This document shows, one piece after another, positions 1 through 64,000 of a DNA stretch of 64,000 bases. The stretch is from Paramoeba atlantica (taxonomy: Eukaryota > Protista > Discosea), in assembly GCA_977017575.1 (NCBI GenBank), contig CDRNVI010000059.1:310001-374000 (forward strand). Reading direction: 5' to 3'. The notes under the pieces were generated by a model, which had not been told where the DNA came from, did no database searches, and saw only the letters and a list, made by a program, of their open reading frames with translations. The position numbers were made by a program, and so were the translations under genes. Positions within the stretch are counted from its first letter, which is position 1. Every line of letters begins with the position of its first letter.

Positions 1-2
1 TG

Positions 3-1469
3 GTTAAGCTCTTTCTTTACGAGAATAACTTTACGGGACCCCTAGACTTAACTTATTTGCCGAATACCTTACAAGAACTGATTGCCAGCGAGAATTTATT
101 CAATCAGGATGTGTCACTCGTAGATCTACCGGTGTCTCTCACTCTATTGTCAATTTCCAACAACAATCTCAGCGGCGAGATCTCTCTTTTGAGTCTCCCG
201 AAAAGTCTTCTAACTCTTGAGATTGATGGAAATGAATTTGAAGCAAACATTGATTTAGCCTTCTTACCAAATGCCCTGACCCGATTGAATGCCAGTCGCA
301 ATAGATTCAGCGGGCCGCTTGATCTACTGAAGCTTCCAATCACTTTGAAGTACCTTTTGCTGAATCAAAATATATTGGACGGGTCTATAGATCTTGCAAA
401 TTTGCCCCAAGATTTACAGTGCCTTGAAGTTTCCGACAATAAATTTTCCGGAGAACTAAACTTTTCTCATCTTCCCGGGAAAATTGAGGCTCTCTATTTT
501 TCCGAAAATGAATTTGAAGGAACACTTCACTTATTTCAGCTACCGCCAGAATTGTGGATACTAGATGTGCACTGTAATAATTTTTCTGGGTCTATCGATA
601 TTAATCATCTTCCACCGGGTATGGAAGAGTTAAACCTTTCCATGAATCACTTTGAAGGAACTCTGCAACTTTCACAGCTTCCGCTCTCTTTACGATCTCT
701 TTCTGTGAGAAATAATGAATTTTCTGACGAGTTGGATTTGAGGCACTTACCCTCTCAACTCCGGGAGTTGACTCTCGCGTGCAACAGGCTAAAAGGAACT
801 GTTTCTCTTCATCAACTTCCAAGCAGCCTTCAAGAGTTGTACCTTTCCGGAAATGAGTTCACTGGGAGCGTTAATACGACCGCTCTACCCAATTCAATGA
901 CTGACTTGGATGGATGGAAAAACAGTTTCACGGAGGGAATGGACTTAACGCAGCTTCCTGATTCTCTCAGACTATTGTTATTTTCTAATAATATGTTTTC
1001 AGGGTCTCTTGACCTCACCATGCTCCCCCAATCTCTTCGTTTTCTTTTCCTAAGGGGGAATCAATTTTCCGGTCCAATAGATCTTTCTCAACTTCCTGCT
1101 GGAATGATAGAAATACACCTCAGTGAAAACCAATTTACTGGCTCTATTGTCTTAGTAGATCTACCTCAGTCGCTTATTGGAATACTTCTTGGTAATAATC
1201 GTTTATCGGGGAGTCTTAATCTGACAAGTTTGCCTGCTTCCCTCATACAGCTTGAGCTACACCACAATAATTTTTTCGGAAACCTTAATTTGGATTCCTT
1301 GCCACCATTCTTAGAGGGGCTTTCGTTGGAATTCAATAAGTTATCTGGAAAATTATATTTACCTCAGCTACCCCTAGGACTTCAGACTCTTTCACTTCAA
1401 AATAATTCGTTTATCAATGGCGATATAGATTTTTCCGAAGTCCCAGAAACAGTGAAGGTTGTTTACTAA
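3..1469 (+). CDS. Leucine-rich-repeat protein (5'-partial; frame is open to the window edge)
   Basis: About 20 tandem LRRs of type LPxxLxxLxLxxNxFxGxlxL. The frame continues upstream of the ORF-track start (VKLFLYENNFTGPLDLTYLP). TAA stop. Confidence 0.9.
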   Translation, partial: VKLFLYENNFTGPLDLTYLPNTLQELIASENLFNQDVSLVDLPVSLTLLSISNNNLSGEISLLSLPKSLLTLEIDGNEFEANIDLAFLPNALTRLNASRNRFSGPLDLLKLPITLKYLLLNQNILDGSIDLANLPQDLQCLEVSDNKFSGELNFSHLPGKIEALYFSENEFEGTLHLFQLPPELWILDVHCNNFSGSIDINHLPPGMEELNLSMNHFEGTLQLSQLPLSLRSLSVRNNEFSDELDLRHLPSQLRELTLACNRLKGTVSLHQLPSSLQELYLSGNEFTGSVNTTALPNSMTDLDGWKNSFTEGMDLTQLPDSLRLLLFSNNMFSGSLDLTMLPQSLRFLFLRGNQFSGPIDLSQLPAGMIEIHLSENQFTGSIVLVDLPQSLIGILLGNNRLSGSLNLTSLPASLIQLELHHNNFFGNLNLDSLPPFLEGLSLEFNKLSGKLYLPQLPLGLQTLSLQNNSFINGDIDFSEVPETVKVVY

Positions 1470-1659
1470 TACTGTGTGACCTTTTTTAAACTTCCTCCAG
1501 TTTCGGCAAAAACGAAGTATAAATGGGAGGACCTGAAATTTCCTCCTTTCTAAATACAGGCACATTCCGGCATCTTGTGTGCGTGAAAAATTAACCGAGC
1601 TCAAAATATTTCCTCTTTTAACCCGGGGTCTGACCAGGTGCGCTTAAACGGAGGGGGAA

Positions 1660-1947
1660 AATTATTATTCTTTTCTTATATTTGCGACAGGATGCCCCCT
1701 GGAGCCCTTCAGGGTCCAAAATTGTTTAGACAATATTATTATTTTCTTATATTTGCGACAGGATGCCCCCCTGGACCCTCTCAGGGTCCGAAATTGTTTA
1801 GACAATATTATTATTTTCTTATATTTGCGACAGGATGCCCCCTGGAGCCCTTCAGGGTCCAAAATTGTTTAGACAATATTATTATTTTCTCATATTTGCG
1901 ACAGGATGCCCCCCTGGACCCTCTCAGGGTCCGAAATTGTTTAGACA
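1660..1947. repeat. About 70-bp tandem repeat, 4 units alternating A/B (140-bp dimer)
   Basis: aaattgtttagacaatattattattttcttatatttgcgacaggatgcccc is followed alternately by ctggagcccttcagggtcc and ctggaccctctcagggtcc. Confidence 0.85.
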
Positions 1948-2568
1948 CGTTTTGAGCCACCGGAGTCCCTTTTATATTTTTTCTTTTATTCAACTGCTGC
2001 GGGTAATGATCTCGCATAATCTCACGTGATCTCGCATAATATCACGACCACATTAAAAGACATCTATCGTCGCTTCGCGGTACCTTTGTCGCTACAATTC
2101 TGTCTGATCTTTATCATGATCTCACATGATCTTATCAGATCTTACGCGGTTTCGCATGACCTTACGTGATCTCGCGTGATCTCATTTAGACATTACCTGC
2201 AGCCCCTCTATTATAATTATTCATTACTGTGTTTCTCTTTATAATTCCGCGTTTTTTGTTCACTTTTTATAATTAAGCAAGGGCTGATCAGAAGTGATAC
2301 AACCACCGCTATCCTTAATTACCGCTACCTTAAACCACGACGTATCTTCCCGAATTCGTAATTCTAAAAAAATTGCTTTCGGGGTCATTCATTCGTGGGA
2401 GATATAATTATTATTGATCGTTTCATACTATCACTTGCGTTTATCGAAAACGGATGGAATAATTATTTACTGAACATTTTAAGGCGTACCACCAATTAAA
2501 ACCCTACTGAGCGATATTATTCAGTGGTTTATTCAGTTTCTTTTTCATTAGCTTCTTTGTTTTTGTAT

Positions 2569-4035
2569 ATGTCAGTGAGCTTCTCAACCGTTGTACAAAA
2601 GCTTCGAGCCCAGCCGAATGCAGCAACGTCGGCACTGAATGACTACGTTGCACGACTAGCCCCCACTACGCTTACAAAACTTTCCAATGGATTTCAAGTC
2701 GCCAGCGAAAGCGCTGCTACGTTTCATCCGGACTTTGCGACCATAGGCGTTGTGCTGCAAGCCGGCAGTGCCTATGAGGGTCGCACTGAGAGCGGTGTTG
2801 CCTCAATGCTACAAAAGCTTTGTCTCGGCCGCGTGGGGAAGAAAACGCACGAGTCTCTGGCGCATGCCATTGAAGATGTAGGAGGTCACCTTAAACTTTC
2901 CTCACAACGAGATCGTACATTGTTTTATTTCAAATGCCACAAATCGCAGCTGGAAAAAGCTGTTGCTCTGTTGGCCGAGATGGTTCGCTCTCCTTTGATC
3001 TCAGAAGAGGAGGTTGAGAAAGTTCGTACGCGCCAACTTCAGGAATTGAAGGAATTTGAGGAGGATCCGGATGGGATTATGATGGATAACCTGCACACAG
3101 CCTGTCTCGACAGCACTGAGAGGGGTTACGGAGCGAAACCTAAGGGCACACTCGAGACAGTTCCGAAAATTACCTCATCAATGCTTGAGCAGTATCACAG
3201 AGAGAACTGGACAGCTGGCCGTGCGATGCTCCTGGGGGTAGGCGGAGTGAATCACGCTCAACTCGAATCTTGGGCCTCCAAATATTTTAGTGATCTCCCC
3301 GAGAGTGGGCCCGCGCCACCGATTAACAGCCGCTACGTTGGAGGCGACATTAAGTTCTGGAACACGCGCATGAAGCTGACGCACTATGCCTGGGCTTTTG
3401 AGACTTGTGGTGCAGACTGTGGCGATGTCGTGCCATTGGAACTTGTGAATCATATTCACGGTCGTTTCCACCGCTCCCAACACGACCTCGTGCAGCACAG
3501 CAACCAGTTGAACTACAAGTGCTTCAGTGCGATGAATTTTTTGGTTCCCACATTACAGTACTTCAACGAAAAAGGTATCGAGATAGTAAATCCTTTCTTC
3601 CATTGCTACGAAGATGTGGGGCTCAGTGGTCTTCATTTGGTGGCGCGAACGGCTCAGACCCTCCCAGAGGTGACGTCAAATATCAGCGACTATGTCCAGC
3701 TTACGATGGGGGAGTACTGTCGCTTGACACAGAAAGCAATCCATGCGCGGGAACTGGAGCAAGCCAAGGTGAACTACAAGGTGCAGCTACTAATGAACCG
3801 GGATGGTCTCAGCAATCGTTTTGAGGACTTATCCAGGGAGCTGTTCTACGTGAAGCGCTCCGTCCCTGTGCAAGAAATGTTTGCTCGAATCGACGACTTG
3901 ACGCCAACTAACTTAATGGAGGTTTTGCAGCATTACTTCTACAGTCGACGACCTGTCCTATCATATACGGGATACGTCGCTGATACACCAGGGTACGATC
4001 AAGTGACGCATTGGACATATAAATATTTATATTAA
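2569..4035 (+). CDS. Peptidase M16 family, mitochondrial processing peptidase beta / complex III Core-1-like subunit, probably non-catalytic
   Basis: TTLTKLSNGFQVASE, ATIGVVLQAGSAYE and DVGLSG motifs, C-terminal HWTYKYLY. The HxxEH zinc motif is replaced by SMLQK. First ATG is at 2569. Confidence 0.8.
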   Translation: MSVSFSTVVQKLRAQPNAATSALNDYVARLAPTTLTKLSNGFQVASESAATFHPDFATIGVVLQAGSAYEGRTESGVASMLQKLCLGRVGKKTHESLAHAIEDVGGHLKLSSQRDRTLFYFKCHKSQLEKAVALLAEMVRSPLISEEEVEKVRTRQLQELKEFEEDPDGIMMDNLHTACLDSTERGYGAKPKGTLETVPKITSSMLEQYHRENWTAGRAMLLGVGGVNHAQLESWASKYFSDLPESGPAPPINSRYVGGDIKFWNTRMKLTHYAWAFETCGADCGDVVPLELVNHIHGRFHRSQHDLVQHSNQLNYKCFSAMNFLVPTLQYFNEKGIEIVNPFFHCYEDVGLSGLHLVARTAQTLPEVTSNISDYVQLTMGEYCRLTQKAIHARELEQAKVNYKVQLLMNRDGLSNRFEDLSRELFYVKRSVPVQEMFARIDDLTPTNLMEVLQHYFYSRRPVLSYTGYVADTPGYDQVTHWTYKYLY

Positions 4036-4536
4036 ACTATTGCGAAAACAAAGTGACATTTAGGTCCATAAAAAGATGTTAAAATGTCTTCATTTATTTG
4101 CGCATGTATGATCTTAAGTATAATCTGCACCCAGTGACTTGCTTAAGTAAATCACTAACCGGATTGAACATAACAAAATAAAGAAATTGTGTACTAGCCT
4201 ACGGCATTCTTGATCGAACGTTCCACATAGTTTGTATAGTTCTTTCTATTTGAACCTTTTTCCATATTCTTTTATAAACTCCTCTCTCCTATACAAATTC
4301 ATATTAAATGCATAAGTTGCACAATGATCAGAGCCTTTTCCTTTTTTATACAGCGATGAAATGCAGTAGAACATATATCTGTGGTTACTTGCAGATTGAG
4401 ATATGCGTACCACAATCATCAACAATGACCTAGAAATAACGGTGTTTAGTGTTTTTTTCGCTTTTTTAATTTGGTCGCACTTAATAGCAGCTCTTACTAT
4501 ATGCTTTGTTGCTGTCTGCCTCTCTTTCTGCCTCTC

Positions 4537-5133
4537 ATGTCTTCAGATTCTGCACATCGCGTGCAACCGGCCAAAATTCGTGGTGTTACCTTACCGGAGG
4601 AATACGAACTCGCTCGATTGATTCAAAATATAGAAAACCCTCTCACCTCTTGGAACACACACACTCCTGCTTGTAGTTGGGAAAAAGTAGAGTGCAACTC
4701 GGAACAACAAGTTCTCAAGATCAATTGGTCGCTCACGAAATTACATGGGTCTCTTCATGCAGAGCATATTCCGAGACATTTGTATCGCTTTGACGTGTGG
4801 CACAATAAACTTCACGGAGCTTTCACTTTTGTAGCGCTCCCGTCCTCCCTCGTGCTCTTAGATCTTAGCAAGAATGCCTTTTCAGTAGCCCCTGACCTAA
4901 GTCACCTACCACCCATGTTAAAGGAATTAATTTTGCGAGACAACCGTCTTGAGGGCTACGTAAATCTCTCATCTTTTCCAGTGTCTTTAACTCATTTGTG
5001 GCTATACTCTAACCCTGAACTTGGGGGGGATTTAAATGTCGCAGTGCTTCCTCGAACGCTCGGGTACGATGTTAGAGATACGCAGATACGGGTAACAAAC
5101 GGACCTGACCATAGACGAGTTACAGATAACTGA
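4537..5133 (+). CDS. Short LRR protein with Cys/Trp N-cap
   Basis: ATG at 4537 follows a pyrimidine tract. QPAKIRG motif, CSWEKVEC cap, about 4 LRRs. Confidence 0.8.
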   Translation: MSSDSAHRVQPAKIRGVTLPEEYELARLIQNIENPLTSWNTHTPACSWEKVECNSEQQVLKINWSLTKLHGSLHAEHIPRHLYRFDVWHNKLHGAFTFVALPSSLVLLDLSKNAFSVAPDLSHLPPMLKELILRDNRLEGYVNLSSFPVSLTHLWLYSNPELGGDLNVAVLPRTLGYDVRDTQIRVTNGPDHRRVTDN

Positions 5134-5635
5134 ATGATAGCTAATCAATAATAGGACAAAATAAATGAACGCGTGAGTTGAATCTGTTTTATTATATCGA
5201 CCTATGAGGGGCTATCCCCGGTGTGACCCCCCTCGGCTATCCCCCTCATGGGTTCCTGCTTGGAAAACTCTGGTGTGGGCGGAAAACTCTGATTTTCCGC
5301 CATTTTTAGGATCATTCAAAAGTCCAAAATTCTGCAAAACCTGCGTCCCTTTTTTTTGTTATTCAGGTCTTTTTACGACCTTATACGTCGGTACAGTCCA
5401 CTGTTCTCTGACAATCGTACTTTCTCGATTTTTTTAGAAAAGTGAAAATATAGTTTTTTAATGAAATAAAGTAATTGAAGTACTTCATACTAACTTTATT
5501 CGCCAAAAAGAAAACCGTTTTTTTTACTTCATTGTAACTTATCGTTTCCGCGAACCCTGTTTTTTCATGCATCGCATGACTCGCATTATTACGCATCATA
5601 TTCCATTAGAACTCCTTTACGAATCTCACCCTCCC

Positions 5636-6490
5636 ATGTCCGACGGCAACACCGTGTTCATCGGTAACATCACCTCCCAGAGCGAGTCCGAGATCGAGTC
5701 CGCGCTGGCCCCGTTCGGGGAGATCACCAGCGTACGCCTGCGTGGGGCGTTTGCGTTCGTGGACTTCACCTCCCATGACAGCGCGGCGAAGGCCATCGAC
5801 AGCGTGACCACAATCGCGGATGGGGGCGTGCGGCTGGATTGGCCACGGCCGCGACGGGCTCCGGCAGCAGGAGGACCAGGGGGCGCTGCCGGGGGGAGTG
5901 GGTGCTTTAGCTGTGGAGAGGAGGGTCACCGTGCACGGGATTGCCCGAATGCCAGTCAGGGCAACAAGTGCTTCAACTGTGGCGGGTTTGGACATATCTC
6001 CCGGGAGTGTACAAAGGAGAAGGTGCCCCCGGGGGCGTGTTTTGTGTGTAAGGAGAGTGGGCACCGTGCGGCGGAGTGTCCGAACCGAGGAGGGGGAGAT
6101 GATCGACGAGGGGGGAGTCCCGGAGGACGACGCGGTCGTAGCCGGTCGTACTCTCGTGGACGCTCGATTTCACGCTCTCCTCCTCGACGGGGATACGGGA
6201 AGCGCGGGCGAGACTACGATAGCGTCAGTCGTAGTCGCAGCCGGGGTCATGGTCGCCGGGACAACCGCCGACGCTCGTACGATCGTGAGGACTCTTGCGA
6301 CCGTCGCCGGGGCCGAGGACGACGGGAGGAACGAGGCAGGTACGAAAGTCGAAGCCGAAGTCGGAGCTACGGACGGCGCCGCAACGAGCGCAGTGAAAGC
6401 CCCCGTCGGGGACGAGGAGGAGGTCGCGAGCAGCGCAGTCCCCCACGACGACGCTATCGTGACGAAAGTGAAAGCCCACGTCGACGATAG
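5636..6490 (+). CDS. SR-like RNA-binding protein: RRM + three CCHC zinc knuckles + RS domain
   Basis: VFIGNI (RNP2) and RGAFAFVDF (RNP1), three CxxCxxxGHxxxxC knuckles, Arg/Ser-rich tail. Likely ATG at 5636. Confidence 0.9.
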   Translation: MSDGNTVFIGNITSQSESEIESALAPFGEITSVRLRGAFAFVDFTSHDSAAKAIDSVTTIADGGVRLDWPRPRRAPAAGGPGGAAGGSGCFSCGEEGHRARDCPNASQGNKCFNCGGFGHISRECTKEKVPPGACFVCKESGHRAAECPNRGGGDDRRGGSPGGRRGRSRSYSRGRSISRSPPRRGYGKRGRDYDSVSRSRSRGHGRRDNRRRSYDREDSCDRRRGRGRREERGRYESRSRSRSYGRRRNERSESPRRGRGGGREQRSPPRRRYRDESESPRRR

Positions 6491-7068
6491 GTGGGTCAAC
6501 TATAGAAAGAGGTCAAAGTTGTACAAGGTTTAAAGAGAATTTAAAATTCTTAAAAAGAATTTAATATACATTGAGGAGAAAAAAAAAAACAATTTTTTTA
6601 TACATTTTTTTATTCATTTTGAGGATAAAGTTAAAAAAAATGAAACGAGAGATGAGCATACGCAGCACACACCAATTAACGAACTATCAGGCATAGTTTA
6701 CAATTTCGCGCTATATTGGTTATTCGTTGAATAATTAGCTTTTCCCTCAACTTATTACATATCGGTTCGAAATATTTTACATGGGCTCCCCAAGTTCCAG
6801 GGTAGGAACAAAGTAAGTAGGGGACTTGCTTGGAATATCATAAGCTTAATTATTGATTCGTCTTGTGGTACATCATGGTAATAGGCGTTACATGTACGAT
6901 GAAATCAATCTCAAATTCTCTGTATCCGCTTTTATTTCGTATAATCCTAACACGGATTAAATACGTTTCGTTGCGAAGATGCACGTACATGATGCACATC
7001 GCCTACAGGGCCTCTTTATTCTTTTACTACTTTTTGCTTAAAATCTAGTCTCTTTACAGTTTCCTTAC

Positions 7069-7740
7069 ATGAAGTCGTTAATTGAAATAACCTCTTCGGA
7101 GGACACATTTTCCGCTACTGGAAGATCCGCTCGCCCTGCCAAAGTGCGTGGCGCTGTGTTATCCCCGGAATTTGCTCTCATGCATTTCTTCGAAAATCCT
7201 CCTCATGGTTGGAGCGAGCAAAAAGTAATACGACACTGGCCTGGAATAGTCTGTAACAAGGCAGGTAAGGTAACGAAAATTACTGTTTTTGGTCAAGACC
7301 CGCATGGAGTGATGCGGTGGAATTACCTTCCCGAAAGCGTACGATCCTTAGAAGCGAGTTCGAACGGCTTGCAAGGCACTCTTGAACTCTCGCGCCTACC
7401 GTGGGATTTACGAAAACTTGACTTGAGCCATAACGTTCTAGTTGGCACGTTGGATCTATCGATGTTTCCGCAGTCCATGCATTACATTAACTTGGGGCAT
7501 AACCAACTCCGTGGATCCCTCAACCTTGAATGCCTCTCCCCCGAGATGCGCTTCCTTGAGCTGCAACACAATGGATTTCACGGAGAGGTAAACTTAAACT
7601 GTCTTCCGAGAAGCATGCATCATCTTGGGTTGTCCCATAATATTGAGCTTACTGGAGAGGTGAAAATGTGGAAACTCCCAAAAGGTCTTTGGTACAATTG
7701 GGTAAAAACTGGCATCCGCGCCTATCCCGTGAATGTTTAA
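7069..7740 (+). CDS. Short LRR protein
   Basis: RPAKVRG motif, WPGIVC cap, about 5 LRRs. Confidence 0.85.
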   Translation: MKSLIEITSSEDTFSATGRSARPAKVRGAVLSPEFALMHFFENPPHGWSEQKVIRHWPGIVCNKAGKVTKITVFGQDPHGVMRWNYLPESVRSLEASSNGLQGTLELSRLPWDLRKLDLSHNVLVGTLDLSMFPQSMHYINLGHNQLRGSLNLECLSPEMRFLELQHNGFHGEVNLNCLPRSMHHLGLSHNIELTGEVKMWKLPKGLWYNWVKTGIRAYPVNV

Positions 7741-8179
7741 TGAGTAACGAATCAGTTCGCATAATCTTGCGCTACATTATGTAGCATAGGATTTACTAGG
7801 ATTATGTAACATCTTACTTAAATTGCATTTATTCTCAAGTTTTTCGCCAAGTCGCCTATATCGTAGTGTCCTATATCGTACAGCTCGCGGCAATACGAAT
7901 CAATTTATTGTTCGTTCGTTTGATTCTTTGTTTGCGTTAGCTCATCTTATTTTCAGTGCTCCGTAAATCTACAAAGGTTCCATTACAGTACTAAATTTTA
8001 TAAGTTTTGAAATACGGCCCCTTAAAACTATATTGTTTAAACTTTTGTCTTCCTGTGTAGTTTATTCCATAAATCTTGTTTAAAAAATCAATCACACGCT
8101 TCTCTCTCACAAAACAAATATCATCTTTCTTTTTTTCCTTTTTTCCTTTTCCTTTCCTCCCCTTCCTTTTGTTTCCCTC

Positions 8180-9001
8180 ATGAGTGAGTCCGACGCCTCC
8201 GTGCTCCCCCACGACCCCTCCTCTCTGCTGTTCCTTGCGAAGCTCGCGGAGCAGACAGAGCGGTTCGAGGACATGGTGCGCTACGTGAAGGGGCTGGCCG
8301 CACTCAAGCCCGAGCTCTCCCCGGAGGAGCGCAATCTGCTCAGCGTGGCGTACAAGAATGTAATCGGGGCGCGACGTGCGGCATGGCGTGTGGTCGCGGC
8401 GGCGCTTACCCAACATGAGAGTGTTCTCCCCGAGGGGGAGAGTGGGGAGACCGAGGACGCCACGCGAACCGCACTGCGCGAGTATAAGTCCAGTATTGAG
8501 TGTGAGGTCGGGGAGGTTTGTACCGATATTGTTACGTTACTGGAGGGTACGCTTCTCCCGGCGGTGGCGGAGGACGCCGAGACCCGAGTGTTCTATCTCA
8601 AAATGGAGGGCGACTACTATCGTTACCATGCCGAGACGCTTGGCGAGGAGAAGGCAGATGCCCCGAAGCGTCACGCGTTGGAGGCGTACCGCACAGCCAC
8701 GGAGCTTGCGGAACCTGTGTTGAGTCCAACTCACCCGATCCGTCTCGGTCTTGCTCTTAACTTTTCTGTCTTCTACTATGAAATTTTACATGACTTTGAT
8801 AAAGGATGTGCTATGGCACAGAAAGCTTTTGATGACGCGTGCCCGGATCTTGAGTCTCTTGACGAGGAAAATTACAAAGAAAGTGCGTTGATTTTGCACC
8901 TACTCCGAGACAATTTGGCGCTGTGGAGAAACGAAGGCGAGGATGCCGAAAATAGCTCGGAAGGAAGTGATGCAAGCTCGCAAGCGGAAAACAGTCAATA
9001 A
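8180..9001 (+). CDS. 14-3-3: 14-3-3 protein
   Basis: EERNLLSVAYKNVIGARRAAWR, FYLKMEGDYYRY, HPIRLGLALNFSVFYYEI and LLRDNL signatures. Confidence 0.97.
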   Translation: MSESDASVLPHDPSSLLFLAKLAEQTERFEDMVRYVKGLAALKPELSPEERNLLSVAYKNVIGARRAAWRVVAAALTQHESVLPEGESGETEDATRTALREYKSSIECEVGEVCTDIVTLLEGTLLPAVAEDAETRVFYLKMEGDYYRYHAETLGEEKADAPKRHALEAYRTATELAEPVLSPTHPIRLGLALNFSVFYYEILHDFDKGCAMAQKAFDDACPDLESLDEENYKESALILHLLRDNLALWRNEGEDAENSSEGSDASSQAENSQ

Positions 9002-9428
9002 GTCACTTCCGCTTTCTTTATTTTCCTAGAAAACGAGATTTACATAGAATCTTTATCTGAACACAAACTTTGTTCGCTAAAACGAAAATGAGAAAGTTTG
9101 TCATGGCATTTCGTATTTTGTTTCGTAAATTCTTTTTTCACTTTGGAACTGTGTAGACCTATGCCCTCAGAATAGTGTGCAAATCATACGCGTGGTCGCA
9201 TTATGTAAACTGAAAATTTTAAATTCTAAAATTCATTTCTATCCTCGTAAGTTGCCAACATTGGCAGGCTTTCTATTTTCTTAATTAACCGGAACACTCC
9301 TACAAAGAACTACCTGTACTAAACTCTAGACTAAAGTACAGAACTAACTTTCTCATAGTTATAATTTAGTAGTGTATGTCGCTTCATGTAGGCAAGGAAG
9401 CTAGTCATTTTACTTCTTTTTTATTTCT

Positions 9429-10238
9429 ATGAATTTGCTTTCTCGAACGTCAGACATTTCCGCTCTTCGCCCTTCCAAAGTGCGAGGCGCATTCATGCCA
9501 GCAGAAGTATGTCTTGATCGTTTTCTTCGAAATGTGACAAACCGGCCGAAATCTTGGACAACAGATTACGACGCGTGCATGTGGGAATGTGTAGATTGTA
9601 ACAGCAGGCGGGAGGTGTTTCGCTTGCGCTGGCAATTTCAACGGCTTGCGGGAACTCTTTCCTGGGCTGACCTTCCCCCCACACTTTCAAAATTAAATTT
9701 GGGTAGCTTTGAGCATCACACCAACAACCTTTCTGGCACAGTTTCATTCAACTCTTTTCCGCGCGGCATACGCTCACTGCTTCTGGGATATAATGAATTC
9801 AGCGGCAATCTGAACACTGAGCACTTTCCAACGACGCTAGAAAAACTCGATGTGGAGGAGAATTCTTTTGACGGCTCAATAGCCCTTGAAACTTTGCCTC
9901 TCTCCATGCAAGCAATGGATGTAGGGGGGAATTTTTTGTCCGGTAGTTTGAATTTAACGATGCTTCCCATGTTAGCCTCATTGGGGCTTGCGATAAATCG
10001 ATTTACAGGGTGCATCGACCTGACGCAACTTCCAAAAACTCTTCTGGAACTTCATTTGCATGAAAATCGTCTATGTGGAACAATTGATCTTACTTCTTTG
10101 CCACCGAAGTTAGAGTACTTGCATTTAGACACCAATGAGTTTACAGGTATTGTAGATGCTCGTTCAGTACCTTCGTCGTTGGTGTATCTCAGCCTTGAAG
10201 AAAATAATTTTTCATCTATTCAAGGTAATGTATTATAG
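9429..10238 (+). CDS. LRR protein
   Basis: RPSKVRG motif, CMWECVDC cap, about 7 LRRs. Confidence 0.88.
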   Translation: MNLLSRTSDISALRPSKVRGAFMPAEVCLDRFLRNVTNRPKSWTTDYDACMWECVDCNSRREVFRLRWQFQRLAGTLSWADLPPTLSKLNLGSFEHHTNNLSGTVSFNSFPRGIRSLLLGYNEFSGNLNTEHFPTTLEKLDVEENSFDGSIALETLPLSMQAMDVGGNFLSGSLNLTMLPMLASLGLAINRFTGCIDLTQLPKTLLELHLHENRLCGTIDLTSLPPKLEYLHLDTNEFTGIVDARSVPSSLVYLSLEENNFSSIQGNVL

Positions 10239-11060
10239 GCATCTCATCCAATATTCTTATAACAGGGGTGCAAATCTGATACAGGAGACGTCAGAAAAAT
10301 GGCACTTTTACTTAATTTCGGAAATTCATGGCGTGCATTTGAATTCGCACAGCTTTGTATATTCGCACACCTTTGTATGTTTCGGGAGAAGAGGTTTCCG
10401 TGAAATTCACTTACCGTGACCCACCCCCTAACTAGATACATCGGAACATACGTTGTTCTGGGAACTGTTCTTCGTTCTGCAAGAATGAGAACGACGCTCT
10501 GTGTGTCCACTCTGCATGAAATCATGTAAAATGTAATGTAAAATGTAATAATGTAATGTCATGTAATAATGCAAAAAATATCCAAAAAATTGCCAAGGAG
10601 TCTTACGTTCTTTTTCTTCTTTTCTCATCACTAATTGAATTTTCTACTTTACTCATGGCTCAAGGCTTTTAGCACACTCAACACGTTGGTATACAAGCTT
10701 GTGGTCCAATAGCCTTTGAATAATGTCCCTTTCGCTTGTCGCTGCCAAAACTGTGTATGACCAATTGTCGGTACAAGAAAAATCTGTGCACTGCCGACAA
10801 TTTATGTCCAAAGTAGCCAAAAGTTTTGGCTTCTTTCCACCTTTTTGAAAAAGGTGGAAAAGTATCAGATTAACTGATGTATTTGCTTCAAAATGACTCT
10901 TTAGAATAATTATGACTCTTTTTCGAAAATTTTTAAACTTTGGCGCAAAACCGGTTCCCTTTCATTAATGATTTAATAAATTTAATTTTGAAATTTATAA
11001 GCGTGTTTCGTAGGTAGGAATGAAACATTACTCAGTGAATACAACATCTATGCTTGACGG

Positions 11061-11180
11061 TAATGTGAGGGTTGGTAGTCCTAATCTGGGCTTACCCAGA
11101 GAGGGTCCACCAACCCGTCATTATCACGGCGCAGTAGACGCGCCATGGCAGGCCTGGCACCATGAAGGCCAGAAAAAAAA
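11061..11180 (+). mobile_element. 120-nt structured, oligo(A)-tailed element (SINE-like or retroposed RNA), copy 1
   Basis: Matches the reverse complement of 18033-18152 with 2 differences. Ends in A8. Nested stems are visible. Confidence 0.55.
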
Positions 11181-12486
11181 GGCACATTCATGGATACTCA
11201 GGCACATCCCACTGAAGGGGCCGACGACACGCAAGAAGTGGTCTCTCCAGCATCCGAACAAGTCGAATGTCGAAAAGGCTTCAATACGCTGTCGGGAAAT
11301 TCATTTAGAGAAAAATTAGGAAAACGAAAATAAATACTGTTACTATAGTAAATAAATAAAGTTAGTAATAGTAAATACGAAACGAAATATTGCAACTGCA
11401 AATGTATAATTTATCCAGACACCGTGATACATGATTGAAGTTTGATACAGACATCCTTTGAAAGGAAGGATACATACACGACAAGATGTGTATGAAGCCT
11501 CGCTCGCAATAATTTAACTTAAAACAAATAAATTGAGATACAGTGAGTCGTTGGTTCAATGAATGAAGCCGAGCACACCATCATTCTCGGAATCTTTATC
11601 ACGTCTATTATTCGGACGGCAACCCTACATACACACACGTTTAAGCCACCAGAACTATACAGAACTGTACTACTTCAACTAGTCTCTACTTGTATTACTA
11701 GGAATCTATACTGAATTAGCATTCTTACTACTCTTACTAGTGGATCTACTCTAGGAAAGGCCGTTCCATTAAAACCTAGAAACCCTCCACTAAACGAGTA
11801 ACTACGACTCAATGGCACTGGTCATTTAGGGTTCCACTAATTTACGCATCATCTAAGATGCAAGGATACCACACTTACAAACACACCACACTTACTAACA
11901 GGTATGGCGTATCCAAAACGTAATAATAAAAGCGAGTCAGAGACCACACGTGGAACTGTAGTCATACAGACCGACAGTATCCAACAGCCATGGCAATTCC
12001 ACGAGAGGCAGTACCCTTGATGCGAGCGGTCATATTCTGTATTTTTTGCCTCTATATTACCCAATACATGAGCCATGAAGGTCCATAGGGGGGGTTGTCA
12101 TGTTCTATATAAAATAACTAGCAATTGGCGAGCCCAAAACTAGCAAATGTATGTAAATTATGCCGCTAACATGAAGCAATAAAAATTAAAACAGAGAAAC
12201 AAGCAAAACATGCCATTCGCGCAGGTTCCGGACCGGGTCTTTCGATCTCTCCACGGCCTGACTTGTGAACCCTTCCCTTGTTATACGGGAGGGCGCAGGC
12301 GCGGGCCTGTGTCGACAGCGACACGGTCGCGAAACAGGATGCTGGTCGACGGGGAGGAGATTCACTACCCGTGTACTACCTCACTTGGGGTACCTAGCCC
12401 TCGCGGGCTAGGCGTAAGTATAGACTCTGTCGACGCGACCAGCACCCTAATCGTCTTGTTACCCTAGAGGACCATGCCTGTGGGCC

Positions 12487-13205
12487 CTACTCCTCTTCCG
12501 GGGGAGCTTGGGGGTCACTGACGACTATCCGGGAGACCATCATGCGGGCCTGAGAGCGCATGAGTGTGACGTTAAGCTCTTTCAGAAGGTCATTTCGGGC
12601 TTGAGCATCCGTGAGAAGACCTTTTGACGAGTTGGCGCGTAGTGCTCCCACCTTCCATAAGACCGCCATTGCGCTTTTACTCCACGAGCCAAAAGACTCG
12701 ACAACCATGGCCGTGAACCCTAGTTGTGCTTCTTCTGCTTCTTGACGTTGTTTTTCCTTCGTTTCTGAGTAATGCTCGGCGAAAGACCCTGCAGCCACCC
12801 AGCTAGCATTCCGGACAGAGTCCAAATACTTTGTTTGCTGTGCGTGGGTGACTGCGAAGTCTAGCACCATGCCTTTCCCTAGAGTGTACGTGGGGAGGAA
12901 AACTTCAGCCGGTCTGGTGAGACCCCCTCCTGGCCCCCGATTTCCTAGACTTTTTTCTCGCTGGGGAGCCATGTTGGCCTTGCTGCAAAAGGAGGCGAAT
13001 TCTACACAAAGCGCATTGTGACGCGTGATGAGGCCATGTCCGTTCTTGCACAATAATGTATGCTCCCCATTTTTCTGTAGGGGTAGGGAACACCCGTTTG
13101 CTGGGCAGGGGCGGTCTTGGCCATAAATGTCCATGCCAAACCACCAGCGCGATAACGTGCGGAACTCGGTTGGTGTGAAGGCAAAACCTTTACTCCTTGA
13201 GGGCG
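12487..13205 (-). mobile_element. CRE-clade non-LTR retrotransposon, 3' fragment B (CCHC finger + restriction-like endonuclease)
   Basis: CPANGC..HTLLC..RHN finger; RPAEV..LDFAVT..K..Y RLE motifs; VVESFGSW. 5'-truncated next to the T-run at 13206-13214. Confidence 0.85.
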
Positions 13206-13429
13206 TTTTTTTTTGCAAATAATTGGGGGGAGTAGTATTGAGTCTAATGTTTTTATCTACTTTTCCAACTTTCCTACTCTCCACACTTACAATCCTTCAC
13301 CCAAAAAGCTTTCATCCTACTTCCTTCCTTCCCCCACTTCCTGCCCCTCACCACACTTCCTTCCCTTCCTCCACTTACGCCCTACCCCACTGACCGGCTC
13401 GTCCGCGCAGGGGCCCATGCGGTCCAGAG

Positions 13430-13910
13430 CCTCCGCTCTCACCCCGTTAGCAATATAAGATACTTTGTGTTGCTGTGCGAGGGTGGGAGACGTGGAGGTG
13501 ACCTCCGCTCCCACCCCGTTAGCAGTATCAGATACTTTAGGTTGCTGTACGAGGGTGGGAGACAAGGAGGAGACGAAGCGCAAAGACGCCGTCGCGCCAA
13601 GGGGGGAAAGCGAAAAGAGAGACATGGCGGGACGGACGCGGAGACGAGGGGAAACAACGCCGCAGCCCATCGGTCTGGAACTCTGCCCCCACCCCGTGAG
13701 CAAGTATAGTGTACTTTGGGCTGCTGGCACGGGGGTGGGGGACGCAAGAGAGAAAGACAGAAGAACAACGAGCGCGCAGAGGCGGGAGGAAGAGGTGGGG
13801 GGATACGACACAGGGGAATGATGGGACGAGAGAGGGAGGGGGGATGCCGACAATAGTGAGAAAATTTGAGGGGGGATGCCGACAATAGAGAGAAAATTTG
13901 AGGGGGGTGC
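13430..13910. repeat. Three copies of an ~60-bp motif plus 2.5 copies of a 34-bp motif in the GC-rich spacer between the CRE fragments
   Basis: caccccgttagca..gatacttt..gttgctgt.cgagggtgggagac at ~13440, ~13511 and ~13690. gggggatgccgacaatag.gagaaaatttga repeated at 13838-13910. Confidence 0.7.
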
Positions 13911-13919
13911 CCTCCAAAC

Positions 13920-15870
13920 TTTTTTTTTATCTCTCTCTCCCTGAACCCCATCGCCCAGCTAGCCTCGTACCCCGCGGCGGTACCAGTCTTGTACTGCCGC
14001 CTGTACAATCTGGGCATTACCTTTCTGGATGGCCACCCCTATGGCCATCAGAAGGTGGGACATGCATCCGTTCTTGTCGGATAGGTGGGCCCGGGCCACC
14101 TTGGTTAGGAAGTTCAAGGTCTCTGGGCCCGGGATCCCGTACGTGGAGAAGGCCAAGGGGTAAAATTCCATCCCTCGGGCGGTCGCCATCTCATCGTGTG
14201 AGCGCCGCTTGTTGGCCTCCGCCATCCTCAGGGTATGAGAAGGCTCTGCGGCCTCCTTCTCCACGTAGGACGGGGCCAGTGGGTTCACCACGGTGACATC
14301 AACTAGGGCAGTCTTCCGTCCCAGCTGGAAGCATATGTCGGGCCCCCGTCCATTGTCGAACCTCGGTTCGTGTAGGTCCGGTTTGAAACCATATTGCACG
14401 AGAAGGTTTCGAAAGGTTTCCTTGACCTCCTTGTGGCGGGAGGCCTGGGTTTTCCCCTTAACCTTCTTGCAATCCAGTGCGTGTACGCAAAACTCCTCAT
14501 TGCGGAGGGTTGCACCGCACACGCACTGGAGCTCAGGTTCCGAGGTGGGGGCGACCAAGTACCGGAGACGGGCCGCAGTCTCCCACTGCGGGTCCCGCAT
14601 GTAATACTCCGGCCTGTTGGGCCATGCGTTCATCCACTTAGTGGAGTGAATGTTCTGGGTCTGTCGCATGCAGACCAGTTGGGTGGCCGTCGGGGCTTTC
14701 CCCAACGCGGCCTCACAGAGGTTGCTCCGCTGTTCCTTGGCTGACATGCCTTGGGGTCGGCCCTGTATGGTGTTCTTCGCCTTGGCCTGCATGTCTTCCG
14801 CCTTGTGCTCGAAGGGGATGGTCCCGAGGAAATCAGCCGTGAAAAGGTTATTGGAGAACGGCGTTTTCCCCAAGGAGCTCATCCCCCCGAGCAAGGCCTC
14901 AGCACATGCCAGGACGGCTTTGTCGACCTGGGTATTGGCCACTTTAGTGACCGGGGGGTCGTGGGTCCTTACGATGTAGTTCCATCGAGGACTCCCACAG
15001 AGTCTTAAGAGGGGCAAGGCGCATTGCCTGCTAATGTCCTTGAGTTTCCCCTGGAAGGAGATTACCTTGGGGGGGCCTTGGAAAGCACCCATTCTTCCTC
15101 CCTAGCCTCCGACACCCCGATGAAGGCCCCCAGTAGTTCGACCCCCCCTGGGGAGTGGACCGTGCGAGATCCGGAGAACTCGGAGAAGAGCTCCTCGCGT
15201 CTGGTAGCTACCTTGCATTTAGCGGTATTTAACCGTAGCCCAAGATGTTTCAGCTCCTCGCGGAGGGCCTCTAGGGCTTCCGCGCAAACCTTGGGTTCAC
15301 CAGCAAAAGTGACGTCATCCAGGTACGCCCAGACCTTCAGCGTGCCTGTGAAGTTGGCCGCCACTCTGGCGATTGCCCCCTGGATCCCTATGGCAAATAG
15401 GATGGGAGCCATGGGGTCACCTTGCTTGACCCCCCTTGAGCTCGTGATGCATTGGCCTTCCCCAAGGTGAAGGGTACTTGTGGTGCCGTAGCTGAAAAGG
15501 GTGATTCGGCCTGCCCCTGAAGTGCTGTCGCACATTATATATTATGTGCTCACACCCCTGCGTGTATTGGGCTCCAAACTGGATGCCCTGAAAGTAAGTG
15601 GGGAGATGTTCCCGGATTTTCTCCAGGGCAAGGAGCCCCGCCACCTTGAGGATGCACTCTCCCATGGCGATGGGCATGTAGGACGAGTGGTGCCCCGCCG
15701 GGGAGTCCGGTTTGGTGAATAGTTTTAAAGACGCCCCCGTGAGCAGTTCCCTCATTGAGGGGGGGAGGGAGTTGGCCATTATCCCGTGGATTTTCCACGT
15801 GATACAGTTGCGGGGTCCATCTTCCCGTATCAAACGCCATACTCTCTATCAAATCAACGTGACTGTTTCA
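13920..15870 (-). mobile_element. CRE-clade non-LTR retrotransposon A, 5'-truncated and frameshifted (RT + CCHC + RLE), with poly(A) tail
   Basis: PIAMGE, QFG..GCEH, GVKQGDPMAPILF and AYLDDV RT motifs; CVCG..HALDC..RH finger; GPDI..LVDVTVVNP RLE. A9 tail at 13920-13928. The RT segment carrying the usual DxxNAFN motif is missing. Confidence 0.9.
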
Positions 15871-15883
15871 ACGCTACATGCGA

Positions 15884-17955
15884 ATCTACTCCATGCGAGC
15901 GGTTCGACGCTGCATCAAACAGCGGATCTACGCTCCTATAAATCCGCATGAGTGGCTCGACGCTGCAGGAGCAGCGGATCTACACTCCATGCGAGCGGTT
16001 CGACGCCGTATCAAACAGCGGATCCACGCTCCTATTAATCGGCATGAGTCGCTCCACGCTGCAGGAGCAGCGGATCTACACTCCATGCGAGCGGTTCGAC
16101 GCCGTATCAAACAGCGGATCCACGCTCCTATTAATCGGCATGAGTCGCTCCACGCTGCAGGAGCAGCGGATCTACACTCCATGCGAGCGGTTCGACGCTG
16201 TATCAAACAGCGGATCCACGCTCCTATTAATCGGCATGAGTCGCTCCACGCTGCAGGAGCAGCGGATCTACACTCCATGCGAGCGGTTCGACGCTGTATC
16301 AAACAGCGGATCCACGCTCCTATTAATCGGCATGAGTCGCTCCACGCTGCAGGAGCAGCGGATCTACACTCCATGCGAGCGGTTCGACGCTGTATCAAAC
16401 AGCGGATCCACGCTCCTATTAATCGGCATGAGTCGCTCCACGCTGCAGGAGCAGCGGATCTACACTCCATGCGAGCGGTTCGACGCCGTATCAAACAGCG
16501 GATCCACGCTCCTATTAATCGGCATGAGTCGCTCCACGCTGCAGGAGCAGCGGATCTACACTCCATGCGAGCGGTTCGACGCTGTATCAAACAGCGGATC
16601 CACGCTCCTATTAATCGGCATGAGTCGCTCCACGCTGCAGGAGCAGCGGATCTACACTCCATGCGAGCGGCACCACGCCGTATCAAACAGCGGATCCACG
16701 CTCCTATTAATCGGCATGAGTCGCTCCACGCTGCAGGAGCAGCGGATCTACACTCCATGCGAGCGGTTCGACGCTGTATCAAACAGCGGATCCACGCTCC
16801 TATTAATCGGCATGAGTCGCTCCACGCTGCAGGAGCAGCGGATCTACACTCCATGCGAGCGGTTCGACGCCGTATCAAACAGCGGATCCACGCTCCTATT
16901 AATCGGCATGAGTCGCTCCACGCTGCAGGAGCAGCGGATCTACACTCCATGCGAGCGGTTCGACGCTGTATCAAACAGCGGATCCACGCTCCTATTAATC
17001 GGCATGAGTCGCTCCACGCTGCAGGAGCAGCGGATCTACACTCCATGCGAGCGGTTCGACGCTGTATCAAACAGCGGATCCACGCTCCTATTAATCGGCA
17101 TGAGTCGCTCCACGCTGCAGGAGCAGCGGATCTACACTCCATGCGAGCGGTTCGACGCTGTATCAAACAGCGGATCCACGCTCCTATTAATCGGCATGAG
17201 TCGCTCCACGCTGCAGGAGCAGCGGATCTACACTCCATGCGAGCGGTTCGACGCCGTATCAAACAGCGGATCCACGCTCCTATTAATCGGCATGAGTCGC
17301 TCCACGCTGCAGGAGCAGCGGATCTACACTCCATGCGAGCGGTTCGACGCTGTATCAAACAGCGGATCCACGCTCCTATTAATCGGCATGAGTCGCTCCA
17401 CGCTGCAGGAGCAGCGGATCTACACTCCATGCGAGCGGCACCACGCCGTATCAAACAGCGGATCCACGCTCCTATTAATCGGCATGAGTCGCTCCACGCT
17501 GCAGGAGCAGCGGATCTACACTCCATGCGAGCGGTTCGACGCTGTATCAAACAGCGGATCCACGCTCCTATTAATCGGCATGAGTCGCTCCACGCTGCAG
17601 GAGCAGCGGATCTACACTCCATGCGAGCGGTTCGACGCCGTATCAAACAGCGGATCCACGCTCCTATTAATCGGCATGAGTCGCTCCACGCTGCAGGAGC
17701 AGCGGATCTACACTCCATGCGAGCGGTTCGACGCTGTATCAAACAGCGGATCCACGCTCCTATTAATCGGCATGAGTCGCTCCACGCTGCAGGAGCAGCG
17801 GATCTACACTCCATGCGAGCGGCACCACGCTGTGTCAAACAGCGGCTCCACGCTCCATCACATCAGCGTGAGTGGCTCCACGCTGCTAAAACAGAGGCTC
17901 CACACTCCATGCGGGCGGCTCCACGCTGTGTCAAACAGCGGCTCCACGCTCTATC
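15884..17955. repeat. 96-bp tandem satellite, about 20 near-identical units plus degenerate ends
   Basis: Unit gcggttcgacgc(c/t)gtatcaaacagcggatccacgctcctattaatcggcatgagtcgctccacgctgcaggagcagcggatctacactccatgcga, built from four 21-30-bp subunits. There are no unique spacers. Confidence 0.97.
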
Positions 17956-18032
17956 GAATGTGCTTGAATTCCGCCGAATTAGTTTTCGGATTTTGGTGCA
18001 GGCCGGGTTTCAAGCCCGGTGTTGTCAAAACA

Positions 18033-18152
18033 TTTTTTTTCTGGCCTTCATGGTGCCAGGCCTGCCATGGCGCGTCTACTTCGCCGTGATAATGACGGGT
18101 TGGTGGACCCTCTCTAGGTAAGCCCAGATTAGGACTACCAACCCTCACATTA
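18033..18152 (-). mobile_element. 120-nt structured, oligo(A)-tailed element, copy 2
   Basis: Reverse complement of 11061-11180. T8 at 18033-18040. Confidence 0.55.
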
Positions 18153-18221
18153 TCACCACCTACGTATGCACCTAGACACTGGTTCCAGGCCGGTGGGTGA
18201 CAGGCATGCCTTTGGGGCTGT

Positions 18222-18224
<3 letters not shown>

Positions 18225-18285
<61 letters not shown>

Positions 18286-18795
18286 TTGCTTCTCCCTCTC
18301 TCTCTCCCTCTCTGTTTCTTTCTCCCTCTCTTTCTTTCTCCTTTCTTTCTTTCTCCTTCTTTCTTTCTTTCTCCTTCTTTCTTTCTTTCTCCTTCTTTCT
18401 TTCTTTCTCCTTCTTTCTTTCTTTCTCCTTCTTTCTTTCTCCTTCTTTCTATCATTCTTCCAGTCATTCGTTTCTTATTCTTTCTTTTCTTCGCTCTTGC
18501 ATTCATCCATTCATTCTCTCCATTGCTTTCTCGCTTTCCGTCACATTCTTTCTTTTCCTCGCTTCTTTCTCTTTCGTTCTTTCTCACTGTCTCCATCTTT
18601 TGCTATCTATCCCCCCCCCTTTCTTTCTTTCTTTCTCTCTTACTTTCATTCATTCATTTCTTCATTTTTTCTTTCCTTCGCTCTTTCTTTATTCTTTGTT
18701 TACTTCGTTCATTCATTCCTTCATTCCTTCCTTTATTCTTTCTCTCACTTGCTTTCTTGCTTTCCGTGTCTTTCTTTCTTTCCTTCCATTCTTTC
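18225..18795. repeat. (CT)n / (TTTC)n polypyrimidine tract
   Basis: Pure CT dinucleotide run followed by degenerate TTTC/TTCA repeats. Confidence 0.95.
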
Positions 18796-19839
18796 AATGC
18801 GTAAACTTAAAGTTTGCGTCGTATATCGGTTCTCCGCTCAATGGGTCCACCTATCTTCCTCACACTTCGCTTCAGTGATACTAGGTATCAACGAAGCGAC
18901 GCCGGGCTTGGAACCGGTATCTAGCGTGTTTAGGTAGGTGGTGATAAGTAATATTACCGTAGACCTCCCCCACGTAATAGAGGTTTGGCCTTTATTGGGC
19001 TGACGTCCAGTAATAGAGGTTTGGCTCGGGAGACCCACAGGACACACTCTTTTTGCTGAACCCAGCACAGCTTTGTAAACCGCTTCTTCCGTTTCGACCG
19101 CCGAGGGACTCGATATTCTTTCCATAAGAGCCTCGTCTCTCTACATTTGACACATTTTATAGTGTTCGAATAAATGATGATATTTGTGATGATTAAGGAA
19201 ATCAGAAATCACATGTAGCATGTACATGTGTAATTAGAACATTCGCAACTTATTGATGCACCATCATTCATACCATACAGTGCTCGTAATTTTTTGTGAA
19301 ATAAAAATACTGTAAAATAAAAATTTCTAAATGTTAATTCGTGAACAAATCTCGAAGTGATGTTCCGGCCTGTTTTTATTTGGTTGTTTTATTTTATTTT
19401 GGTTGTTCAATGAAAACGACCACCGCGTTTAACGAAGAATTGTATACGTAAGGAAATATACACGTGATTGTATGATCACCTAAAGATAATATTCTAATGA
19501 AGATATTCAATGACTGCTAAAAAAGCAGAAAAAGTAACGCGACCTCCTGATTCTGGGTGGTTTTCCGAATAACTTGCTCTGTCAAACACGCTTCTGACAT
19601 TTGTTCTTTGGTTCGAAGTTTCTTCCTTAGTTTCCTTCTCTATTTCAGCATGAGGGTGTAGATGACTACGGTCAAAGTACAGGAATATTGCATAAGTATA
19701 GGAATATTGCATAACTCTATTTTTGACCCCCCACCCCTTAATATGAGTTTCTTGATTTCGGTAGACAATTATAACCGTTGTATAGATCTGCGATTACACT
19801 GTCGGGAAACCACCTATTTTTTGTAATTTGAAACAAATT

Positions 19840-20260
19840 TTTACAAAGTCAAGGGTGGTATATTTCTCGAAAATATACGATTTATTTTATTTGTTACGTG
19901 TCTCACAGACTTGTATCCCCGGGAAAATGGAATACCGAACATATGGACGCTATAACGTACCCTAATCTGTCACTTTGAACTACTTTTACTTCAAATGAAG
20001 ACTTCACATATAAGGGGTGACCCTTCTAAAATGCTCTAAAATGGCCACTTTTCGTGGATTTTGCTTAAAAAAGCCCATTTTCACCTGTTTTTGGCTACTT
20101 TGGCGGGGTCACCCCCTATATGCAACTTTTCCATTTTTAGAAAATGTGATGTGCGTATATACTTGGAGTCTCATCTACAAGGAAAAGGATTTGTAAGATC
20201 CAATACAGGTGGGATCTTGCCAGGAGAAATTTTTCAAAAGTTAAAAAAAAATTAGAGGGG
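19840..20260. repeat. Dispersed Merlin-associated arm sequence (other copies 29172-29490, 38454-38772, ~54810-55258)
   Basis: tttttacaaagtcaagggtgg...taaggggtgaccc...ttagagggg is near-identical at 54810-55240. The other copies end in the gcaatattcctata TIR repeat. Confidence 0.8.
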
Positions 20261-20267
20261 GCCGCCC

Positions 20268-20400
20268 GCACATTTATAATGCATACTAAGCGGCACATTT
20301 ATAATGCATACTAAGCGGCACATTTATAATGCATACTAAGCGGCACATTTATAATGCATATAGCACATTCACATGCATATAGCACATTCACATGCATAAT
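20268..20400. repeat. 25-bp tandem repeat x4 then 19-bp x2, directly upstream of the IS30 ORF
   Basis: gcacatttataatgcatactaagcg at 20268, 20293, 20318 and (partial) 20343; gcacattcacatgcatata at 20363 and 20382. Confidence 0.9.
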
Positions 20401-20430
20401 TCTACGTTTTTCTCTCAGCTTTCTGTTTCA

Positions 20431-20955
20431 ATGGCACAATCAAAAAAGCGTATGGATCATGAAGATCGCACTAAAATAGAGGTGCTATACAACCAGAAAG
20501 GTTTCTCGCAGGAGGAAATAGCCGCAAAGTTGTCTGTAAATCAGTCAACGCTGAGCCGCGAGCTCACGAGAGGTATGCGTAACGGGGAGTATAATGCGAA
20601 GCGCGCGCAACGAGCGGCAAACACATCCATTTCCTCGCGGAAACACAAGCATCAGAAAATACAAGGTGATGTGCAAGAGAAGGTGATTGCTTTGCTGGGG
20701 AAGAGATTTAGCCCACAGCAAATCGCTACAACTCTCTTTAAGGAAGATGGGGTAAAGATTTCTCGTGTAGCCGTTTATGGATTCATCAAACGGGAAGACA
20801 GAGCAGGGAATTTAGTTCAGTTCCTGCGCCGGGGGGGAGGTCGCGGTAGAAGGCGACGGGGTACAAATCGCCTGAAAATACCGAATCGAACTGACATAAG
20901 CGAGCGCACAGGTTTCGACAATACTCGCTCCAGATATGGAGATTGGGAGTGTGAC
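20431..20955 (+). pseudogene. IS30-family transposase, N-terminal part (HTH to first catalytic Asp)
   Basis: SQEEIAAKLSVNQSTLSRELTRG HTH, FSPQQIA, IPNRTDISER, YGDWECD. Interrupted at 20955. Confidence 0.9.
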
Positions 20956-23900
20956 GGCACTTCCGCCGGCAGAAGAGGTTACAGTTCAAGTGTATTGATT
21001 TATGTATTGAGTTCGGTGGGGTGTAGCAAAAATCCATTATTTCATAGATGGAAGGTCATGAAAGTGAAGGATGAAGATAGGTGGAAGGTCAGTAGGAATA
21101 TGTGGTTCACCGACGGGAATGGGTGAAAGCATAAAAACGCGAGAGGAGTGTTCTGGGGGGAAAGGTGGAGAAGAAATCTCAACCGGTATGCTCTTTAGCC
21201 GAGAAGTGCAACATAAAGTTGGAATTGCAACAGAAAGGTGAACGACAACGACGTGCTACTAATAATTTTTGAAGACATTCATGATTTTTGCGATTGCACT
21301 TAAAGGAAGGACATGTTATATTAAGTTTTTTAGTAAGTGCCAACTTTACTGAGTAGTGACTAACTTTACGTTTTTTATGCATAAAACTGAAAATGGGGTA
21401 TACGTCAAAGAGAGGAAATTCAACCCTTTGACTTAACGTCAAAAACCGAAAAAGAGGGAAAAGTCAGGGGGGGGGGAGATCAGTCAGGGAGGAGGTGTAG
21501 CGTTGATGAAGGTGCAGAGTCGTGCGTATTTTTTAACCTTTGAAGACAAAATTAGGAACCTAATCTTTAATTTATCCTTTACGTATTCCTTTAACTACTG
21601 TTTTTACGAAATGTTTCTTAAAAAGCGAATTCTCCTTTGCCTCAACGGATTACAGAGGAACATTTTCCGCATTCTCAAAGCCGTCTACTTCTATTCGCGA
21701 ATCTCTATTCGGACATTTACGTCCTCTCTTTTTTCTAGCATCCTCTTTTGCGCGAAGCTCGCCCATTATCTCATCATGCGACTTCACGTCCTCCACGCAT
21801 TCCTTGTAGCAAAGTCTGTTCTGATACGCAACCCGTAACTGATTAAAATCTCGAGGAAATCTATACTGGTCCTCATTTTCTTTGACCACGGAGCTGAATC
21901 TTGATAAAACTTTCGGCCAAGGTATGTGCCTCGAAGATTTGTCGCGCACTTCATCGATGACACATTGCAGGAGCAAGCGCACTTCAAGGAGATTGAATTT
22001 CACGATCACGTTTCTTTGGCGAGGATCAATTCTTGGAGCATGTAAATGTGTTGCCAGGTGACATGCGTTGCTATTTCCTGTCGCGGTAAAATGTTGTACA
22101 GGTAAGTCATCAACCATTATGATCTCGTGCGCCCCCAAACCTACATCAAAATCTGTATCAAAAGTTTTAAATATTCTTGCACCAGGGATATCAAGTACGC
22201 AAACACCGCATATTCTGTGCCTCTGCGGAGTTGGTGATACGGAATCGAAAGGAACCACTAGATATGGTACGTGTGAAAGCTCGTGCAGAACGAGTACAGT
22301 GCTTGAAATGACATTGGCAAGAGAGCGAACTAGGGGAAGAAATAATTGCCAGTGCGAGACCTTGGTTATAACTTCCTCGACGTCATTCTCGGGCTTGCTC
22401 AAGTGTTCAAGAACTCGTTCGAACGTCGTATCTTTGTCCACCCGCGATGTATCGCACCGCAGAATACAGGGATCTCCCGCACACAAGTATTCAAGTGTGC
22501 TCATCATTGACGCTGCGGTGCACTCTCCACCTAGGAAACGCACCTTTTCCTCGTGCTTAGTTGGTGTAGCAGAAAGTGCGAAGTTAAATTCTACATCGTC
22601 TTTGCCAAGAAATACGGGCTCGCAACCAAACTTATTTTGCGCCCAGCTGCGAACATTACTCAGCTGATTGTCAGACAAGGAATGCGGGATAAGTGCATAT
22701 CCATCCCCAGATTCAACAGGGTGAACATATTGTGTGAAGAACAGTTCATGAGTCGTTAGTTGTTTCGCCACAGGGAGAAGTCCAAATGGACTATTACATA
22801 ATCTTGCATCGTCCGCCCCCAGGAAGAGAGAAGAGAAGGTTTCTTTCAAGGTTCGAAACAACAGAGCGTCGAAACACATCATATCCGGCGCTGATTTGAA
22901 TCTCACAGCACATTTCACATTACTTCGATAAATAAAGCTCCTTGTCAGCGCGTCTACAGTTTCTGCTGAGCTACGCGCGCGAAGCTTCACTTTAGCTTTC
23001 AAACGAGAATGAAAACTTTCACAAATGTTGGTTCCTCGGCTGGAACGATACACCATATTCTTATCCACGCGCGTCAAATTCACATCTGTAGGGTCACTGA
23101 GGCAGTCCCGCTCGATGTGTGCTATTGCGTACGGCCAGAGAGAAGCTAACTTGGGGTTCCATGTAAAGATGTCCGAATATTTTTCCTTCAGGAGTTCCAT
23201 TTTAGAAAGCAATTTTGCCGGACGTGGAATAACTTTCTCATGCGCATCAAGATGTTCCTTTTTTGGCAAAGCGATAGTAAGAGGCTCTACTACAGATCGG
23301 CAAAGCTCGGTGTAAAACATTTTCTGCCGATTTGATGCTGAAGTGCGTGGGATAACAGCTGCGAAACGGTGCAGCCAATGCCATAAATCGCATTTAATAT
23401 GTGCAGATGGAAAGTGGCGTTGTATTTTAGAACGCACTGTGCAACAGTTGTCAACATATATAGCCATTGCTTTGCTTCCTGGACGTGATGCTATGTTTGA
23501 AAGAACATTGTGCAAAGTGTCAAAACTTTCATTTCGAGTATATACGGCAGCCAAAATCTCACCAATTTCATTGTGAACAACAAAGTGAGAACGAAACGGT
23601 GCTTCCCCACGCAGTCGAATGCACTTTGCGGTCTCGAAAGTATGATCCGTTGCAAGCACTGTACCAGTCAGCTCGGACATATAGTTGTCACACTCCACCT
23701 GGCGCTGCTGGAGTAATGAAATCAAAACATCCTGAAAATGATCCACTGATGGAGTCATCCATTCTTGTGAAATTCGATTTGAAATCGCTTCCACGCAATT
23801 AGGATCCCAGCGAAATTCAAATTTTTCCGTGTGCTTTAATTCAAAAATGTGTCTTTCATCGCGCTTATTACTCAGATACTGCAACGTCCGCTGATGGTAA

Positions 23901-25028
23901 TCGACGGCATACACTTCTTGCAGAATACCTTGAAATTCACTCATATTAGAACCACTAGATCCTATTGCCATAATGGCCGTTGAAAGTCGTCTAGTCATCC
24001 CCAATTTTTCAGTTTTAATATTAGGAAAGGAATTTCGTGCCTTGTGGGACAGGCTGGAAATTAAGCTCTTTTCATCACTTGATATTACCTTACGACACTC
24101 AGTGCTACGACATTGATACACTTCACAAAGATAGTACATTGGTGTCGAAAGATCAAAAATCCGACGCACAGGAGAAAGCTTCATGAAAGTCAATCGCTCT
24201 TTGCAATGAAGACAGTGTAGGCTTTCTTTTTCGCCTTGGCGCATGGGCGCCCATATGATCCATGGCAAGGTAAAAAGCGTTTCCAATGAACTCCTAGGCT
24301 CCGGAGAAAAGAACCAAAGGGAAGTACATGTAGTTTTTGTTTTTAATTCTTCGTATGCCCTTCGAATTGCCGTGACTTGATGTGAAGACATTCCTGTTTC
24401 GAGCAAATGCGTCCAGTATTTTGTCACTTCTGTTCGTTCGTGTGTGGTTTCTTCTGGGCGAGAAGCGAACCGACAAAGCTCCGAATTTTCGGCTACTACA
24501 CGCGAAAGGGTGGTTGAAAGTTCGTTGTTCCTTTTTTCCATTTCCTCAATTTGTGTTTCTAGCTTTTTGATGCTTCCCGTAAGTTGCTTCTTTTCCTTGG
24601 CCATTGTTTGGATGACGTTCAGTAGGTCCGTTTCACAAGACATGACTTAAATAATCAGAAATCTAGAAATGATTTTTAGAGTACCAGGAAGGTTCAATAG
24701 TTTTGTTTGTAAAGTGATCATCTTGAACAGTCAGGGTACAATAGCTGAGGCTTTAAACTCTCAAATATGTACTAGAAATCGTTTCTGGGAAAACAATTTT
24801 GACGAAATTAAAAAATTATTGGACTACAAAAAAATTAGGTATGAAGTTCAGACTCAATAGTACACAACTTTCATAGGAACTATTAAGTTCAGACTCAATA
24901 ATAGAAACACACTTCAGTTACTATTGAGTTTACTATTGAGTTTTAGCAATCCAGATGCGTGCAACTCAATAGAGAACTCACTAGTGACTCTTCAACCCAA
25001 TAGTTGCTGTCACTATGGCGGAACTAAC
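20956..25028 (-). mobile_element. 4.07-kb DNA transposon, Dada-like (C/DxxH-class DDE), 8-bp TSD
   Basis: AGTGTGAC duplicated at 20948-20955 and 25029-25036. Short imperfect inverted ends (ggcacTTCCGCC / GGCGGAActaac). Subterminal actcaatag/ctattgagt motifs. Confidence 0.8.
21650..24643 (-). CDS. 997-aa DDE transposase (DUF6729-like Cys-rich N-terminus; Dada/MULE-like core), uninterrupted
   Basis: CLHC..C..C domain, ATDHTF, IYVDNCC, FP..HIKCDLWH (DxxH), RGTNICESFH. Confidence 0.8.
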   Translation of the reverse strand: MSCETDLLNVIQTMAKEKKQLTGSIKKLETQIEEMEKRNNELSTTLSRVVAENSELCRFASRPEETTHERTEVTKYWTHLLETGMSSHQVTAIRRAYEELKTKTTCTSLWFFSPEPRSSLETLFTLPWIIWAPMRQGEKESLHCLHCKERLTFMKLSPVRRIFDLSTPMYYLCEVYQCRSTECRKVISSDEKSLISSLSHKARNSFPNIKTEKLGMTRRLSTAIMAIGSSGSNMSEFQGILQEVYAVDYHQRTLQYLSNKRDERHIFELKHTEKFEFRWDPNCVEAISNRISQEWMTPSVDHFQDVLISLLQQRQVECDNYMSELTGTVLATDHTFETAKCIRLRGEAPFRSHFVVHNEIGEILAAVYTRNESFDTLHNVLSNIASRPGSKAMAIYVDNCCTVRSKIQRHFPSAHIKCDLWHWLHRFAAVIPRTSASNRQKMFYTELCRSVVEPLTIALPKKEHLDAHEKVIPRPAKLLSKMELLKEKYSDIFTWNPKLASLWPYAIAHIERDCLSDPTDVNLTRVDKNMVYRSSRGTNICESFHSRLKAKVKLRARSSAETVDALTRSFIYRSNVKCAVRFKSAPDMMCFDALLFRTLKETFSSLFLGADDARLCNSPFGLLPVAKQLTTHELFFTQYVHPVESGDGYALIPHSLSDNQLSNVRSWAQNKFGCEPVFLGKDDVEFNFALSATPTKHEEKVRFLGGECTAASMMSTLEYLCAGDPCILRCDTSRVDKDTTFERVLEHLSKPENDVEEVITKVSHWQLFLPLVRSLANVISSTVLVLHELSHVPYLVVPFDSVSPTPQRHRICGVCVLDIPGARIFKTFDTDFDVGLGAHEIIMVDDLPVQHFTATGNSNACHLATHLHAPRIDPRQRNVIVKFNLLEVRLLLQCVIDEVRDKSSRHIPWPKVLSRFSSVVKENEDQYRFPRDFNQLRVAYQNRLCYKECVEDVKSHDEIMGELRAKEDARKKRGRKCPNRDSRIEVDGFENAENVPL

Positions 25029-25036
25029 AGTGTGAC

Positions 25037-25492
25037 TTGATTGAAGGCGCGCAACATAGTGGCTATTTTCTCAGTTTAGTGGAGAGAAAAAGCCGCTACG
25101 GAGTTCTTCGGAAGTTGGAGAACAAGAAATCAGAAATTGTGGCCGAGGAGGTCACTCGTGCTCTGCAGGGGTTCCAAGTTTTCACTATCACGTACGACAA
25201 TGGAACCGAGTTCGCGAAACACGAACTAGTGAACGCTTCGTTGGGCTGTCAATCATTCTTTTGTCAGCCCTACGCAAGTTGGGAGAAAGGGGGCGTTGAA
25301 AATTACAATGGTCTTGTTCGTGATTTCTACCCTAAGCGAACATCGTTCACCCACATCACGCAAGCTGCGCTTGATACGACATCTGCAGCCATCAACGAAC
25401 GACCAAAAGATGTCCTGGAGAACAATTCGCCTATTGAATTGATCGAAAATATCAAGGTTATCTCCCCTCCTATGCTTCGTCCAGGCTTTTGA
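25037..25492 (+). pseudogene. IS30-family transposase, C-terminal part
   Basis: LIEG, LSLVERKSRY, TITYDNGTEFA, FCQPYASWEKGGVENYNGLVR, INERPK. Joins the N-terminal part in frame once the insert and one TSD are removed. Confidence 0.92.
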
Positions 25493-26359
25493 TGGACAGC
25501 TCACAGGATTCGCAGTAGTACGCTCGGATAGAATTCAAAGGATTTGCTCAAAAGATATTGCGTGAATATGGTAGCGCTCTTCAACCCTCATGAGTTCCAA
25601 TTTTGCAAGGATGTCAAACAAATTTGTTTCGAGGGGACATTCATATAGCAGGTCTGTTATAAACGCAAGCTGCTCTTTACAAAAAAAATTCCGATCAGGA
25701 GCCCAATGTAACATCCCAATGAATCGCAGGATTGGATATAATGTACGATTGAGGAACTTGGGAGTGTATCATCAGACGAAGTGCGATGAAGAGATGGGAC
25801 CGAGGTTTTCGTACATTCGTACTTGTCGCCTCCGTCTCAACGCGTGTCAAGACTTTTTTGATCTATACTCACCGTTTAAACCGCCGAATACCCCCCGAAT
25901 GCCTTCTGCAGTGCACTGATTTGGAAGAATATTCTATTCTCAGGTGTGTTACTGTGATGGGTTGTTGTTGCGATTGTTTGTAGTTGTCGGGATATGGCAA
26001 CATGGCCGATGCTTGTAGTAGAAGCATTGCTATGTAAATTCTACAACTTTGATAGAGAGACTTTGATAGAGAGAGAAGTTGGAGCATGAAAATTGTTTCC
26101 GGCATGCTTATTATACTTTGATGCCGATTGCTCTTTTTGCCCTCCTTTTTTACCAAGGAGTTTTTAGCGTCGCTTTGTCAAAACGGTCAGCATTAGGATG
26201 GGGAGGAAATGGGGGATTACTTTAGGAGTATGGCGTGTGCTGGCGAATTCATTCGTGAAACCTTTTCCTGATAGTGATAGATTATCCTGATAATGACAAT
26301 GATAGATTATCTGTATGCATCGTAGTAAATACACATCATTCACGAATTCATATCAAATA

Positions 26360-29169
26360 CAGTGGTTTCAGTTAATCTTGCCCCCCCCCGCTCGGAATTT
26401 TGATTTTTTTTATCCATTTTTGCTCATCTTTGCAGCATTGGACAGATCTCGTTCCCCTAGCGAAGAGCTTTGCCGCCTTTTTTTCATAGAGACCCCCTGG
26501 TGCCCCTTGGGTGACCCGAAAGTTGACCAAAATAATAAAAAATGATATTTTTTTACCATATCAAAAATGGAACGAAAAACGGATTTTATGTCCAAAAGTT
26601 AACTCTAAAGGAAAAGAACTAGTATCCGGAATGGCCTCCATTGTTTTGCAACACCTTTTGAAGTCTATTAGGGACTGAATCAATTGTGTTGCACACTTTA
26701 CGTTTTTCTTGAGGACGTTTTAGAATCTGAAAAGCTTTTTTAATGGCATCGGCGAGGGTAGCATGATTGTGGGGCTTAATTTTTTTCTTTATGATACCGT
26801 TCATTTGTTTCCAAACATTTTCTTTTGGATTTTAATCAGGCGAATTCGCTGGCCAAGACAATTGTTTAATACGATATTTAATCAATTCACCTTTTGCCAA
26901 GTTATGGGTGGTAGCATTATCCATTTGCACAGTCACATTGTCAACGTGGTCTTTGAGATAATGTAAAAACCCATTAGGCTTCTGAAAGGAGTCAAGGATC
27001 ACTCCCCCAGTGACCTTGTGCGCGTTTTCATAAGTTGTATTGTCATTGGGTTCAAACACGTGCAAGAAAAATCCGTGTTCTACACTAATACCCATCCAAG
27101 CCATTACCCCCTTCCCCCCATACCACCTACGGTTTCTGCAGCGAGGTTTTCTTTGGCACCCTTGAGGTCCAATGAAAAACTGAGACCCATGAACCCCACA
27201 GGTAAACAACTTTTCATCGGTCCAAATGATTTTGTTTAAATCTTCTTTAGGCCATGTAAGCAATTCGTTTGCTAATCTCAAACGCTGCGACTTGTGTTCC
27301 TCAGTTAGGTCACAGTTCGGCGACTTAGCCCATCTACCGTAATCAATATTTTTTAAAATAGTTCTTATTTTGTTTCAGGGTTCGCAGAAACTATAAAACT
27401 ATCAATATAGTACTATATAGTTACTATAAACTTTTTTCGAAAACTATAAAAAACTATATTTTTTTGTTTCACATTTTAGGCACTCCGAAGCTCACCAACA
27501 CGCCATAAATACACGGCGAATTCATTTGTGTACGATTTTTCTTATTTTTAAACCCGAAAATTGATGCCCGAAATAAAAGTTACGAGGGGTAGTTTCTGCA
27601 AAGATTATTTTATTGAACTGCTGCACACGGAGGAAAGTAAACAAGCGGTTGAATGTAACTAGTGTCAGGAGGGGACGTACCCCAGTCCCATCGTGTGGCC
27701 TTGACAGATTGCCTTGTGCGAATCTTGCGTCCCGAACATCTTCTCACTGCATCGCTGTCGCCGCGCGTTGGCTGGAGCCACCGACGTTATGTCTTGGGAC
27801 TGAATAACTGCTGCTCACAATTCTATGAGTTTGAATAAATACAATCATATGAGTCTGAATAAATTACGCGGTGTGTTGTCGAGTGGAGAGTTTGCACTTC
27901 CTTTCACTCCTTTCGCGTGCGTTTCATTGCTATTTCCGAGGAGATGACACACTAGTTGATGATATTTTTCGGTGGTGATGGAATCGCGGGGAAGAGGAAG
28001 GATGTTTCGACAGCTATGTAACCCAGGATAAAGTGGACGAGGGAGGTTCTAAAAGCACCTTTAAACCACCACAAAAATGGAATGATATCTCCCGGTTTGT
28101 AAAGGATTCCGACGTGCCAAAAGAATCTTTAACGGACAAACCCTTCCATTTTTATGGTGGTTTGCCAAAGGTGCTTTTAGTATCTCCCTTGTCCACTTTA
28201 GCTTGGGTTACATTTTTTTCAGAATTTGTTGTCATATCATACGTATGTAAGCGTGTAAGAACGCATGTAGAGGCGTGTGTATGTCCTTCACAAGCGGAGA
28301 GGACTCAAAAAATATCACTTGTAAAGTGAAAAAAACTTTATAGTTTTCTTATAGTTTTATAGTAAAATATAGTAAATATAGTACTATATAGTAACTATAT
28401 TCAATGAAAAAAACTATATTTTACTATATTATAGTTTCTGCGAACCCTGTTTTGTTTAACGAACATTTATACCCCATATTCAGCACTTGCTCGTGTATCC
28501 AAGTATAAGTTAAGCAACCATCGTACGTTTCGTTTTCATCATCCACAATTTTTTTTACCATGTCCTTAAACCGCCTTGATGATTTTTTTCCTGGGGATTT
28601 TTGGGGTGTAAGATCTTCTCCTTCCTTCCACAGGTTAACAATTCTTCTTATGGTGCGACGGTCACGTCCGAAATTATTAGATAATTTATGTATATGTTGC
28701 TTTATTATTTCTTTTCTCTCGCAAAGAGGTAATGCCACGGTTCCTTTGTGGGATATTGGGGGATTGTCTTCTCTTTTGTCATTCCATCCTTGTACGTACT
28801 CCCCCTGTTTGGGGTTAGAGGGTCTGGTCTGCATAATGTAGAGGTGTTGACTATATTAAATTAGGCGATAGGGATGGTACTAGACATAGAGCTTTCAAAT
28901 TATCAATTTAGAACACTATTACTCGTACTTACATGTTCAAAATGTACAAAAAATCGGGAAAATGTGACAAAAAATGGTTGTGTACACAGAAAACGTCCAA
29001 AAAAAACAGTGTTTTTCGGACCCAGGGGGCACCAGAGGGTCTCTATGAAAAAAAGGCGGCAAAGCTCTTCGCTAGGGGAACGAGATCTCTCCAATGCTGC
29101 AAAGATGAGCAAAAATGGATAAAAAAAATCAAAATTCCGAGGGGGGGGCAAGATCAACTGAAACCACTG
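26360..29169 (-). mobile_element. Tc1/IS630-like element with long TIRs, TA target; transposase pseudogene (DD32E, one TAA) split by a MITE
   Basis: TA|CAGTGGTTTCAGTT(A/G)ATCTTGCCCCC ~150-bp inverted ends. Coding pieces 28834-28450 and 27375-26619 join in frame (..SLNKIRTILK..WTDEK..MDNATTH..WPANSPD*NPKE). Confidence 0.88.
27376..28449. mobile_element. Non-autonomous hAT-type element (MITE), 1074 bp
   Basis: TIR CAGGGTTCGCAGAAACTATA at both ends. 8-bp TSD TTTTGTTT at 27368-27375 and 28450-28457. Subterminal ctata/tatag motifs. Confidence 0.88.
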
Positions 29170-29558
29170 TATAAGGGGTGACCCTTCTAAAATGCCCTAA
29201 AATGGCCACTTTTCGTGGATTTTGCTTAAAAAAGCCCATTTTCACCTGTTTTTGGCTACTTTGGCGGGGTCACCCCCTATATGCAACTCCATATGCTACT
29301 CCCTCTATATGCAATTCCATTTTTATAAAATGTGATGTGCGTATATACTTTGGAGTCTCATCTACAAGGAAAAGGATTTGTAAGATCCAATACAGGTGGG
29401 ATCTTGCCAGGAGAAATTTTTCAAAAGTTAAAAAAAAATTAGAGGGGCTCTGCAATATTCCTATACTTATGCAATATTCCTATACTTCGGCACACCGAAG
29501 TTTTAGGCACCGATTTCAACTTTTGCCAAAATTAGGTGCGGGGTGCTATGGGAACTCA

Positions 29559-30420
29559 CCTTTGCTCCCGGTGAGGCCCCGGAGTTGCGAGAGGCCTCCA
29601 TACCCCACAACTACCACCTTCCCCCCCTATTTAGCGGGGGTCGCGCGAGCGACCCCTGATAAATGGGGGGAAGGTGGTAGTTGTTTTGGGGGAAATGAGA
29701 GGCCGAACGCACGGAGGGGCCGGCCGGGCCACTGAGTCACGTGAAAGTGTGACCTAAAACTAAACCTAGATTTTGTTTACCCGTCTGCACAACAGAACCG
29801 TAAATAGCACGTAAAGATGGTTGGCCGAGGTACAGAATAAATTTACCTTTGCTCCCGGTGAGGCCCCGGAGTTGCGAGAGGCCTCCATACCCCACAACTA
29901 CCACCTTCCCCCCCCCCTATTTAGCGGGGTTCGCGCGAGCGACCCCTGGTAAATGGGGGAAAGATGGTAGTTTTGGGGGAAATGAGAGGCCGAACGCACG
30001 GAGGGGCCGGCGGAGTCACTGAGTCACGTGAACGTGTGATACCCAAAAACTAAACCTATACTAAACCAATTCACAGTATTTTGTGACAGTAGACGGCTAT
30101 GCAATATTCCTATACTTATGCAATATTCCTATACTTATGCAATATTTCTATACTTGTGCAATATTCCTATACTTATGCAATATTCCTATACTTATGCAAT
30201 ATTCCTATACTTATGCAATATTCCTATACTTATGCAATATTCCTATACTTATGCAATATTCCTATACTTCCACCCCCCACAACTACCACCTCCCCCCCCC
30301 TATTTAGCGAGCGACCCCTGGTAAATGGGGGGAAGGTGGTAGTTGTTTTGGGGAATATGAGAGGCCGAACGCACGGAGGGGCCGGCCGGGCCACTGAGTC
30401 ACGTGAAAGAGTGATACCCA
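29559..30420. repeat. About 287-bp module containing a 76-nt near-perfect hairpin, 3 copies (duplicated at 38841-39705; another at 49655-49832)
   Basis: caactaccaccttccccc..attta..ggggtcgc-gcga-gcgacccc..taaatggggg.aaggtggtagttg at 29608-29683. Confidence 0.85.
30099..30274. repeat. 19-bp tandem repeat (Merlin TIR-type unit) ending in an internal Merlin end; duplicate at 39381-39556
   Basis: tatgcaatattcctatact x~9, ending cttccacc as at 47451-47458. Confidence 0.88.
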
Positions 30421-30729
30421 AAAACTAAACCTAGATCTTGTTTGCACAACAGAACCGTAAATGGCACGTAAAGATGGTTGGCCGGGGATTGTGGTTTGGC
30501 CGCAGGATTGTGTATTTATTTTCCTATGCATTGTCACGTTCTTTACCTTTTGGGGGGCAAATTGTGAACGTCGACCAGAAAAGGGGCATTCTAAACACTG
30601 TCAACATGGGTAACCAACTTGAAGGTATACAGGATATGAAATGAAATAACCTGTACTTTCTGCGGGAAGAAATTTCCTTCTGCGTGAAGAAATAACGACG
30701 GTGCACATGGACACAAAAAATAACGAGCC

Positions 30730-30996
30730 TTACTCCGAGTCACTACTTTCGTCTTCTTCGTCGCGGTAGAAACTAACACCTTTGCAGAATGTACGAATAT
30801 CTTGGAAGATGCGACGTACACGAGAACCTCCGTTGACAGAGAGTGTCGCGTTAGAAATTTCTGCGAAAAACTTCATTCGGTGAGCGCGAGATATTTCATC
30901 GTTGCCAAGACGGCCCCCACGAGCTTTGCGTTCCTTTTAGGAGGCCATTGGCATGTTCCACGGTATTAGTGTGGATGCCGGAGACTGTTACCCAAT
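30730..30996 (-). pseudogene. Merlin transposase C-terminal piece (duplicate of 40014-40280)
   Basis: WVTVSGIHTNTVEHANGLLK, then a frameshift, then RGGRLG..RVRRIFQDIR. Confidence 0.8.
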
Positions 30997-33622
30997 CACT
31001 CACTCACTCACTCACTTTACACTAAGCCCCGGAATAGGGCATTAGTTAAATATCTATCTGTATTTACGCTCAATACATTCATCATCTAACTCTCCAACTG
31101 ATTTCGTTTTCACGTCGATTGCCTCGTACTCGGTGCGCTTCGAAAGCGAAACACACAGCACCTTGCGTACACTGGATTTTATTGTCCCATCTTGGTTTCC
31201 GTCAAAGGGGATATTTATCCGCGTTGTGAGGTCGCGTCTCGTGGTCTACCTTTCTTGGTGCGGTTCGCGGCGGTACTTAATTGTGGGCCAGGCGCGGGGC
31301 AATGCTGTGATAAGTGCCGTTCTAGTGTAGTAGCCGAGGTCTTGCGCCTTTTCTCTGAAAGAGCGCCGAAAAGAGCTGTCTTTGCCAACGTGTCACACTT
31401 ATCGTTGTATGGGTTGCCGCAATGCCCCTTTACTTTAATCACGTAGAATTTGACGCCATTCTCCTCTAAGGTCTTTATTGCACCACCTAAATCCCAATAA
31501 ATGTCGCTGTTTGGAAGGCCATTGTATCCTATTAGGTAATACTTTCGCCGCGTATTGCGTATAAAATGCCATACTATCCACGAATCCGTATGCAGTACGA
31601 TTGTACCCTCAACTTTGGGTGCTCTCTGAATAGCTAGTAGTGCCGCATAAAATTCCGCTCTTTCTGGCGATGGTGTGCCAAGAATCTCCTTACAAACAGT
31701 AGAACTAGCCACTTCATGGCCACACTGAACTTCAACAATCCCAATTCCAATCTTTCCGATGTAACCAGAACTAACTGAGGCGTCGGTATAAAGGTGTAGA
31801 ACGTTGTTGTCACTTGAGAAAGGTGTTGGACCTTCTTCAGCGTACTGCAGGGCTGAAAGATCATTTTCCCGCTGTGCAGCAGCTGCAATGCGGTGCCAAC
31901 CGCTTGATCTACAACCAATATACATTTTAGGATTCTCTAGCCCCATTTGAAGTTTTTCAACATGTTTTTGCCAACATTTTCTATCCTCCGCATATACCAG
32001 GGCTTCCTCGACTACTAGTCCCATATCCCCGGTGCAAGCTTCGGATGGAGAACGAATTCGACTCTTTTCTTTAACGCGCCACTGCATCAGTTCCGAATAT
32101 ATCTCTGAATGCCGTATTAAGTGCCCTACAAGACGAGCCCGGTTAACTTTGTGCAGTGTGGAAAAAAGTGGGGTGTCTATATATAAGGCGGATATTGGCA
32201 CACTTTTCCCAGAATGATCCAGTTTCGGACACTTACAAATAATACGACGCATCTTATTTACCTGTATATCTACCCATTTCAATGTGGTTTCGCTCAACAC
32301 TAGTGTGCCCGAGTTGTAATTTAGGATAGGGTATACGAGGGCATCGAACAAACGAAGTTTTGTCTTGACGCTCAAGGGCGATACCCATATGCCCCGAAAT
32401 TTTGAGAAACCTGCCCACGTAAGTCGCAACCTGTCCCTAATACATGCCAATGGTTCAGTTTCATGGAAAAGATGTCCCAGATACCTGTAGGAAAGTACTT
32501 TGGGCACCGTCCCCAAAGGATCGGATATCATTTCATCGGGGCCTCGTTGCCTTCCTAGTTGCATCCACGCTGTTTTAGCAGGGCCTACTGCTATTCTTAG
32601 GTTCGCGGAGAGGGCTTGTTCCGCTGTATCCTCAATCATACTCTGTAGATCAGCCTTGTTATCTGAAAAGAAAAGGAGATCATCAGCATAATTTAGATCC
32701 GTAAGACGTGTTTCCCTCAGGCCTCTGCTCTTGGTACCTTTGGATGATAGAAGGATGCCATGGGATTTTGAATCAATAGCTTTGCTTAATATACGATCCA
32801 GAACCATTACGAAGAGGTAGGGAGCGAGGACATCCCCTTGAAGAATGCCGGTTGTAATGGGGAATGTTTCTGTTAAACCTTATGGTGTTCGCACGACCCC
32901 TCGCATATTCCGATATACTGACATAATCATTTCTCGCAATTTCGGTCCAATGTGAAACGCCACTAGGGATGCATGAATGGCACTAAATGAAACGGATGGA
33001 AAAGCTTTCGCAAAATCTACAAAACCAATGCACATCCCGTTTCCTCTTAATGCTTTTACTCGTGCTTCGTTGAGAATCGCCTGGGCTTGCATTGTCGAAC
33101 GGTCAGGTCTGAACCCATATTGATTATGGCGAAGCACAGGCTCTACATACGGACGAATTCGTTGTAATATTAAACAGTTCATAAGTTTAACAACACAATT
33201 TACTAAGCATATGGGCCTCCAATTCTTTAAAAGAGTCAAGTCACCTTTCTTCGGTATCGGAACTTGTAGGACGTCACCCCAAACTTCCGGAGCCAATCGC
33301 GTATCGTAAACGCGGTTGATAATGCTGAGCAACCACTTTCTAAGATAATCATTATCAACGATGCACGCAAAAGCCTCCATGGGGATTTCATCCTTTCCCG
33401 GTGCCTTACCCCTCCCAAAGTGTGAAATTCCGCTTCGAAGCTCTTCCTCAGTGAAAGGGGCGTCCTCAAGTGTGTTTGTTGGAAGATTCGCCTCTAAGAA
33501 TCTTATATTGTCGTCGCCCCCTGTGTCTCCAGCAAAAGCTTCAAAAAACGTTTTTATCTCCGCCAGCCTCTGTCTGTTTGAGGTCCCCGGTATGTTGAAG
33601 TCTGCTCGATCAACTCCACATA

Positions 33623-35062
33623 CTGTGACCCCCCCCTTTATATGCACACGTTTTTGGGGTTTGTGCATATTAAGGGGGGGGGGGGGTAAGAGGGGGAAGA
33701 ACCAGCCCCTCCGGGAAAAAAATTGCGCCGCTTCGCGACGCCTTTATTTCCTGTGCGTTTTTCGAACTTGATTGATTGATTGATTTTAAGGGCATGTATC
33801 CCATAGGGACGTACCCTCCCGGAGATAGCCGGGCACTAATTTTTTTATTATTCCAAAATACACTTATTATTCCAATTTTTTTAGTATTCTGCCACCTGAA
33901 AGTTTTCTCAAATTATATTCCATGGATGCCTTTGTGCCTGGCTACATAGAGAATCTTTTGTATCTATCTTTAGCGAATGCACAAGAACGGCGCGGTTACG
34001 GCCTAGGGATCGTAGAAGGCTCAAGCGATGACGATAGTGAAGTGAATTCTGTTTCTTCCGATGAAGAACATGGTAGCGATATAAAAAATGTTAGCCTCGA
34101 AACCCCTGATGGGGTTCTACCACTGATGACGGCAGTGATAACGAGGAAGGTTTGGTTGATTCCAGTGGGGCCCGTAAAGTAAAAGTTGCCAAGCGTTCTA
34201 GAGTCGTTCTAGATTCTCGGAGAAACGTACGCCGCGATGTTCCTTTCGTTGTGAAGCATAAGACTGTTTTCAAAACAGAAATGGCGAACGCACCACAGAA
34301 ATGTCTCAAACGCACCACAAAGCTATGGCAACAGTACAACAATGGATGAGAAGAACCTTTGGTGAATTATACACAGTGCATTCTAAATCTCAACTAAAAA
34401 AGTGGGATGCAGAAATCAACCGGCAACTTTCCAGTAACCTAGGCGAGGAACGCCTGCTAAAGCTTAAGTTCTTGATGGTGGATGGCGCCACTGTCAACCA
34501 TGTTGCCCGTGTGAATTGCAAAGGTTTCTTAAAATCCATTTACGATCGTATTGACCCGGTGGGAGAAGAGGACCTAGGAAACATACAGCGCGGAATAACT
34601 CAAAAGTACCGTGTGTCACTATTATCTTGCATAGGACACATGTTAAATAATGTCTGCAAAACGGCGTTTCAACCCTACTCAAGGAATTTAGTGAAAGCAA
34701 AGATGCTCCTATGGCCACACACGTTTGCCAAATGTTGGAGCATCTATACGAAATTTCCGAAGGCACAGGAGCACCACAAGGATTACGATCATCCCTTTTG
34801 CACCACAAGAAAAGACTAGATAAGAATCATAACATGCGTCTCTGGAAACAGGTAATGTGGTTTCGACCAAGTTCGGTTGTGCTGTTCGGTCGGCCAATAC
34901 GTCAACATGCTTTGTGATATTGGCGAACTGAAATTTTGTCTGCGCAACCACCGTGAAAAAAAATTATTTTTTTTTGGGAGGAAAAAAAGTCCCCTTTAAC
35001 CAAAATTTGTGCATATTAAGGGGGGGGAGGGAAGGGGGTGCATATTAAAGGGGGGGTCACAG
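33623..35062 (+). mobile_element. Internally deleted TA-duplicating DNA transposon inside LINE copy 1
   Basis: TIR CTGTGACCCCCCCCTTT flanked by TA. Removing it restores the LINE frame (WRAVKEI-CGVDRADF). It is 626 bp shorter than the copy at 52281-54346. Confidence 0.88.
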
Positions 35063-36711
35063 TATTTCTTTTACTGCTCTCCATGGGCTGGCGTGATTTT
35101 TCTTCAGCTTAGACTCTAGGACTTCACAAGACCTAGTTATAGCGTCCTCGATTGCTCCCCTGTTGTGTGATACTAGTTCATTAAAGTCCTTATGCCTTCT
35201 GCTTGAAAAAAATGAAAATGTTGCGTAGGTTATCTGTTTCAGCACCTTGCAATCCTTCAACAGGTGCCTGTATATCAAGAGATATTTTTGTGATTGGTTT
35301 CGGAATTTCCTTTCCCGAAGATCGAAGGCAAGAGGCAAGAAGATCCCAGGAAGGAAGATCTTCTGTATGCAGTTGCGCTGCGACCTGTTCACAAATTCTG
35401 TTGTTAAACTTCTCTGCATGTTCTGGGTTTGATAATTGAAACCAGTGTATTTTCGGTCTTTTGATGTTGGACGATATCTTCCATTTGAATCGAATCTCTG
35501 CTCGCACAAGAAAGTGCACTGTCGGCGTAGGAGCGGCAAAAACTTAATGATGTCGCAGAGCGCATGCAAAGCGTGAGCACACTGCAATGTGATCCAACTG
35601 GCGTTTAGCATCATTAGGCAATATGCATGTCCATACTCGCTTGCTAGGGCATAAGGAGTGTCCTGATTTGCAATCTATCCCTTCCAAAAGCCCCTTCAAC
35701 CTTTCAACAGCAAGTTCGTCTTCTTCTGTCGTTTTGCTGAAAGTGAGAGGTGCATTTAAGTCCCCAAGTAGAAGTGCGGGTCTTCGAGGGGCTTTGCCTA
35801 CTGCTTCGTGAAACGCGTTTGTCAAAGAAATATCAAACTCTTGTTTGGCCTCCTCTGGGGAGTCACGCGTCGGCCCATATGCGTTGAGCATAAAGGCTGA
35901 CCCTCCTTCGATGTTGAACTCGCCGGCCATTATCCTATCATTTACTTTCCACGCCTTTATTGGCTCTTGCGTGATGAACCCCATACCGTTATACCCGTTC
36001 ACTGCAGACATAAGGTAGATGAAAAAGATTTTATTCCCGTGTCGAAGCTGGCGCTTTAAAATATCAAATCCTTCGCCAGAAATAAAAGTAAACCTTGTCT
36101 CCTGGAGATCCAGTATATGCAAGTTGGTTTGTGCCATGTATCGCACAATCTCGTGCAATCGAGCAGAAGCTTTCAGTTTGAAAACGTCGTCACCTTCAAG
36201 TTTCAATGATGTCGTATTAAGAGTGCCTACAGCCAGACACTTCTTCACAGCAGACCCTTTCGGGTCGTCGTCGCGTAGGGCATGCTTGCCACACAGTACC
36301 CTAGTTTTCCGTGCTTTTCTACGGTTGTTCGAACGCCCAGGTTTTCGAATGCGTGCTCCGCATAACACGATTCGCGAATCATACGGCGGAAAGGGAAGCG
36401 TTTCCGATCGCTGGTGGTACTTTACCCGCCAGCGACCTAGCTGAAAGAGGAAACCAGGTCCTCGTTGAGTTACAGTGCCCTTCCAAATCCGAAACTCCGC
36501 ACTGCTCGCGTATCTCCAGCAGAGTGCGATGTTGTAACCTGGGCGAAGAATTTTACTAATGCTCATCACTGCACGGGAGCGAAGTTTAGCATGCCCGTCT
36601 GACCCCAACATCGGGTCAAACAGAGCACCCCGACCTAACGCGGACCTAACCAGAAGTTTAATAATTCCTAGCTGTGCAGGCCCGGACGCCTCCGCCATAT
36701 TTTTGAAAATG

Positions 36712-37093
36712 TTCAAAAAAACAAAGGTCTTCAAAAAAACAAAGGTCTTCAAAAAACAAAGGTCTTTAAAAAAACAAAGGTCTTCAAAAAAACAAAGGTC
36801 TTCAAAAAAACAAAGGTCTTCAAAAAAACAAAGGTCTTCAAAAAAACAAAGGTCTTCAAAAAAACAAAGGTCTTCAAAAAAACAAAGGTCTTCAAAAAAA
36901 CAAAGGTCTTCAAAAAAACAAAGGTCTTCAAAAAAACAAAGGTCTTCAAAAAAATAAAGGTCTTTAAAAAAATAAAGGTCTTCAAAAAAACAAAGGTCTT
37001 CAAAAAAACAAAGGTCTTCAAAAAAGCAAAGGTCTTACAAAAAAACAAAGGTCTTCAAAAAAACAAAGGTCTTCAAAAAAACAAAGGTTTTCA
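36712..37093. repeat. 17-bp tandem repeat (about 22 units) in the LINE 5' region
   Basis: aaaaaacaaaggtcttc units; duplicate at 45994-46375, with 2 more units at 46572-46606. Confidence 0.95.
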
Positions 37094-40013
37094 ATGATCT
37101 TCCAGAAAAACTCTTCCTTCTAAATGCGGAAGCCAACCATTTTCATGGTATGCTATGTTTATTGAATCTCCCGCCTTTGTTAGCAGAACTCACTTTGAAT
37201 AATAACATATTTAAAGGTCCTTTAAATCTTAGCAGTCTACCGCTCACTCTTACGTCTTTAAATTTGAACGGCAACCTCCTCAATGGATAAAGTGGACGAG
37301 GGAGGTTCTAAAAGCACCTTTAAACCACCACAAAAATGGAATGATATCTCCCGGTTTGTAAAGGATTCCGACGTGCCAAAAGAATCTTTAAGGGACAAAC
37401 CCTTCCATTTTTATGGTGGTTTGCCAAAGGTGCTTTTAGTATCTCCCTTGTCCACTTTAGCTTGGGTTACATTTTTTTCAGAATTTGTTGTCATATCATA
37501 CGTATGTAAGCGTGTAAGAACGCATGTAGAGGCGTGTGTATGTCCTTCACAAGCGGAGAGGACTCAAAAAATATCACTTGTAAAGTGAAAAAAACTTTAT
37601 AGTTTTCTTATAGTTTTATAGTAAAATATAGTAAATATAGTACTATATAGTAACTATATTCAATGAAAAAAACTATATTTTACTATATTATAGTTTCTGC
37701 GAACCCTGTTTTGTTTAACGAACATTTATACCCCATTTATATTCATTTATACCCCATTTATATTCAGCACTTGCTCGTGTATCCAAGTATAAGTTAAGCA
37801 ACCATCGTACGTTTCGTTTTCATCATCCACAATTTTTTTTACAAGGTCCTTAAACCGCCTTGATGATTTTTTTCCTGGGGATTTTTGGGGTGTAAGATCT
37901 TCTCCTTCCTTCCACAGGTTAACAATTCTTCTTATGGTGCGACGGTCACGTCCGAAATTATTAGATAATTTATGTATATGTTGCTTTATTATTTCTTTTC
38001 TCTCGCAAAGAGGTAATGCCACGGTTCCTTTGTGGGATATTGGGGGATTGTCTTCTCTTTTGTCATTCCATCCTTGTACGTACTCCCCCTGTTTGGGGTT
38101 AGAGGGTCTGGTCTGCATAATGTAGAGGTGTTGACTATATTAAATTAGGCGATAGGGATGGTACTAGACATAGAGCTTTCAAATTATCAATTTAGAACAC
38201 TATTACTCGTACTTACATGTTCAAAATGTACAAAAAATCGGGAAAATGTGACAAAAAATGGTTGTGTACACAGAAAACGTCCAAAAAAAACAGTGTTTTT
38301 CGGACCCAGGGGGCACCAGAGGGTCTCTATGAAAAAAAGGCGGCAAAGCTCTTCGCTAGGGGAACGAGATCTCTCCAATGCTGCAAAGATGAGCAAAAAT
38401 GGATAAAAAAATCAAAATTCCGAGGGGGGGCAAGATCAACTGAAACCACTGTATAAGGGGTGACCCTTCTAAAATGCCCTAAAATGGCCACTTTTCGTGG
38501 ATTTTGCTTAAAAAAGCCCATTTTCACCTGTTTTTGGCTACTTTGGCGGGGTCACCCCCTATATGCAACTCCATATGCTACTCCCTCTATATGCAATTCC
38601 ATTTTTATAAAATGTGATGTGCGTATATACTTTGGAGTCTCATCTACAAGGAAAAGGATTTGTAAGATCCAATACAGGTGGGATCTTGCCAGGAGAAATT
38701 TTTCAAAAGTTAAAAAAAAATTAGAGGGGCTCTGCAATATTCCTATACTTATGCAATATTCCTATACTTCGGCACACCGAAGTTTTAGGCACCGATTTCA
38801 ACTTTTGCCAAAATTAGGTGCGGGGTGCTATGGGAACTCACCTTTGCTCCCGGTGAGGCCCCGGAGTTGCGAGAGGCCTCCATACCCCACAACTACCACC
38901 TTCCCCCCCTATTTAGCGGGGGTCGCGCGAGCGACCCCTGATAAATGGGGGGAAGGTGGTAGTTGTTTTGGGGGAAATGAGAGGCCGAACGCACGGAGGG
39001 GCCGGCCGGGCCACTGAGTCACGTGAAAGTGTGACCTAAAACTAAACCTAGATTTTGTTTACCCGTCTGCACAACAGAACCGTAAATAGCACGTAAAGAT
39101 GGTTGGCCGAGGTACAGAATAAATTTACCTTTGCTCCCGGTGAGGCCCCGGAGTTGCGAGAGGCCTCCATACCCCACAACTACCACCTTCCCCCCCCCCC
39201 TATTTAGCGGGGTTCGCGCGAGCGACCCCTGGTAAATGGGGGAAAGATGGTAGTTTTGGGGGAAATGAGAGGCCGAACGCACGGAGGGGCCGGCGGAGTC
39301 ACTGAGTCACGTGAACGTGTGATACCCAAAAACTAAACCTATACTAAACCAATTCACAGTATTTTGTGACAGTAGACGGCTATGCAATATTCCTATACTT
39401 ATGCAATATTCCTATACTTATGCAATATTTCTATACTTGTGCAATATTCCTATACTTATGCAATATTCCTATACTTATGCAATATTCCTATACTTATGCA
39501 ATATTCCTATACTTATGCAATATTCCTATACTTATGCAATATTCCTATACTTCCACCCCCCACAACTACCACCTCCCCCCCCCCTATTTAGCGAGCGACC
39601 CCTGGTAAATGGGGGGAAGGTGGTAGTTGTTTTGGGGAATATGAGAGGCCGAACGCACGGAGGGGCCGGCCGGGCCACTGAGTCACGTGAAAGAGTGATA
39701 CCCAAAAACTAAACCTAGATCTTGTTTGCACAACAGAACCGTAAATGGCACGTAAAGATGGTTGGCCGGGGATTGTGGTTTGGCCGCAGGATTGTGTATT
39801 TATTTTCCTATGCATTGTCACGTTCTTTACCTTTTGGGGGGCAAATTGTGAACGTCGACCAGAAAAGGGGCATTCTAAACACTGTCAACATGGGTAACCA
39901 ACTTGAAGGTATACAGGATATGAAATGAAATAACCTGTACTTTCTGCGGGAAGAAATTTCCTTCTGCGTGAAGAAATAACGACGGTGCACATGGACACAA
40001 AAAATAACGAGCC

Positions 40014-40280
40014 TTACTCCGAGTCACTACTTTCGTCTTCTTCGTCGCGGTAGAAACTAACACCTTTGCAGAATGTACGAATATCTTGGAAGATGCGACG
40101 TACACGAGAACCTCCGTTGACAGAGAGTGTCGCGTTAGAAATTTCTGCGAAAAACTTCATTCGGTGAGCGCGAGATATTTCATCGTTGCCAAGACGGCCC
40201 CCACGAGCTTTGCGTTCCTTTTAGGAGGCCATTGGCATGTTCCACGGTATTAGTGTGGATGCCGGAGACTGTTACCCAAT
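40014..40280 (-). pseudogene. Merlin transposase C-terminal piece (catalytic Glu)
   Basis: Continues the ORF broken at 46607 (..VNHRKHWV|TVSGIHTNTVE). ACCCAAT is duplicated at 40274-40280 and 46607-46613. Confidence 0.85.
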
Positions 40281-42906
40281 CACTCACTCACTCACTCACT
40301 TTACACTAAGCCCCGGAATAGGGCATTAGTTAAATATCTATCTGTATTTACGCTCAATACATTCATCATCTAACTCTCCAACTGATTTCGTTTTCACGTC
40401 GATTGCCTCGTACTCGGTGCGCTTCGAAAGCGAAACACACAGCACCTTGCGTACACTGGATTTTATTGTCCCATCTTGGTTTCCGTCAAAGGGGATATTT
40501 ATCCGCGTTGTGAGGTCGCGTCTCGTGGTCTACCTTTCTTGGTGCGGTTCGCGGCGGTACTTAATTGTGGGCCAGGCGCGGGGCAATGCTGTGATAAGTG
40601 CCGTTCTAGTGTAGTAGCCGAGGTCTTGCGCCTTTTCTCTGAAAGAGCGCCGAAAAGAGCTGTCTTTGCCAACGTGTCACACTTATCGTTGTATGGGTTG
40701 CCGCAATGCCCCTTTACTTTAATCACGTAGAATTTGACGCCATTCTCCTCTAAGGTCTTTATTGCACCACCTAAATCCCAATAAATGTCGCTGTTTGGAA
40801 GGCCATTGTATCCTATTAGGTAATACTTTCGCCGCGTATTGCGTATAAAATGCCATACTATCCACGAATCCGTATGCAGTACGATTGTACCCTCAACTTT
40901 GGGTGCTCTCTGAATAGCTAGTAGTGCCGCATAAAATTCCGCTCTTTCTGGCGATGGTGTGCCAAGAATCTCCTTACAAACAGTAGAACTAGCCACTTCA
41001 TGGCCACACTGAACTTCAACAATCCCAATTCCAATCTTTCCGATGTAACCAGAACTAACTGAGGCGTCGGTATAAAGGTGTAGAACGTTGTTGTCACTTG
41101 AGAAAGGTGTTGGACCTTCTTCAGCGTACTGCAGGGCTGAAAGATCATTTTCCCGCTGTGCAGCAGCTGCAATGCGGTGCCAACCGCTTGATCTACAACC
41201 AATATACATTTTAGGATTCTCTAGCCCCATTTGAAGTTTTTCAACATGTTTTTGCCAACATTTTCTATCCTCCGCATATACCAGGGCTTCCTCGACTACT
41301 AGTCCCATATCCCCGGTGCAAGCTTCGGATGGAGAACGAATTCGACTCTTTTCTTTAACGCGCCACTGCATCAGTTCCGAATATATCTCTGAATGCCGTA
41401 TTAAGTGCCCTACAAGACGAGCCCGGTTAACTTTGTGCAGTGTGGAAAAAAGTGGGGTGTCTATATATAAGGCGGATATTGGCACGCTTTTCCCAGAATG
41501 ATCCAGTTTCGGACACTTACAAATAATACGACGCATCTTATTTACCTGTATATCTACCCATTTCAATGTGGTTTCGCTCAACACTAGTGTGCCCGAGTTG
41601 TAATTTAGGATAGGGTATACGAGGGCATCGAACAAACGAAGTTTTGTCTTGACGCTCAAGGGCGATACCCATATGCCCCGAAATTTTGAGAAACCTGCCC
41701 ACGTAAGTCGCAACCTGTCCCTAATACATGCCAATGGTTCAGTTTCATGGAAAAGATGTCCCAGATACCTGTAGGAAAGTACTTTGGGCACCGTCCCCAA
41801 AGGATCGGATATCATTTCATCGGGGCCTCGTTGCCTTCCTAGTTGCATCCACGCTGTTTTAGCAGGGCCTACTGCTATTCTTAGGTTCGCGGAGAGGGCT
41901 TGTTCCGCTGTATCCTCAATCATACTCTGTAGATCAGCCTTGTTATCTGAAAAGAAAAGGAGATCATCAGCATAATTTAGATCCGTAAGACGTGTTTCCC
42001 TCAGGCCTCTGCTCTTGGTACCTTTGGATGATAGAAGGATGCCATGGGATTTTGAATCAATAGCTTTGCTTAATATACGATCCAGAACCATTACGAAGAG
42101 GTAGGGAGCGAGGACATCCCCTTGAAGAATGCCGGTTGTAATGGGGAATGTTTCTGTTAAACCTTATGGTGTTCGCACGACCCCTCGCATATTCCGATAT
42201 ACTGACATAATCATTTCTCGCAATTTCGGTCCAATGTGAAACGCCACTAGGGATGCATGAATGGCACTAAATGAAACGGATGGAAAAGCTTTCGCAAAAT
42301 CTACAAAACCAATGCACATCCCGTTTCCTCTTAATGCTTTTACTCGTGCTTCGTTGAGAATCGCCTGGGCTTGCATTGTCGAACGGTCAGGTCTGAACCC
42401 ATATTGATTATGGCGAAGCACAGGCTCTACATACGGACGAATTCGTTGTAATATTAAACAGTTCATAAGTTTAACAACACAATTTACTAAGCATATGGGC
42501 CTCCAATTCTTTAAAAGAGTCAAGTCACCTTTCTTCGGTATCGGAACTTGTAGGACGTCACCCCAAACTTCCGGAGCCAATCGCGTATCGTAAACGCGGT
42601 TGATAATGCTGAGCAACCACTTTCTAAGATAATCATTATCAACGATGCACGCAAAAGCCTCCATGGGGATTTCATCCTTTCCCGGTGCCTTACCCCTCCC
42701 AAAGTGTGAAATTCCGCTTCGAAGCTCTTCCTCAGTGAAAGGGGCGTCCTCAAGTGTGTTTGTTGGAAGATTCGCCTCTAAGAATCTTATATTGTCGTCG
42801 CCCCCTGTGTCTCCAGCAAAAGCTTCAAAAAACGTTTTTATCTCCGCCAGCCTCTGTCTGTTTGAGGTCCCCGGTATGTTGAAGTCTGCTCGATCAACTC
42901 CACATA

Positions 42907-44344
42907 CTGTGACCCCCCCCCTTTATATGCACACGTTTTTGGGGTTTGTGCATATTAAGGGGGGGGGGTAAGAGGGGGAAGAACCAGCCCCTCCGGGAAA
43001 AAAATTGCGCCGCTTCGCGGCGCCTTTATTTCCTGTGCGTTTTTCGAACTTGATTGATTGATTGATTTTAAGGGCATGTATCCCATAGGGACGTACCCTC
43101 CCGGAGATAGCCGGGCACTAATTTTTTTATTATTCCAAAATACACTTATTATTCCAATTTTTTTAGTATTCTGCCACCTGAAAGTTTTCTCAAATTATAT
43201 TCCATGGATGCCTTTGTGCCTGGCTACATAGAGAATCTTTTGTATCTATCTTTAGCGAATGCACAAGAACGGCGCGGTTACGGCCTAGGGATCGTAGAAG
43301 GCTCAAGCGATGACGATAGTGAAGTGAATTCTGTTTCTTCCGATGAAGAACATGGTAGCGATATAAAAAATGTTAGCCTCGAAACCCCTGATGGGGTTCT
43401 ACCACTGATGACGGCAGTGATAACGAGGAAGGTTTGGTTGATTCCAGTGGGGCCCGTAAAGTAAAAGTTGCCAAGCGTTCTAGAGTCGTTCTAGATTCTC
43501 GGAGAAACGTACGCCGCGATGTTCCTTTCGTTGTGAAGCATAAGACTGTTTTCAAAACAGAAATGGCGAACGCACCACAGAAATGTCTCAAACGCACCAC
43601 AAAGCTATGGCAACAGTACAACAATGGATGAGAAGAACCTTTGGTGAATTATACACAGTGCATTCTAAATCTCAACTAAAAAAGTGGGATGCAGAAATCA
43701 ACCGGCAACTTTCCAGTAACCTAGGCGAGGAACGCCTGCTAAAGCTTAAGTTCTTGATGGTGGATGGCGCCACTGTCAACCATGTTGCCCGTGTGAATTG
43801 CAAAGGTTTCTTAAAATCCATTTACGATCGTATTGACCCGGTGGGAGAAGAGGACCTAGGAAACATACAGCGCGGAATAACTCAAAAGTACCGTGTGTCA
43901 CTATTATCTTGCATAGGACACATGTTAAATAATGTCTGCAAAACGGCGTTTCAACCCTACTCAAGGAATTTAGTGAAAGCAAAGATGCTCCTATGGCCAC
44001 ACACGTTTGCCAAATGTTGGAGCATCTATACGAAATTTCCGAAGGCACAGGAGCACCACAAGGATTACGATCATCCCTTTTGCACCACAAGAAAAGACTA
44101 GATAAGAATCATAACATGCGTCTCTGGAAACAGGTAATGTGGTTTCGACCAAGTTCGGTTGTGCTGTTCGGTCGGCCAATACGTCAACATGCTTTGTGAT
44201 ATTGGCGAACTGAAATTTTGTCTGCGCAACCACCGTGAAAAAAAATTATTTTTTTTTGGAGGAAAAAAAGTCCCCTTTAACCAAAATTTGTGCATATTAA
44301 GGGGGGGGGAGGGAAGGGGGTGCATATTAAAGGGGGGGTCACAG
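42907..44344 (+). mobile_element. Internally deleted TA-duplicating DNA transposon inside LINE copy 2
   Basis: Duplicate of 33623-35062, with TA flanks. Confidence 0.88.
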
Positions 44345-46369
44345 TATTTCTTTTACTGCTCTCCATGGGCTGGCGTGATTTTTCTTCAGCTTAGACTCTA
44401 GGACTTCACAAGACCTAGTTATAGCGTCCTCGATTGCTCCCCTGTTGTGTGATACTAGTTCATTAAAGTCCTTATGCCTTCTGCTTGAAAAAAATGAAAA
44501 TGTTGCGTAGGTTATCTGTTTCAGCACCTTGCAATCCTTCAACAGGTGCCTGTATATCAAGAGATATTTTTGTGATTGGTTTCGGAATTTCCTTTCCCGA
44601 AGATCGAAGGCAAGAGGCAAGAAGATCCCAGGAAGGAAGATCTTCTGTATGCAGTTGCGCTGCGACCTGTTCACAAATTCTGTTGTTAAACTTCTCTGCA
44701 TGTTCTGGGTTTGATAATTGAAACCAGTGTATTTTCGGTCTTTTGATGTTGGACGATATCTTCCATTTGAATCGAATCTCTGCTCGCACAAGAAAGTGCA
44801 CTGTCGGCGTAGGAGCGGCAAAAACTTAATGATGTCGCAGAGCGCATGCAAAGCGTGAGCACACTGCAATGTGATCCAACTGGCGTTTAGCATCATTAGG
44901 CAATATGCATGTCCATACTCGCTTGCTAGGGCATAAGGAGTGTCCTGATTTGCAATCTATCCCTTCCAAAAGCCCCTTCAACCTTTCAACAGCAAGTTCG
45001 TCTTCTTCTGTCGTTTTGCTGAAAGTGAGAGGTGCATTTAAGTCCCCAAGTAGAAGTGCGGGTCTTCGAGGGGCTTTGCCTACTGCTTCGTGAAACGCGT
45101 TTGTCAAAGAAATATCAAACTCTTGTTTGGCCTCCTCTGGGGAGTCACGCGTCGGCCCATATGCGTTGAGCATAAAGGCTGACCCTCCTTCGATGTTGAA
45201 CTCGCCGGCCATTATCCTATCATTTACTTTTCACGCCTTTATTGGCTCTTGCGTGATGAACCCCATACCGTTATACCCGTTCACTGCAGACATAAGGTAG
45301 ATGAAAAAGATTTTATTCCCGTGTCGAAGCTGGCGCTTTAAAATATCAAATCCTTCGCCAGAAATAAAAGTAAACCTTGTCTCCTGGAGATCCAGTATAT
45401 GCAAGTTGGTTTGTGCCATGTATCGCACAATCTCGTGCAATCGAGCAGAAGCTTTCAGTTTGAAAACGTCGTCACCTTCAAGTTTCAATGATGTCGTATT
45501 AAGAGTGCCTACAGCCAGACACTTCTTCACAGCAGACCCTTTCGGGTCGTCGTCGCGTAGGGCATGCTTGCCACACAGTACCCTAGTTTTCCGTGCTTTT
45601 CTACGGTTGTTCGAACGCCCAGGTTTTCGAATGCGTGCTCCGCATAACACGATTCGCGAATCATACGGCGGAAAGGGAAGCGTTTCCGATCGCTGGTGGT
45701 ACTTTACCCGCCAGCGACCTAGCTGAAAGAGGAAACCAGGTCCTCGTTGAGTTACAGTGCCCTTCCAAATCCGAAACTCCGCACTGCTCGCGTATCTCCA
45801 GCAGAGTGCGATGTTGTAACCTGGGCGAAGAATTTTACTAATGCTCATCACTGCACGGGAGCGAAGTTTAGCATGCCCGTCTGACCCCAACATCGGGTCA
45901 AACAGAGCACCCCGACCTAACGCGGACCTAACCAGAAGTTTAATAATTCCTAGCTGTGCAGGCCCGGACGCCTCCGCCATATTTTTGAAAATGTTCAAAA
46001 AAACAAAGGTCTTCAAAAAAACAAAGGTCTTCAAAAAACAAAGGTCTTCAAAAAAACAAAGGTCTTCAAAAAAACAAAGGTCTTCAAAAAAACAAAGGTC
46101 TTCAAAAAAACAAAGGTCTTCAAAAAAACAAAGGCCTTCAAAAAAACAAAGGTCTTCAAAAAAACAAAGGTCTTCAAAAAAACAAAGGTCTTCAAAAAAA
46201 CAAAGGTCTTCAAAAAAACAAAGGTCTTCAAAAAAATAAAGGTCTTCAAAAAAATAAAGGTCTTCAAAAAAACAAAGGTCTTCAAAAAAACAAAGGTCTT
46301 CAAAAAAGCAAAGGTCTTACAAAAAAACAAAGGTCTTCAAAAAAACAAAGGTCTTCAAAAAAACAAAGG

Positions 46370-46571
46370 TTTTCAATGATCTTCCAGAAAAACTCTTCCT
46401 TCTAAATGCGGAAGCCAACCATTTTCATGGTACGCTATGTTTATTGAATCTCCCGCCTTTGTTAGCAGAACTCACTTTGAATAATAACATATTTAAAGGT
46501 CCTTTAAATCTTAGCAGTCTACCGCTCACTCTTACGTCTTTAAATTTGAACGGCAACCTCCTCAATGGTAT
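46370..46571 (+). pseudogene. About 200-bp host-type LRR gene fragment inside the LINE 5' repeats (duplicate at 37090-37286)
   Basis: Translates FNDLPEKLFLLNAEANHFHG.LCLLNLPPLLAELTLNNNIFKGPLNLSSLPLTLTSLNLNGNLLNG. Flanked on both sides by 17-bp repeat units. Confidence 0.8.
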
Positions 46572-46606
46572 AACAAAGGTCTTCGAAAAAATAAAGGTCT
46601 TCAAAA

Positions 46607-47390
46607 ACCCAATGTTTTCGATGGTTTACGGCCCCATGGCGCCATTCCCGATTTAGACACTTGCTGGCACCAGCGCAGTCCGTATATATTTGGCAACGGG
46701 AGTTCTTGGCAAGATGGCACACATGAGCGGTCATAGTGGCAGCATCTGTGCTTTCCAGGTACTTTACAAATATCTCTTTCATGGGATAGTGTATGCGACC
46801 TTCTTCATCTGGTATCTCATCGCAGTGTACCAAAGTATGGTACCAAGAGGAACCATCGCGTCGGACTCTTTTCCCTCGACCGCACCCCATTCGCTTGATC
46901 CGGGAAACGCACGTTTCGTCCTTTTGCATGAAAAGAACTGTGCCCTGTGAAGCGTCGAAGCGCATGTCGTGCGCAGTGCTAACAATGTATTCGAAGAATT
47001 GAAACAATTCGACAATTGTAAACTTGCCAAGAGTGCATTCGCGGGAAACTTGTTGAATGGACATACCCTCGATGAGACCGTACAACACGATGAGTGTGTC
47101 CTTAATACTTCGTTTGCTTTTTAAATTGAATAAGGGTTCCATCGCACTGTAACGTGCTCTACACTCTGTAGTTTCCACGTAAGGACAATACCAATGGGAA
47201 CCATCATGTACACACATGATTTCCTTGGTGTCATGATACTTGACTTTGAGGCACCACACCTGCTGGGCAACAAGTTTGTGATTCTTGAGCCAACGTGATA
47301 AAAGTTCTTCAGTGCTGTCCGCAAAACTGGAGAAAGAGATGCTCTTTATACATTCGAACTTCTCACACCCCTCGCAAAACTAATTCACTG
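46607..47390 (-). pseudogene. Merlin/IS1595-like transposase, N-terminal and catalytic part
   Basis: RWLKNHKL..WC..C..C finger, QKDET..KR..GRGKR, IYTD, HGAVNH. No in-frame ATG was found. Confidence 0.85.
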
Positions 47391-47537
47391 TATTTTGTGA
47401 CATGATTAGACGGCTATGCAATATTCCTATACTTATGCAATATTCCTATACTTCCACCGATGACTACAACGCCAAAATTCGTTTCGATGAGTACTCATCC
47501 AAACTACAACACCAGTGTCCATAATACAGTACGCAAA

Positions 47538-47610
47538 AGCCACATCCGAGGATCGAACTCGGGACCTCCGTCTTACTAGGACGGCGCTCTAACCACTGGG
47601 CTAATGCGGC
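47538..47610 (-). tRNA. tRNA-Thr(AGT)
   Basis: Cloverleaf GCCGCAT..ccgtc ctAGTaa gacgg..GTTCGATCC..ATGTGGC. Confidence 0.95.
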
Positions 47611-47685
47611 ACTTTAAATGTGGACTGTCAACTTGGTGTGGAAGAATTCCTCCTTAAGAGAGATAGGTAGCGCACAATATTTGCA

Positions 47686-47757
47686 GGGGGCTTAGCTCAG
47701 AGGTAGAGCACCGGATTCCAAATCCGATGGTCGCAGGTTCAATCCCTGCAGTCCTCA
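47686..47757 (+). tRNA. tRNA-Trp(CCA), with a C27-A43 mismatch giving a 4-bp anticodon stem
   Basis: GGGGGCT..gagc a ccgga ttCCAaa tccga tggtc gcagg ttcaatc cctgc agtcctc a, followed by a T-run. Confidence 0.95.
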
Positions 47758-47811
47758 TTTCCGACTTTTCATATCAAACGAGTTTATAGGTTACGTGCAT
47801 AGAGAGGAAGT

Positions 47812-47892
47812 GCGCTCATACCCAAGTGGTTAAGGGGCCTGACTAGAAATCAGGTGTGTTCTCACGCGTAGGTTCGAATCCTGCTGAGCGCG
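47812..47892 (+). tRNA. tRNA-Ser(AGA)
   Basis: cctga ctAGAaa tcagg, long variable arm, GGTTCGAATCC, T-run terminator. Confidence 0.95.
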
Positions 47893-47949
47893 TTTTCGCT
47901 GCGTTAGCGATTTTACCACGTTGCATCTCCGTTTACGCTCGGCACCCGC

Positions 47950-48022
47950 GGGGGTGTAGCTCACATGGTAGAGCGTGCGCTTAGCATGCGCGAGGCACTG
48001 GGATCGATACCCAGCATCTCCA
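47950..48022 (+). tRNA. tRNA-Ala(AGC)
   Basis: tgcgc ttAGCat gcgcg, G3:U70 pair. Confidence 0.95.
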
Positions 48023-48078
48023 TTTCGCTTCCACAACAAATTTGAGTCCTCATCAGTGATTGTCTATCGAGGATAATC

Positions 48079-48151
48079 GGGCGTGTAGCTCAGTTGGCAG
48101 AGCGCTCGATTCGCATTCGAGAGGCCTAGGGTTCGATTCCCTACCCGTCCA
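48079..48151 (+). tRNA. tRNA-Ala(CGC)
   Basis: ctcga ttCGCat tcgag, G3:U70 pair, GGTTCGATTCC, T5 terminator. One acceptor-stem mismatch. Confidence 0.93.
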
Positions 48152-48519
48152 TTTTTAGCTTTCCTGGCTCTCGCGTTAAAAGCGGTGGGTACTTCCACCG
48201 GAGTCTGTGCAACGGCACTAGCACTATTACCTGTCATGAATTCATCTTATCTTCTTGTCTTACAGTAACTCCAAAAAGTGTTCAAATGTTTCGACATTCT
48301 TTAATGTTTTATTTTTTTAGCAAAGAGAATCAAAGGATAATGCTGTAGTAGGTGGAAGTAACGGACTTTTGCAGAAGTCCTTTTTTGACCACCAACCTCT
48401 TGTTACTGTACCCCTCCCCTACTTATACCGTTACCCCTCCTAGTTATCCAAGTACGCTACTTATCCAAAAAATCGGGTAATTTTTGGAAAACTTATCCAA
48501 CTTTTTGACACGAAGTCAT

Positions 48520-48551
48520 AAGTCCTTGACTTATGCATAAGTCAAGGACTT
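48520..48551. repeat. Perfect 32-bp palindrome made of Merlin-type repeat units
   Basis: aagtccttgacttatg|cataagtcaaggactt; compare cataagtcaagga at 49556-49640. Confidence 0.85.
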
Positions 48552-48944
48552 TTGTACAAGTACTTGACTTCCATCCAATTTATGTATACTTCTATCTTCC
48601 ATTTCTCTTTTGAATTGTCCTGATTATTTATTCTATGAACCATAGTGAGTTTTTAAGACTCCTTCGTTTTATGAATAATATTTCTTACTAGTAATGCACA
48701 ATCGTCACCCAAGTTCTTTATCCCTTGAAGATTTAGTTCGCTCCGGCGAATTGATCCAACTTCAGAGCGGGAGATACTTTTTATGCGACCGAGATCAGGA
48801 TGCGTTGACTACCTTTACCCCTCCACTATCAGATTCTTTCATCTCCTCAGAGCTTCATCTTTATGTTTGCTCTTCTTCGGTACCACCTGATACTCCTATC
48901 GAGGGTGATTTAACATTCGTCGTTTCACCTGTGGTTCTCTGGAG

Positions 48945-49121
48945 TATTCTCAAGCTGTACAAGAATAAACATAGACCAAATACCGTGAGTAAAATAAAGG
49001 AAGTGTGCGATCGATACTTGAAGTCTCCTGCTTGTCTGAAGGAATGTTATAAACTGCACCGTACTTTTAAAAAATGAATGGAAATGGTTATTCTGTACGG
49101 AGGAAAGAAGATCCCTTACTG
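48945..49121 (+). pseudogene. Tc1-like transposase C-terminal remnant
   Basis: KNKHRPNTVSKIKEVCDRYL..LHRTFKK*MEMVILYGGKKIPY resembles the C-terminus of ORF 50290-51303. Confidence 0.7.
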
Positions 49122-49534
49122 AAATACTACAGTGAATATTTCATCCACTTTAGTATTCGATAGAAATTATGCAACTTTCTGCAAGTTTTAGTTCAGAGGA
49201 ACATGTTTAAGTATTTGCATCTCTTTGAAAACCACGTCTGCCTTGGACAAAATTCTCAAAAAAAAAAAAATCTTTTCGATGTCCTTCTTTCAGAGATGAC
49301 ACGTCTTTTGACAAGACACGAGCATTGATGATGAAATCTCCCACACCTAAACCAAAGAGGAGGCTCTCACACTCTCCCAGGATGGCCTGCAGACTCCTCG
49401 GATCTTCCTTTCCTATCAAACCGAGTTATTTTACTTGAAGATTTGAAAAGTTTCACAGGATTTTTTTCACTGCCCAGATGAGCAAATTCTCAGATTTCTG
49501 CCCTTCCTCCCACGTTTATCGCATGCTGTTTGAC

Positions 49535-49832
49535 GGCCAAAGTAAAGGGATATTGCATAAGTCAAGGAATATTGCATAAGTCAAGGAATATTGCATAAGT
49601 CAAGGAATATTGCATAAATCAAGGAATATTGCATAAGTCAAGAAGCACTTCTGTCCTGCTCCCGGTGAGGCCCCGGAGTTGCGAGAGGCCTCCATATCCC
49701 ACAACTACCACCTCCCCCCCCCCCTATTGAGCGGGGGTCGCGCGAGCGATCCCTGATAAATGGGGTGAAGGTGGTAGTTGCTTTGGGGAATATGAGAGGC
49801 CGAACGCACGGAGGGGCCGGCCGGGCCACTGA
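49535..49832. mobile_element. End of a second Merlin-family element: TIR-like 19-bp repeats followed by the hairpin module
   Basis: GGCCAAAGTAAAGGGATATTGCATAAG, then ggaatattgcataagtcaa x4, then the ctcccggtgaggcccc module. Confidence 0.7.
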
Positions 49833-50289
49833 GGTAGGACAGTCCTAGGACCTCCTATGTTACTTCTAGCATGTCAACACGTACAACCGTTATATGAGAA
49901 ATACTTTTACAAGATAGGGGAATGTAATATCTTGCAAATACTAGTGTACAGTGTCGTTCCAGCCATATTGCAACAAACATTTCGCTCTTAGGAAAGGTCC
50001 TCAGGTGAAATAAGTGGTGGAAACGCATCATTTAGGGTCAGGACTTTAGTGCAAAATTAGTTTGTTGAAACAGTTTTAGGATTTTTCAATTTGCTTTTGA
50101 GTCAAAATGTTGGGCGGGAAGTAATTTTAGAACCCAATTTTTGTCGAAAATCTCCTGTAAAAAATTTACGAACGACACTACATAATTGCCCACTAAGGCA
50201 CAACGCATTTGAAAAACGACTGATGAGTTGACAGAAAGATCTATCGTATTTTTTCCACCCCAAATTTTCAAATTTTCATCAACAAGCGT

Positions 50290-51303
50290 CTAGTAAGGAA
50301 TTTTTTTACCTTCTTTCCGAATGCAGAGCTCTAACCTTTTTTTGAATGATGCATGAAGTTTCTGACAATAACCTACGCATGATTCCGACTCCAAATACTC
50401 TTCACATACCGCTTTAATTTGAGAAACGGTTGATGGATTTCTCTTATTCTTTTCGATTTTCATTTTTCTCCACAAATTCTCTATTGGATTTAGGTCGGGA
50501 GAATCCGCTGGCCATTTTGGAAGTACTTTTTTCTCATCGAACGAAGAGTGATATTGTCGGAGAGGCGCCTCAGCACTTTCTGAGCCTACGTACGTCGCCC
50601 ACCATACAGTTGTTCGTTTTGCAGTATGGGGAGGTGCACCGTCATCAACAAGTATTGCTGATGGCTGTGAACGAGAATAAGGTACCCAATTTGCCTCGAG
50701 GATTTGCTTTCTGTAATATACTGACCCAAATTGCTTATTTTGACGTGGCATTTCACCAATTTCGTTAAACACCGTACGACGGATATTTTCATCAGCGTAG
50801 AACCGACGGAAGTCATCACACCAATGATAAATTACCCGGCCTTCAACGTCAATAGCCCCCCATAGCATAACCTTTGTTGGATGATGGGAACAGCCTTTTG
50901 GAACTCTATCTTCAGGACTCTGCCAAGCCCCGCGAGATAGGTCACCAGCGTGAACATTCACCTCATCCGTGAAAACTAGATGACTGAAAAATGTGTCATT
51001 GGACATGTTATTTTCTTTTAGCATGGCATGACAAAAGTCCACACGAGCCTTGCGCTTAGCCTCCGTTAAATGAAGTGTGTGTTCCTTAGAGCGGAAACGA
51101 TATCCATGATAGTAAAGTAGAGCTCTCATTCTTCGTCTAGGAACTAACAAAGGCACTGTGCTGAGTTCCATCATGGTACAACGAAGATTGGTAAGAGTTC
51201 TTTGAGTTGAGGTAACAGCCAAAACTTTGGGTAGTAAGTCTTTGGCATTCTGATACCCTGACCAACTCTGCAAAGTGTTTCGTGTCGATGAAAGCTGATT
51301 CAT
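50290..51303 (-). CDS. Tc1/IS630-family transposase, DD53E spacing
   Basis: VFTDE, KVMLWGAI, LVDDGAPPH, WPADSPDLNPIENLW. Possible TIR TA|CAGTGTCG at 49947; the partner end was not found. Confidence 0.9.
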   Translation of the reverse strand: MNQLSSTRNTLQSWSGYQNAKDLLPKVLAVTSTQRTLTNLRCTMMELSTVPLLVPRRRMRALLYYHGYRFRSKEHTLHLTEAKRKARVDFCHAMLKENNMSNDTFFSHLVFTDEVNVHAGDLSRGAWQSPEDRVPKGCSHHPTKVMLWGAIDVEGRVIYHWCDDFRRFYADENIRRTVFNEIGEMPRQNKQFGSVYYRKQILEANWVPYSRSQPSAILVDDGAPPHTAKRTTVWWATYVGSESAEAPLRQYHSSFDEKKVLPKWPADSPDLNPIENLWRKMKIEKNKRNPSTVSQIKAVCEEYLESESCVGYCQKLHASFKKRLELCIRKEGKKIPY

Positions 51304-52134
51304 TCGCTCGCTTCTCCTCCCCCTTCATTTCCCCTGAATAAAAAGTTCTCCTCCCGTAGACGAGCTATAGAAAGTATCAATCTGGTCTCGTTCTTTTTTA
51401 GAATTTCGCACTGTTCTTTATAATATTCACAGAGCTCGTTATATTTATTTAATTCTCCTTTTAAAAGAGTCAGTTCTATTGTCGGCTCACGCTCGCGCTT
51501 ACTCGCATCACTCAAAAGCGTACTTTTCTCGTCTACTTTGCTCTTTAACCTTTTTACCTGAGCTTTGAGGTTCTGCTGCTTTCGCCGAAGTGTTTGGATG
51601 CTTGTATTTTTTAAAGAGAGGTTACTTTCCAGGCTGTCAATCTCACGCTCATAATGCTCGATTCCGGGCAAGGGGTTAGAGAGCTCAATGGGCTCAACAC
51701 TAATAATTTCCTCCAAAACCGTCTCGTTTTTGGTTTCTGCGATAATCTCGTCAGTGACTTCGTATTCTGTGGCCGTTCCCTCTAACAGATCCATAAGCTG
51801 TCCTTCGTAGATAACAAGGGTGCACCTTGAGACCAGAAGCGGAATCAGACGTGGAACGAGGCGGTGATGGAGGATTTTGACCGGCCTGAGCAGTTTCTTG
51901 GGACCAGCCGGTAATGAGAGATGATACATCTTCATTGGTGTCACTTTGGTCGGTGCTATAACCGGACGAGCAAGAAACTTCATCGTCCGGGTCCCAATCA
52001 GAATCATCACCCTCTGAGCCCGTGGTGATGTCTGAAGTAGCAAATGTTCCTTCAGTTTCGCTTGAGCAAGAATGTTCCGATGATCCCCTAGTCGAGAAAT
52101 CCGACTCACTATCCAGCTTAAAGCTAATACTCAT
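51300..52134 (-). pseudogene. Acidic plus coiled-coil ORF (one frameshift) abutting the transposase by an ATGA overlap
   Basis: The D/S-rich frame 52134-51751 shifts into the heptad-rich frame that ends at 51300. Confidence 0.45.
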
Positions 52135-52280
52135 GGAGGTGGAAGGTTGGCTAAAAAGAAAAAAATCTACAAAAAAATGTGATTAAAGCAGCAAAGCAGA
52201 GCTAAATTACGTATTATTAATGGAATAAGCACGTGATGCGCAAAAACCAAAAGCTTTGCGTAATTTTGCACTATACCTTA

Positions 52281-54346
52281 CTGTGACACCCCCCTTTAAT
52301 ATGCACCCCCTTCCCTCCCCCCCTTAATATGCACAAATTTTGGTGAAAGGGGACTTTTTTTCCTCCCAAAAAAAAATAATTTTTCTCACGGTGGTTGCGC
52401 AGACAAAATTTCAGTTCGCCAATATCACAAAGCATGTTGACGTATTGGCCGACCGAACAGGACAACCCAACTTGGTCGAAACCACATTACCTGTTTCCAG
52501 AGACGCATGTTATGATTCTTATCTAGTCTTTTCTTGTGGTGCAAAAGGGATGATCGTAATCCTTGTGGTGCTCCTGTACCTTCGGAAATTTCGTATAGAT
52601 GCTCCAACATTTGGCAAACGTGTGTGGCCATAGGAGTATCTTTGCTTTCACTAAATTCCTTGAGTGCCGCATGTAGTTCACTACACTCGCTCCAAAAAAA
52701 TTCACACTGCTTCTGAATGCATTGTGAGCCGTATTTAGTCAAGATTTTTTGACACCGCTTAATGGAATTAGAATCTCGTGGCCCTTTTTTCGCTTCTTCG
52801 ATGAATAACTGAATAGTTTGCAAATAGTTTTCCAGAAATTCCATGGACGTGAACTTGTCGGAGCACCAGAGAGTAACCCCTCCAAGTTTCGGAGTAACGA
52901 CGCCATGCTACATGCGAGCACTGGTCATGGTGTTCAAAAATTTTGGACCACACTCTGAAAATATTCGATGTTTTTCCTGGAAATCGTTTTCCCCAAGGTT
53001 CAAAAGTTTCTCCTGCACTTCACTAACTTCCTGTAGTATCACTTGCTTGAGCACACAAAGGCTTTCGCGCAACTTTTCCGCCAAATTGGTTTTCCATGCT
53101 GTCGGAGAAATTGTTCCAAGAACCAGGTAGCACTGCTTTAGAAGTGCCTCAGCTCGCATTACGTTGGAATCGAATCGTACCAGCAAGTGGGATAAAGCAA
53201 TTCCTCTGTATTTTCCCTTTGTGGCACTCGCCTTGCCCCCTGAAAAAAGGGCCTTCGAAAAGCTTCTTTTAAATTTAAAGGCTGGAGACGATTCGTAGGG
53301 TTGAAACGCCGTTTTGCAGACATTATTTAACATGTGTCCTATACAAGATAATAGTGACACACGGTACTTTTGATTTATTCCGCGCTGTATGTTTCCTAGG
53401 TCCTCTTCTCCCACCGGGTCAATACGATCGTAAATGGATTTTAAGAAACCTTCGCAATTCACACGGGCAACATGGTTGACAGTGGCGCCATCCACCATCA
53501 AGAACTTAAGCTTTAGCAGGCGTTCCTCGCCTAGGTTACTGGAAAGTTGCCGGTTGATTTCTGCATCCCACTTTTTTAGTTGAGATTTAGAATGCACTGT
53601 GTATAATTCACCAAAGGTTCTTCTCATCCATTGTTGTACTGTTGCCATAGCTTTGTGGTGCGTTTGAGACATTTCTGTGGTGCGTTCGCCATTTCTGTTT
53701 TGAAAACAGTCTTATGCTTCACAACGAAAGGAACATCGCGGCGTACGTTTCTCCGAGAATCTAGAACGACTCTAGAACGCTTGGCAACTTTTACTTTACG
53801 GGCCCCACTGGAATCAACCAAACCTTCCTCGTTATCACTGCCGTCATCAGTGGTAGAACCCCATCAGGGGTTTCGAGGCTAACATTTTTTATATCGCTAC
53901 CATGTTCTTCATCGGAAGAAACAGAATTCACTTCACTATCGTCATCGCTTGAGCCTTCTACGATCCCTAGGCCGTAACCGCGCCGTTCTTGTGCATTCTC
54001 TAAAGATAGATACAAAAGATTCTCTATGTAGCCAGGCACAAAGGCATCCATGGAATATAATTTGAGAAAACTTTCAGGTGGCAGAATACTAAAAAAATTG
54101 GAATAATAAGTGTATTTTGGAATAATAAAAAAATTAGTGCCCGGCTATCTCCGGGAGGGTACGTCCCTATGGGATACATGCCCTTAAAATCAATCAATCA
54201 ATCAAGTTCGAAAAACGCACAGGAAATAAAGGCGCCGCGAAGCGGCGCAATTTTTTTCCCGGAGGGGCTGGTTCTTCCCCCTCTTACCCCCCCCCTTAAT
54301 ATGCACAAACCCCAAAAACGTGTGCATATAAAGGGGGGGGTCACAG
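52281..54346 (-). mobile_element. 2066-bp TA-duplicating DNA transposon with a disrupted hAT-like (CxxH) transposase
   Basis: TIR CTGTGAC(A/C)CCCCCCTTT with TA flanks. MVDGATVN, CIGHMLNN, VTLWCS. Two frameshifts and an in-frame TAG at 52908. Confidence 0.8.
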
Positions 54347-54489
54347 TATAAGAATATGAGAAACCTAGAAAAAACCGCATTTAAAAAGCTCATTTTATGC
54401 TTTCTAAAAGTTTGTTGCAAGGATTCGAAATGGGACTGGAGAAGAATATGAGTGTTGCTAACGTGGACAATTCTGGAAGGAGTAGCATC

Positions 54490-54787
54490 CTATTCATCTG
54501 TTTCCTCTTCGTCGTCCCGGAGAAAACATACCTGGGCGCAAAACATGCGAATGTCTTGGAAGATGCGACGAATACGGGAGTTGCCATTGACCGTTAGAGA
54601 ACCATTCGCAAGTTCAGCAAAGAGCTTCATGCGGTTGGTGCGGACGTCCTCTGCATTGCCAAGGCGACCGCCCCGACTTTTTAGCTCCTTTTTGAGACTT
54701 GAATTTGCTGCCTCCACGGTGTTCGTGTGAACACCAGTTGCAGCAACCCACTCCTTCTTGTGGTTTAATACACCATGGCGCCACTCT
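54490..54787 (-). pseudogene. Merlin transposase C-terminal fragment, second subfamily
   Basis: REWRHGVLNHKKEWVAATGVHTNTVEAANSSLKKELKSRGGRLG. Fused directly to the arm sequence at 54790-55258. Confidence 0.8.
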
Positions 54788-56373
54788 CTACTTTTTACAA
54801 AGTCAAGGGTCTCTAAATTTTTACAAAGTCAAGGGTGGTATATTTCTCGAAAATATACGATTTTTTTTTATTTGTTACGTGCCTCATAGATTTGTATCCC
54901 CGGGAAAATGGAATACCGAACATATGGACGCTATAACGTACCCTAATCTGTCACTTTGAACTACTTTTACTTCAAATGAACACTTCACATATAAGGGGTG
55001 ACCCTTCTAAAATGCTCTAAAATGGCCACTTTTCGTGGATTTTGCTTAAAAAAGCCCATTTTCACCTGTTTTTGGCTACTTTGGCGGGGTCACCGCCTAT
55101 ATGCAACTTTTCCATTTTTAGAAAATGTGATGTGCGTATATACTTTGGAGTCTCATCTACAAGGAAAAGGATTTGTAAGTTCCAATACAGGTGGGATCTT
55201 GCCAGGAGAAATTTTTCAAAAGTTAAAAAAAAATTAGAGGGGCTCTGCAATATTCCTATAAAGATAAGATAAAGATATCCCGTTTGGCCGACTAGGGCTA
55301 TGGGATCGTAGCAGGAATCTCCGTTACAGAGAAACCTCTACGTCGGTCTGAGTCTCTTTTTAAGTGGGGCTGAGCAACCTCTCCGTTTCCGGAAGAGTAC
55401 GGGCGTCAGAATCTCACCACCGAAAACTCATCAAGGGACGTAGAGTGAGGACGCACTCATTCACCAGCGATCCCAAAGGGACGACCAGTGCCCTGAACGG
55501 GTTACCACTTTTGAGAGCAGTTACGATAAAGTAAAGTGTCGAAGCACTTCATACAAGTACGAGGGCAAACTTACCAACGAAGTTTGCTCTTTACTTCGAT
55601 CAGATATAAACTATACTATTCGGTATATACTATTCTCTGACAGTCACTGAAGGTCAGGATGACTATAAATAGGACGAAGTGAAGTGGGGGGCGAAGCACT
55701 GGAGTTCAAACTTACTGTACAAAGGTGTTACACAAAAAAGTAAATGGAACTTTTGGTTGCGTGAAACCATCTTTAATAATGCCTTCAGACACTTGAATTA
55801 AAGAATTTACTCAACTTTTGCTGTTTCGGATCTTCGGACGCGGCGCCGGTTTTTGGATAGCGAGAAGACATGTTTTTATGAATTTGAAATTTCCGCTTCA
55901 GAATATTTCGCCCAACATCATTCCCTTTTTTGATTTAATATTTTCCTGAACTTTTGTGGCGTAAAAATATTTCTACATGATAATTTAGAATTGTAAAATC
56001 AATGCCTAAGTAAATTCAGTGATAGTTCGTATATAGATTTATATTGTATGCAACCTAAATGCTAAATATTTCTAAAACGATATACATTAAGTAAGTTCAT
56101 AAAATATCCGGCTAATTTCCACTATAATTTTTCATCACCTGCCCAACTTACGAATGGGAAATTTCTCGTCTACAGTTCGTTCTCCAGTCGCAAAGGAGGA
56201 AGAAAGAGGAAATCTTAGAAGATCAAAGATAAATATCTTTATTTATCTAAGCTAAATCGGAAAGAAGGAAATCCTAGAAGATCTTCGTGGAGCCCAGAGT
56301 ATCGCGTCATCCTCGTGTGCCCACACGCTTCGGGAGAGATCAAAACGGGTAATTTTCGCTATATTTTGATTAT

Positions 56374-57203
56374 TCAAAGGAGGACCGATGCATTTTGCCT
56401 GCCCATTGCGATGGCCGTGGTCTCGTTTATCCCTGAGTATCGTAGTAGAGTACTGAGATGCTTGTGGTTTGCAATTCTCATGACATGCTCGAGTTCCACT
56501 TTCCCCTGAGCCATGTACCGCATCAGCGTACGTACTGCTCCGTGCTTGATTGAGTGGGAAGAGAATGCGTTGCCGAACTTGGCCCGAAGAAACTGTGTTA
56601 CTTGCATTGTTGTCACTGGAGCCACCTTTTGCCGTGGGCGAAGGTGACGAATATAATCGTAAATCTCTTGTAAATACTTTCCCTCGATCACTACGAAGCT
56701 GTCTGGGCGGTAAGGCTGATTTTTGTCGTTTTGGTTTTGCGCCCCCAGTAAATGACTATTCTGGTCGGAGTTAACAGTATGAAATCTTGTCTTGTTAGGT
56801 TCGCCACTTCTCCAATTCGTGAAGCTGTTTTGTATGCGATTTTTACGACCGCAGCCACATCGAAGGGCACGGTCCGAACAGCGAGTTCGAGATTCCAAGG
56901 TGATATTGGCTCCGCTTGATGTATTGGTTCTGCTGCCCCTTGTCTCGTTAAGACCTTTGCGTACATCTCGGCTCTGTGAGGTTTTGCATCGATCTCCTTC
57001 AAAACTGACATTAAATGGCTTAAGTACGTTCTTTTTGTTTGTATCGACACATCCAGGGATCTGATATAAGAGACGATACCCTCGTCGTTTAAGGCATAAT
57101 TTTTTGTGCTCAGGCCCCTTAGCAGACGTATCCTTGTCTCCCATGTTCTGGGTGTCCAACAATTTTTTAAATCATCGCGTGTCGTTTCGCTCTTTGCCTT
57201 CAA
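56374..57203 (-). pseudogene. Tyrosine recombinase (VIPER/TATE-like), one frameshift near 56720
   Basis: TASRIGE (R), KTKT (K), SHSIKHGA, ANH (H) and LLRY (Y). Confidence 0.85.
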
Positions 57204-57669
57204 GACGTGCTTCAGAAAATAGTCTGCCTTTTTGTCTCATGATTCCGTCATTGCTGGAATTAATACGTTCAGATGATCTACTTGCGATACTTTCGTTCGG
57301 ACAAGCGTTGAATAAGATGGCCGGAATCTTCGAGCTACAGGAGCGCAACTGTTGACCTGTGACGTTTTGATAATTCCCGTGGTTTTTTTCTTTTTCTGTT
57401 CTCTCAGAGACATATTTTCCGTATGTTGCGCTGTTTCCCGTTTTGTGATTTCTATTTGCTGGACGTGGTTTGCCGATGTTATTAGATGTGCATTGTTTGT
57501 TCGCGTTGCTGGACACGTTTCCTGGGGGAGAGTCATATAATCGGCTTGTTTTAGTAATTGATAAGTTTGGGGAAGGAGCGTATAACTTACTGGTTGTAAT
57601 TGACGTACTCGTTTTGCTGTATGGTTTGAAAACTGGCTTTCTGCCGGGAGGCGGACTGTAGCTAGTCAT
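57172..57669 (-). CDS. Low-complexity ORF linking the gag-like ORF and the recombinase
   Basis: 165 aa, S/T/N/K-rich. Starts by ATGA overlap with the upstream stop and overlaps the YR start. Confidence 0.4.
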   Translation of the reverse strand: MTSYSPPPGRKPVFKPYSKTSTSITTSKLYAPSPNLSITKTSRLYDSPPGNVSSNANKQCTSNNIGKPRPANRNHKTGNSATYGKYVSERTEKEKNHGNYQNVTGQQLRSCSSKIPAILFNACPNESIASRSSERINSSNDGIMRQKGRLFSEARLEGKERNDTR

Positions 57670-58589
57670 CTTGTTGCGCCAGGCCCCCCTGTGGAAAAAT
57701 CCTGACCACCACGGTAGCGTATTCCAGGTCTCCCTCGTGAGTATGATCTACCACGTCCACCTGCGAATCCCCGAGAATAAGCACGTGAATAAGAAGGGAA
57801 ATAATTTGACTGAGTATTAGGGTATTGTGACCTGAAACTGTACCGATAAGGAGCTTGAGCTCTGTTGTAATCAATACTCCGGCGCAACATAGTACCCAAA
57901 CTATCGTTTGGCTCACAAGAATTCGAATACTGTGTAACGATGTACTGGGAGTCACCTCCTCTCATAATGGCAAGTTTCATGCGCAACATATCAAGAACGT
58001 GTTGTCCTTGTTGCGCATGCGCTGGGTACATGTGGGCATCAATGCCTCCACGTGCAAATGCGTCTCGAAGAAAATACATTAAAGCATCCCATGCCTCCAA
58101 CACTGATTGTGGCATGCTCACAGGCACATGCAATTCCGAGCGAATTCGCTGGACCAGGATCTCTAGTGCGAACTTGTTGTCCGAAGAGAAATATACATTA
58201 TAAGTCTTAATGTCATAAATTTTGAACTGGAGTTCCTTGACATCATTCTCTGGTCCATCCCCCCCACACTTCATGAGTTCAATGCGTTTGTATTTTACTC
58301 CTGCATTTGGAATTGAGTAGACACAGCCATTCCGAAATATCACGTCCAGCTTAACCCTACCTTGTTCATCCAATACTGCGCGCGGTGAACCAATCCATGT
58401 TGCGTCACGTTCCGGGCCAAAAGTTTCGCTGTACCAGGTGACCTTGATCTCACAATCACGTACTTCTAAAGCGGCAGCGATTTCGTTTATTTTGTCTCCC
58501 AGTTCGTGGTCTGTCATCGTGGAAGCTCCGTAAAGGGCAGGATCGATTGCAATTGAGGTCGTGACTGTGGTTGAGTATTGCTCCGTCAC
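57666..58589 (-). CDS. Gag-like ORF1 of the YR element
   Basis: 307 aa, located upstream of the YR. N-terminal VTW..TWIG..V....P..V.Y domain, RGG/RGR-rich C-terminus. Confidence 0.6.
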   Translation of the reverse strand: MTEQYSTTVTTSIAIDPALYGASTMTDHELGDKINEIAAALEVRDCEIKVTWYSETFGPERDATWIGSPRAVLDEQGRVKLDVIFRNGCVYSIPNAGVKYKRIELMKCGGDGPENDVKELQFKIYDIKTYNVYFSSDNKFALEILVQRIRSELHVPVSMPQSVLEAWDALMYFLRDAFARGGIDAHMYPAHAQQGQHVLDMLRMKLAIMRGGDSQYIVTQYSNSCEPNDSLGTMLRRSIDYNRAQAPYRYSFRSQYPNTQSNYFPSYSRAYSRGFAGGRGRSYSRGRPGIRYRGGQDFSTGGPGATR

Positions 58590-58900
58590 CTTAAATGTTT
58601 CACTTAATTAAAGGAAACTGATAACTTTAATGTATTCTGACTTCCTGCTCCCTTAATAATACGTGTACGACCTTTCTTATCTTTCTTTCCTTCTGCAAGT
58701 GGGTGGAGTTGGGGGCGCTTAACGTGCCGCAGAAGGACCTCTTTTTCTTCTCCGCAAATCCTTCATAGATTTAATATGTTGAAATTCTTCGGCAGATAGT
58801 AAAGAATTTTTGATCAGAGATTGAGCGCGGTAAACCTACCAACGTCAAGCCCACGTTTGCTTAGTTTGGCCACTAATGGTGGTGCAAATGTCTTCGAACT

Positions 58901-59092
58901 TTACACGCCATGGCACTGTGGGCATAGATTCTTCCCAACAGGGACACAATTTTCAGCACAATGCTGGCAGGCTTCTAAAAATAATCTTGATTTGTCTCCT
59001 CGTGAGTAGCAATCCAGACAGGAAGAATTGTTGAGAACGCTGAACAACGTCTCTCTGTCGCAAACGGGGCAATACTTTTTTATTGTGGCCAT
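58901..59092 (-). CDS. 63-aa protein with four CxxC pairs (putative double zinc ribbon)
   Basis: CPVC, CLDC, CQHC, CPQC; ATG start. Confidence 0.4.
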   Translation of the reverse strand: MATIKKYCPVCDRETLFSVLNNSSCLDCYSRGDKSRLFLEACQHCAENCVPVGKNLCPQCHGV

Positions 59093-59249
59093 TTATGCCA
59101 GTATACCGTAGTGGAAAATTAAACTTTATGAGAAATAATTTGTTTCGCACTTGATCAATGACCATTTGCTGTCTGATTACTCTTTTTGCAAAAAAGAAAT
59201 TCAGTGTAACTGTCATAAATACCTGCAATCTTGGCAGTCACTGGAAGTC

Positions 59250-60729
59250 ACAGGAGTCCACATCCGACCTTCAGATAAGCTGTTTTGCCGACTTTCCACT
59301 GCAAAAATCATGAGGCCTCTGTGCATACCTTTGTTCTACTTTAGATTTTGCACTACTCCTGATGAGACAGCACGACGCCGAAGCGCATCCTAGCTGTAAA
59401 ATATCAATCCAGCATTCTTTACAAATCAGGAACCCAATTGCTCTAGAATTGCTTTGATTTCTTATGGTTCAAATGTAGAACCTTTCAAAGGGTACCTTTG
59501 CATCAGCGTCCGAAATGCTCCGAGCAAGATGTTGTCTCCTTTTTTTGTTTCAGTTGCATCGCCACGGCATGCGTAATTTGCGCACCCGTCGGTGTACTGC
59601 TTATAGGGCTATGGTCCGTTACAAAAGATATGCGACCTCACCGCGAGGATCGCGATGTATCTGAAGCCACGTAAGCGAACTTATCGGAATTCACTTCTTG
59701 GGTGACCATACTGTTGACGGCTTTTTCACCCTCTCAGGATACAGATCTATTCCAAAGATACGAGCCAACATCTCTACAATGTTGTTGGGTAACAATGTTG
59801 ATTCTTCCTTCCTCTTTCAGTTGATCATAAACGTGGTTATGCTCACGAAGGAAGTTTATTCAGGTGTTCATGGTCTCTAGTTTCACCCCGAATATGTCAC
59901 TCAGCTGTGCAGAACATAGTCTTTGACTACGGTTTGTTCACCGTTCGTTGGCTATCCAAACAATTTGGATATTCTTAACCGCGCCCTCGAGATCAGGAAC
60001 TCATTCGAGTTGCAAGAGCTCAAGGGTTTCATGCGCCGTAGCCGTCACGTATCCAGCGAACTTCGTGTCTGGCCTTAAGGATGTAGCGTATGCGCCGCCT
60101 TCTTATGCACACTGATGATTGTACAGTGTAAAAACATCTTTTGAAGAAGAATCTCTTCTAACAGCGTGGGTGCTGAAAGGTGATTTGGTGAAAGTTGTTC
60201 AACTGGACGGTAGGGTATTCTCCCTTTTTCGTCCATTATTCTTTGGTCCTTTGCGCAGTGTTGGGCAACGGGATTCGGAAGTTCACTTTCGAGAAGAAAG
60301 AAAACTTTACAAGAATCACAACTTGTGATACGTTGATCATCGTTCATTCTCTTTTTGTACCCTTTCTTGAGTTTGTACTCTTCTTGAGCTTCCGTACTGA
60401 CCGAAAAATCTTCCAAAGGTAGACGATCAATGTAGGAAGCTTCATAGTTGTATGAAGTTTCACAGATCCACGTAGATGAGAATCTTGCCTGTGCGACCTC
60501 AATAGGTGTTATAGTGCGAGTTGTAGTTGTGCGCAATCATCCAGTTATACGCATCTTGCCCTTGTGGAACGTAATTTAGATTTCGCCAAGGATGAACACA
60601 AGCAAATCGATCACAATCCCCACAAAACCGCCGCGAAACCTGTGCATTTTGTTCAACCCATGGCTTCAACCCATCTGGGGTTTCGGCATCTTGGTCACCT
60701 CTGCGTTCATTATACGCCTGCGCTTCCAT
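59250..60729 (-). pseudogene. Decayed Helitron-like Rep N-terminal region (DUF6570-like)
   Basis: Across frameshifts: CDSC, LSAPTLLEEILL, FAGYV, IQIVWI, VKLETMNT*INFLREHNHVY, FVKNAGLIFYS*DALRRR. Many in-frame stops. Confidence 0.55.
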
Positions 60730-61225
60730 AAGAGCAATGAACCGACGAAATAACGCGTCCTAAGCGCTATTCTCCATAGAGCAAAACGTTGTAGCGTAAA
60801 AAGATTTCGGTTAATAGGAACTCAGAATGTGCCCTAAAAAAGGAAATTTTTGATGTCCTTTTTTGGGAAAGAAAGTCATAAGATGTGTTTTTTTAGTTTT
60901 TTTTAGAACGTTTACTCATACTCATAGGCCTTTTTCCTTATTATAGAGAAACAATCAGGGACATTGTGACTCTGAATACCCGTGTAATTAATCGAAATTT
61001 TAATCAAAAAGGTATAGAGTCTACCCACAGGCGGTAAAGATACAGTATTTTTTACAGCTTTTATGACATTTCGACTGAAGTGTATTCAATCGCAATTGAA
61101 TACAACACTGTATGTATATTAGTCAACAGTAGAGCAATCACTACAATATCTACTAGACCTTCCTTCGTTGTGTATTGGCATAGATTTCGACGTCATCAAT
61201 TTACACCTTACATACACGCACGTTC

Positions 61226-64000
61226 ATGAATTCACAGCGCGGCGTAGTACCACTGTGTGGATCGTCTGTGTCCGTCGAAGGTGGAAGTACCAGTGTAAGA
61301 CACAAAGGTCGGCGAGCACAATTTTCTCCTAAAAGGAAGCCTTTATCGGCACCCTTCTTAAACAATGGTGTACCTATAGCATCTGTGCATTTTATGTATC
61401 TGCGACAAAAGCAACTTACGTCTTTTGACCCCTATGTCGTGCTCAAGCACGTAACAATGCTTGATCTCTCCATGAACTATTTGTCCACGATGAATTTTTT
61501 ATCGCTCTTTCCAAATCTGCGCCACTTGTTCATGACTGGAAACAAACTAGAACACCTTTCAAATCTCGATGCAGTACCCGACCTAGAAACCCTGGCCGTT
61601 TCCTCGAATCGGATAAAAACTTTCGAGGGGTTAGGGGACCTCAAACAACTAAAACTACTCTCCTTGAATTACAATGAGATATCCTCCCTTCAAGGATTTC
61701 CTTTTCTTCCGTCCTTACAAGCGGTAAACATAAAAGGGAACCCGATTGATGAGTGGCAGGATATACGACGGATCCTTCTTGCGCTCAGTCCCGTGAGTTT
61801 GGTACAAATTAACGGAAGAGAAGTCACACCCACAGAAAAAACCGAAGCCACGGCTTACCACGGAAGTATCGCCTATGCTCTCTCAGAAGGGTTTATCCCA
61901 CCCTCTCCCCTTACCCCTACTCCTCCCGCACACGCCCCAATACACGCCTTCCTCTCCCATCTCCAAAAACAACGTGCTCTCTCCGCGGGGCACCCCCCCT
62001 TCCTCATCCCCCACACCCTCGAGGTCCGCCCCCCCTCTGACCCGCTCCTCTTCCACGAGGGTACCCCCCTGACCCTCCAGGTGTGTCTCCAGGACACCCG
62101 CCCCGCACGTGAGACCCCCCCCTTCGAGTCCCACGTGCTCTCCCCCGTGGTGTTCCAAGTAACGGGGAACGCCCAGCGCGTGGAACTCACGGGCTCGTTC
62201 GTCACCGGGGGACGTAACACCAGCAGCCCTGGGGATACGAATCAACCCACACGACTGGAGCTCTACCGTGAGAGTCACTGTCCCCACGGGGTCGAGACGG
62301 GGGGGGGAGAGCCACAACCGGGGAAGGCAGAAGAAGAGAACGAAGAGGGCGTCGCCTTCTCCACCCGGCTGTACCTCCCCCCCGGGTCCTACGCGTACCA
62401 GTACGTGGTGGATGGGGAGACGCGGGTGTCCGAGGCGGCCCCGACGGGGGTGGGTGCAGGCGCCCAGGGGGTGTGTAACCTTTGTGAGGTGTCGGTGAGT
62501 GCCCCCGCACGAGAGACCCAGTCCTTGCTGCATGTACGGTGGCTGCGGAGCACGGAGGGGGGTGTTGGGGGGTTTGAGGTGATTCCCAATGCAAAGGAAC
62601 TGACGTATGTGCCCACTGCGGGGGATGTGGGGCATTTTTTGCGTGCGGAGGTTTTGGTGTATGATGAAGGGGAGTTTCAGTTTCCGTTGTTTGCGATTAC
62701 GCCGAATATTGAGCCTGGGCTTCCGCTTTGCGCCCACATGGAGCTGAGTGGACGTTGTGTGGAGGGGGCGTCGTTGGTGCTGGATGTGGAGTATGCCGGT
62801 GGGGAGGAGGGCCAGAGTGAGACACGGTGGTTCCGTGTTGTGGATCACGACGAAGAGGTGCCGCTGGATACGAATTCCCCTGCGTATGTTCTCTCCCCCT
62901 CGGACGTCGCCCACCGTATCAAGGCGGAGTACCTCCCGGTACGCCAGGACGGGGAACGTGGGACCCCTGCGAGTCGGTACAGCGACGTCATCCTCCCCCG
63001 TCCCTGCGTCACGGGACTTGGTCCCATCACCGGGGAGGGGGTAGAGGGCGCCACACTCACGGTGGAGTGTGACGACCCCACGGCACTCCAACAAAAATGT
63101 CACCTCCAGTGGGGTCACTACGACCCTCGCTCCGGGGAATTCCACCCCCGTCCCGGCGCCCACGACCTGTCCTACCCCCTCACCCTTCCCGATGTCGGGG
63201 CTACTCTCGCGCTACAGTGTACCCTTAAAAGCGCATCCCCCACCCGTTTAAGCCCCACCCCGGAGCTTCGCCTGCGCTCGGACCCGATCCGCGCCGCCCC
63301 CCCGACCATCGAGGACTTTCGGCTCACCGGGTCCCCCACCGAGGGCAGTGCCCTCCAGCTGCACTACAGCTACCGCGGAGGTAACCCCGGGGCCCACCAG
63401 CTCGTGTGGTTCCGTGAGTCCACGGGGGGGGACGCGGGAGGGGGGGTACGGCAGGTCGTGGAGGAGACGACCCATGGCAAGGGGAGGGGGAGTAGGGGGA
63501 GTACCCGTAGGGGGAGTAGGGGGAGTACGGCTACGGGTACTAACACTACAAGTACTACGGGTATGAGTGCTACGGGTACGGCTACTCCGGGTATGAGTAC
63601 TACGGGTACGAGTCCTACGGGTACGGCTACTCCGGGTACGAGTGCTACGGGTACGAGTACTATGGGTACCTGTGGCTTGGCTGCGCCCCTGTGCCTACGT
63701 CGTGTGCTCACGACCGGGGATGTGGGGTACCGTATGGGTGCGATGCTCACACCTGTACGTAGTGACGGGGTACACGGGGCTACGGTGGAGGTGGTGGGGG
63801 GGTGTGCGGTGGGGGCAAGGGGGCCGCAGGTGGGGGGACCGATGAGGGTACGATGGGAGAGGGGAGGGGAGGGGGTGACTATAGGGGTAGTGGAGTACAC
63901 GTATGTTGGGGGGAAGGAGGGGGAGAGTCATGTGGAGTGGTATAAAGTGGAGGAGGGGGAGGGAGAAGAGGGGGAGGGGAGGCTGATTCAGGATGGGGGG
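61226..64000 (+). CDS. AIR9: AIR9-like microtubule-associated protein (LRR + CBM48-like + A9 Ig-like repeats), 3'-partial
   Basis: Open frame from ATG 61226 to the window end (missing from the ORF track because it has no stop). SDS22-type LRRs, FSTRLYLPPGSYAYQYVVDG, and repeated W.R....Y.P...DVG..L/I A9 motifs. Confidence 0.85.
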   Translation, partial: MNSQRGVVPLCGSSVSVEGGSTSVRHKGRRAQFSPKRKPLSAPFLNNGVPIASVHFMYLRQKQLTSFDPYVVLKHVTMLDLSMNYLSTMNFLSLFPNLRHLFMTGNKLEHLSNLDAVPDLETLAVSSNRIKTFEGLGDLKQLKLLSLNYNEISSLQGFPFLPSLQAVNIKGNPIDEWQDIRRILLALSPVSLVQINGREVTPTEKTEATAYHGSIAYALSEGFIPPSPLTPTPPAHAPIHAFLSHLQKQRALSAGHPPFLIPHTLEVRPPSDPLLFHEGTPLTLQVCLQDTRPARETPPFESHVLSPVVFQVTGNAQRVELTGSFVTGGRNTSSPGDTNQPTRLELYRESHCPHGVETGGGEPQPGKAEEENEEGVAFSTRLYLPPGSYAYQYVVDGETRVSEAAPTGVGAGAQGVCNLCEVSVSAPARETQSLLHVRWLRSTEGGVGGFEVIPNAKELTYVPTAGDVGHFLRAEVLVYDEGEFQFPLFAITPNIEPGLPLCAHMELSGRCVEGASLVLDVEYAGGEEGQSETRWFRVVDHDEEVPLDTNSPAYVLSPSDVAHRIKAEYLPVRQDGERGTPASRYSDVILPRPCVTGLGPITGEGVEGATLTVECDDPTALQQKCHLQWGHYDPRSGEFHPRPGAHDLSYPLTLPDVGATLALQCTLKSASPTRLSPTPELRLRSDPIRAAPPTIEDFRLTGSPTEGSALQLHYSYRGGNPGAHQLVWFRESTGGDAGGGVRQVVEETTHGKGRGSRGSTRRGSRGSTATGTNTTSTTGMSATGTATPGMSTTGTSPTGTATPGTSATGTSTMGTCGLAAPLCLRRVLTTGDVGYRMGAMLTPVRSDGVHGATVEVVGGCAVGARGPQVGGPMRVRWERGGEGVTIGVVEYTYVGGKEGESHVEWYKVEEGEGEEGEGRLIQDGG

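Follow-up and report, generated by a model that had tools for sequence, protein, structure and literature searches.

A segment of 27.8 kb, at 19661-47467 of the window (i.e., the whole 64,000-nucleotide stretch that was analysed), is bounded by inverted ends and the 9-bp target-site duplication GATGACTAC. Judged by its ends, duplication and gene, the outer element is a Merlin-type DNA transposon, yet no more than about 2.2 kb of the whole derives from Merlin. Very probably, Merlin was inserted once and then swollen in place by nesting and tandem duplication, and the size of 27.8 kb would thus be due to mobile elements landing inside it and to the later duplication. It is a common kind of transposon nest rather than a cargo-carrying unit, and there is no sign of a function.

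Ends, target-site duplication and setting

The outermost features and the neighbouring gene cluster are the following.

19661-19669, no strand: left target-site duplication GATGACTAC, a 9-mer found elsewhere in the window only at 47459
47459-47467, no strand: right target-site duplication GATGACTAC, abutting the right element end
47538-48151, no strand: tRNA cluster of five genes (Thr, Trp, Ser, Ala, Ala), a neighbour outside the element

The original prediction described a 27.8-kb segment with inverted ends and an exact 9-bp duplication about 70 bp from the tRNA cluster, which agrees with what was found. On its left the element opens at 19670 with GGTCAAAGTAC..., and on its right it closes at 47458 with ...TACTTCCACC. 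Compared as inverted repeats, the two ends are identical at 42 of 46 positions and start with GG, giving GGTCAAAGTA... and GGTGGAAGTA... with the conserved 5'-GG of Merlin termini. The two copies of GATGACTAC lie directly outside the element ends, and the right one stops 70 bp before tRNA-Thr (47538-47610). In a shuffle control, two or more copies of the 9-mer were present anywhere in 7 of 100 shuffles, while the real pair abuts the ends exactly. The chance of a 9/9 flank match is about 4e-6 for one end pair, or about 2e-5 when five right-type ends are allowed for.

Extra internal ends had been placed near 29488, 30274, 38770 and 39556. These are present, at 29441-29487 and 30063-30274 and, as duplicates, at 38723-38769 and 39346-39557, and every one of them is of right-end polarity. 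A single further left-type end, at 49533, is of a related family and lies outside the segment. A pairing of the left end with the internal right end at 30274 was considered and rejected, given the flank of the latter is Merlin position 740 and not GATGACTAC. A search for an empty site across the genome with both flanks returned only this filled locus and a filled homologue on C26. As neither locus is empty, the evidence for the insertion consists of the ends and the duplication.

The outer Merlin element

Three parts of the outer element were located.

19670-20260, plus strand: left arm, 'End B' (GGTCAAAGTAC...) with two 19-bp units, equal to sister positions 1-576
30275-30996, minus strand: middle part, the hairpin module from position 740 and the C-terminal part of the transposase, matching L047
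46607-47458, minus strand: right arm, the N-terminal 255 transposase codons and 'End A'

In comparison with the sister copies, the parts are collinear, ordered and without overlap, and 163 bp of the arm (positions 577-739) are absent. The left arm presents 97.4-97.8% identity to the 1.23-kb sister copies in L001 and L010, while identity to the sister copy L047 is 97.4% for 30307-30954 and 98.6% for the right arm. The right-arm codons run from 47379 down to 46614, and 'End A' (47377-47458, two 19-bp units) finishes ...CTTCCACC. The middle part of the gene reads ...TVSGIHTNTVEHANGLLK, followed by a frameshift. Once the nests are taken out, the parts add up to about 2.3 kb and the gene to about 355 codons, i.e., a single-gene element of a few kb; the sister transposase genes are open frames of 342 and 355 aa. 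KDET (46923) and YTD (46686), both in the right arm, and TVE (30964, with a duplicate at 40248) had been listed as recoverable catalytic motifs, and all three are present, in one minus-strand gene, which starts at the right end and is split and frameshifted.

The family assignment was settled by an all-against-all search followed by Pfam on its matches. Scanned against Pfam, the N-terminal part of the gene in the window itself yielded no match, and the top Pfam match of the sister gene L047:2693-3436, PF12762, was sub-threshold (E 0.036, 14.5 bits; cut-off 27). A word-based protein search yielded four unannotated relatives. Of ten full-length relatives from the all-against-all search, nine have PF12762, six of these nine with at least 27 bits, and the matches of the N-terminal part overlap genome loci that score on PF12762. 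The alignment has D87/E88/T89, D167 and H186 as invariant positions and E202 as an almost invariant one; KDET, YTD and HTNTVE place their D, D and E in invariant or near-invariant columns of the PF12762-bearing relatives. The target duplication is of 9 bp in three of three independent copies, namely GATGACTAC here, GCTGTAAGG in L001 (1496-2724) and CACATGCCC in L010 (1496-2720), which lies within the 8-9 bp of Merlin elements. The proposed Merlin-type nature of the ends is thus upheld by the GG termini, the duplications, the aligned D/D/E and the relatives with PF12762. The outer ends were also considered as IS30-family ends, since the transposase of that family gives the one strong domain match in the interior. 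This was rejected: the IS30-family gene has its own, different 25-bp arrays, and the right end leads into a Merlin-like gene.

Nested elements

The original prediction offered in-place inflation by three nests plus a duplication. Nests and a duplication are both found, but the primary interruption sites are two, not three, and together hold at least six foreign pieces. The first site is in the transposase gene.

30997-46606, minus strand: non-LTR retrotransposon, including the duplicated block, splitting the Merlin transposase gene

This element encodes an AP-type endonuclease, a reverse transcriptase and an RNase H, and has a (GTGA)n 3' tail and an 18-bp array near its 5' end. Its 7-bp duplication, ACCCAAT, is present at 30990-30996 and 46607-46613. 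When it is excised in silico, the frame is restored as ...HRKHWVTVSGIHTNTVEH, matching the uninterrupted L047 sister gene.

The second site, in the left arm, holds a foreign block of about 10 kb.

20261-25545, plus strand: IS30-family element with its own 25-bp repeat array (20261-20398), its right end absent past 25545
20956-25036, minus strand: 4.1-kb transposon within the IS30-family gene, the range including one copy of its TGTGAC duplication
25546-26357, no strand: low-copy non-coding piece 'U', beginning where IS30-family sister homology ends
26360-29169, no strand: TA-flanked 1.75-kb element 'E1' with CAGTGG termini and inverted ends of about 156 bp
27376-28449, no strand: 1.07-kb non-autonomous element 'E2' (MITE) inside E1, with ends CAGGGTTCGCAG...
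29170-30274, plus strand: partial second Merlin-family copy, sister positions 325-915 and about 58 bp, then 701 to the end

The IS30-family transposase, which is the one most easily seen inside the segment, belongs to a nested foreign element and not to the outer one. Both halves of its gene (20431-20955 and 25037-25492) are 96-100% identical to the intact sister gene L034:1468-2511, which matches NF033563 (NCBIfam) with 230 bits and E 4e-68 against a cut-off of 80, covering positions 1-266 of 267, and, for its N-terminal helix-turn-helix, HTH_38 with 34 bits. Copies of the element on C100 and C70 present 96.7-98.2% identity and inverted 25-bp arrays on both sides. A literature search for an IS30-like eukaryotic superfamily found none. 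In the 4.1-kb transposon that interrupts the gene, a DUF6729 domain lies in an open frame of 997 aa (21650-24643), and the transposon is flanked by a 6-bp duplication, TGTGAC. With it excised, ...GDWECD joins LIEGAQH..., collinear with the intact L034 gene (where GDRECD is found). This transposon is possibly Dada-like; a literature search on DUF6729 found nothing.

The sole non-repeat piece inside the segment is U, 0.8 kb of non-coding low-copy DNA in which a search for a long open frame found none; window positions 25538-26360 match, at 98% identity, only C30:1065521-1066343 and C3:474276-475098. E1 may be regarded as Tc1/mariner-like from its ends. Its flanks do not match each other, and uninterrupted copies exist (e.g., C12:532691-534436). 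E2 appears hAT-like from its ends and its 8-bp duplication, TTTTGTTT (27368-27375 and 28450-28457), and more than 15 genome copies have 96-98% identity. The second Merlin copy has a complete right end of eight 19-bp units, which stops at 30274. Around the left-arm block there is no clean duplication, the E1 flanks mismatch and Merlin arm segment 325-576 occurs twice, so that an unobserved deletion or recombination is needed. Non-transposon cargo was also sought, and every frame of at least 120 aa with a domain match was transposon-encoded.

Tandem duplication and the sister locus

28026-37284 and 37285-46573, no strand: two tandem copies of a 9.28-kb unit, 99.5% identical over 9,295 columns

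The duplicated stretch takes in some of the nested material and the greater part of the retrotransposon, and its junction presents GG/GGATAA microhomology. A sister locus, C26:450001-500000, has 99.3-99.7% identity including the flanks, the same GATGACTAC pair, and the same ends and nests. It has, however, a different tandem duplication, of 12,036 bp and with its junction at 35473|20557 in window coordinates, and is without window 32432-35313 (a 2.9-kb deletion). The homologous segments measure 27,790 and 27,829 bp and differ in internal layout. In the 4.4 kb that the loci have in common, they differ from each other at 12 sites, at which the tandem copies inside each locus agree: both window copies carry all 12 variants specific to their own contig, and differ from each other by 4 substitutions in the 4.4 kb plus array-length indels. 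Hence, each tandem duplication postdates the split of the loci, and the independent duplication and the 2.9-kb deletion on C26 indicate that the segment kept changing in place.

The composite was sought elsewhere in the genome using the junction of the IS30-family gene with its insert, the U-E1 junction and both flanks, and was found only here and on C26. The original prediction had suggested looking for the same composite at other loci with different duplications. No such locus was found; the C26 homologue has identical flanks.

Probable growth in place and alternative explanations

The two readings originally offered, growth in place and a mobile composite, fared differently: the former fits the collinear parts, the frame-restoring nests and the rearrangements on C26, and the latter is disfavoured. 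Under growth in place, an autonomous Merlin-superfamily transposon of about 2.3 kb would have inserted beside the tRNA cluster, creating the 9-bp duplication GATGACTAC, and would then have died and enlarged where it stood. A non-LTR retrotransposon would have landed in the transposase gene. The left arm would have received an IS30-family element, later struck by the DUF6729-gene transposon, and would also have gained a second Merlin-family copy and the TA-flanked element carrying the element with the 8-bp duplication. At least one deletion or recombination would have taken away 163 bp of the arm, together with the flanks that matched around some nests, and, as a last step, the 9.28-kb stretch would have been duplicated in tandem. 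The ends with their duplication, the family of the outer element, the two nests whose excision restores a frame, and the tandem duplication that arose separately from the one at the sister locus are shown directly, whereas the order of the left-arm events, and the placing of all nesting after the Merlin insertion, are what we infer: sister-copy identities of the outer element and of all nested families overlap broadly, at about 96-99%, and relative ages are thus no guide to whether the nests came after the insertion.

A nest of 15-18 kb may instead have formed at a donor site and been moved whole by the Merlin transposase, with the 9-bp duplication made on arrival and the tandem duplication added later, which we consider unlikely. 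The outermost ends are intact and the target duplication is perfect, the interior right-type ends would have given the transposase a choice of partners, and a missing second copy is compatible with cut-and-paste, which leaves no donor copy. However, the left and right Merlin parts complement each other as portions of one copy (1-576 on one side, 740 to the end on the other), with the same orientation and similar divergence, a fit unexpected from two unrelated copies. The composite occurs at no other genome site, both homologues kept rearranging, so that in-place growth does occur at the locus, and the efficiency of cut-and-paste drops with element length. It is quite unlikely, moreover, that the Merlin transposase moved a nested unit of at least 15 kb to a site 70 bp from the tRNA cluster and that the family may prefer such clusters. 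If true, the family would be a DNA transposon able to carry very large cargo, with a targeting tied to RNA polymerase III genes, and this in a lineage regarded as having no mobile DNA transposons.

It is very unlikely that misassembly accounts for some of the size, with reads from repeats or from two haplotypes falsely joined into the 9.28-kb duplication here or into that of 12 kb on C26. Although the two C26 copies are identical over 4.4 kb and the total lengths are near-equal despite unlike layouts, the window copies do differ, both hold the 12 contig-specific variants, so that neither can be a pasted-in stretch of the other haplotype, the copies meet in a plain microhomology junction, and without the duplication the segment would still be 18.5 kb with the same ends.

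Comparison with known systems

Merlin elements have 5'-GG termini, an 8-9-bp duplication, a size of a few kb, and a single DDE transposase related to the bacterial IS1595/IS1016 group (Feschotte 2004, summarised in PMC8101967, PMC10045372). The present family resembles them in its GG termini, 9-bp duplication, reconstructed size and 1.23-kb non-autonomous derivatives. It differs in that its ends are 19-bp direct repeats of 2 to 14 units depending on the copy, in its extra internal right-type end and hairpin module (a module shared with IS30-family elements of the same genome), and in the 27.8 kb that the present copy has reached through nesting.

Like other nested transposon clusters, the segment has layered insertions with their own target duplications, whose excision restores the host element; what sets it apart is that two homologous loci have each gained a tandem duplication of their own. 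It thus records a layered build-up of mobile DNA in a tRNA-flanking region, with at least five families of both classes, including a bacterial-type IS30 element, in one nest, and tandem duplication and deletion go on altering the region, separately in its two homologous copies. Bacterial composite transposons and plant macrotransposons likewise have inverted ends of one family enclosing unrelated DNA within a single flanking duplication. Here, in contrast, the end-bearing parts are halves of a single copy, there is no second insertion, and the interior consists of transposons rather than host genes.

In the kinetoplastids Bodo saltans and Perkinsela sp., Merlin copies have an IS1595-type DDE domain, and strand-switch 'safe haven' regions harbour some of them; the published survey found only relics without inverted ends or target duplications, and judged them immobile (PMC8101967). 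In contrast, clear ends and 9-bp duplications are present here in three copies, with sisters 96-98% identical. With its GG termini, 9-bp duplication and sisters, the present copy proves cleanly, by its structure, the mobility of a Merlin family in a very small protist genome (45.7-Mb assembly). A kinetoplastid-type spliced-leader motif has 11 matches in this genome and 0 in the control.

Ends and family assignment

Two copies of the 9-mer GATGACTAC are present in the 64-kb window (19661-19669 and 47459-47467). In line with the original prediction of an exact 9-bp target duplication around the segment, they immediately flank, on the outer side, the inverted ends of the outer Merlin transposon. 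From 19670, the left end reads GGTCAAAGTAC and then two 19-bp units; in the right end, two units precede the terminal ...CTTCCACC, which stops at 47458. The two termini match as inverted repeats at 42 of 46 positions. The extra internal ends predicted alongside were also found, all four with right-end polarity:

29441-29487, internal Merlin end
30063-30274, internal Merlin end
38723-38769, duplicate of an internal Merlin end
39346-39557, duplicate of an internal Merlin end

Given the segment contains one left-type and five right-type ends, the probability of a 9/9 flank match by chance is approximately 2e-5. A 1.23-kb non-autonomous element found elsewhere in the genome has these ends too, and its copies L001 (1496-2724) and L010 (1496-2720) are flanked by GCTGTAAGG and CACATGCCC, respectively. 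Since the duplication is of 9 bp in three of three copies (window, L001 and L010), the family generates 9-bp duplications.

The gene belonging to the outer ends is on the minus strand, directed inward from the right end, and is split:

47379 down to 46614, minus strand, transposase gene head: CxxC-rich N-terminus, then KDET and YTD, up to ...HGAVNHRKHWV
from 30996, minus strand, transposase gene tail: TVSGIHTNTVEHANGLLK, then a frameshift

In L047, a second copy of the element that the same contig carries 273 kb upstream, the gene is unbroken across the split point (...HRKHWVTVSGIHTNTVEH), and its top Pfam match is PF12762 (the IS1595/Merlin DDE domain), below threshold (E 0.036). An exhaustive protein search retrieved 45 relatives; PF12762 is present in nine of the ten full-length ones, exceeding the cut-off in six of these nine. 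The alignment shows full conservation of the D in DET, the D in TD and the H in VNH, with the E in HTNxxE almost invariant, and genome loci matching the N-terminal part of the gene overlap those matching PF12762 directly. On these sequence grounds, the outer ends and their gene are assigned to the Merlin family, in line with the Merlin-type ends initially proposed. The outer element also presents the GG termini and 9-bp duplication given as other Merlin criteria in the introduction of a published survey (PMC8101967). Such clear ends and duplications are of some interest because that survey found neither for Merlin in kinetoplastids.

Anatomy of the outer element and its nests

Comparison with the 1.23-kb copies and L047 delimited three non-overlapping parts of the outer Merlin, ordered and in one orientation (positions are those of the 1.23-kb copies):

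19670-20260, left part: positions 1-576
30275-30996, middle part: position 740 onward and gene tail
46607-47458, right part: gene head and right end

These sum to about 2.2 kb of the 27.8-kb segment, where a complete copy is expected to have about 2.3 kb, and positions 577-739 (163 bp of arm) are missing. The remainder is foreign or duplicated. The retrotransposon that splits the gene and the tandem duplication lie as follows:

30997-46606, minus strand, non-LTR retrotransposon with AP-type endonuclease, reverse transcriptase and RNase H
28026-37284, repeated at 37285-46573 with 99.5% identity, tandem duplication

The retrotransposon has a (GTGA)n tail and a 7-bp duplication, ACCCAAT, at 30990-30996 and 46607-46613; excising 30997-46606 in silico exactly restores the Merlin frame. 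The tandem junction is a simple microhomology join. Near the retrotransposon's 5' end lies an 18-bp tandem array (AACAAAGGTCTTCAAAAA; 36712-37094 and 45994-46376), with two more units at its extreme 5' edge (46572-46607).

The left arm is interrupted by a block of several foreign pieces:

20261-30274, left-arm block
20261-25545, IS30-family element, right end lost
within the IS30-family gene, 4.1-kb transposon with TGTGAC flanks and a 997-aa DUF6729 open frame
25538-26360, low-copy non-coding piece of about 0.8 kb, starting at the very point where homology to the IS30-family element stops
26360-29169, TA-flanked element of 1.75 kb with CAGTGG termini
27376-28449, 1.07-kb element inside the TA-flanked element, 8-bp duplication TTTTGTTT
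29170-30274, part of a second Merlin-family copy, its complete right end adjoining the outer copy's position 740

The intact sister copy of the IS30-family gene scores 230 bits on NF033563, and removing the 4.1-kb transposon restores the frame, as intact in locus L034. The gene has 25-bp end arrays of its own, which sister copies (contigs C70 and C100) bear on both sides, so the element is a nested foreign one; the outer ends were accordingly rejected as termini of this gene, the sole obvious transposase inside. In a genome search, the 0.8-kb piece has 98% identity to just two regions, C30:1065521-1066343 and C3:474276-475098; the piece may have been picked up as filler DNA in a repair event. 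Given that the flanks of the TA-flanked element are unrelated to each other, that arm positions 325-576 are present twice and that 163 bp of arm are gone, clean insertions alone do not explain the block, and one or more deletions or recombinations have to be assumed.

This eukaryotic genome is rich in the bacterial-type IS30-family transposon (over 100 matches, many with intact frames of 320-350 aa); a literature search found no paper on an IS30-like eukaryotic superfamily. At the C70 and C100 copies (L066-L069), the flanks form an inverted pair whose sequence differs from copy to copy, suggestive of insertion into palindrome centres like that of bacterial IS30. The Merlin family shares with IS30-family copies, in the latter's inner right arm, a module of about 210 bp that forms a hairpin, together with an adjacent stretch (positions 618-915 of the 1.23-kb Merlin copy); both are found at window 29558-29768, 29845-30058, 30275-30433 and 49657-49833 and at L047 423-636 and 2341-2531. 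In two places, at window 30274 (next to position 740) and in L030 (next to position 722), a Merlin right end adjoins the module. The module may be a preferred insertion site.

Sister locus and origin of the nest

Window 9597-60568, including the flanks of the segment, has a collinear counterpart of 99.3-99.7% identity in contig region C26:450001-500000, with the same GATGACTAC pair and the same nests. This counterpart lacks window 32432-35313 (retrotransposon coding sequence) and has its own 12,036-bp tandem duplication, with junction at window-equivalent 35473 / 20557. Since many genome-wide matches fall in such contig pairs, C26 most probably represents either the other haplotype or a recent homeologue rather than a second transposition. 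Over the 4.4 kb common to all four tandem copies, 12 sites distinguish the loci, whereas the window copies differ at four sites and the C26 copies at none; each locus therefore duplicated independently, after divergence. Neither window copy is the other haplotype pasted in. An assembly artefact, which would cover only the duplicated 9.3 kb, is considered very improbable.

The history we regard as probable would start with a single Merlin insertion next to the tRNA cluster, into which other elements would have nested at two primary sites, followed by local deletion or recombination and, last, by tandem duplication. Of the two readings first suggested, in-place inflation plus a duplication is the one preferred, with two primary sites instead of three nests. 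That a pre-formed nest moved as a composite seems unlikely: the outer parts are complementary halves of one single Merlin copy and the nest has no second site. In favour of such a move, cut-and-paste would leave nothing behind at the donor site, and the outer family and the nested ones show much the same range of identity among sister copies (about 96-99%). The same composite had been sought at other loci with different duplications, yet its internal junctions and both flanks were found at no genome site beyond the window locus and C26.

Genomic surroundings

The Merlin end lies 70 bp from the tRNA cluster (window 47538-48151), which agrees with the proximity first reported. Several loci, independent of one another, have ends of this Merlin family near a tRNA cluster, with distances of about 190 bp in L028 (549-1458) and about 1 kb in L030 (1496-2969); among the tRNAs listed, family matches also lie 1.4-3 kb away at C53:222.6k, C56:350.4k and C59:27.3k. 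This closeness could reflect targeting or safe-haven accumulation. Transposon-rich DNA is present on both sides of the window's cluster, including:

49533-49833, related Merlin end
52279-54349, retrotransposon fragment
54815-55260, Merlin arm fragment

To the left of the element, a GC-rich array (15880-17955) of about 21 tandem 96-bp units, 96-98% alike, is followed by a CT-rich low-complexity stretch (18225-18800); the C26 homologue has far fewer array units.

A search with a 19-mer that we take to be the kinetoplastid-type spliced-leader sequence gave 11 matches at one mismatch or fewer, versus none for the reversed control. Most top-scoring tRNA matches are on a separate contig set, C137-C185, many with identical scores, and matches of the nest's transposon families come almost entirely from contigs up to about C104. 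More than one organism may be present in the assembly.

Follow-up and report, generated by a model that had tools for sequence, protein, structure and literature searches.

We have found that the interrupted transposase gene in the window (the whole 64,000-nucleotide stretch of DNA analysed here) very probably marks an inactivated member of a DNA transposon family that resides in a eukaryote and encodes a bona fide IS30 DDE enzyme, a family that would have arisen by a single transfer followed by radiation and rebuilding. The segments 20431-20955 and 25037-25489 are two halves of one IS30-family transposase (Table 1). The first ends YGDWECD and the second begins LIEGAQH, neither contains a stop codon, and they match positions 1-139 and 141-266 of the NCBIfam profile NF033563 (IS30 family transposase; 77.5 and 135.1 bits), which leaves the two adjacent along the model. 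Pfam assigns HTH_38 and HTH_32 to the N-terminal half and rve, as a weak match, to the C-terminal half, and the DDE triad of the joined protein consists of D175, D229 and E263, the second D (YDNG) being separated from the E (VEN) by 33 residues. IS30 transposases combine N-terminal HTH domains with a DDE triad whose hallmark is a spacing of about 33 residues from the second D to the E. Removal of 20956-25036 restores the in-frame join of the two halves, and the joint is read through uninterrupted (...YGDWECDLIEGAQH...) in the natural paralogues P0002 (on L002) and L009, which lie on other contigs of the assembly; the joined form is also present in public DNA runs of the same organism, with 8 letters common at the joint. 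Both the stop-free frame and the IS30-type HTH and D-D-E motifs had been noted by an earlier, sequence-only reading, and the uninterrupted copies that it suggested seeking in the genome exist.

That reading also held that an intact 326-aa ORF could be restored. Although the halves do join in frame, this copy has lost 1 nt near 25486 by comparison with L002 and L009; the resulting frameshift removes a C-terminal tail that the other subfamilies conserve and whose out-of-frame remnant lies at about 25489-25518. Judging from the paralogues, 326 aa is thus not the ancestral length of the transposase.

Table 1. Features of the IS30-like copy and its surroundings (positions are those of the window)
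Feature	Position	Strand	Details
Left flank: unrelated dispersed repeat, stops exactly at start of IS30-like element	19835-20260	+	Repeat copies elsewhere in window
Left arm of IS30-like element	20261-20398	+	7-nt tip GCCGCCC, 3.7 copies of 25-bp unit, 2.4 copies of 19-bp unit
Leader with pyrimidine tract and AG directly before ATG	20399-20430	+	Candidate trans-splice acceptor region (inferred)
Transposase, N-terminal half	20431-20955	+	175 codons; two HTH domains; first catalytic D is last codon before break
Target-site duplication of insert, copy 1, AGTGTGAC	20948-20955	.	8 bp
Inserted DNA transposon, 4,073 bp	20956-25028	-	Intact 997-aa ORF at 21650-24643 (minus); Pfam DUF6729; imperfect ~12-bp terminal inverted repeats
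Target-site duplication of insert, copy 2, AGTGTGAC	25029-25036	.	8 bp
Transposase, C-terminal half	25037-25492	+	Codons to 25489 number 151; second D, E, premature stop
Last 53 bp common to paralogues; homology stops at 25545 and the element is cut off at 25545/25546	25493-25545	+	Homology to paralogues

Homology of the window copy to L002 begins at 20261. Further copies of the left-flank repeat occur at 54815-55242, 29170-29447 and 38452-38729, and loose ends at 20260 in the DNA runs reflect other copies of this repeat that continue differently. The left arm contains the 25-bp tandem repeats already noted ahead of the gene (100% match, 20268-20360) and a 19-bp repeat at 20354-20398, and most subfamilies examined carry the arm-unit core GCACNNTNATNNTGCAT in their arms as well. 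About 770 bp of L002, comprising the spacer, a palindromic module and the inverted right arm, are missing from the whole window, and scans of the whole window for a right arm (by BLAST, by inverted repeats and with the 25-mer, allowing as many as 3 mismatches) found none; the copy is therefore truncated rather than misread, which explains why no right terminal repeat could be located before. It follows that the copy was not simply, as had been proposed, intact until the transposon inserted, for it also lacks its right arm and carries the frameshift near its 3' end. The block that holds it recurs on another contig at 99.6% identity. The gene neighbourhood is eukaryotic (14-3-3, an M16 peptidase (MPP) and an RRM/zinc-knuckle gene), and nearby LINE (RT, RNase H, endonuclease) and DDE_3 ORFs agree with the earlier description of a locus embedded among eukaryotic transposons. 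We note that 'type 2' 19-bp arrays elsewhere in the window (29451-30269 and others) adjoin LINE sequences with no transposase nearby; we considered that these may be arms of another IS30 subfamily.

The 4,073-bp insert has empty sites in L002 and L009. Its 997-aa protein matches only DUF6729 in Pfam (E 1.4e-14), its nearest Atlas clusters are DUF6729 and Mutator-like, and a literature search on DUF6729 returned nothing relevant. The Dada superfamily is defined by 6-7-bp duplications, a lack of terminal inverted repeats and small-RNA gene targets (Kojima and Jurka 2013, PMC3706591). Like Dada elements, whose DDE transposase has a DxxH motif and zinc fingers, the insert appears to encode a large DDE transposase, with Cys clusters and a putative DxxH-type motif (CDLWH) recognized by eye; in fungal relatives DUF6729 is found together with a DnaQ-like exonuclease, an association described for some Dada elements. 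Unlike them, it has an 8-bp duplication, imperfect terminal inverted repeats and a target site within a transposase ORF. The Dada-like label given to it by the sequence-only reading is thus plausible from the domain and the motif but fits the Dada definition poorly in duplication and target, and the insert might be called Dada- or Mutator-clan-like.

The design of the family is seen in its complete members, which measure 2.1-2.5 kb and whose ends are both inverted tandem arrays of a conserved 17-25-bp unit, the arms being roughly 45-500 bp long; such inverted arms stand on either side of the gene in L001, L002, L006 and L091. Under one boundary rule, 3-bp target duplications are present in two of the three informative elements (ATT for L001, GGT for L002; GGG for L006 is uninformative), and no matching 3-bp duplication is seen in L091, a possibly rearranged copy of 4 kb that also contains other material. 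The suggestion that other copies would reveal terminal repeats and target duplications was therefore productive for L001 and L002, though not for the duplication of L091. L001 and L002 share the 2-3-bp target duplication of IS30 elements, the right end of the window copy being lost, but complete members of the family lack their compact form of about 1.0-1.25 kb with a single 20-30-bp inverted repeat per end. The 200-bp spacer module is 98.5% identical between L001 and L002, far more conserved than the genes, and could be a mobile repeat in its own right that does not belong to the element design. In IS30 transposition the two ends abut in a circle or tandem dimer; no abutted right-left junction was found among the loose ends in the DNA runs, but contigs drop rare forms.

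The genome contains at least 5-6 IS30-like subfamilies that share 53-77% protein identity with one another. Full-length paralogues score 210-252 bits on NF033563 (cut-off 80), against 59-64 bits on the IS481 model (cut-off 224) and at most 30 bits on the IS3 model (cut-off 160), and IS21 is likewise far below its cut-off. Both D residues are invariant in an alignment with bacterial members and the E is kept in all except P0184, whose ORF looks intact but has K in place of the catalytic E. A dN/dS of 0.065 between L001 and L004 indicates that the subfamilies evolved under purifying selection; for other subfamily pairs dS is saturated and dN is 0.23-0.44. GC3 of the IS30-like ORFs (0.40-0.50) lies inside the range of host genes (0.38-0.64) and overlaps that of some bacterial relatives, and so does not discriminate. 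We saw no identical copies at different loci, and any current activity would thus be putative. Every eukaryote-hosted member comes from one assembly.

The host, whose MPP is 57% identical to that of Perkinsela and 44-46% identical to that of Trypanosoma, is by this comparison a kinetoplastid nearest to Perkinsela. Phylogenetic analysis against bacterial IS30 transposases places nine eukaryote-hosted proteins in one clade (100/100 support) on a stem of about 1 substitution per site, nested in a 100/100 clade dominated by Verrucomicrobiota. The closest known systems are IS30-family insertion sequences of Verrucomicrobiota, for example a 1,214-bp IS present in four copies on a MAG contig (CAWCAA010000002; L018, L020-L022), which ends in 25-bp repeats and shows 3-bp duplications at each of the four sites. 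These bacterial elements resemble the eukaryote-hosted ones in their NF033563 match, two HTH domains, DDE triad with 33-residue spacing, 3-bp duplications and protein sequence (42-47% identical), and they form the nearest branch in the tree. They differ in being about 1.2 kb long with one 25-bp repeat per end and no arrays, whereas the eukaryote-hosted copies are larger, have arrayed arms with terminal sequences unrelated to those bacterial repeats, and possess a leader rich in pyrimidines, a C-terminal tail that the bacterial proteins lack and a long 3' spacer.

Since the protein belongs to a family otherwise known only from prokaryotes, and since no independent contig spans 20260/20261, the left boundary, where repeats break short-read contigs, we asked whether the IS30 gene could come from a co-sequenced bacterium through contamination or chimeric assembly. 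We regard this as extremely improbable. On contigs of 60-200 kb, IS30-like copies have eukaryotic genes on either side; L002, for example, is on the sense strand within a same-strand run of eukaryotic housekeeping genes, with Mago nashi, a DEAH helicase, RPS17, a kinesin and PIG-P on one side and HSP90 and Vps53 on the other. The window copy is itself interrupted by a eukaryotic-type transposon whose empty sites exist elsewhere, the element is found in DNA runs from three samples (with left flanks that differ between copies), and the best bacterial proteins are at most 47% identical over their full length and 54% over the C-terminal half, far from the near-identity to a bacterial IS30 that a contaminant might show.

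Nor is it likely that the subfamilies stem from several independent transfers from related bacteria. Their great divergence and saturated dS would fit such a history, and a bacterivorous or bacteria-associated host would presumably have had repeated opportunity, but the eukaryote-hosted proteins are monophyletic with a long common stem and share an arm-unit core, an arrayed architecture, a pyrimidine leader and a C-terminal tail, the last of which is absent in bacterial relatives. The same long stem and deep internal divergence imply long residence and could instead point to an old, vertically inherited eukaryotic superfamily that has been overlooked, and absence from protein databases is weak evidence given that transposons often go unannotated. 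Against this reading, which we consider slightly less probable again, members of the clade were found in this assembly only, in a search of 5.8 billion proteins and 1.84 billion cluster representatives; the clade lies within a Verrucomicrobiota-dominated subgroup and not outside bacterial IS30 diversity; and of all the IS families sought in eukaryotes in a survey of 430 genomes, IS607 alone was found (Gilbert and Cordaux 2013, PMC3673617).

Transfers of bacterial IS into eukaryotes are very rare, and the few known cases, IS607-like fragments and, in Adineta vaga, an IS5-like element present as one silent copy, did not flourish (PMC3673617). These too are prokaryotic IS families integrated in eukaryotic chromosomes after transfer; yet IS607 uses a serine recombinase and the IS5-like element is a silent single copy, whereas here a DDE IS30 lineage has multiplied, with subfamilies under selection and a new end structure. 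Several eukaryotic superfamilies have IS relatives (Tc1/mariner-IS630, Mutator-IS256, Merlin-IS1595, PIF/Harbinger-IS5 and ISL2EU-IS4; PMC3673617), and to these we add the IS3/IS481-like IS3EU/Ginger transposons (PMC2836005). All are, like the present family, eukaryotic DNA transposons whose transposase has a bacterial IS counterpart, but none is tied to IS30 and they are widespread, while the IS30-like family has been seen in one genome so far. An IS3EU/Ginger transposase would be closest to IS3/IS481 or retroviral-type integrases; here the IS30 model scores far above these and the rve match is weak. Literature searches on IS30 in eukaryotes, including kinetoplastids, found no published eukaryotic IS30 element or superfamily, in agreement with the earlier statement that none is recognized, and searches on Prokinetoplastina transposons found nothing relevant. 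The entry and spread of a bacterial-type IS30 element in a eukaryote is very rare and apparently undescribed.

The sequence-only reading had described a horizontally acquired, eukaryote-adapted IS30 lineage. This is largely supported, in that the locus is on a eukaryotic chromosome, is far from bacterial sequences and has eukaryote-specific features, but the locus is no lone acquisition: it is one decayed copy among the many of a family that comprises several subfamilies. Most likely, a Verrucomicrobiota-type IS30 was transferred once into the lineage of the Perkinsela-nearest kinetoplastid, where it would have transposed and then radiated into the subfamilies while its protein was kept under purifying selection. 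At each end, a unit of 17-25 bp whose start resembles the terminal repeat would have been multiplied into a tandem array, with between 2 and about 24 copies, that presumably offers the two N-terminal HTH domains several sites to bind. A spacer of 0.6-1.3 kb would have been gained 3' of the gene and a short Ser/acidic tail added to the protein, and integration would still yield 3-bp target duplications, as in bacterial relatives. The window copy was inactivated by three lesions, namely the DUF6729 transposon directly behind the codon for the first catalytic Asp, the missing right arm and the 1-nt deletion near the end of the ORF.

A pyrimidine tract would have taken the place of any Shine-Dalgarno site ahead of the ATG, and expression may proceed by read-through polycistronic transcription and spliced-leader addition. 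The tract and AG noted earlier before the ATG of the window copy are indeed there, and pyrimidines make up 65-88% of positions -40 to -1 in those eukaryote-hosted copies whose N-terminus is complete, compared with 38-47% in bacterial relatives. It is plausible that the tract acts as a trans-splice signal, but three subfamilies have no AG between it and the ATG, and the trans-splicing model is for this reason not straightforward. The canonical trypanosomatid spliced-leader 3' motif was not found in the window, and under relaxed search conditions only L006 and L009 yielded a leader-like sequence, about 34 nt long. The one run of the organism labelled as RNA has zero coverage of 19900-25600 and says nothing on transcription.

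An IS30 lineage has here colonised a eukaryotic genome and diversified in it under selection, with changes to its ends, leader and protein tail. Tentatively, and with rather more doubt than confidence, we suggest that it may represent an undescribed, IS30-derived eukaryotic superfamily, born by transfer from a bacterium to a kinetoplastid, still mobile and adapted to polycistronic, trans-spliced expression, with multi-site arms that recruit many transposase molecules. Such a family would add an IS30-derived group to the eukaryotic transposon superfamilies and, if the IS30 copy-out/paste-in route has been kept, would present that bacterial pathway working in a nucleus. Its compact transposase, with putative repeated binding sites, is a possible genetic tool for kinetoplastids. 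The family also offers a natural experiment in the changes that a bacterial transposon needs to work in a nucleus, in a host that requires a spliced leader on every mRNA.

We find in this stretch one member of an IS30 transposon family that resides in a eukaryote in multiple copies, with a protein under selection, arrayed arms and short target duplications. The two transposase pieces in the window (see the table), read from the ORF listing and directly from the sequence, are neighbouring parts of one protein, because positions 1-139 of the NCBIfam IS30 model NF033563 match the first and positions 141-266 the second. Pfam places HTH_38 and HTH_32 in the N-terminal piece, with a weak rve match in the C-terminal piece, and the catalytic residues are kept: D175, encoded immediately before the break, D229 (YDNG) and E263 (VEN), with 33 residues between the latter two. 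On the IS30 model, whose cut-off is 80 bits, full-length family members reach 210-252 bits; on IS481, IS3 and IS21 they fall far below cut-off. The sequence-only reading had described the same two pieces, motifs, upstream repeats and pyrimidine-rich leader with its AG, which sits 11 nt 5' of the ATG, and that description is borne out.

The gene is interrupted cleanly by an inserted transposon: the 8-bp target duplication AGTGTGAC lies at 20948-20955 and 25029-25036, flanking 4,073 bp. Uninterrupted copies, which the earlier reading had proposed to seek, exist at L002 and L009, paralogous loci that lie on different contigs of this assembly, and the joined form is present in contigs of three public DNA runs from the same organism, where the 8 letters fit both sides. 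The insert's minus-strand ORF of 997 aa is intact, and its sole Pfam match is DUF6729; in the Atlas its closest clusters hold DUF6729 and Mutator-like proteins from animals and fungi, and one of these clusters also contains a DnaQ-like exonuclease domain, a combination known from some Dada elements (PMC3706591). This makes the earlier description of the insert as Dada-like a reasonable lead. Dada elements, however, are defined by 6-7-bp duplications, a lack of terminal inverted repeats and small-RNA gene targets (PMC3706591), and since the insert has none of these three traits we do not assign it to that group. We also note that in the DNA runs the insert has about 2-4 times the word depth of the IS30 body, and that the arm repeats (window 20282-20472) reach 10-100 times the depth of the transposase body in each of the three; both the insert family and the arm units are thus far more abundant than the window's IS30 subfamily.

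The window copy was held to be an intact 326-aa gene until that insertion, but it carries further damage. Its homology to L002 and L009 stops at 25545, whereas these two go on matching each other; the absent part, about 770 bp in L002, comprises a spacer and then left-arm repeats in inverted orientation, and no such inverted repeats occur anywhere in the 64-kb window. The right arm, which had not been located, is therefore lost rather than hidden. Alignment of the 3' ends also reveals a 1-nt deletion near 25486, beyond which L002 and L009 continue into a ...RILMDSSQDSQ-type tail, so the 326-aa reading stops early and the ancestral ORF had about 335 codons. Similar Ser/acidic tails end the proteins of other subfamilies, and bacterial relatives lack them. 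The split copy belongs to a larger duplicated block, as window 20557-32000 recurs twice at 99.6% identity, spaced about 12 kb apart (L007, L008), on the 28.9-kb contig ctg3742c, where both the copy and its insert are found; this contig is flagged circular and probably represents a tandem array that the assembler collapsed. Separately, window 29170-38451 is repeated from 38452 onward (offset about 9.28 kb).

The host is a kinetoplastid eukaryote. Uninterrupted same-strand ORFs in the window encode a 14-3-3 protein, a mitochondrial processing peptidase and an RRM/zinc-knuckle protein, alongside LINE and Tc1-like ORFs, and the peptidase shares 57% identity with its counterpart in Perkinsela sp., 54% with the one from a free-living prokinetoplastid transcriptome and 44-46% with Trypanosoma proteins. 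At L002 the IS30 copy lies in sense within a same-strand run of housekeeping genes, preceded by Mago nashi, DEAH helicase, RPS17, kinesin and PIG-P and followed by HSP90 and Vps53. Sequences of about 34 nt that resemble the kinetoplastid spliced leader and contain CAGTTTCTGTAC head unrelated downstream sequence at L006 and L009. The one at L006 lies inside the 3' end of an IS30-like ORF, where the protein leaves the family pattern, which suggests a leader-capped retroposed insert.

Protein searches covering 1.84 billion cluster representatives and 5.8 billion proteins placed all eukaryote-hosted relatives on long contigs from a single ENA assembly. These are P0002, the L002 paralogue (97% identical), four IS30-like proteins of 318-340 aa (P0153, P0183, P0184 and P0185; 56-76% identical to P0153) and several fragments. 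P0184 (L005 3102-4124) is an intact 340-aa ORF in which Lys replaces the catalytic Glu (GGVKRF versus GGVENF), and is probably inactive though open. Near identity to a bacterial IS30, an outcome the sequence-only reading had allowed for, is not seen: the best bacterial proteins, mostly from Verrucomicrobiota (Akkermansiaceae, Verrucomicrobiales, Puniceicoccaceae, Opitutales), share no more than 47% identity across the whole length and 54% within the C-terminal half. The nine eukaryote-hosted sequences group as a single clade in both maximum-likelihood trees (SH-aLRT 100 in the one, 100/100 in the other) on a stem of about 0.6-1 substitution per site, nested in a wider clade that itself has 100/100 support and consists mainly of Verrucomicrobiota IS30s. 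Between subfamilies synonymous sites are saturated and dN is 0.14-0.44; dN/dS is 0.065 for L001 versus L004, and 0.65, on few changes, for the window copy versus L002, as expected for copies that decay once inserted. We found no published account of IS30-derived elements in eukaryotes, in keeping with the earlier statement that no recognised IS30-derived superfamily is known; when 430 eukaryotic genomes were surveyed for every IS family, only IS607-like sequences turned up, and that survey's list of families with eukaryotic counterparts (IS630, IS256, IS1595, IS5, IS4) does not include IS30 (PMC3673617).

Coordinates of transposase pieces, repeat arrays, palindromic modules and leader-like sequences
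Feature	Location	Strand	Description
Transposase N-terminal piece	window 20431-20955	+	175 codons from ATG at 20431 to ...YGDWECD
Transposase C-terminal piece	window 25037-25489	+	151 codons from LIEGAQH..., stop 25490-25492
25-bp unit array	window 20268-20360		upstream of ATG; 3.7 perfect copies
19-bp unit array	window 20354-20398		upstream of ATG; 2.4 copies
~200-bp palindromic module	L002 11325-11590; L001 7350-7555; L006 7846-8135; L004 7385-7542		between transposase gene and right arm in several subfamilies
~200-bp palindromic module	window 29498-29737, 29845-30024, 38780-39019, 49657-49833		elsewhere in window
19-bp unit arrays	window 19675-19714, 29451-29487, 30098-30269, 38733-38769, 39381-39552, 47415-47453, 49540-49642		TATGCAATATTCCTATACT and variants
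19-bp unit array	L003 3817-4007		TATGCAATATTCCTATACT and variants
Spliced-leader-like, ~34 nt	L006 ~6926-6958	+	contains CAGTTTCTGTAC
Spliced-leader-like, ~34 nt	L009 ~2180-2212	-	contains CAGTTTCTGTAC

Six of the loci with IS30-like relatives (L001, L002, L004, L006, L090, L091) have tandem arrays immediately 5' of the gene, with inverted copies also beyond it at L001, L002, L006 and L091; L003 has an array on the right side only, and none was found at L005. Complete elements (L001, L002, L006) span 2.1-2.5 kb. Arm units are 19-25 bp and differ by subfamily, most sharing a core of the form GCACNNTNATNNTGCAT, of which those of L006 and L003 match only the first part, and a 7-nt tip before the first unit is kept within each of two subfamily groups. 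The module with an internal palindrome is 98.5% identical between L001 and L002, whose transposases are about 66% identical, so either it is a mobile repeat in its own right with a preferred insertion site, or it belongs to the element and has been homogenised. The TATGCAATATTCCTATACT-type arrays adjoin LINE sequences and this module, and their unit is loosely like the arm units; they may be parts of non-autonomous IS30-type elements or LINE tails. Bacterial IS30 prefers palindromic hot spots, and we note that the L002 element, in a single case that recalls this preference, sits within a short palindrome (L002 9585-9700, 11808-11827; CCCCCGTTTAAGCGC on the left, its complement on the right).

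When element boundaries are set by the tip and first unit, flanking triplets match at L001 (ATT) and L002 (GGT); the match at L006 (GGG) is uninformative and the triplets at L091 differ. A close bacterial relative with four copies in a Verrucomicrobiae MAG is, by comparison, a 1,214-bp IS whose 25-bp terminal repeats are imperfect and which is flanked by 3-bp duplications at each of its four sites. Pyrimidines make up 65-88% of the 40 nt before the ATG in eukaryote-hosted copies versus 38-47% in bacterial ones, and such a tract would direct spliced-leader addition, a weak reading because an AG separates tract and ATG in the window/L002 subfamily alone. Transcription would come by read-through of host polycistronic units. 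Given the triplet matches and the duplications of the bacterial relative, the chemistry of integration looks conserved, while the ends have been rebuilt into multi-site arms whose repeated units the HTH domains would bind.
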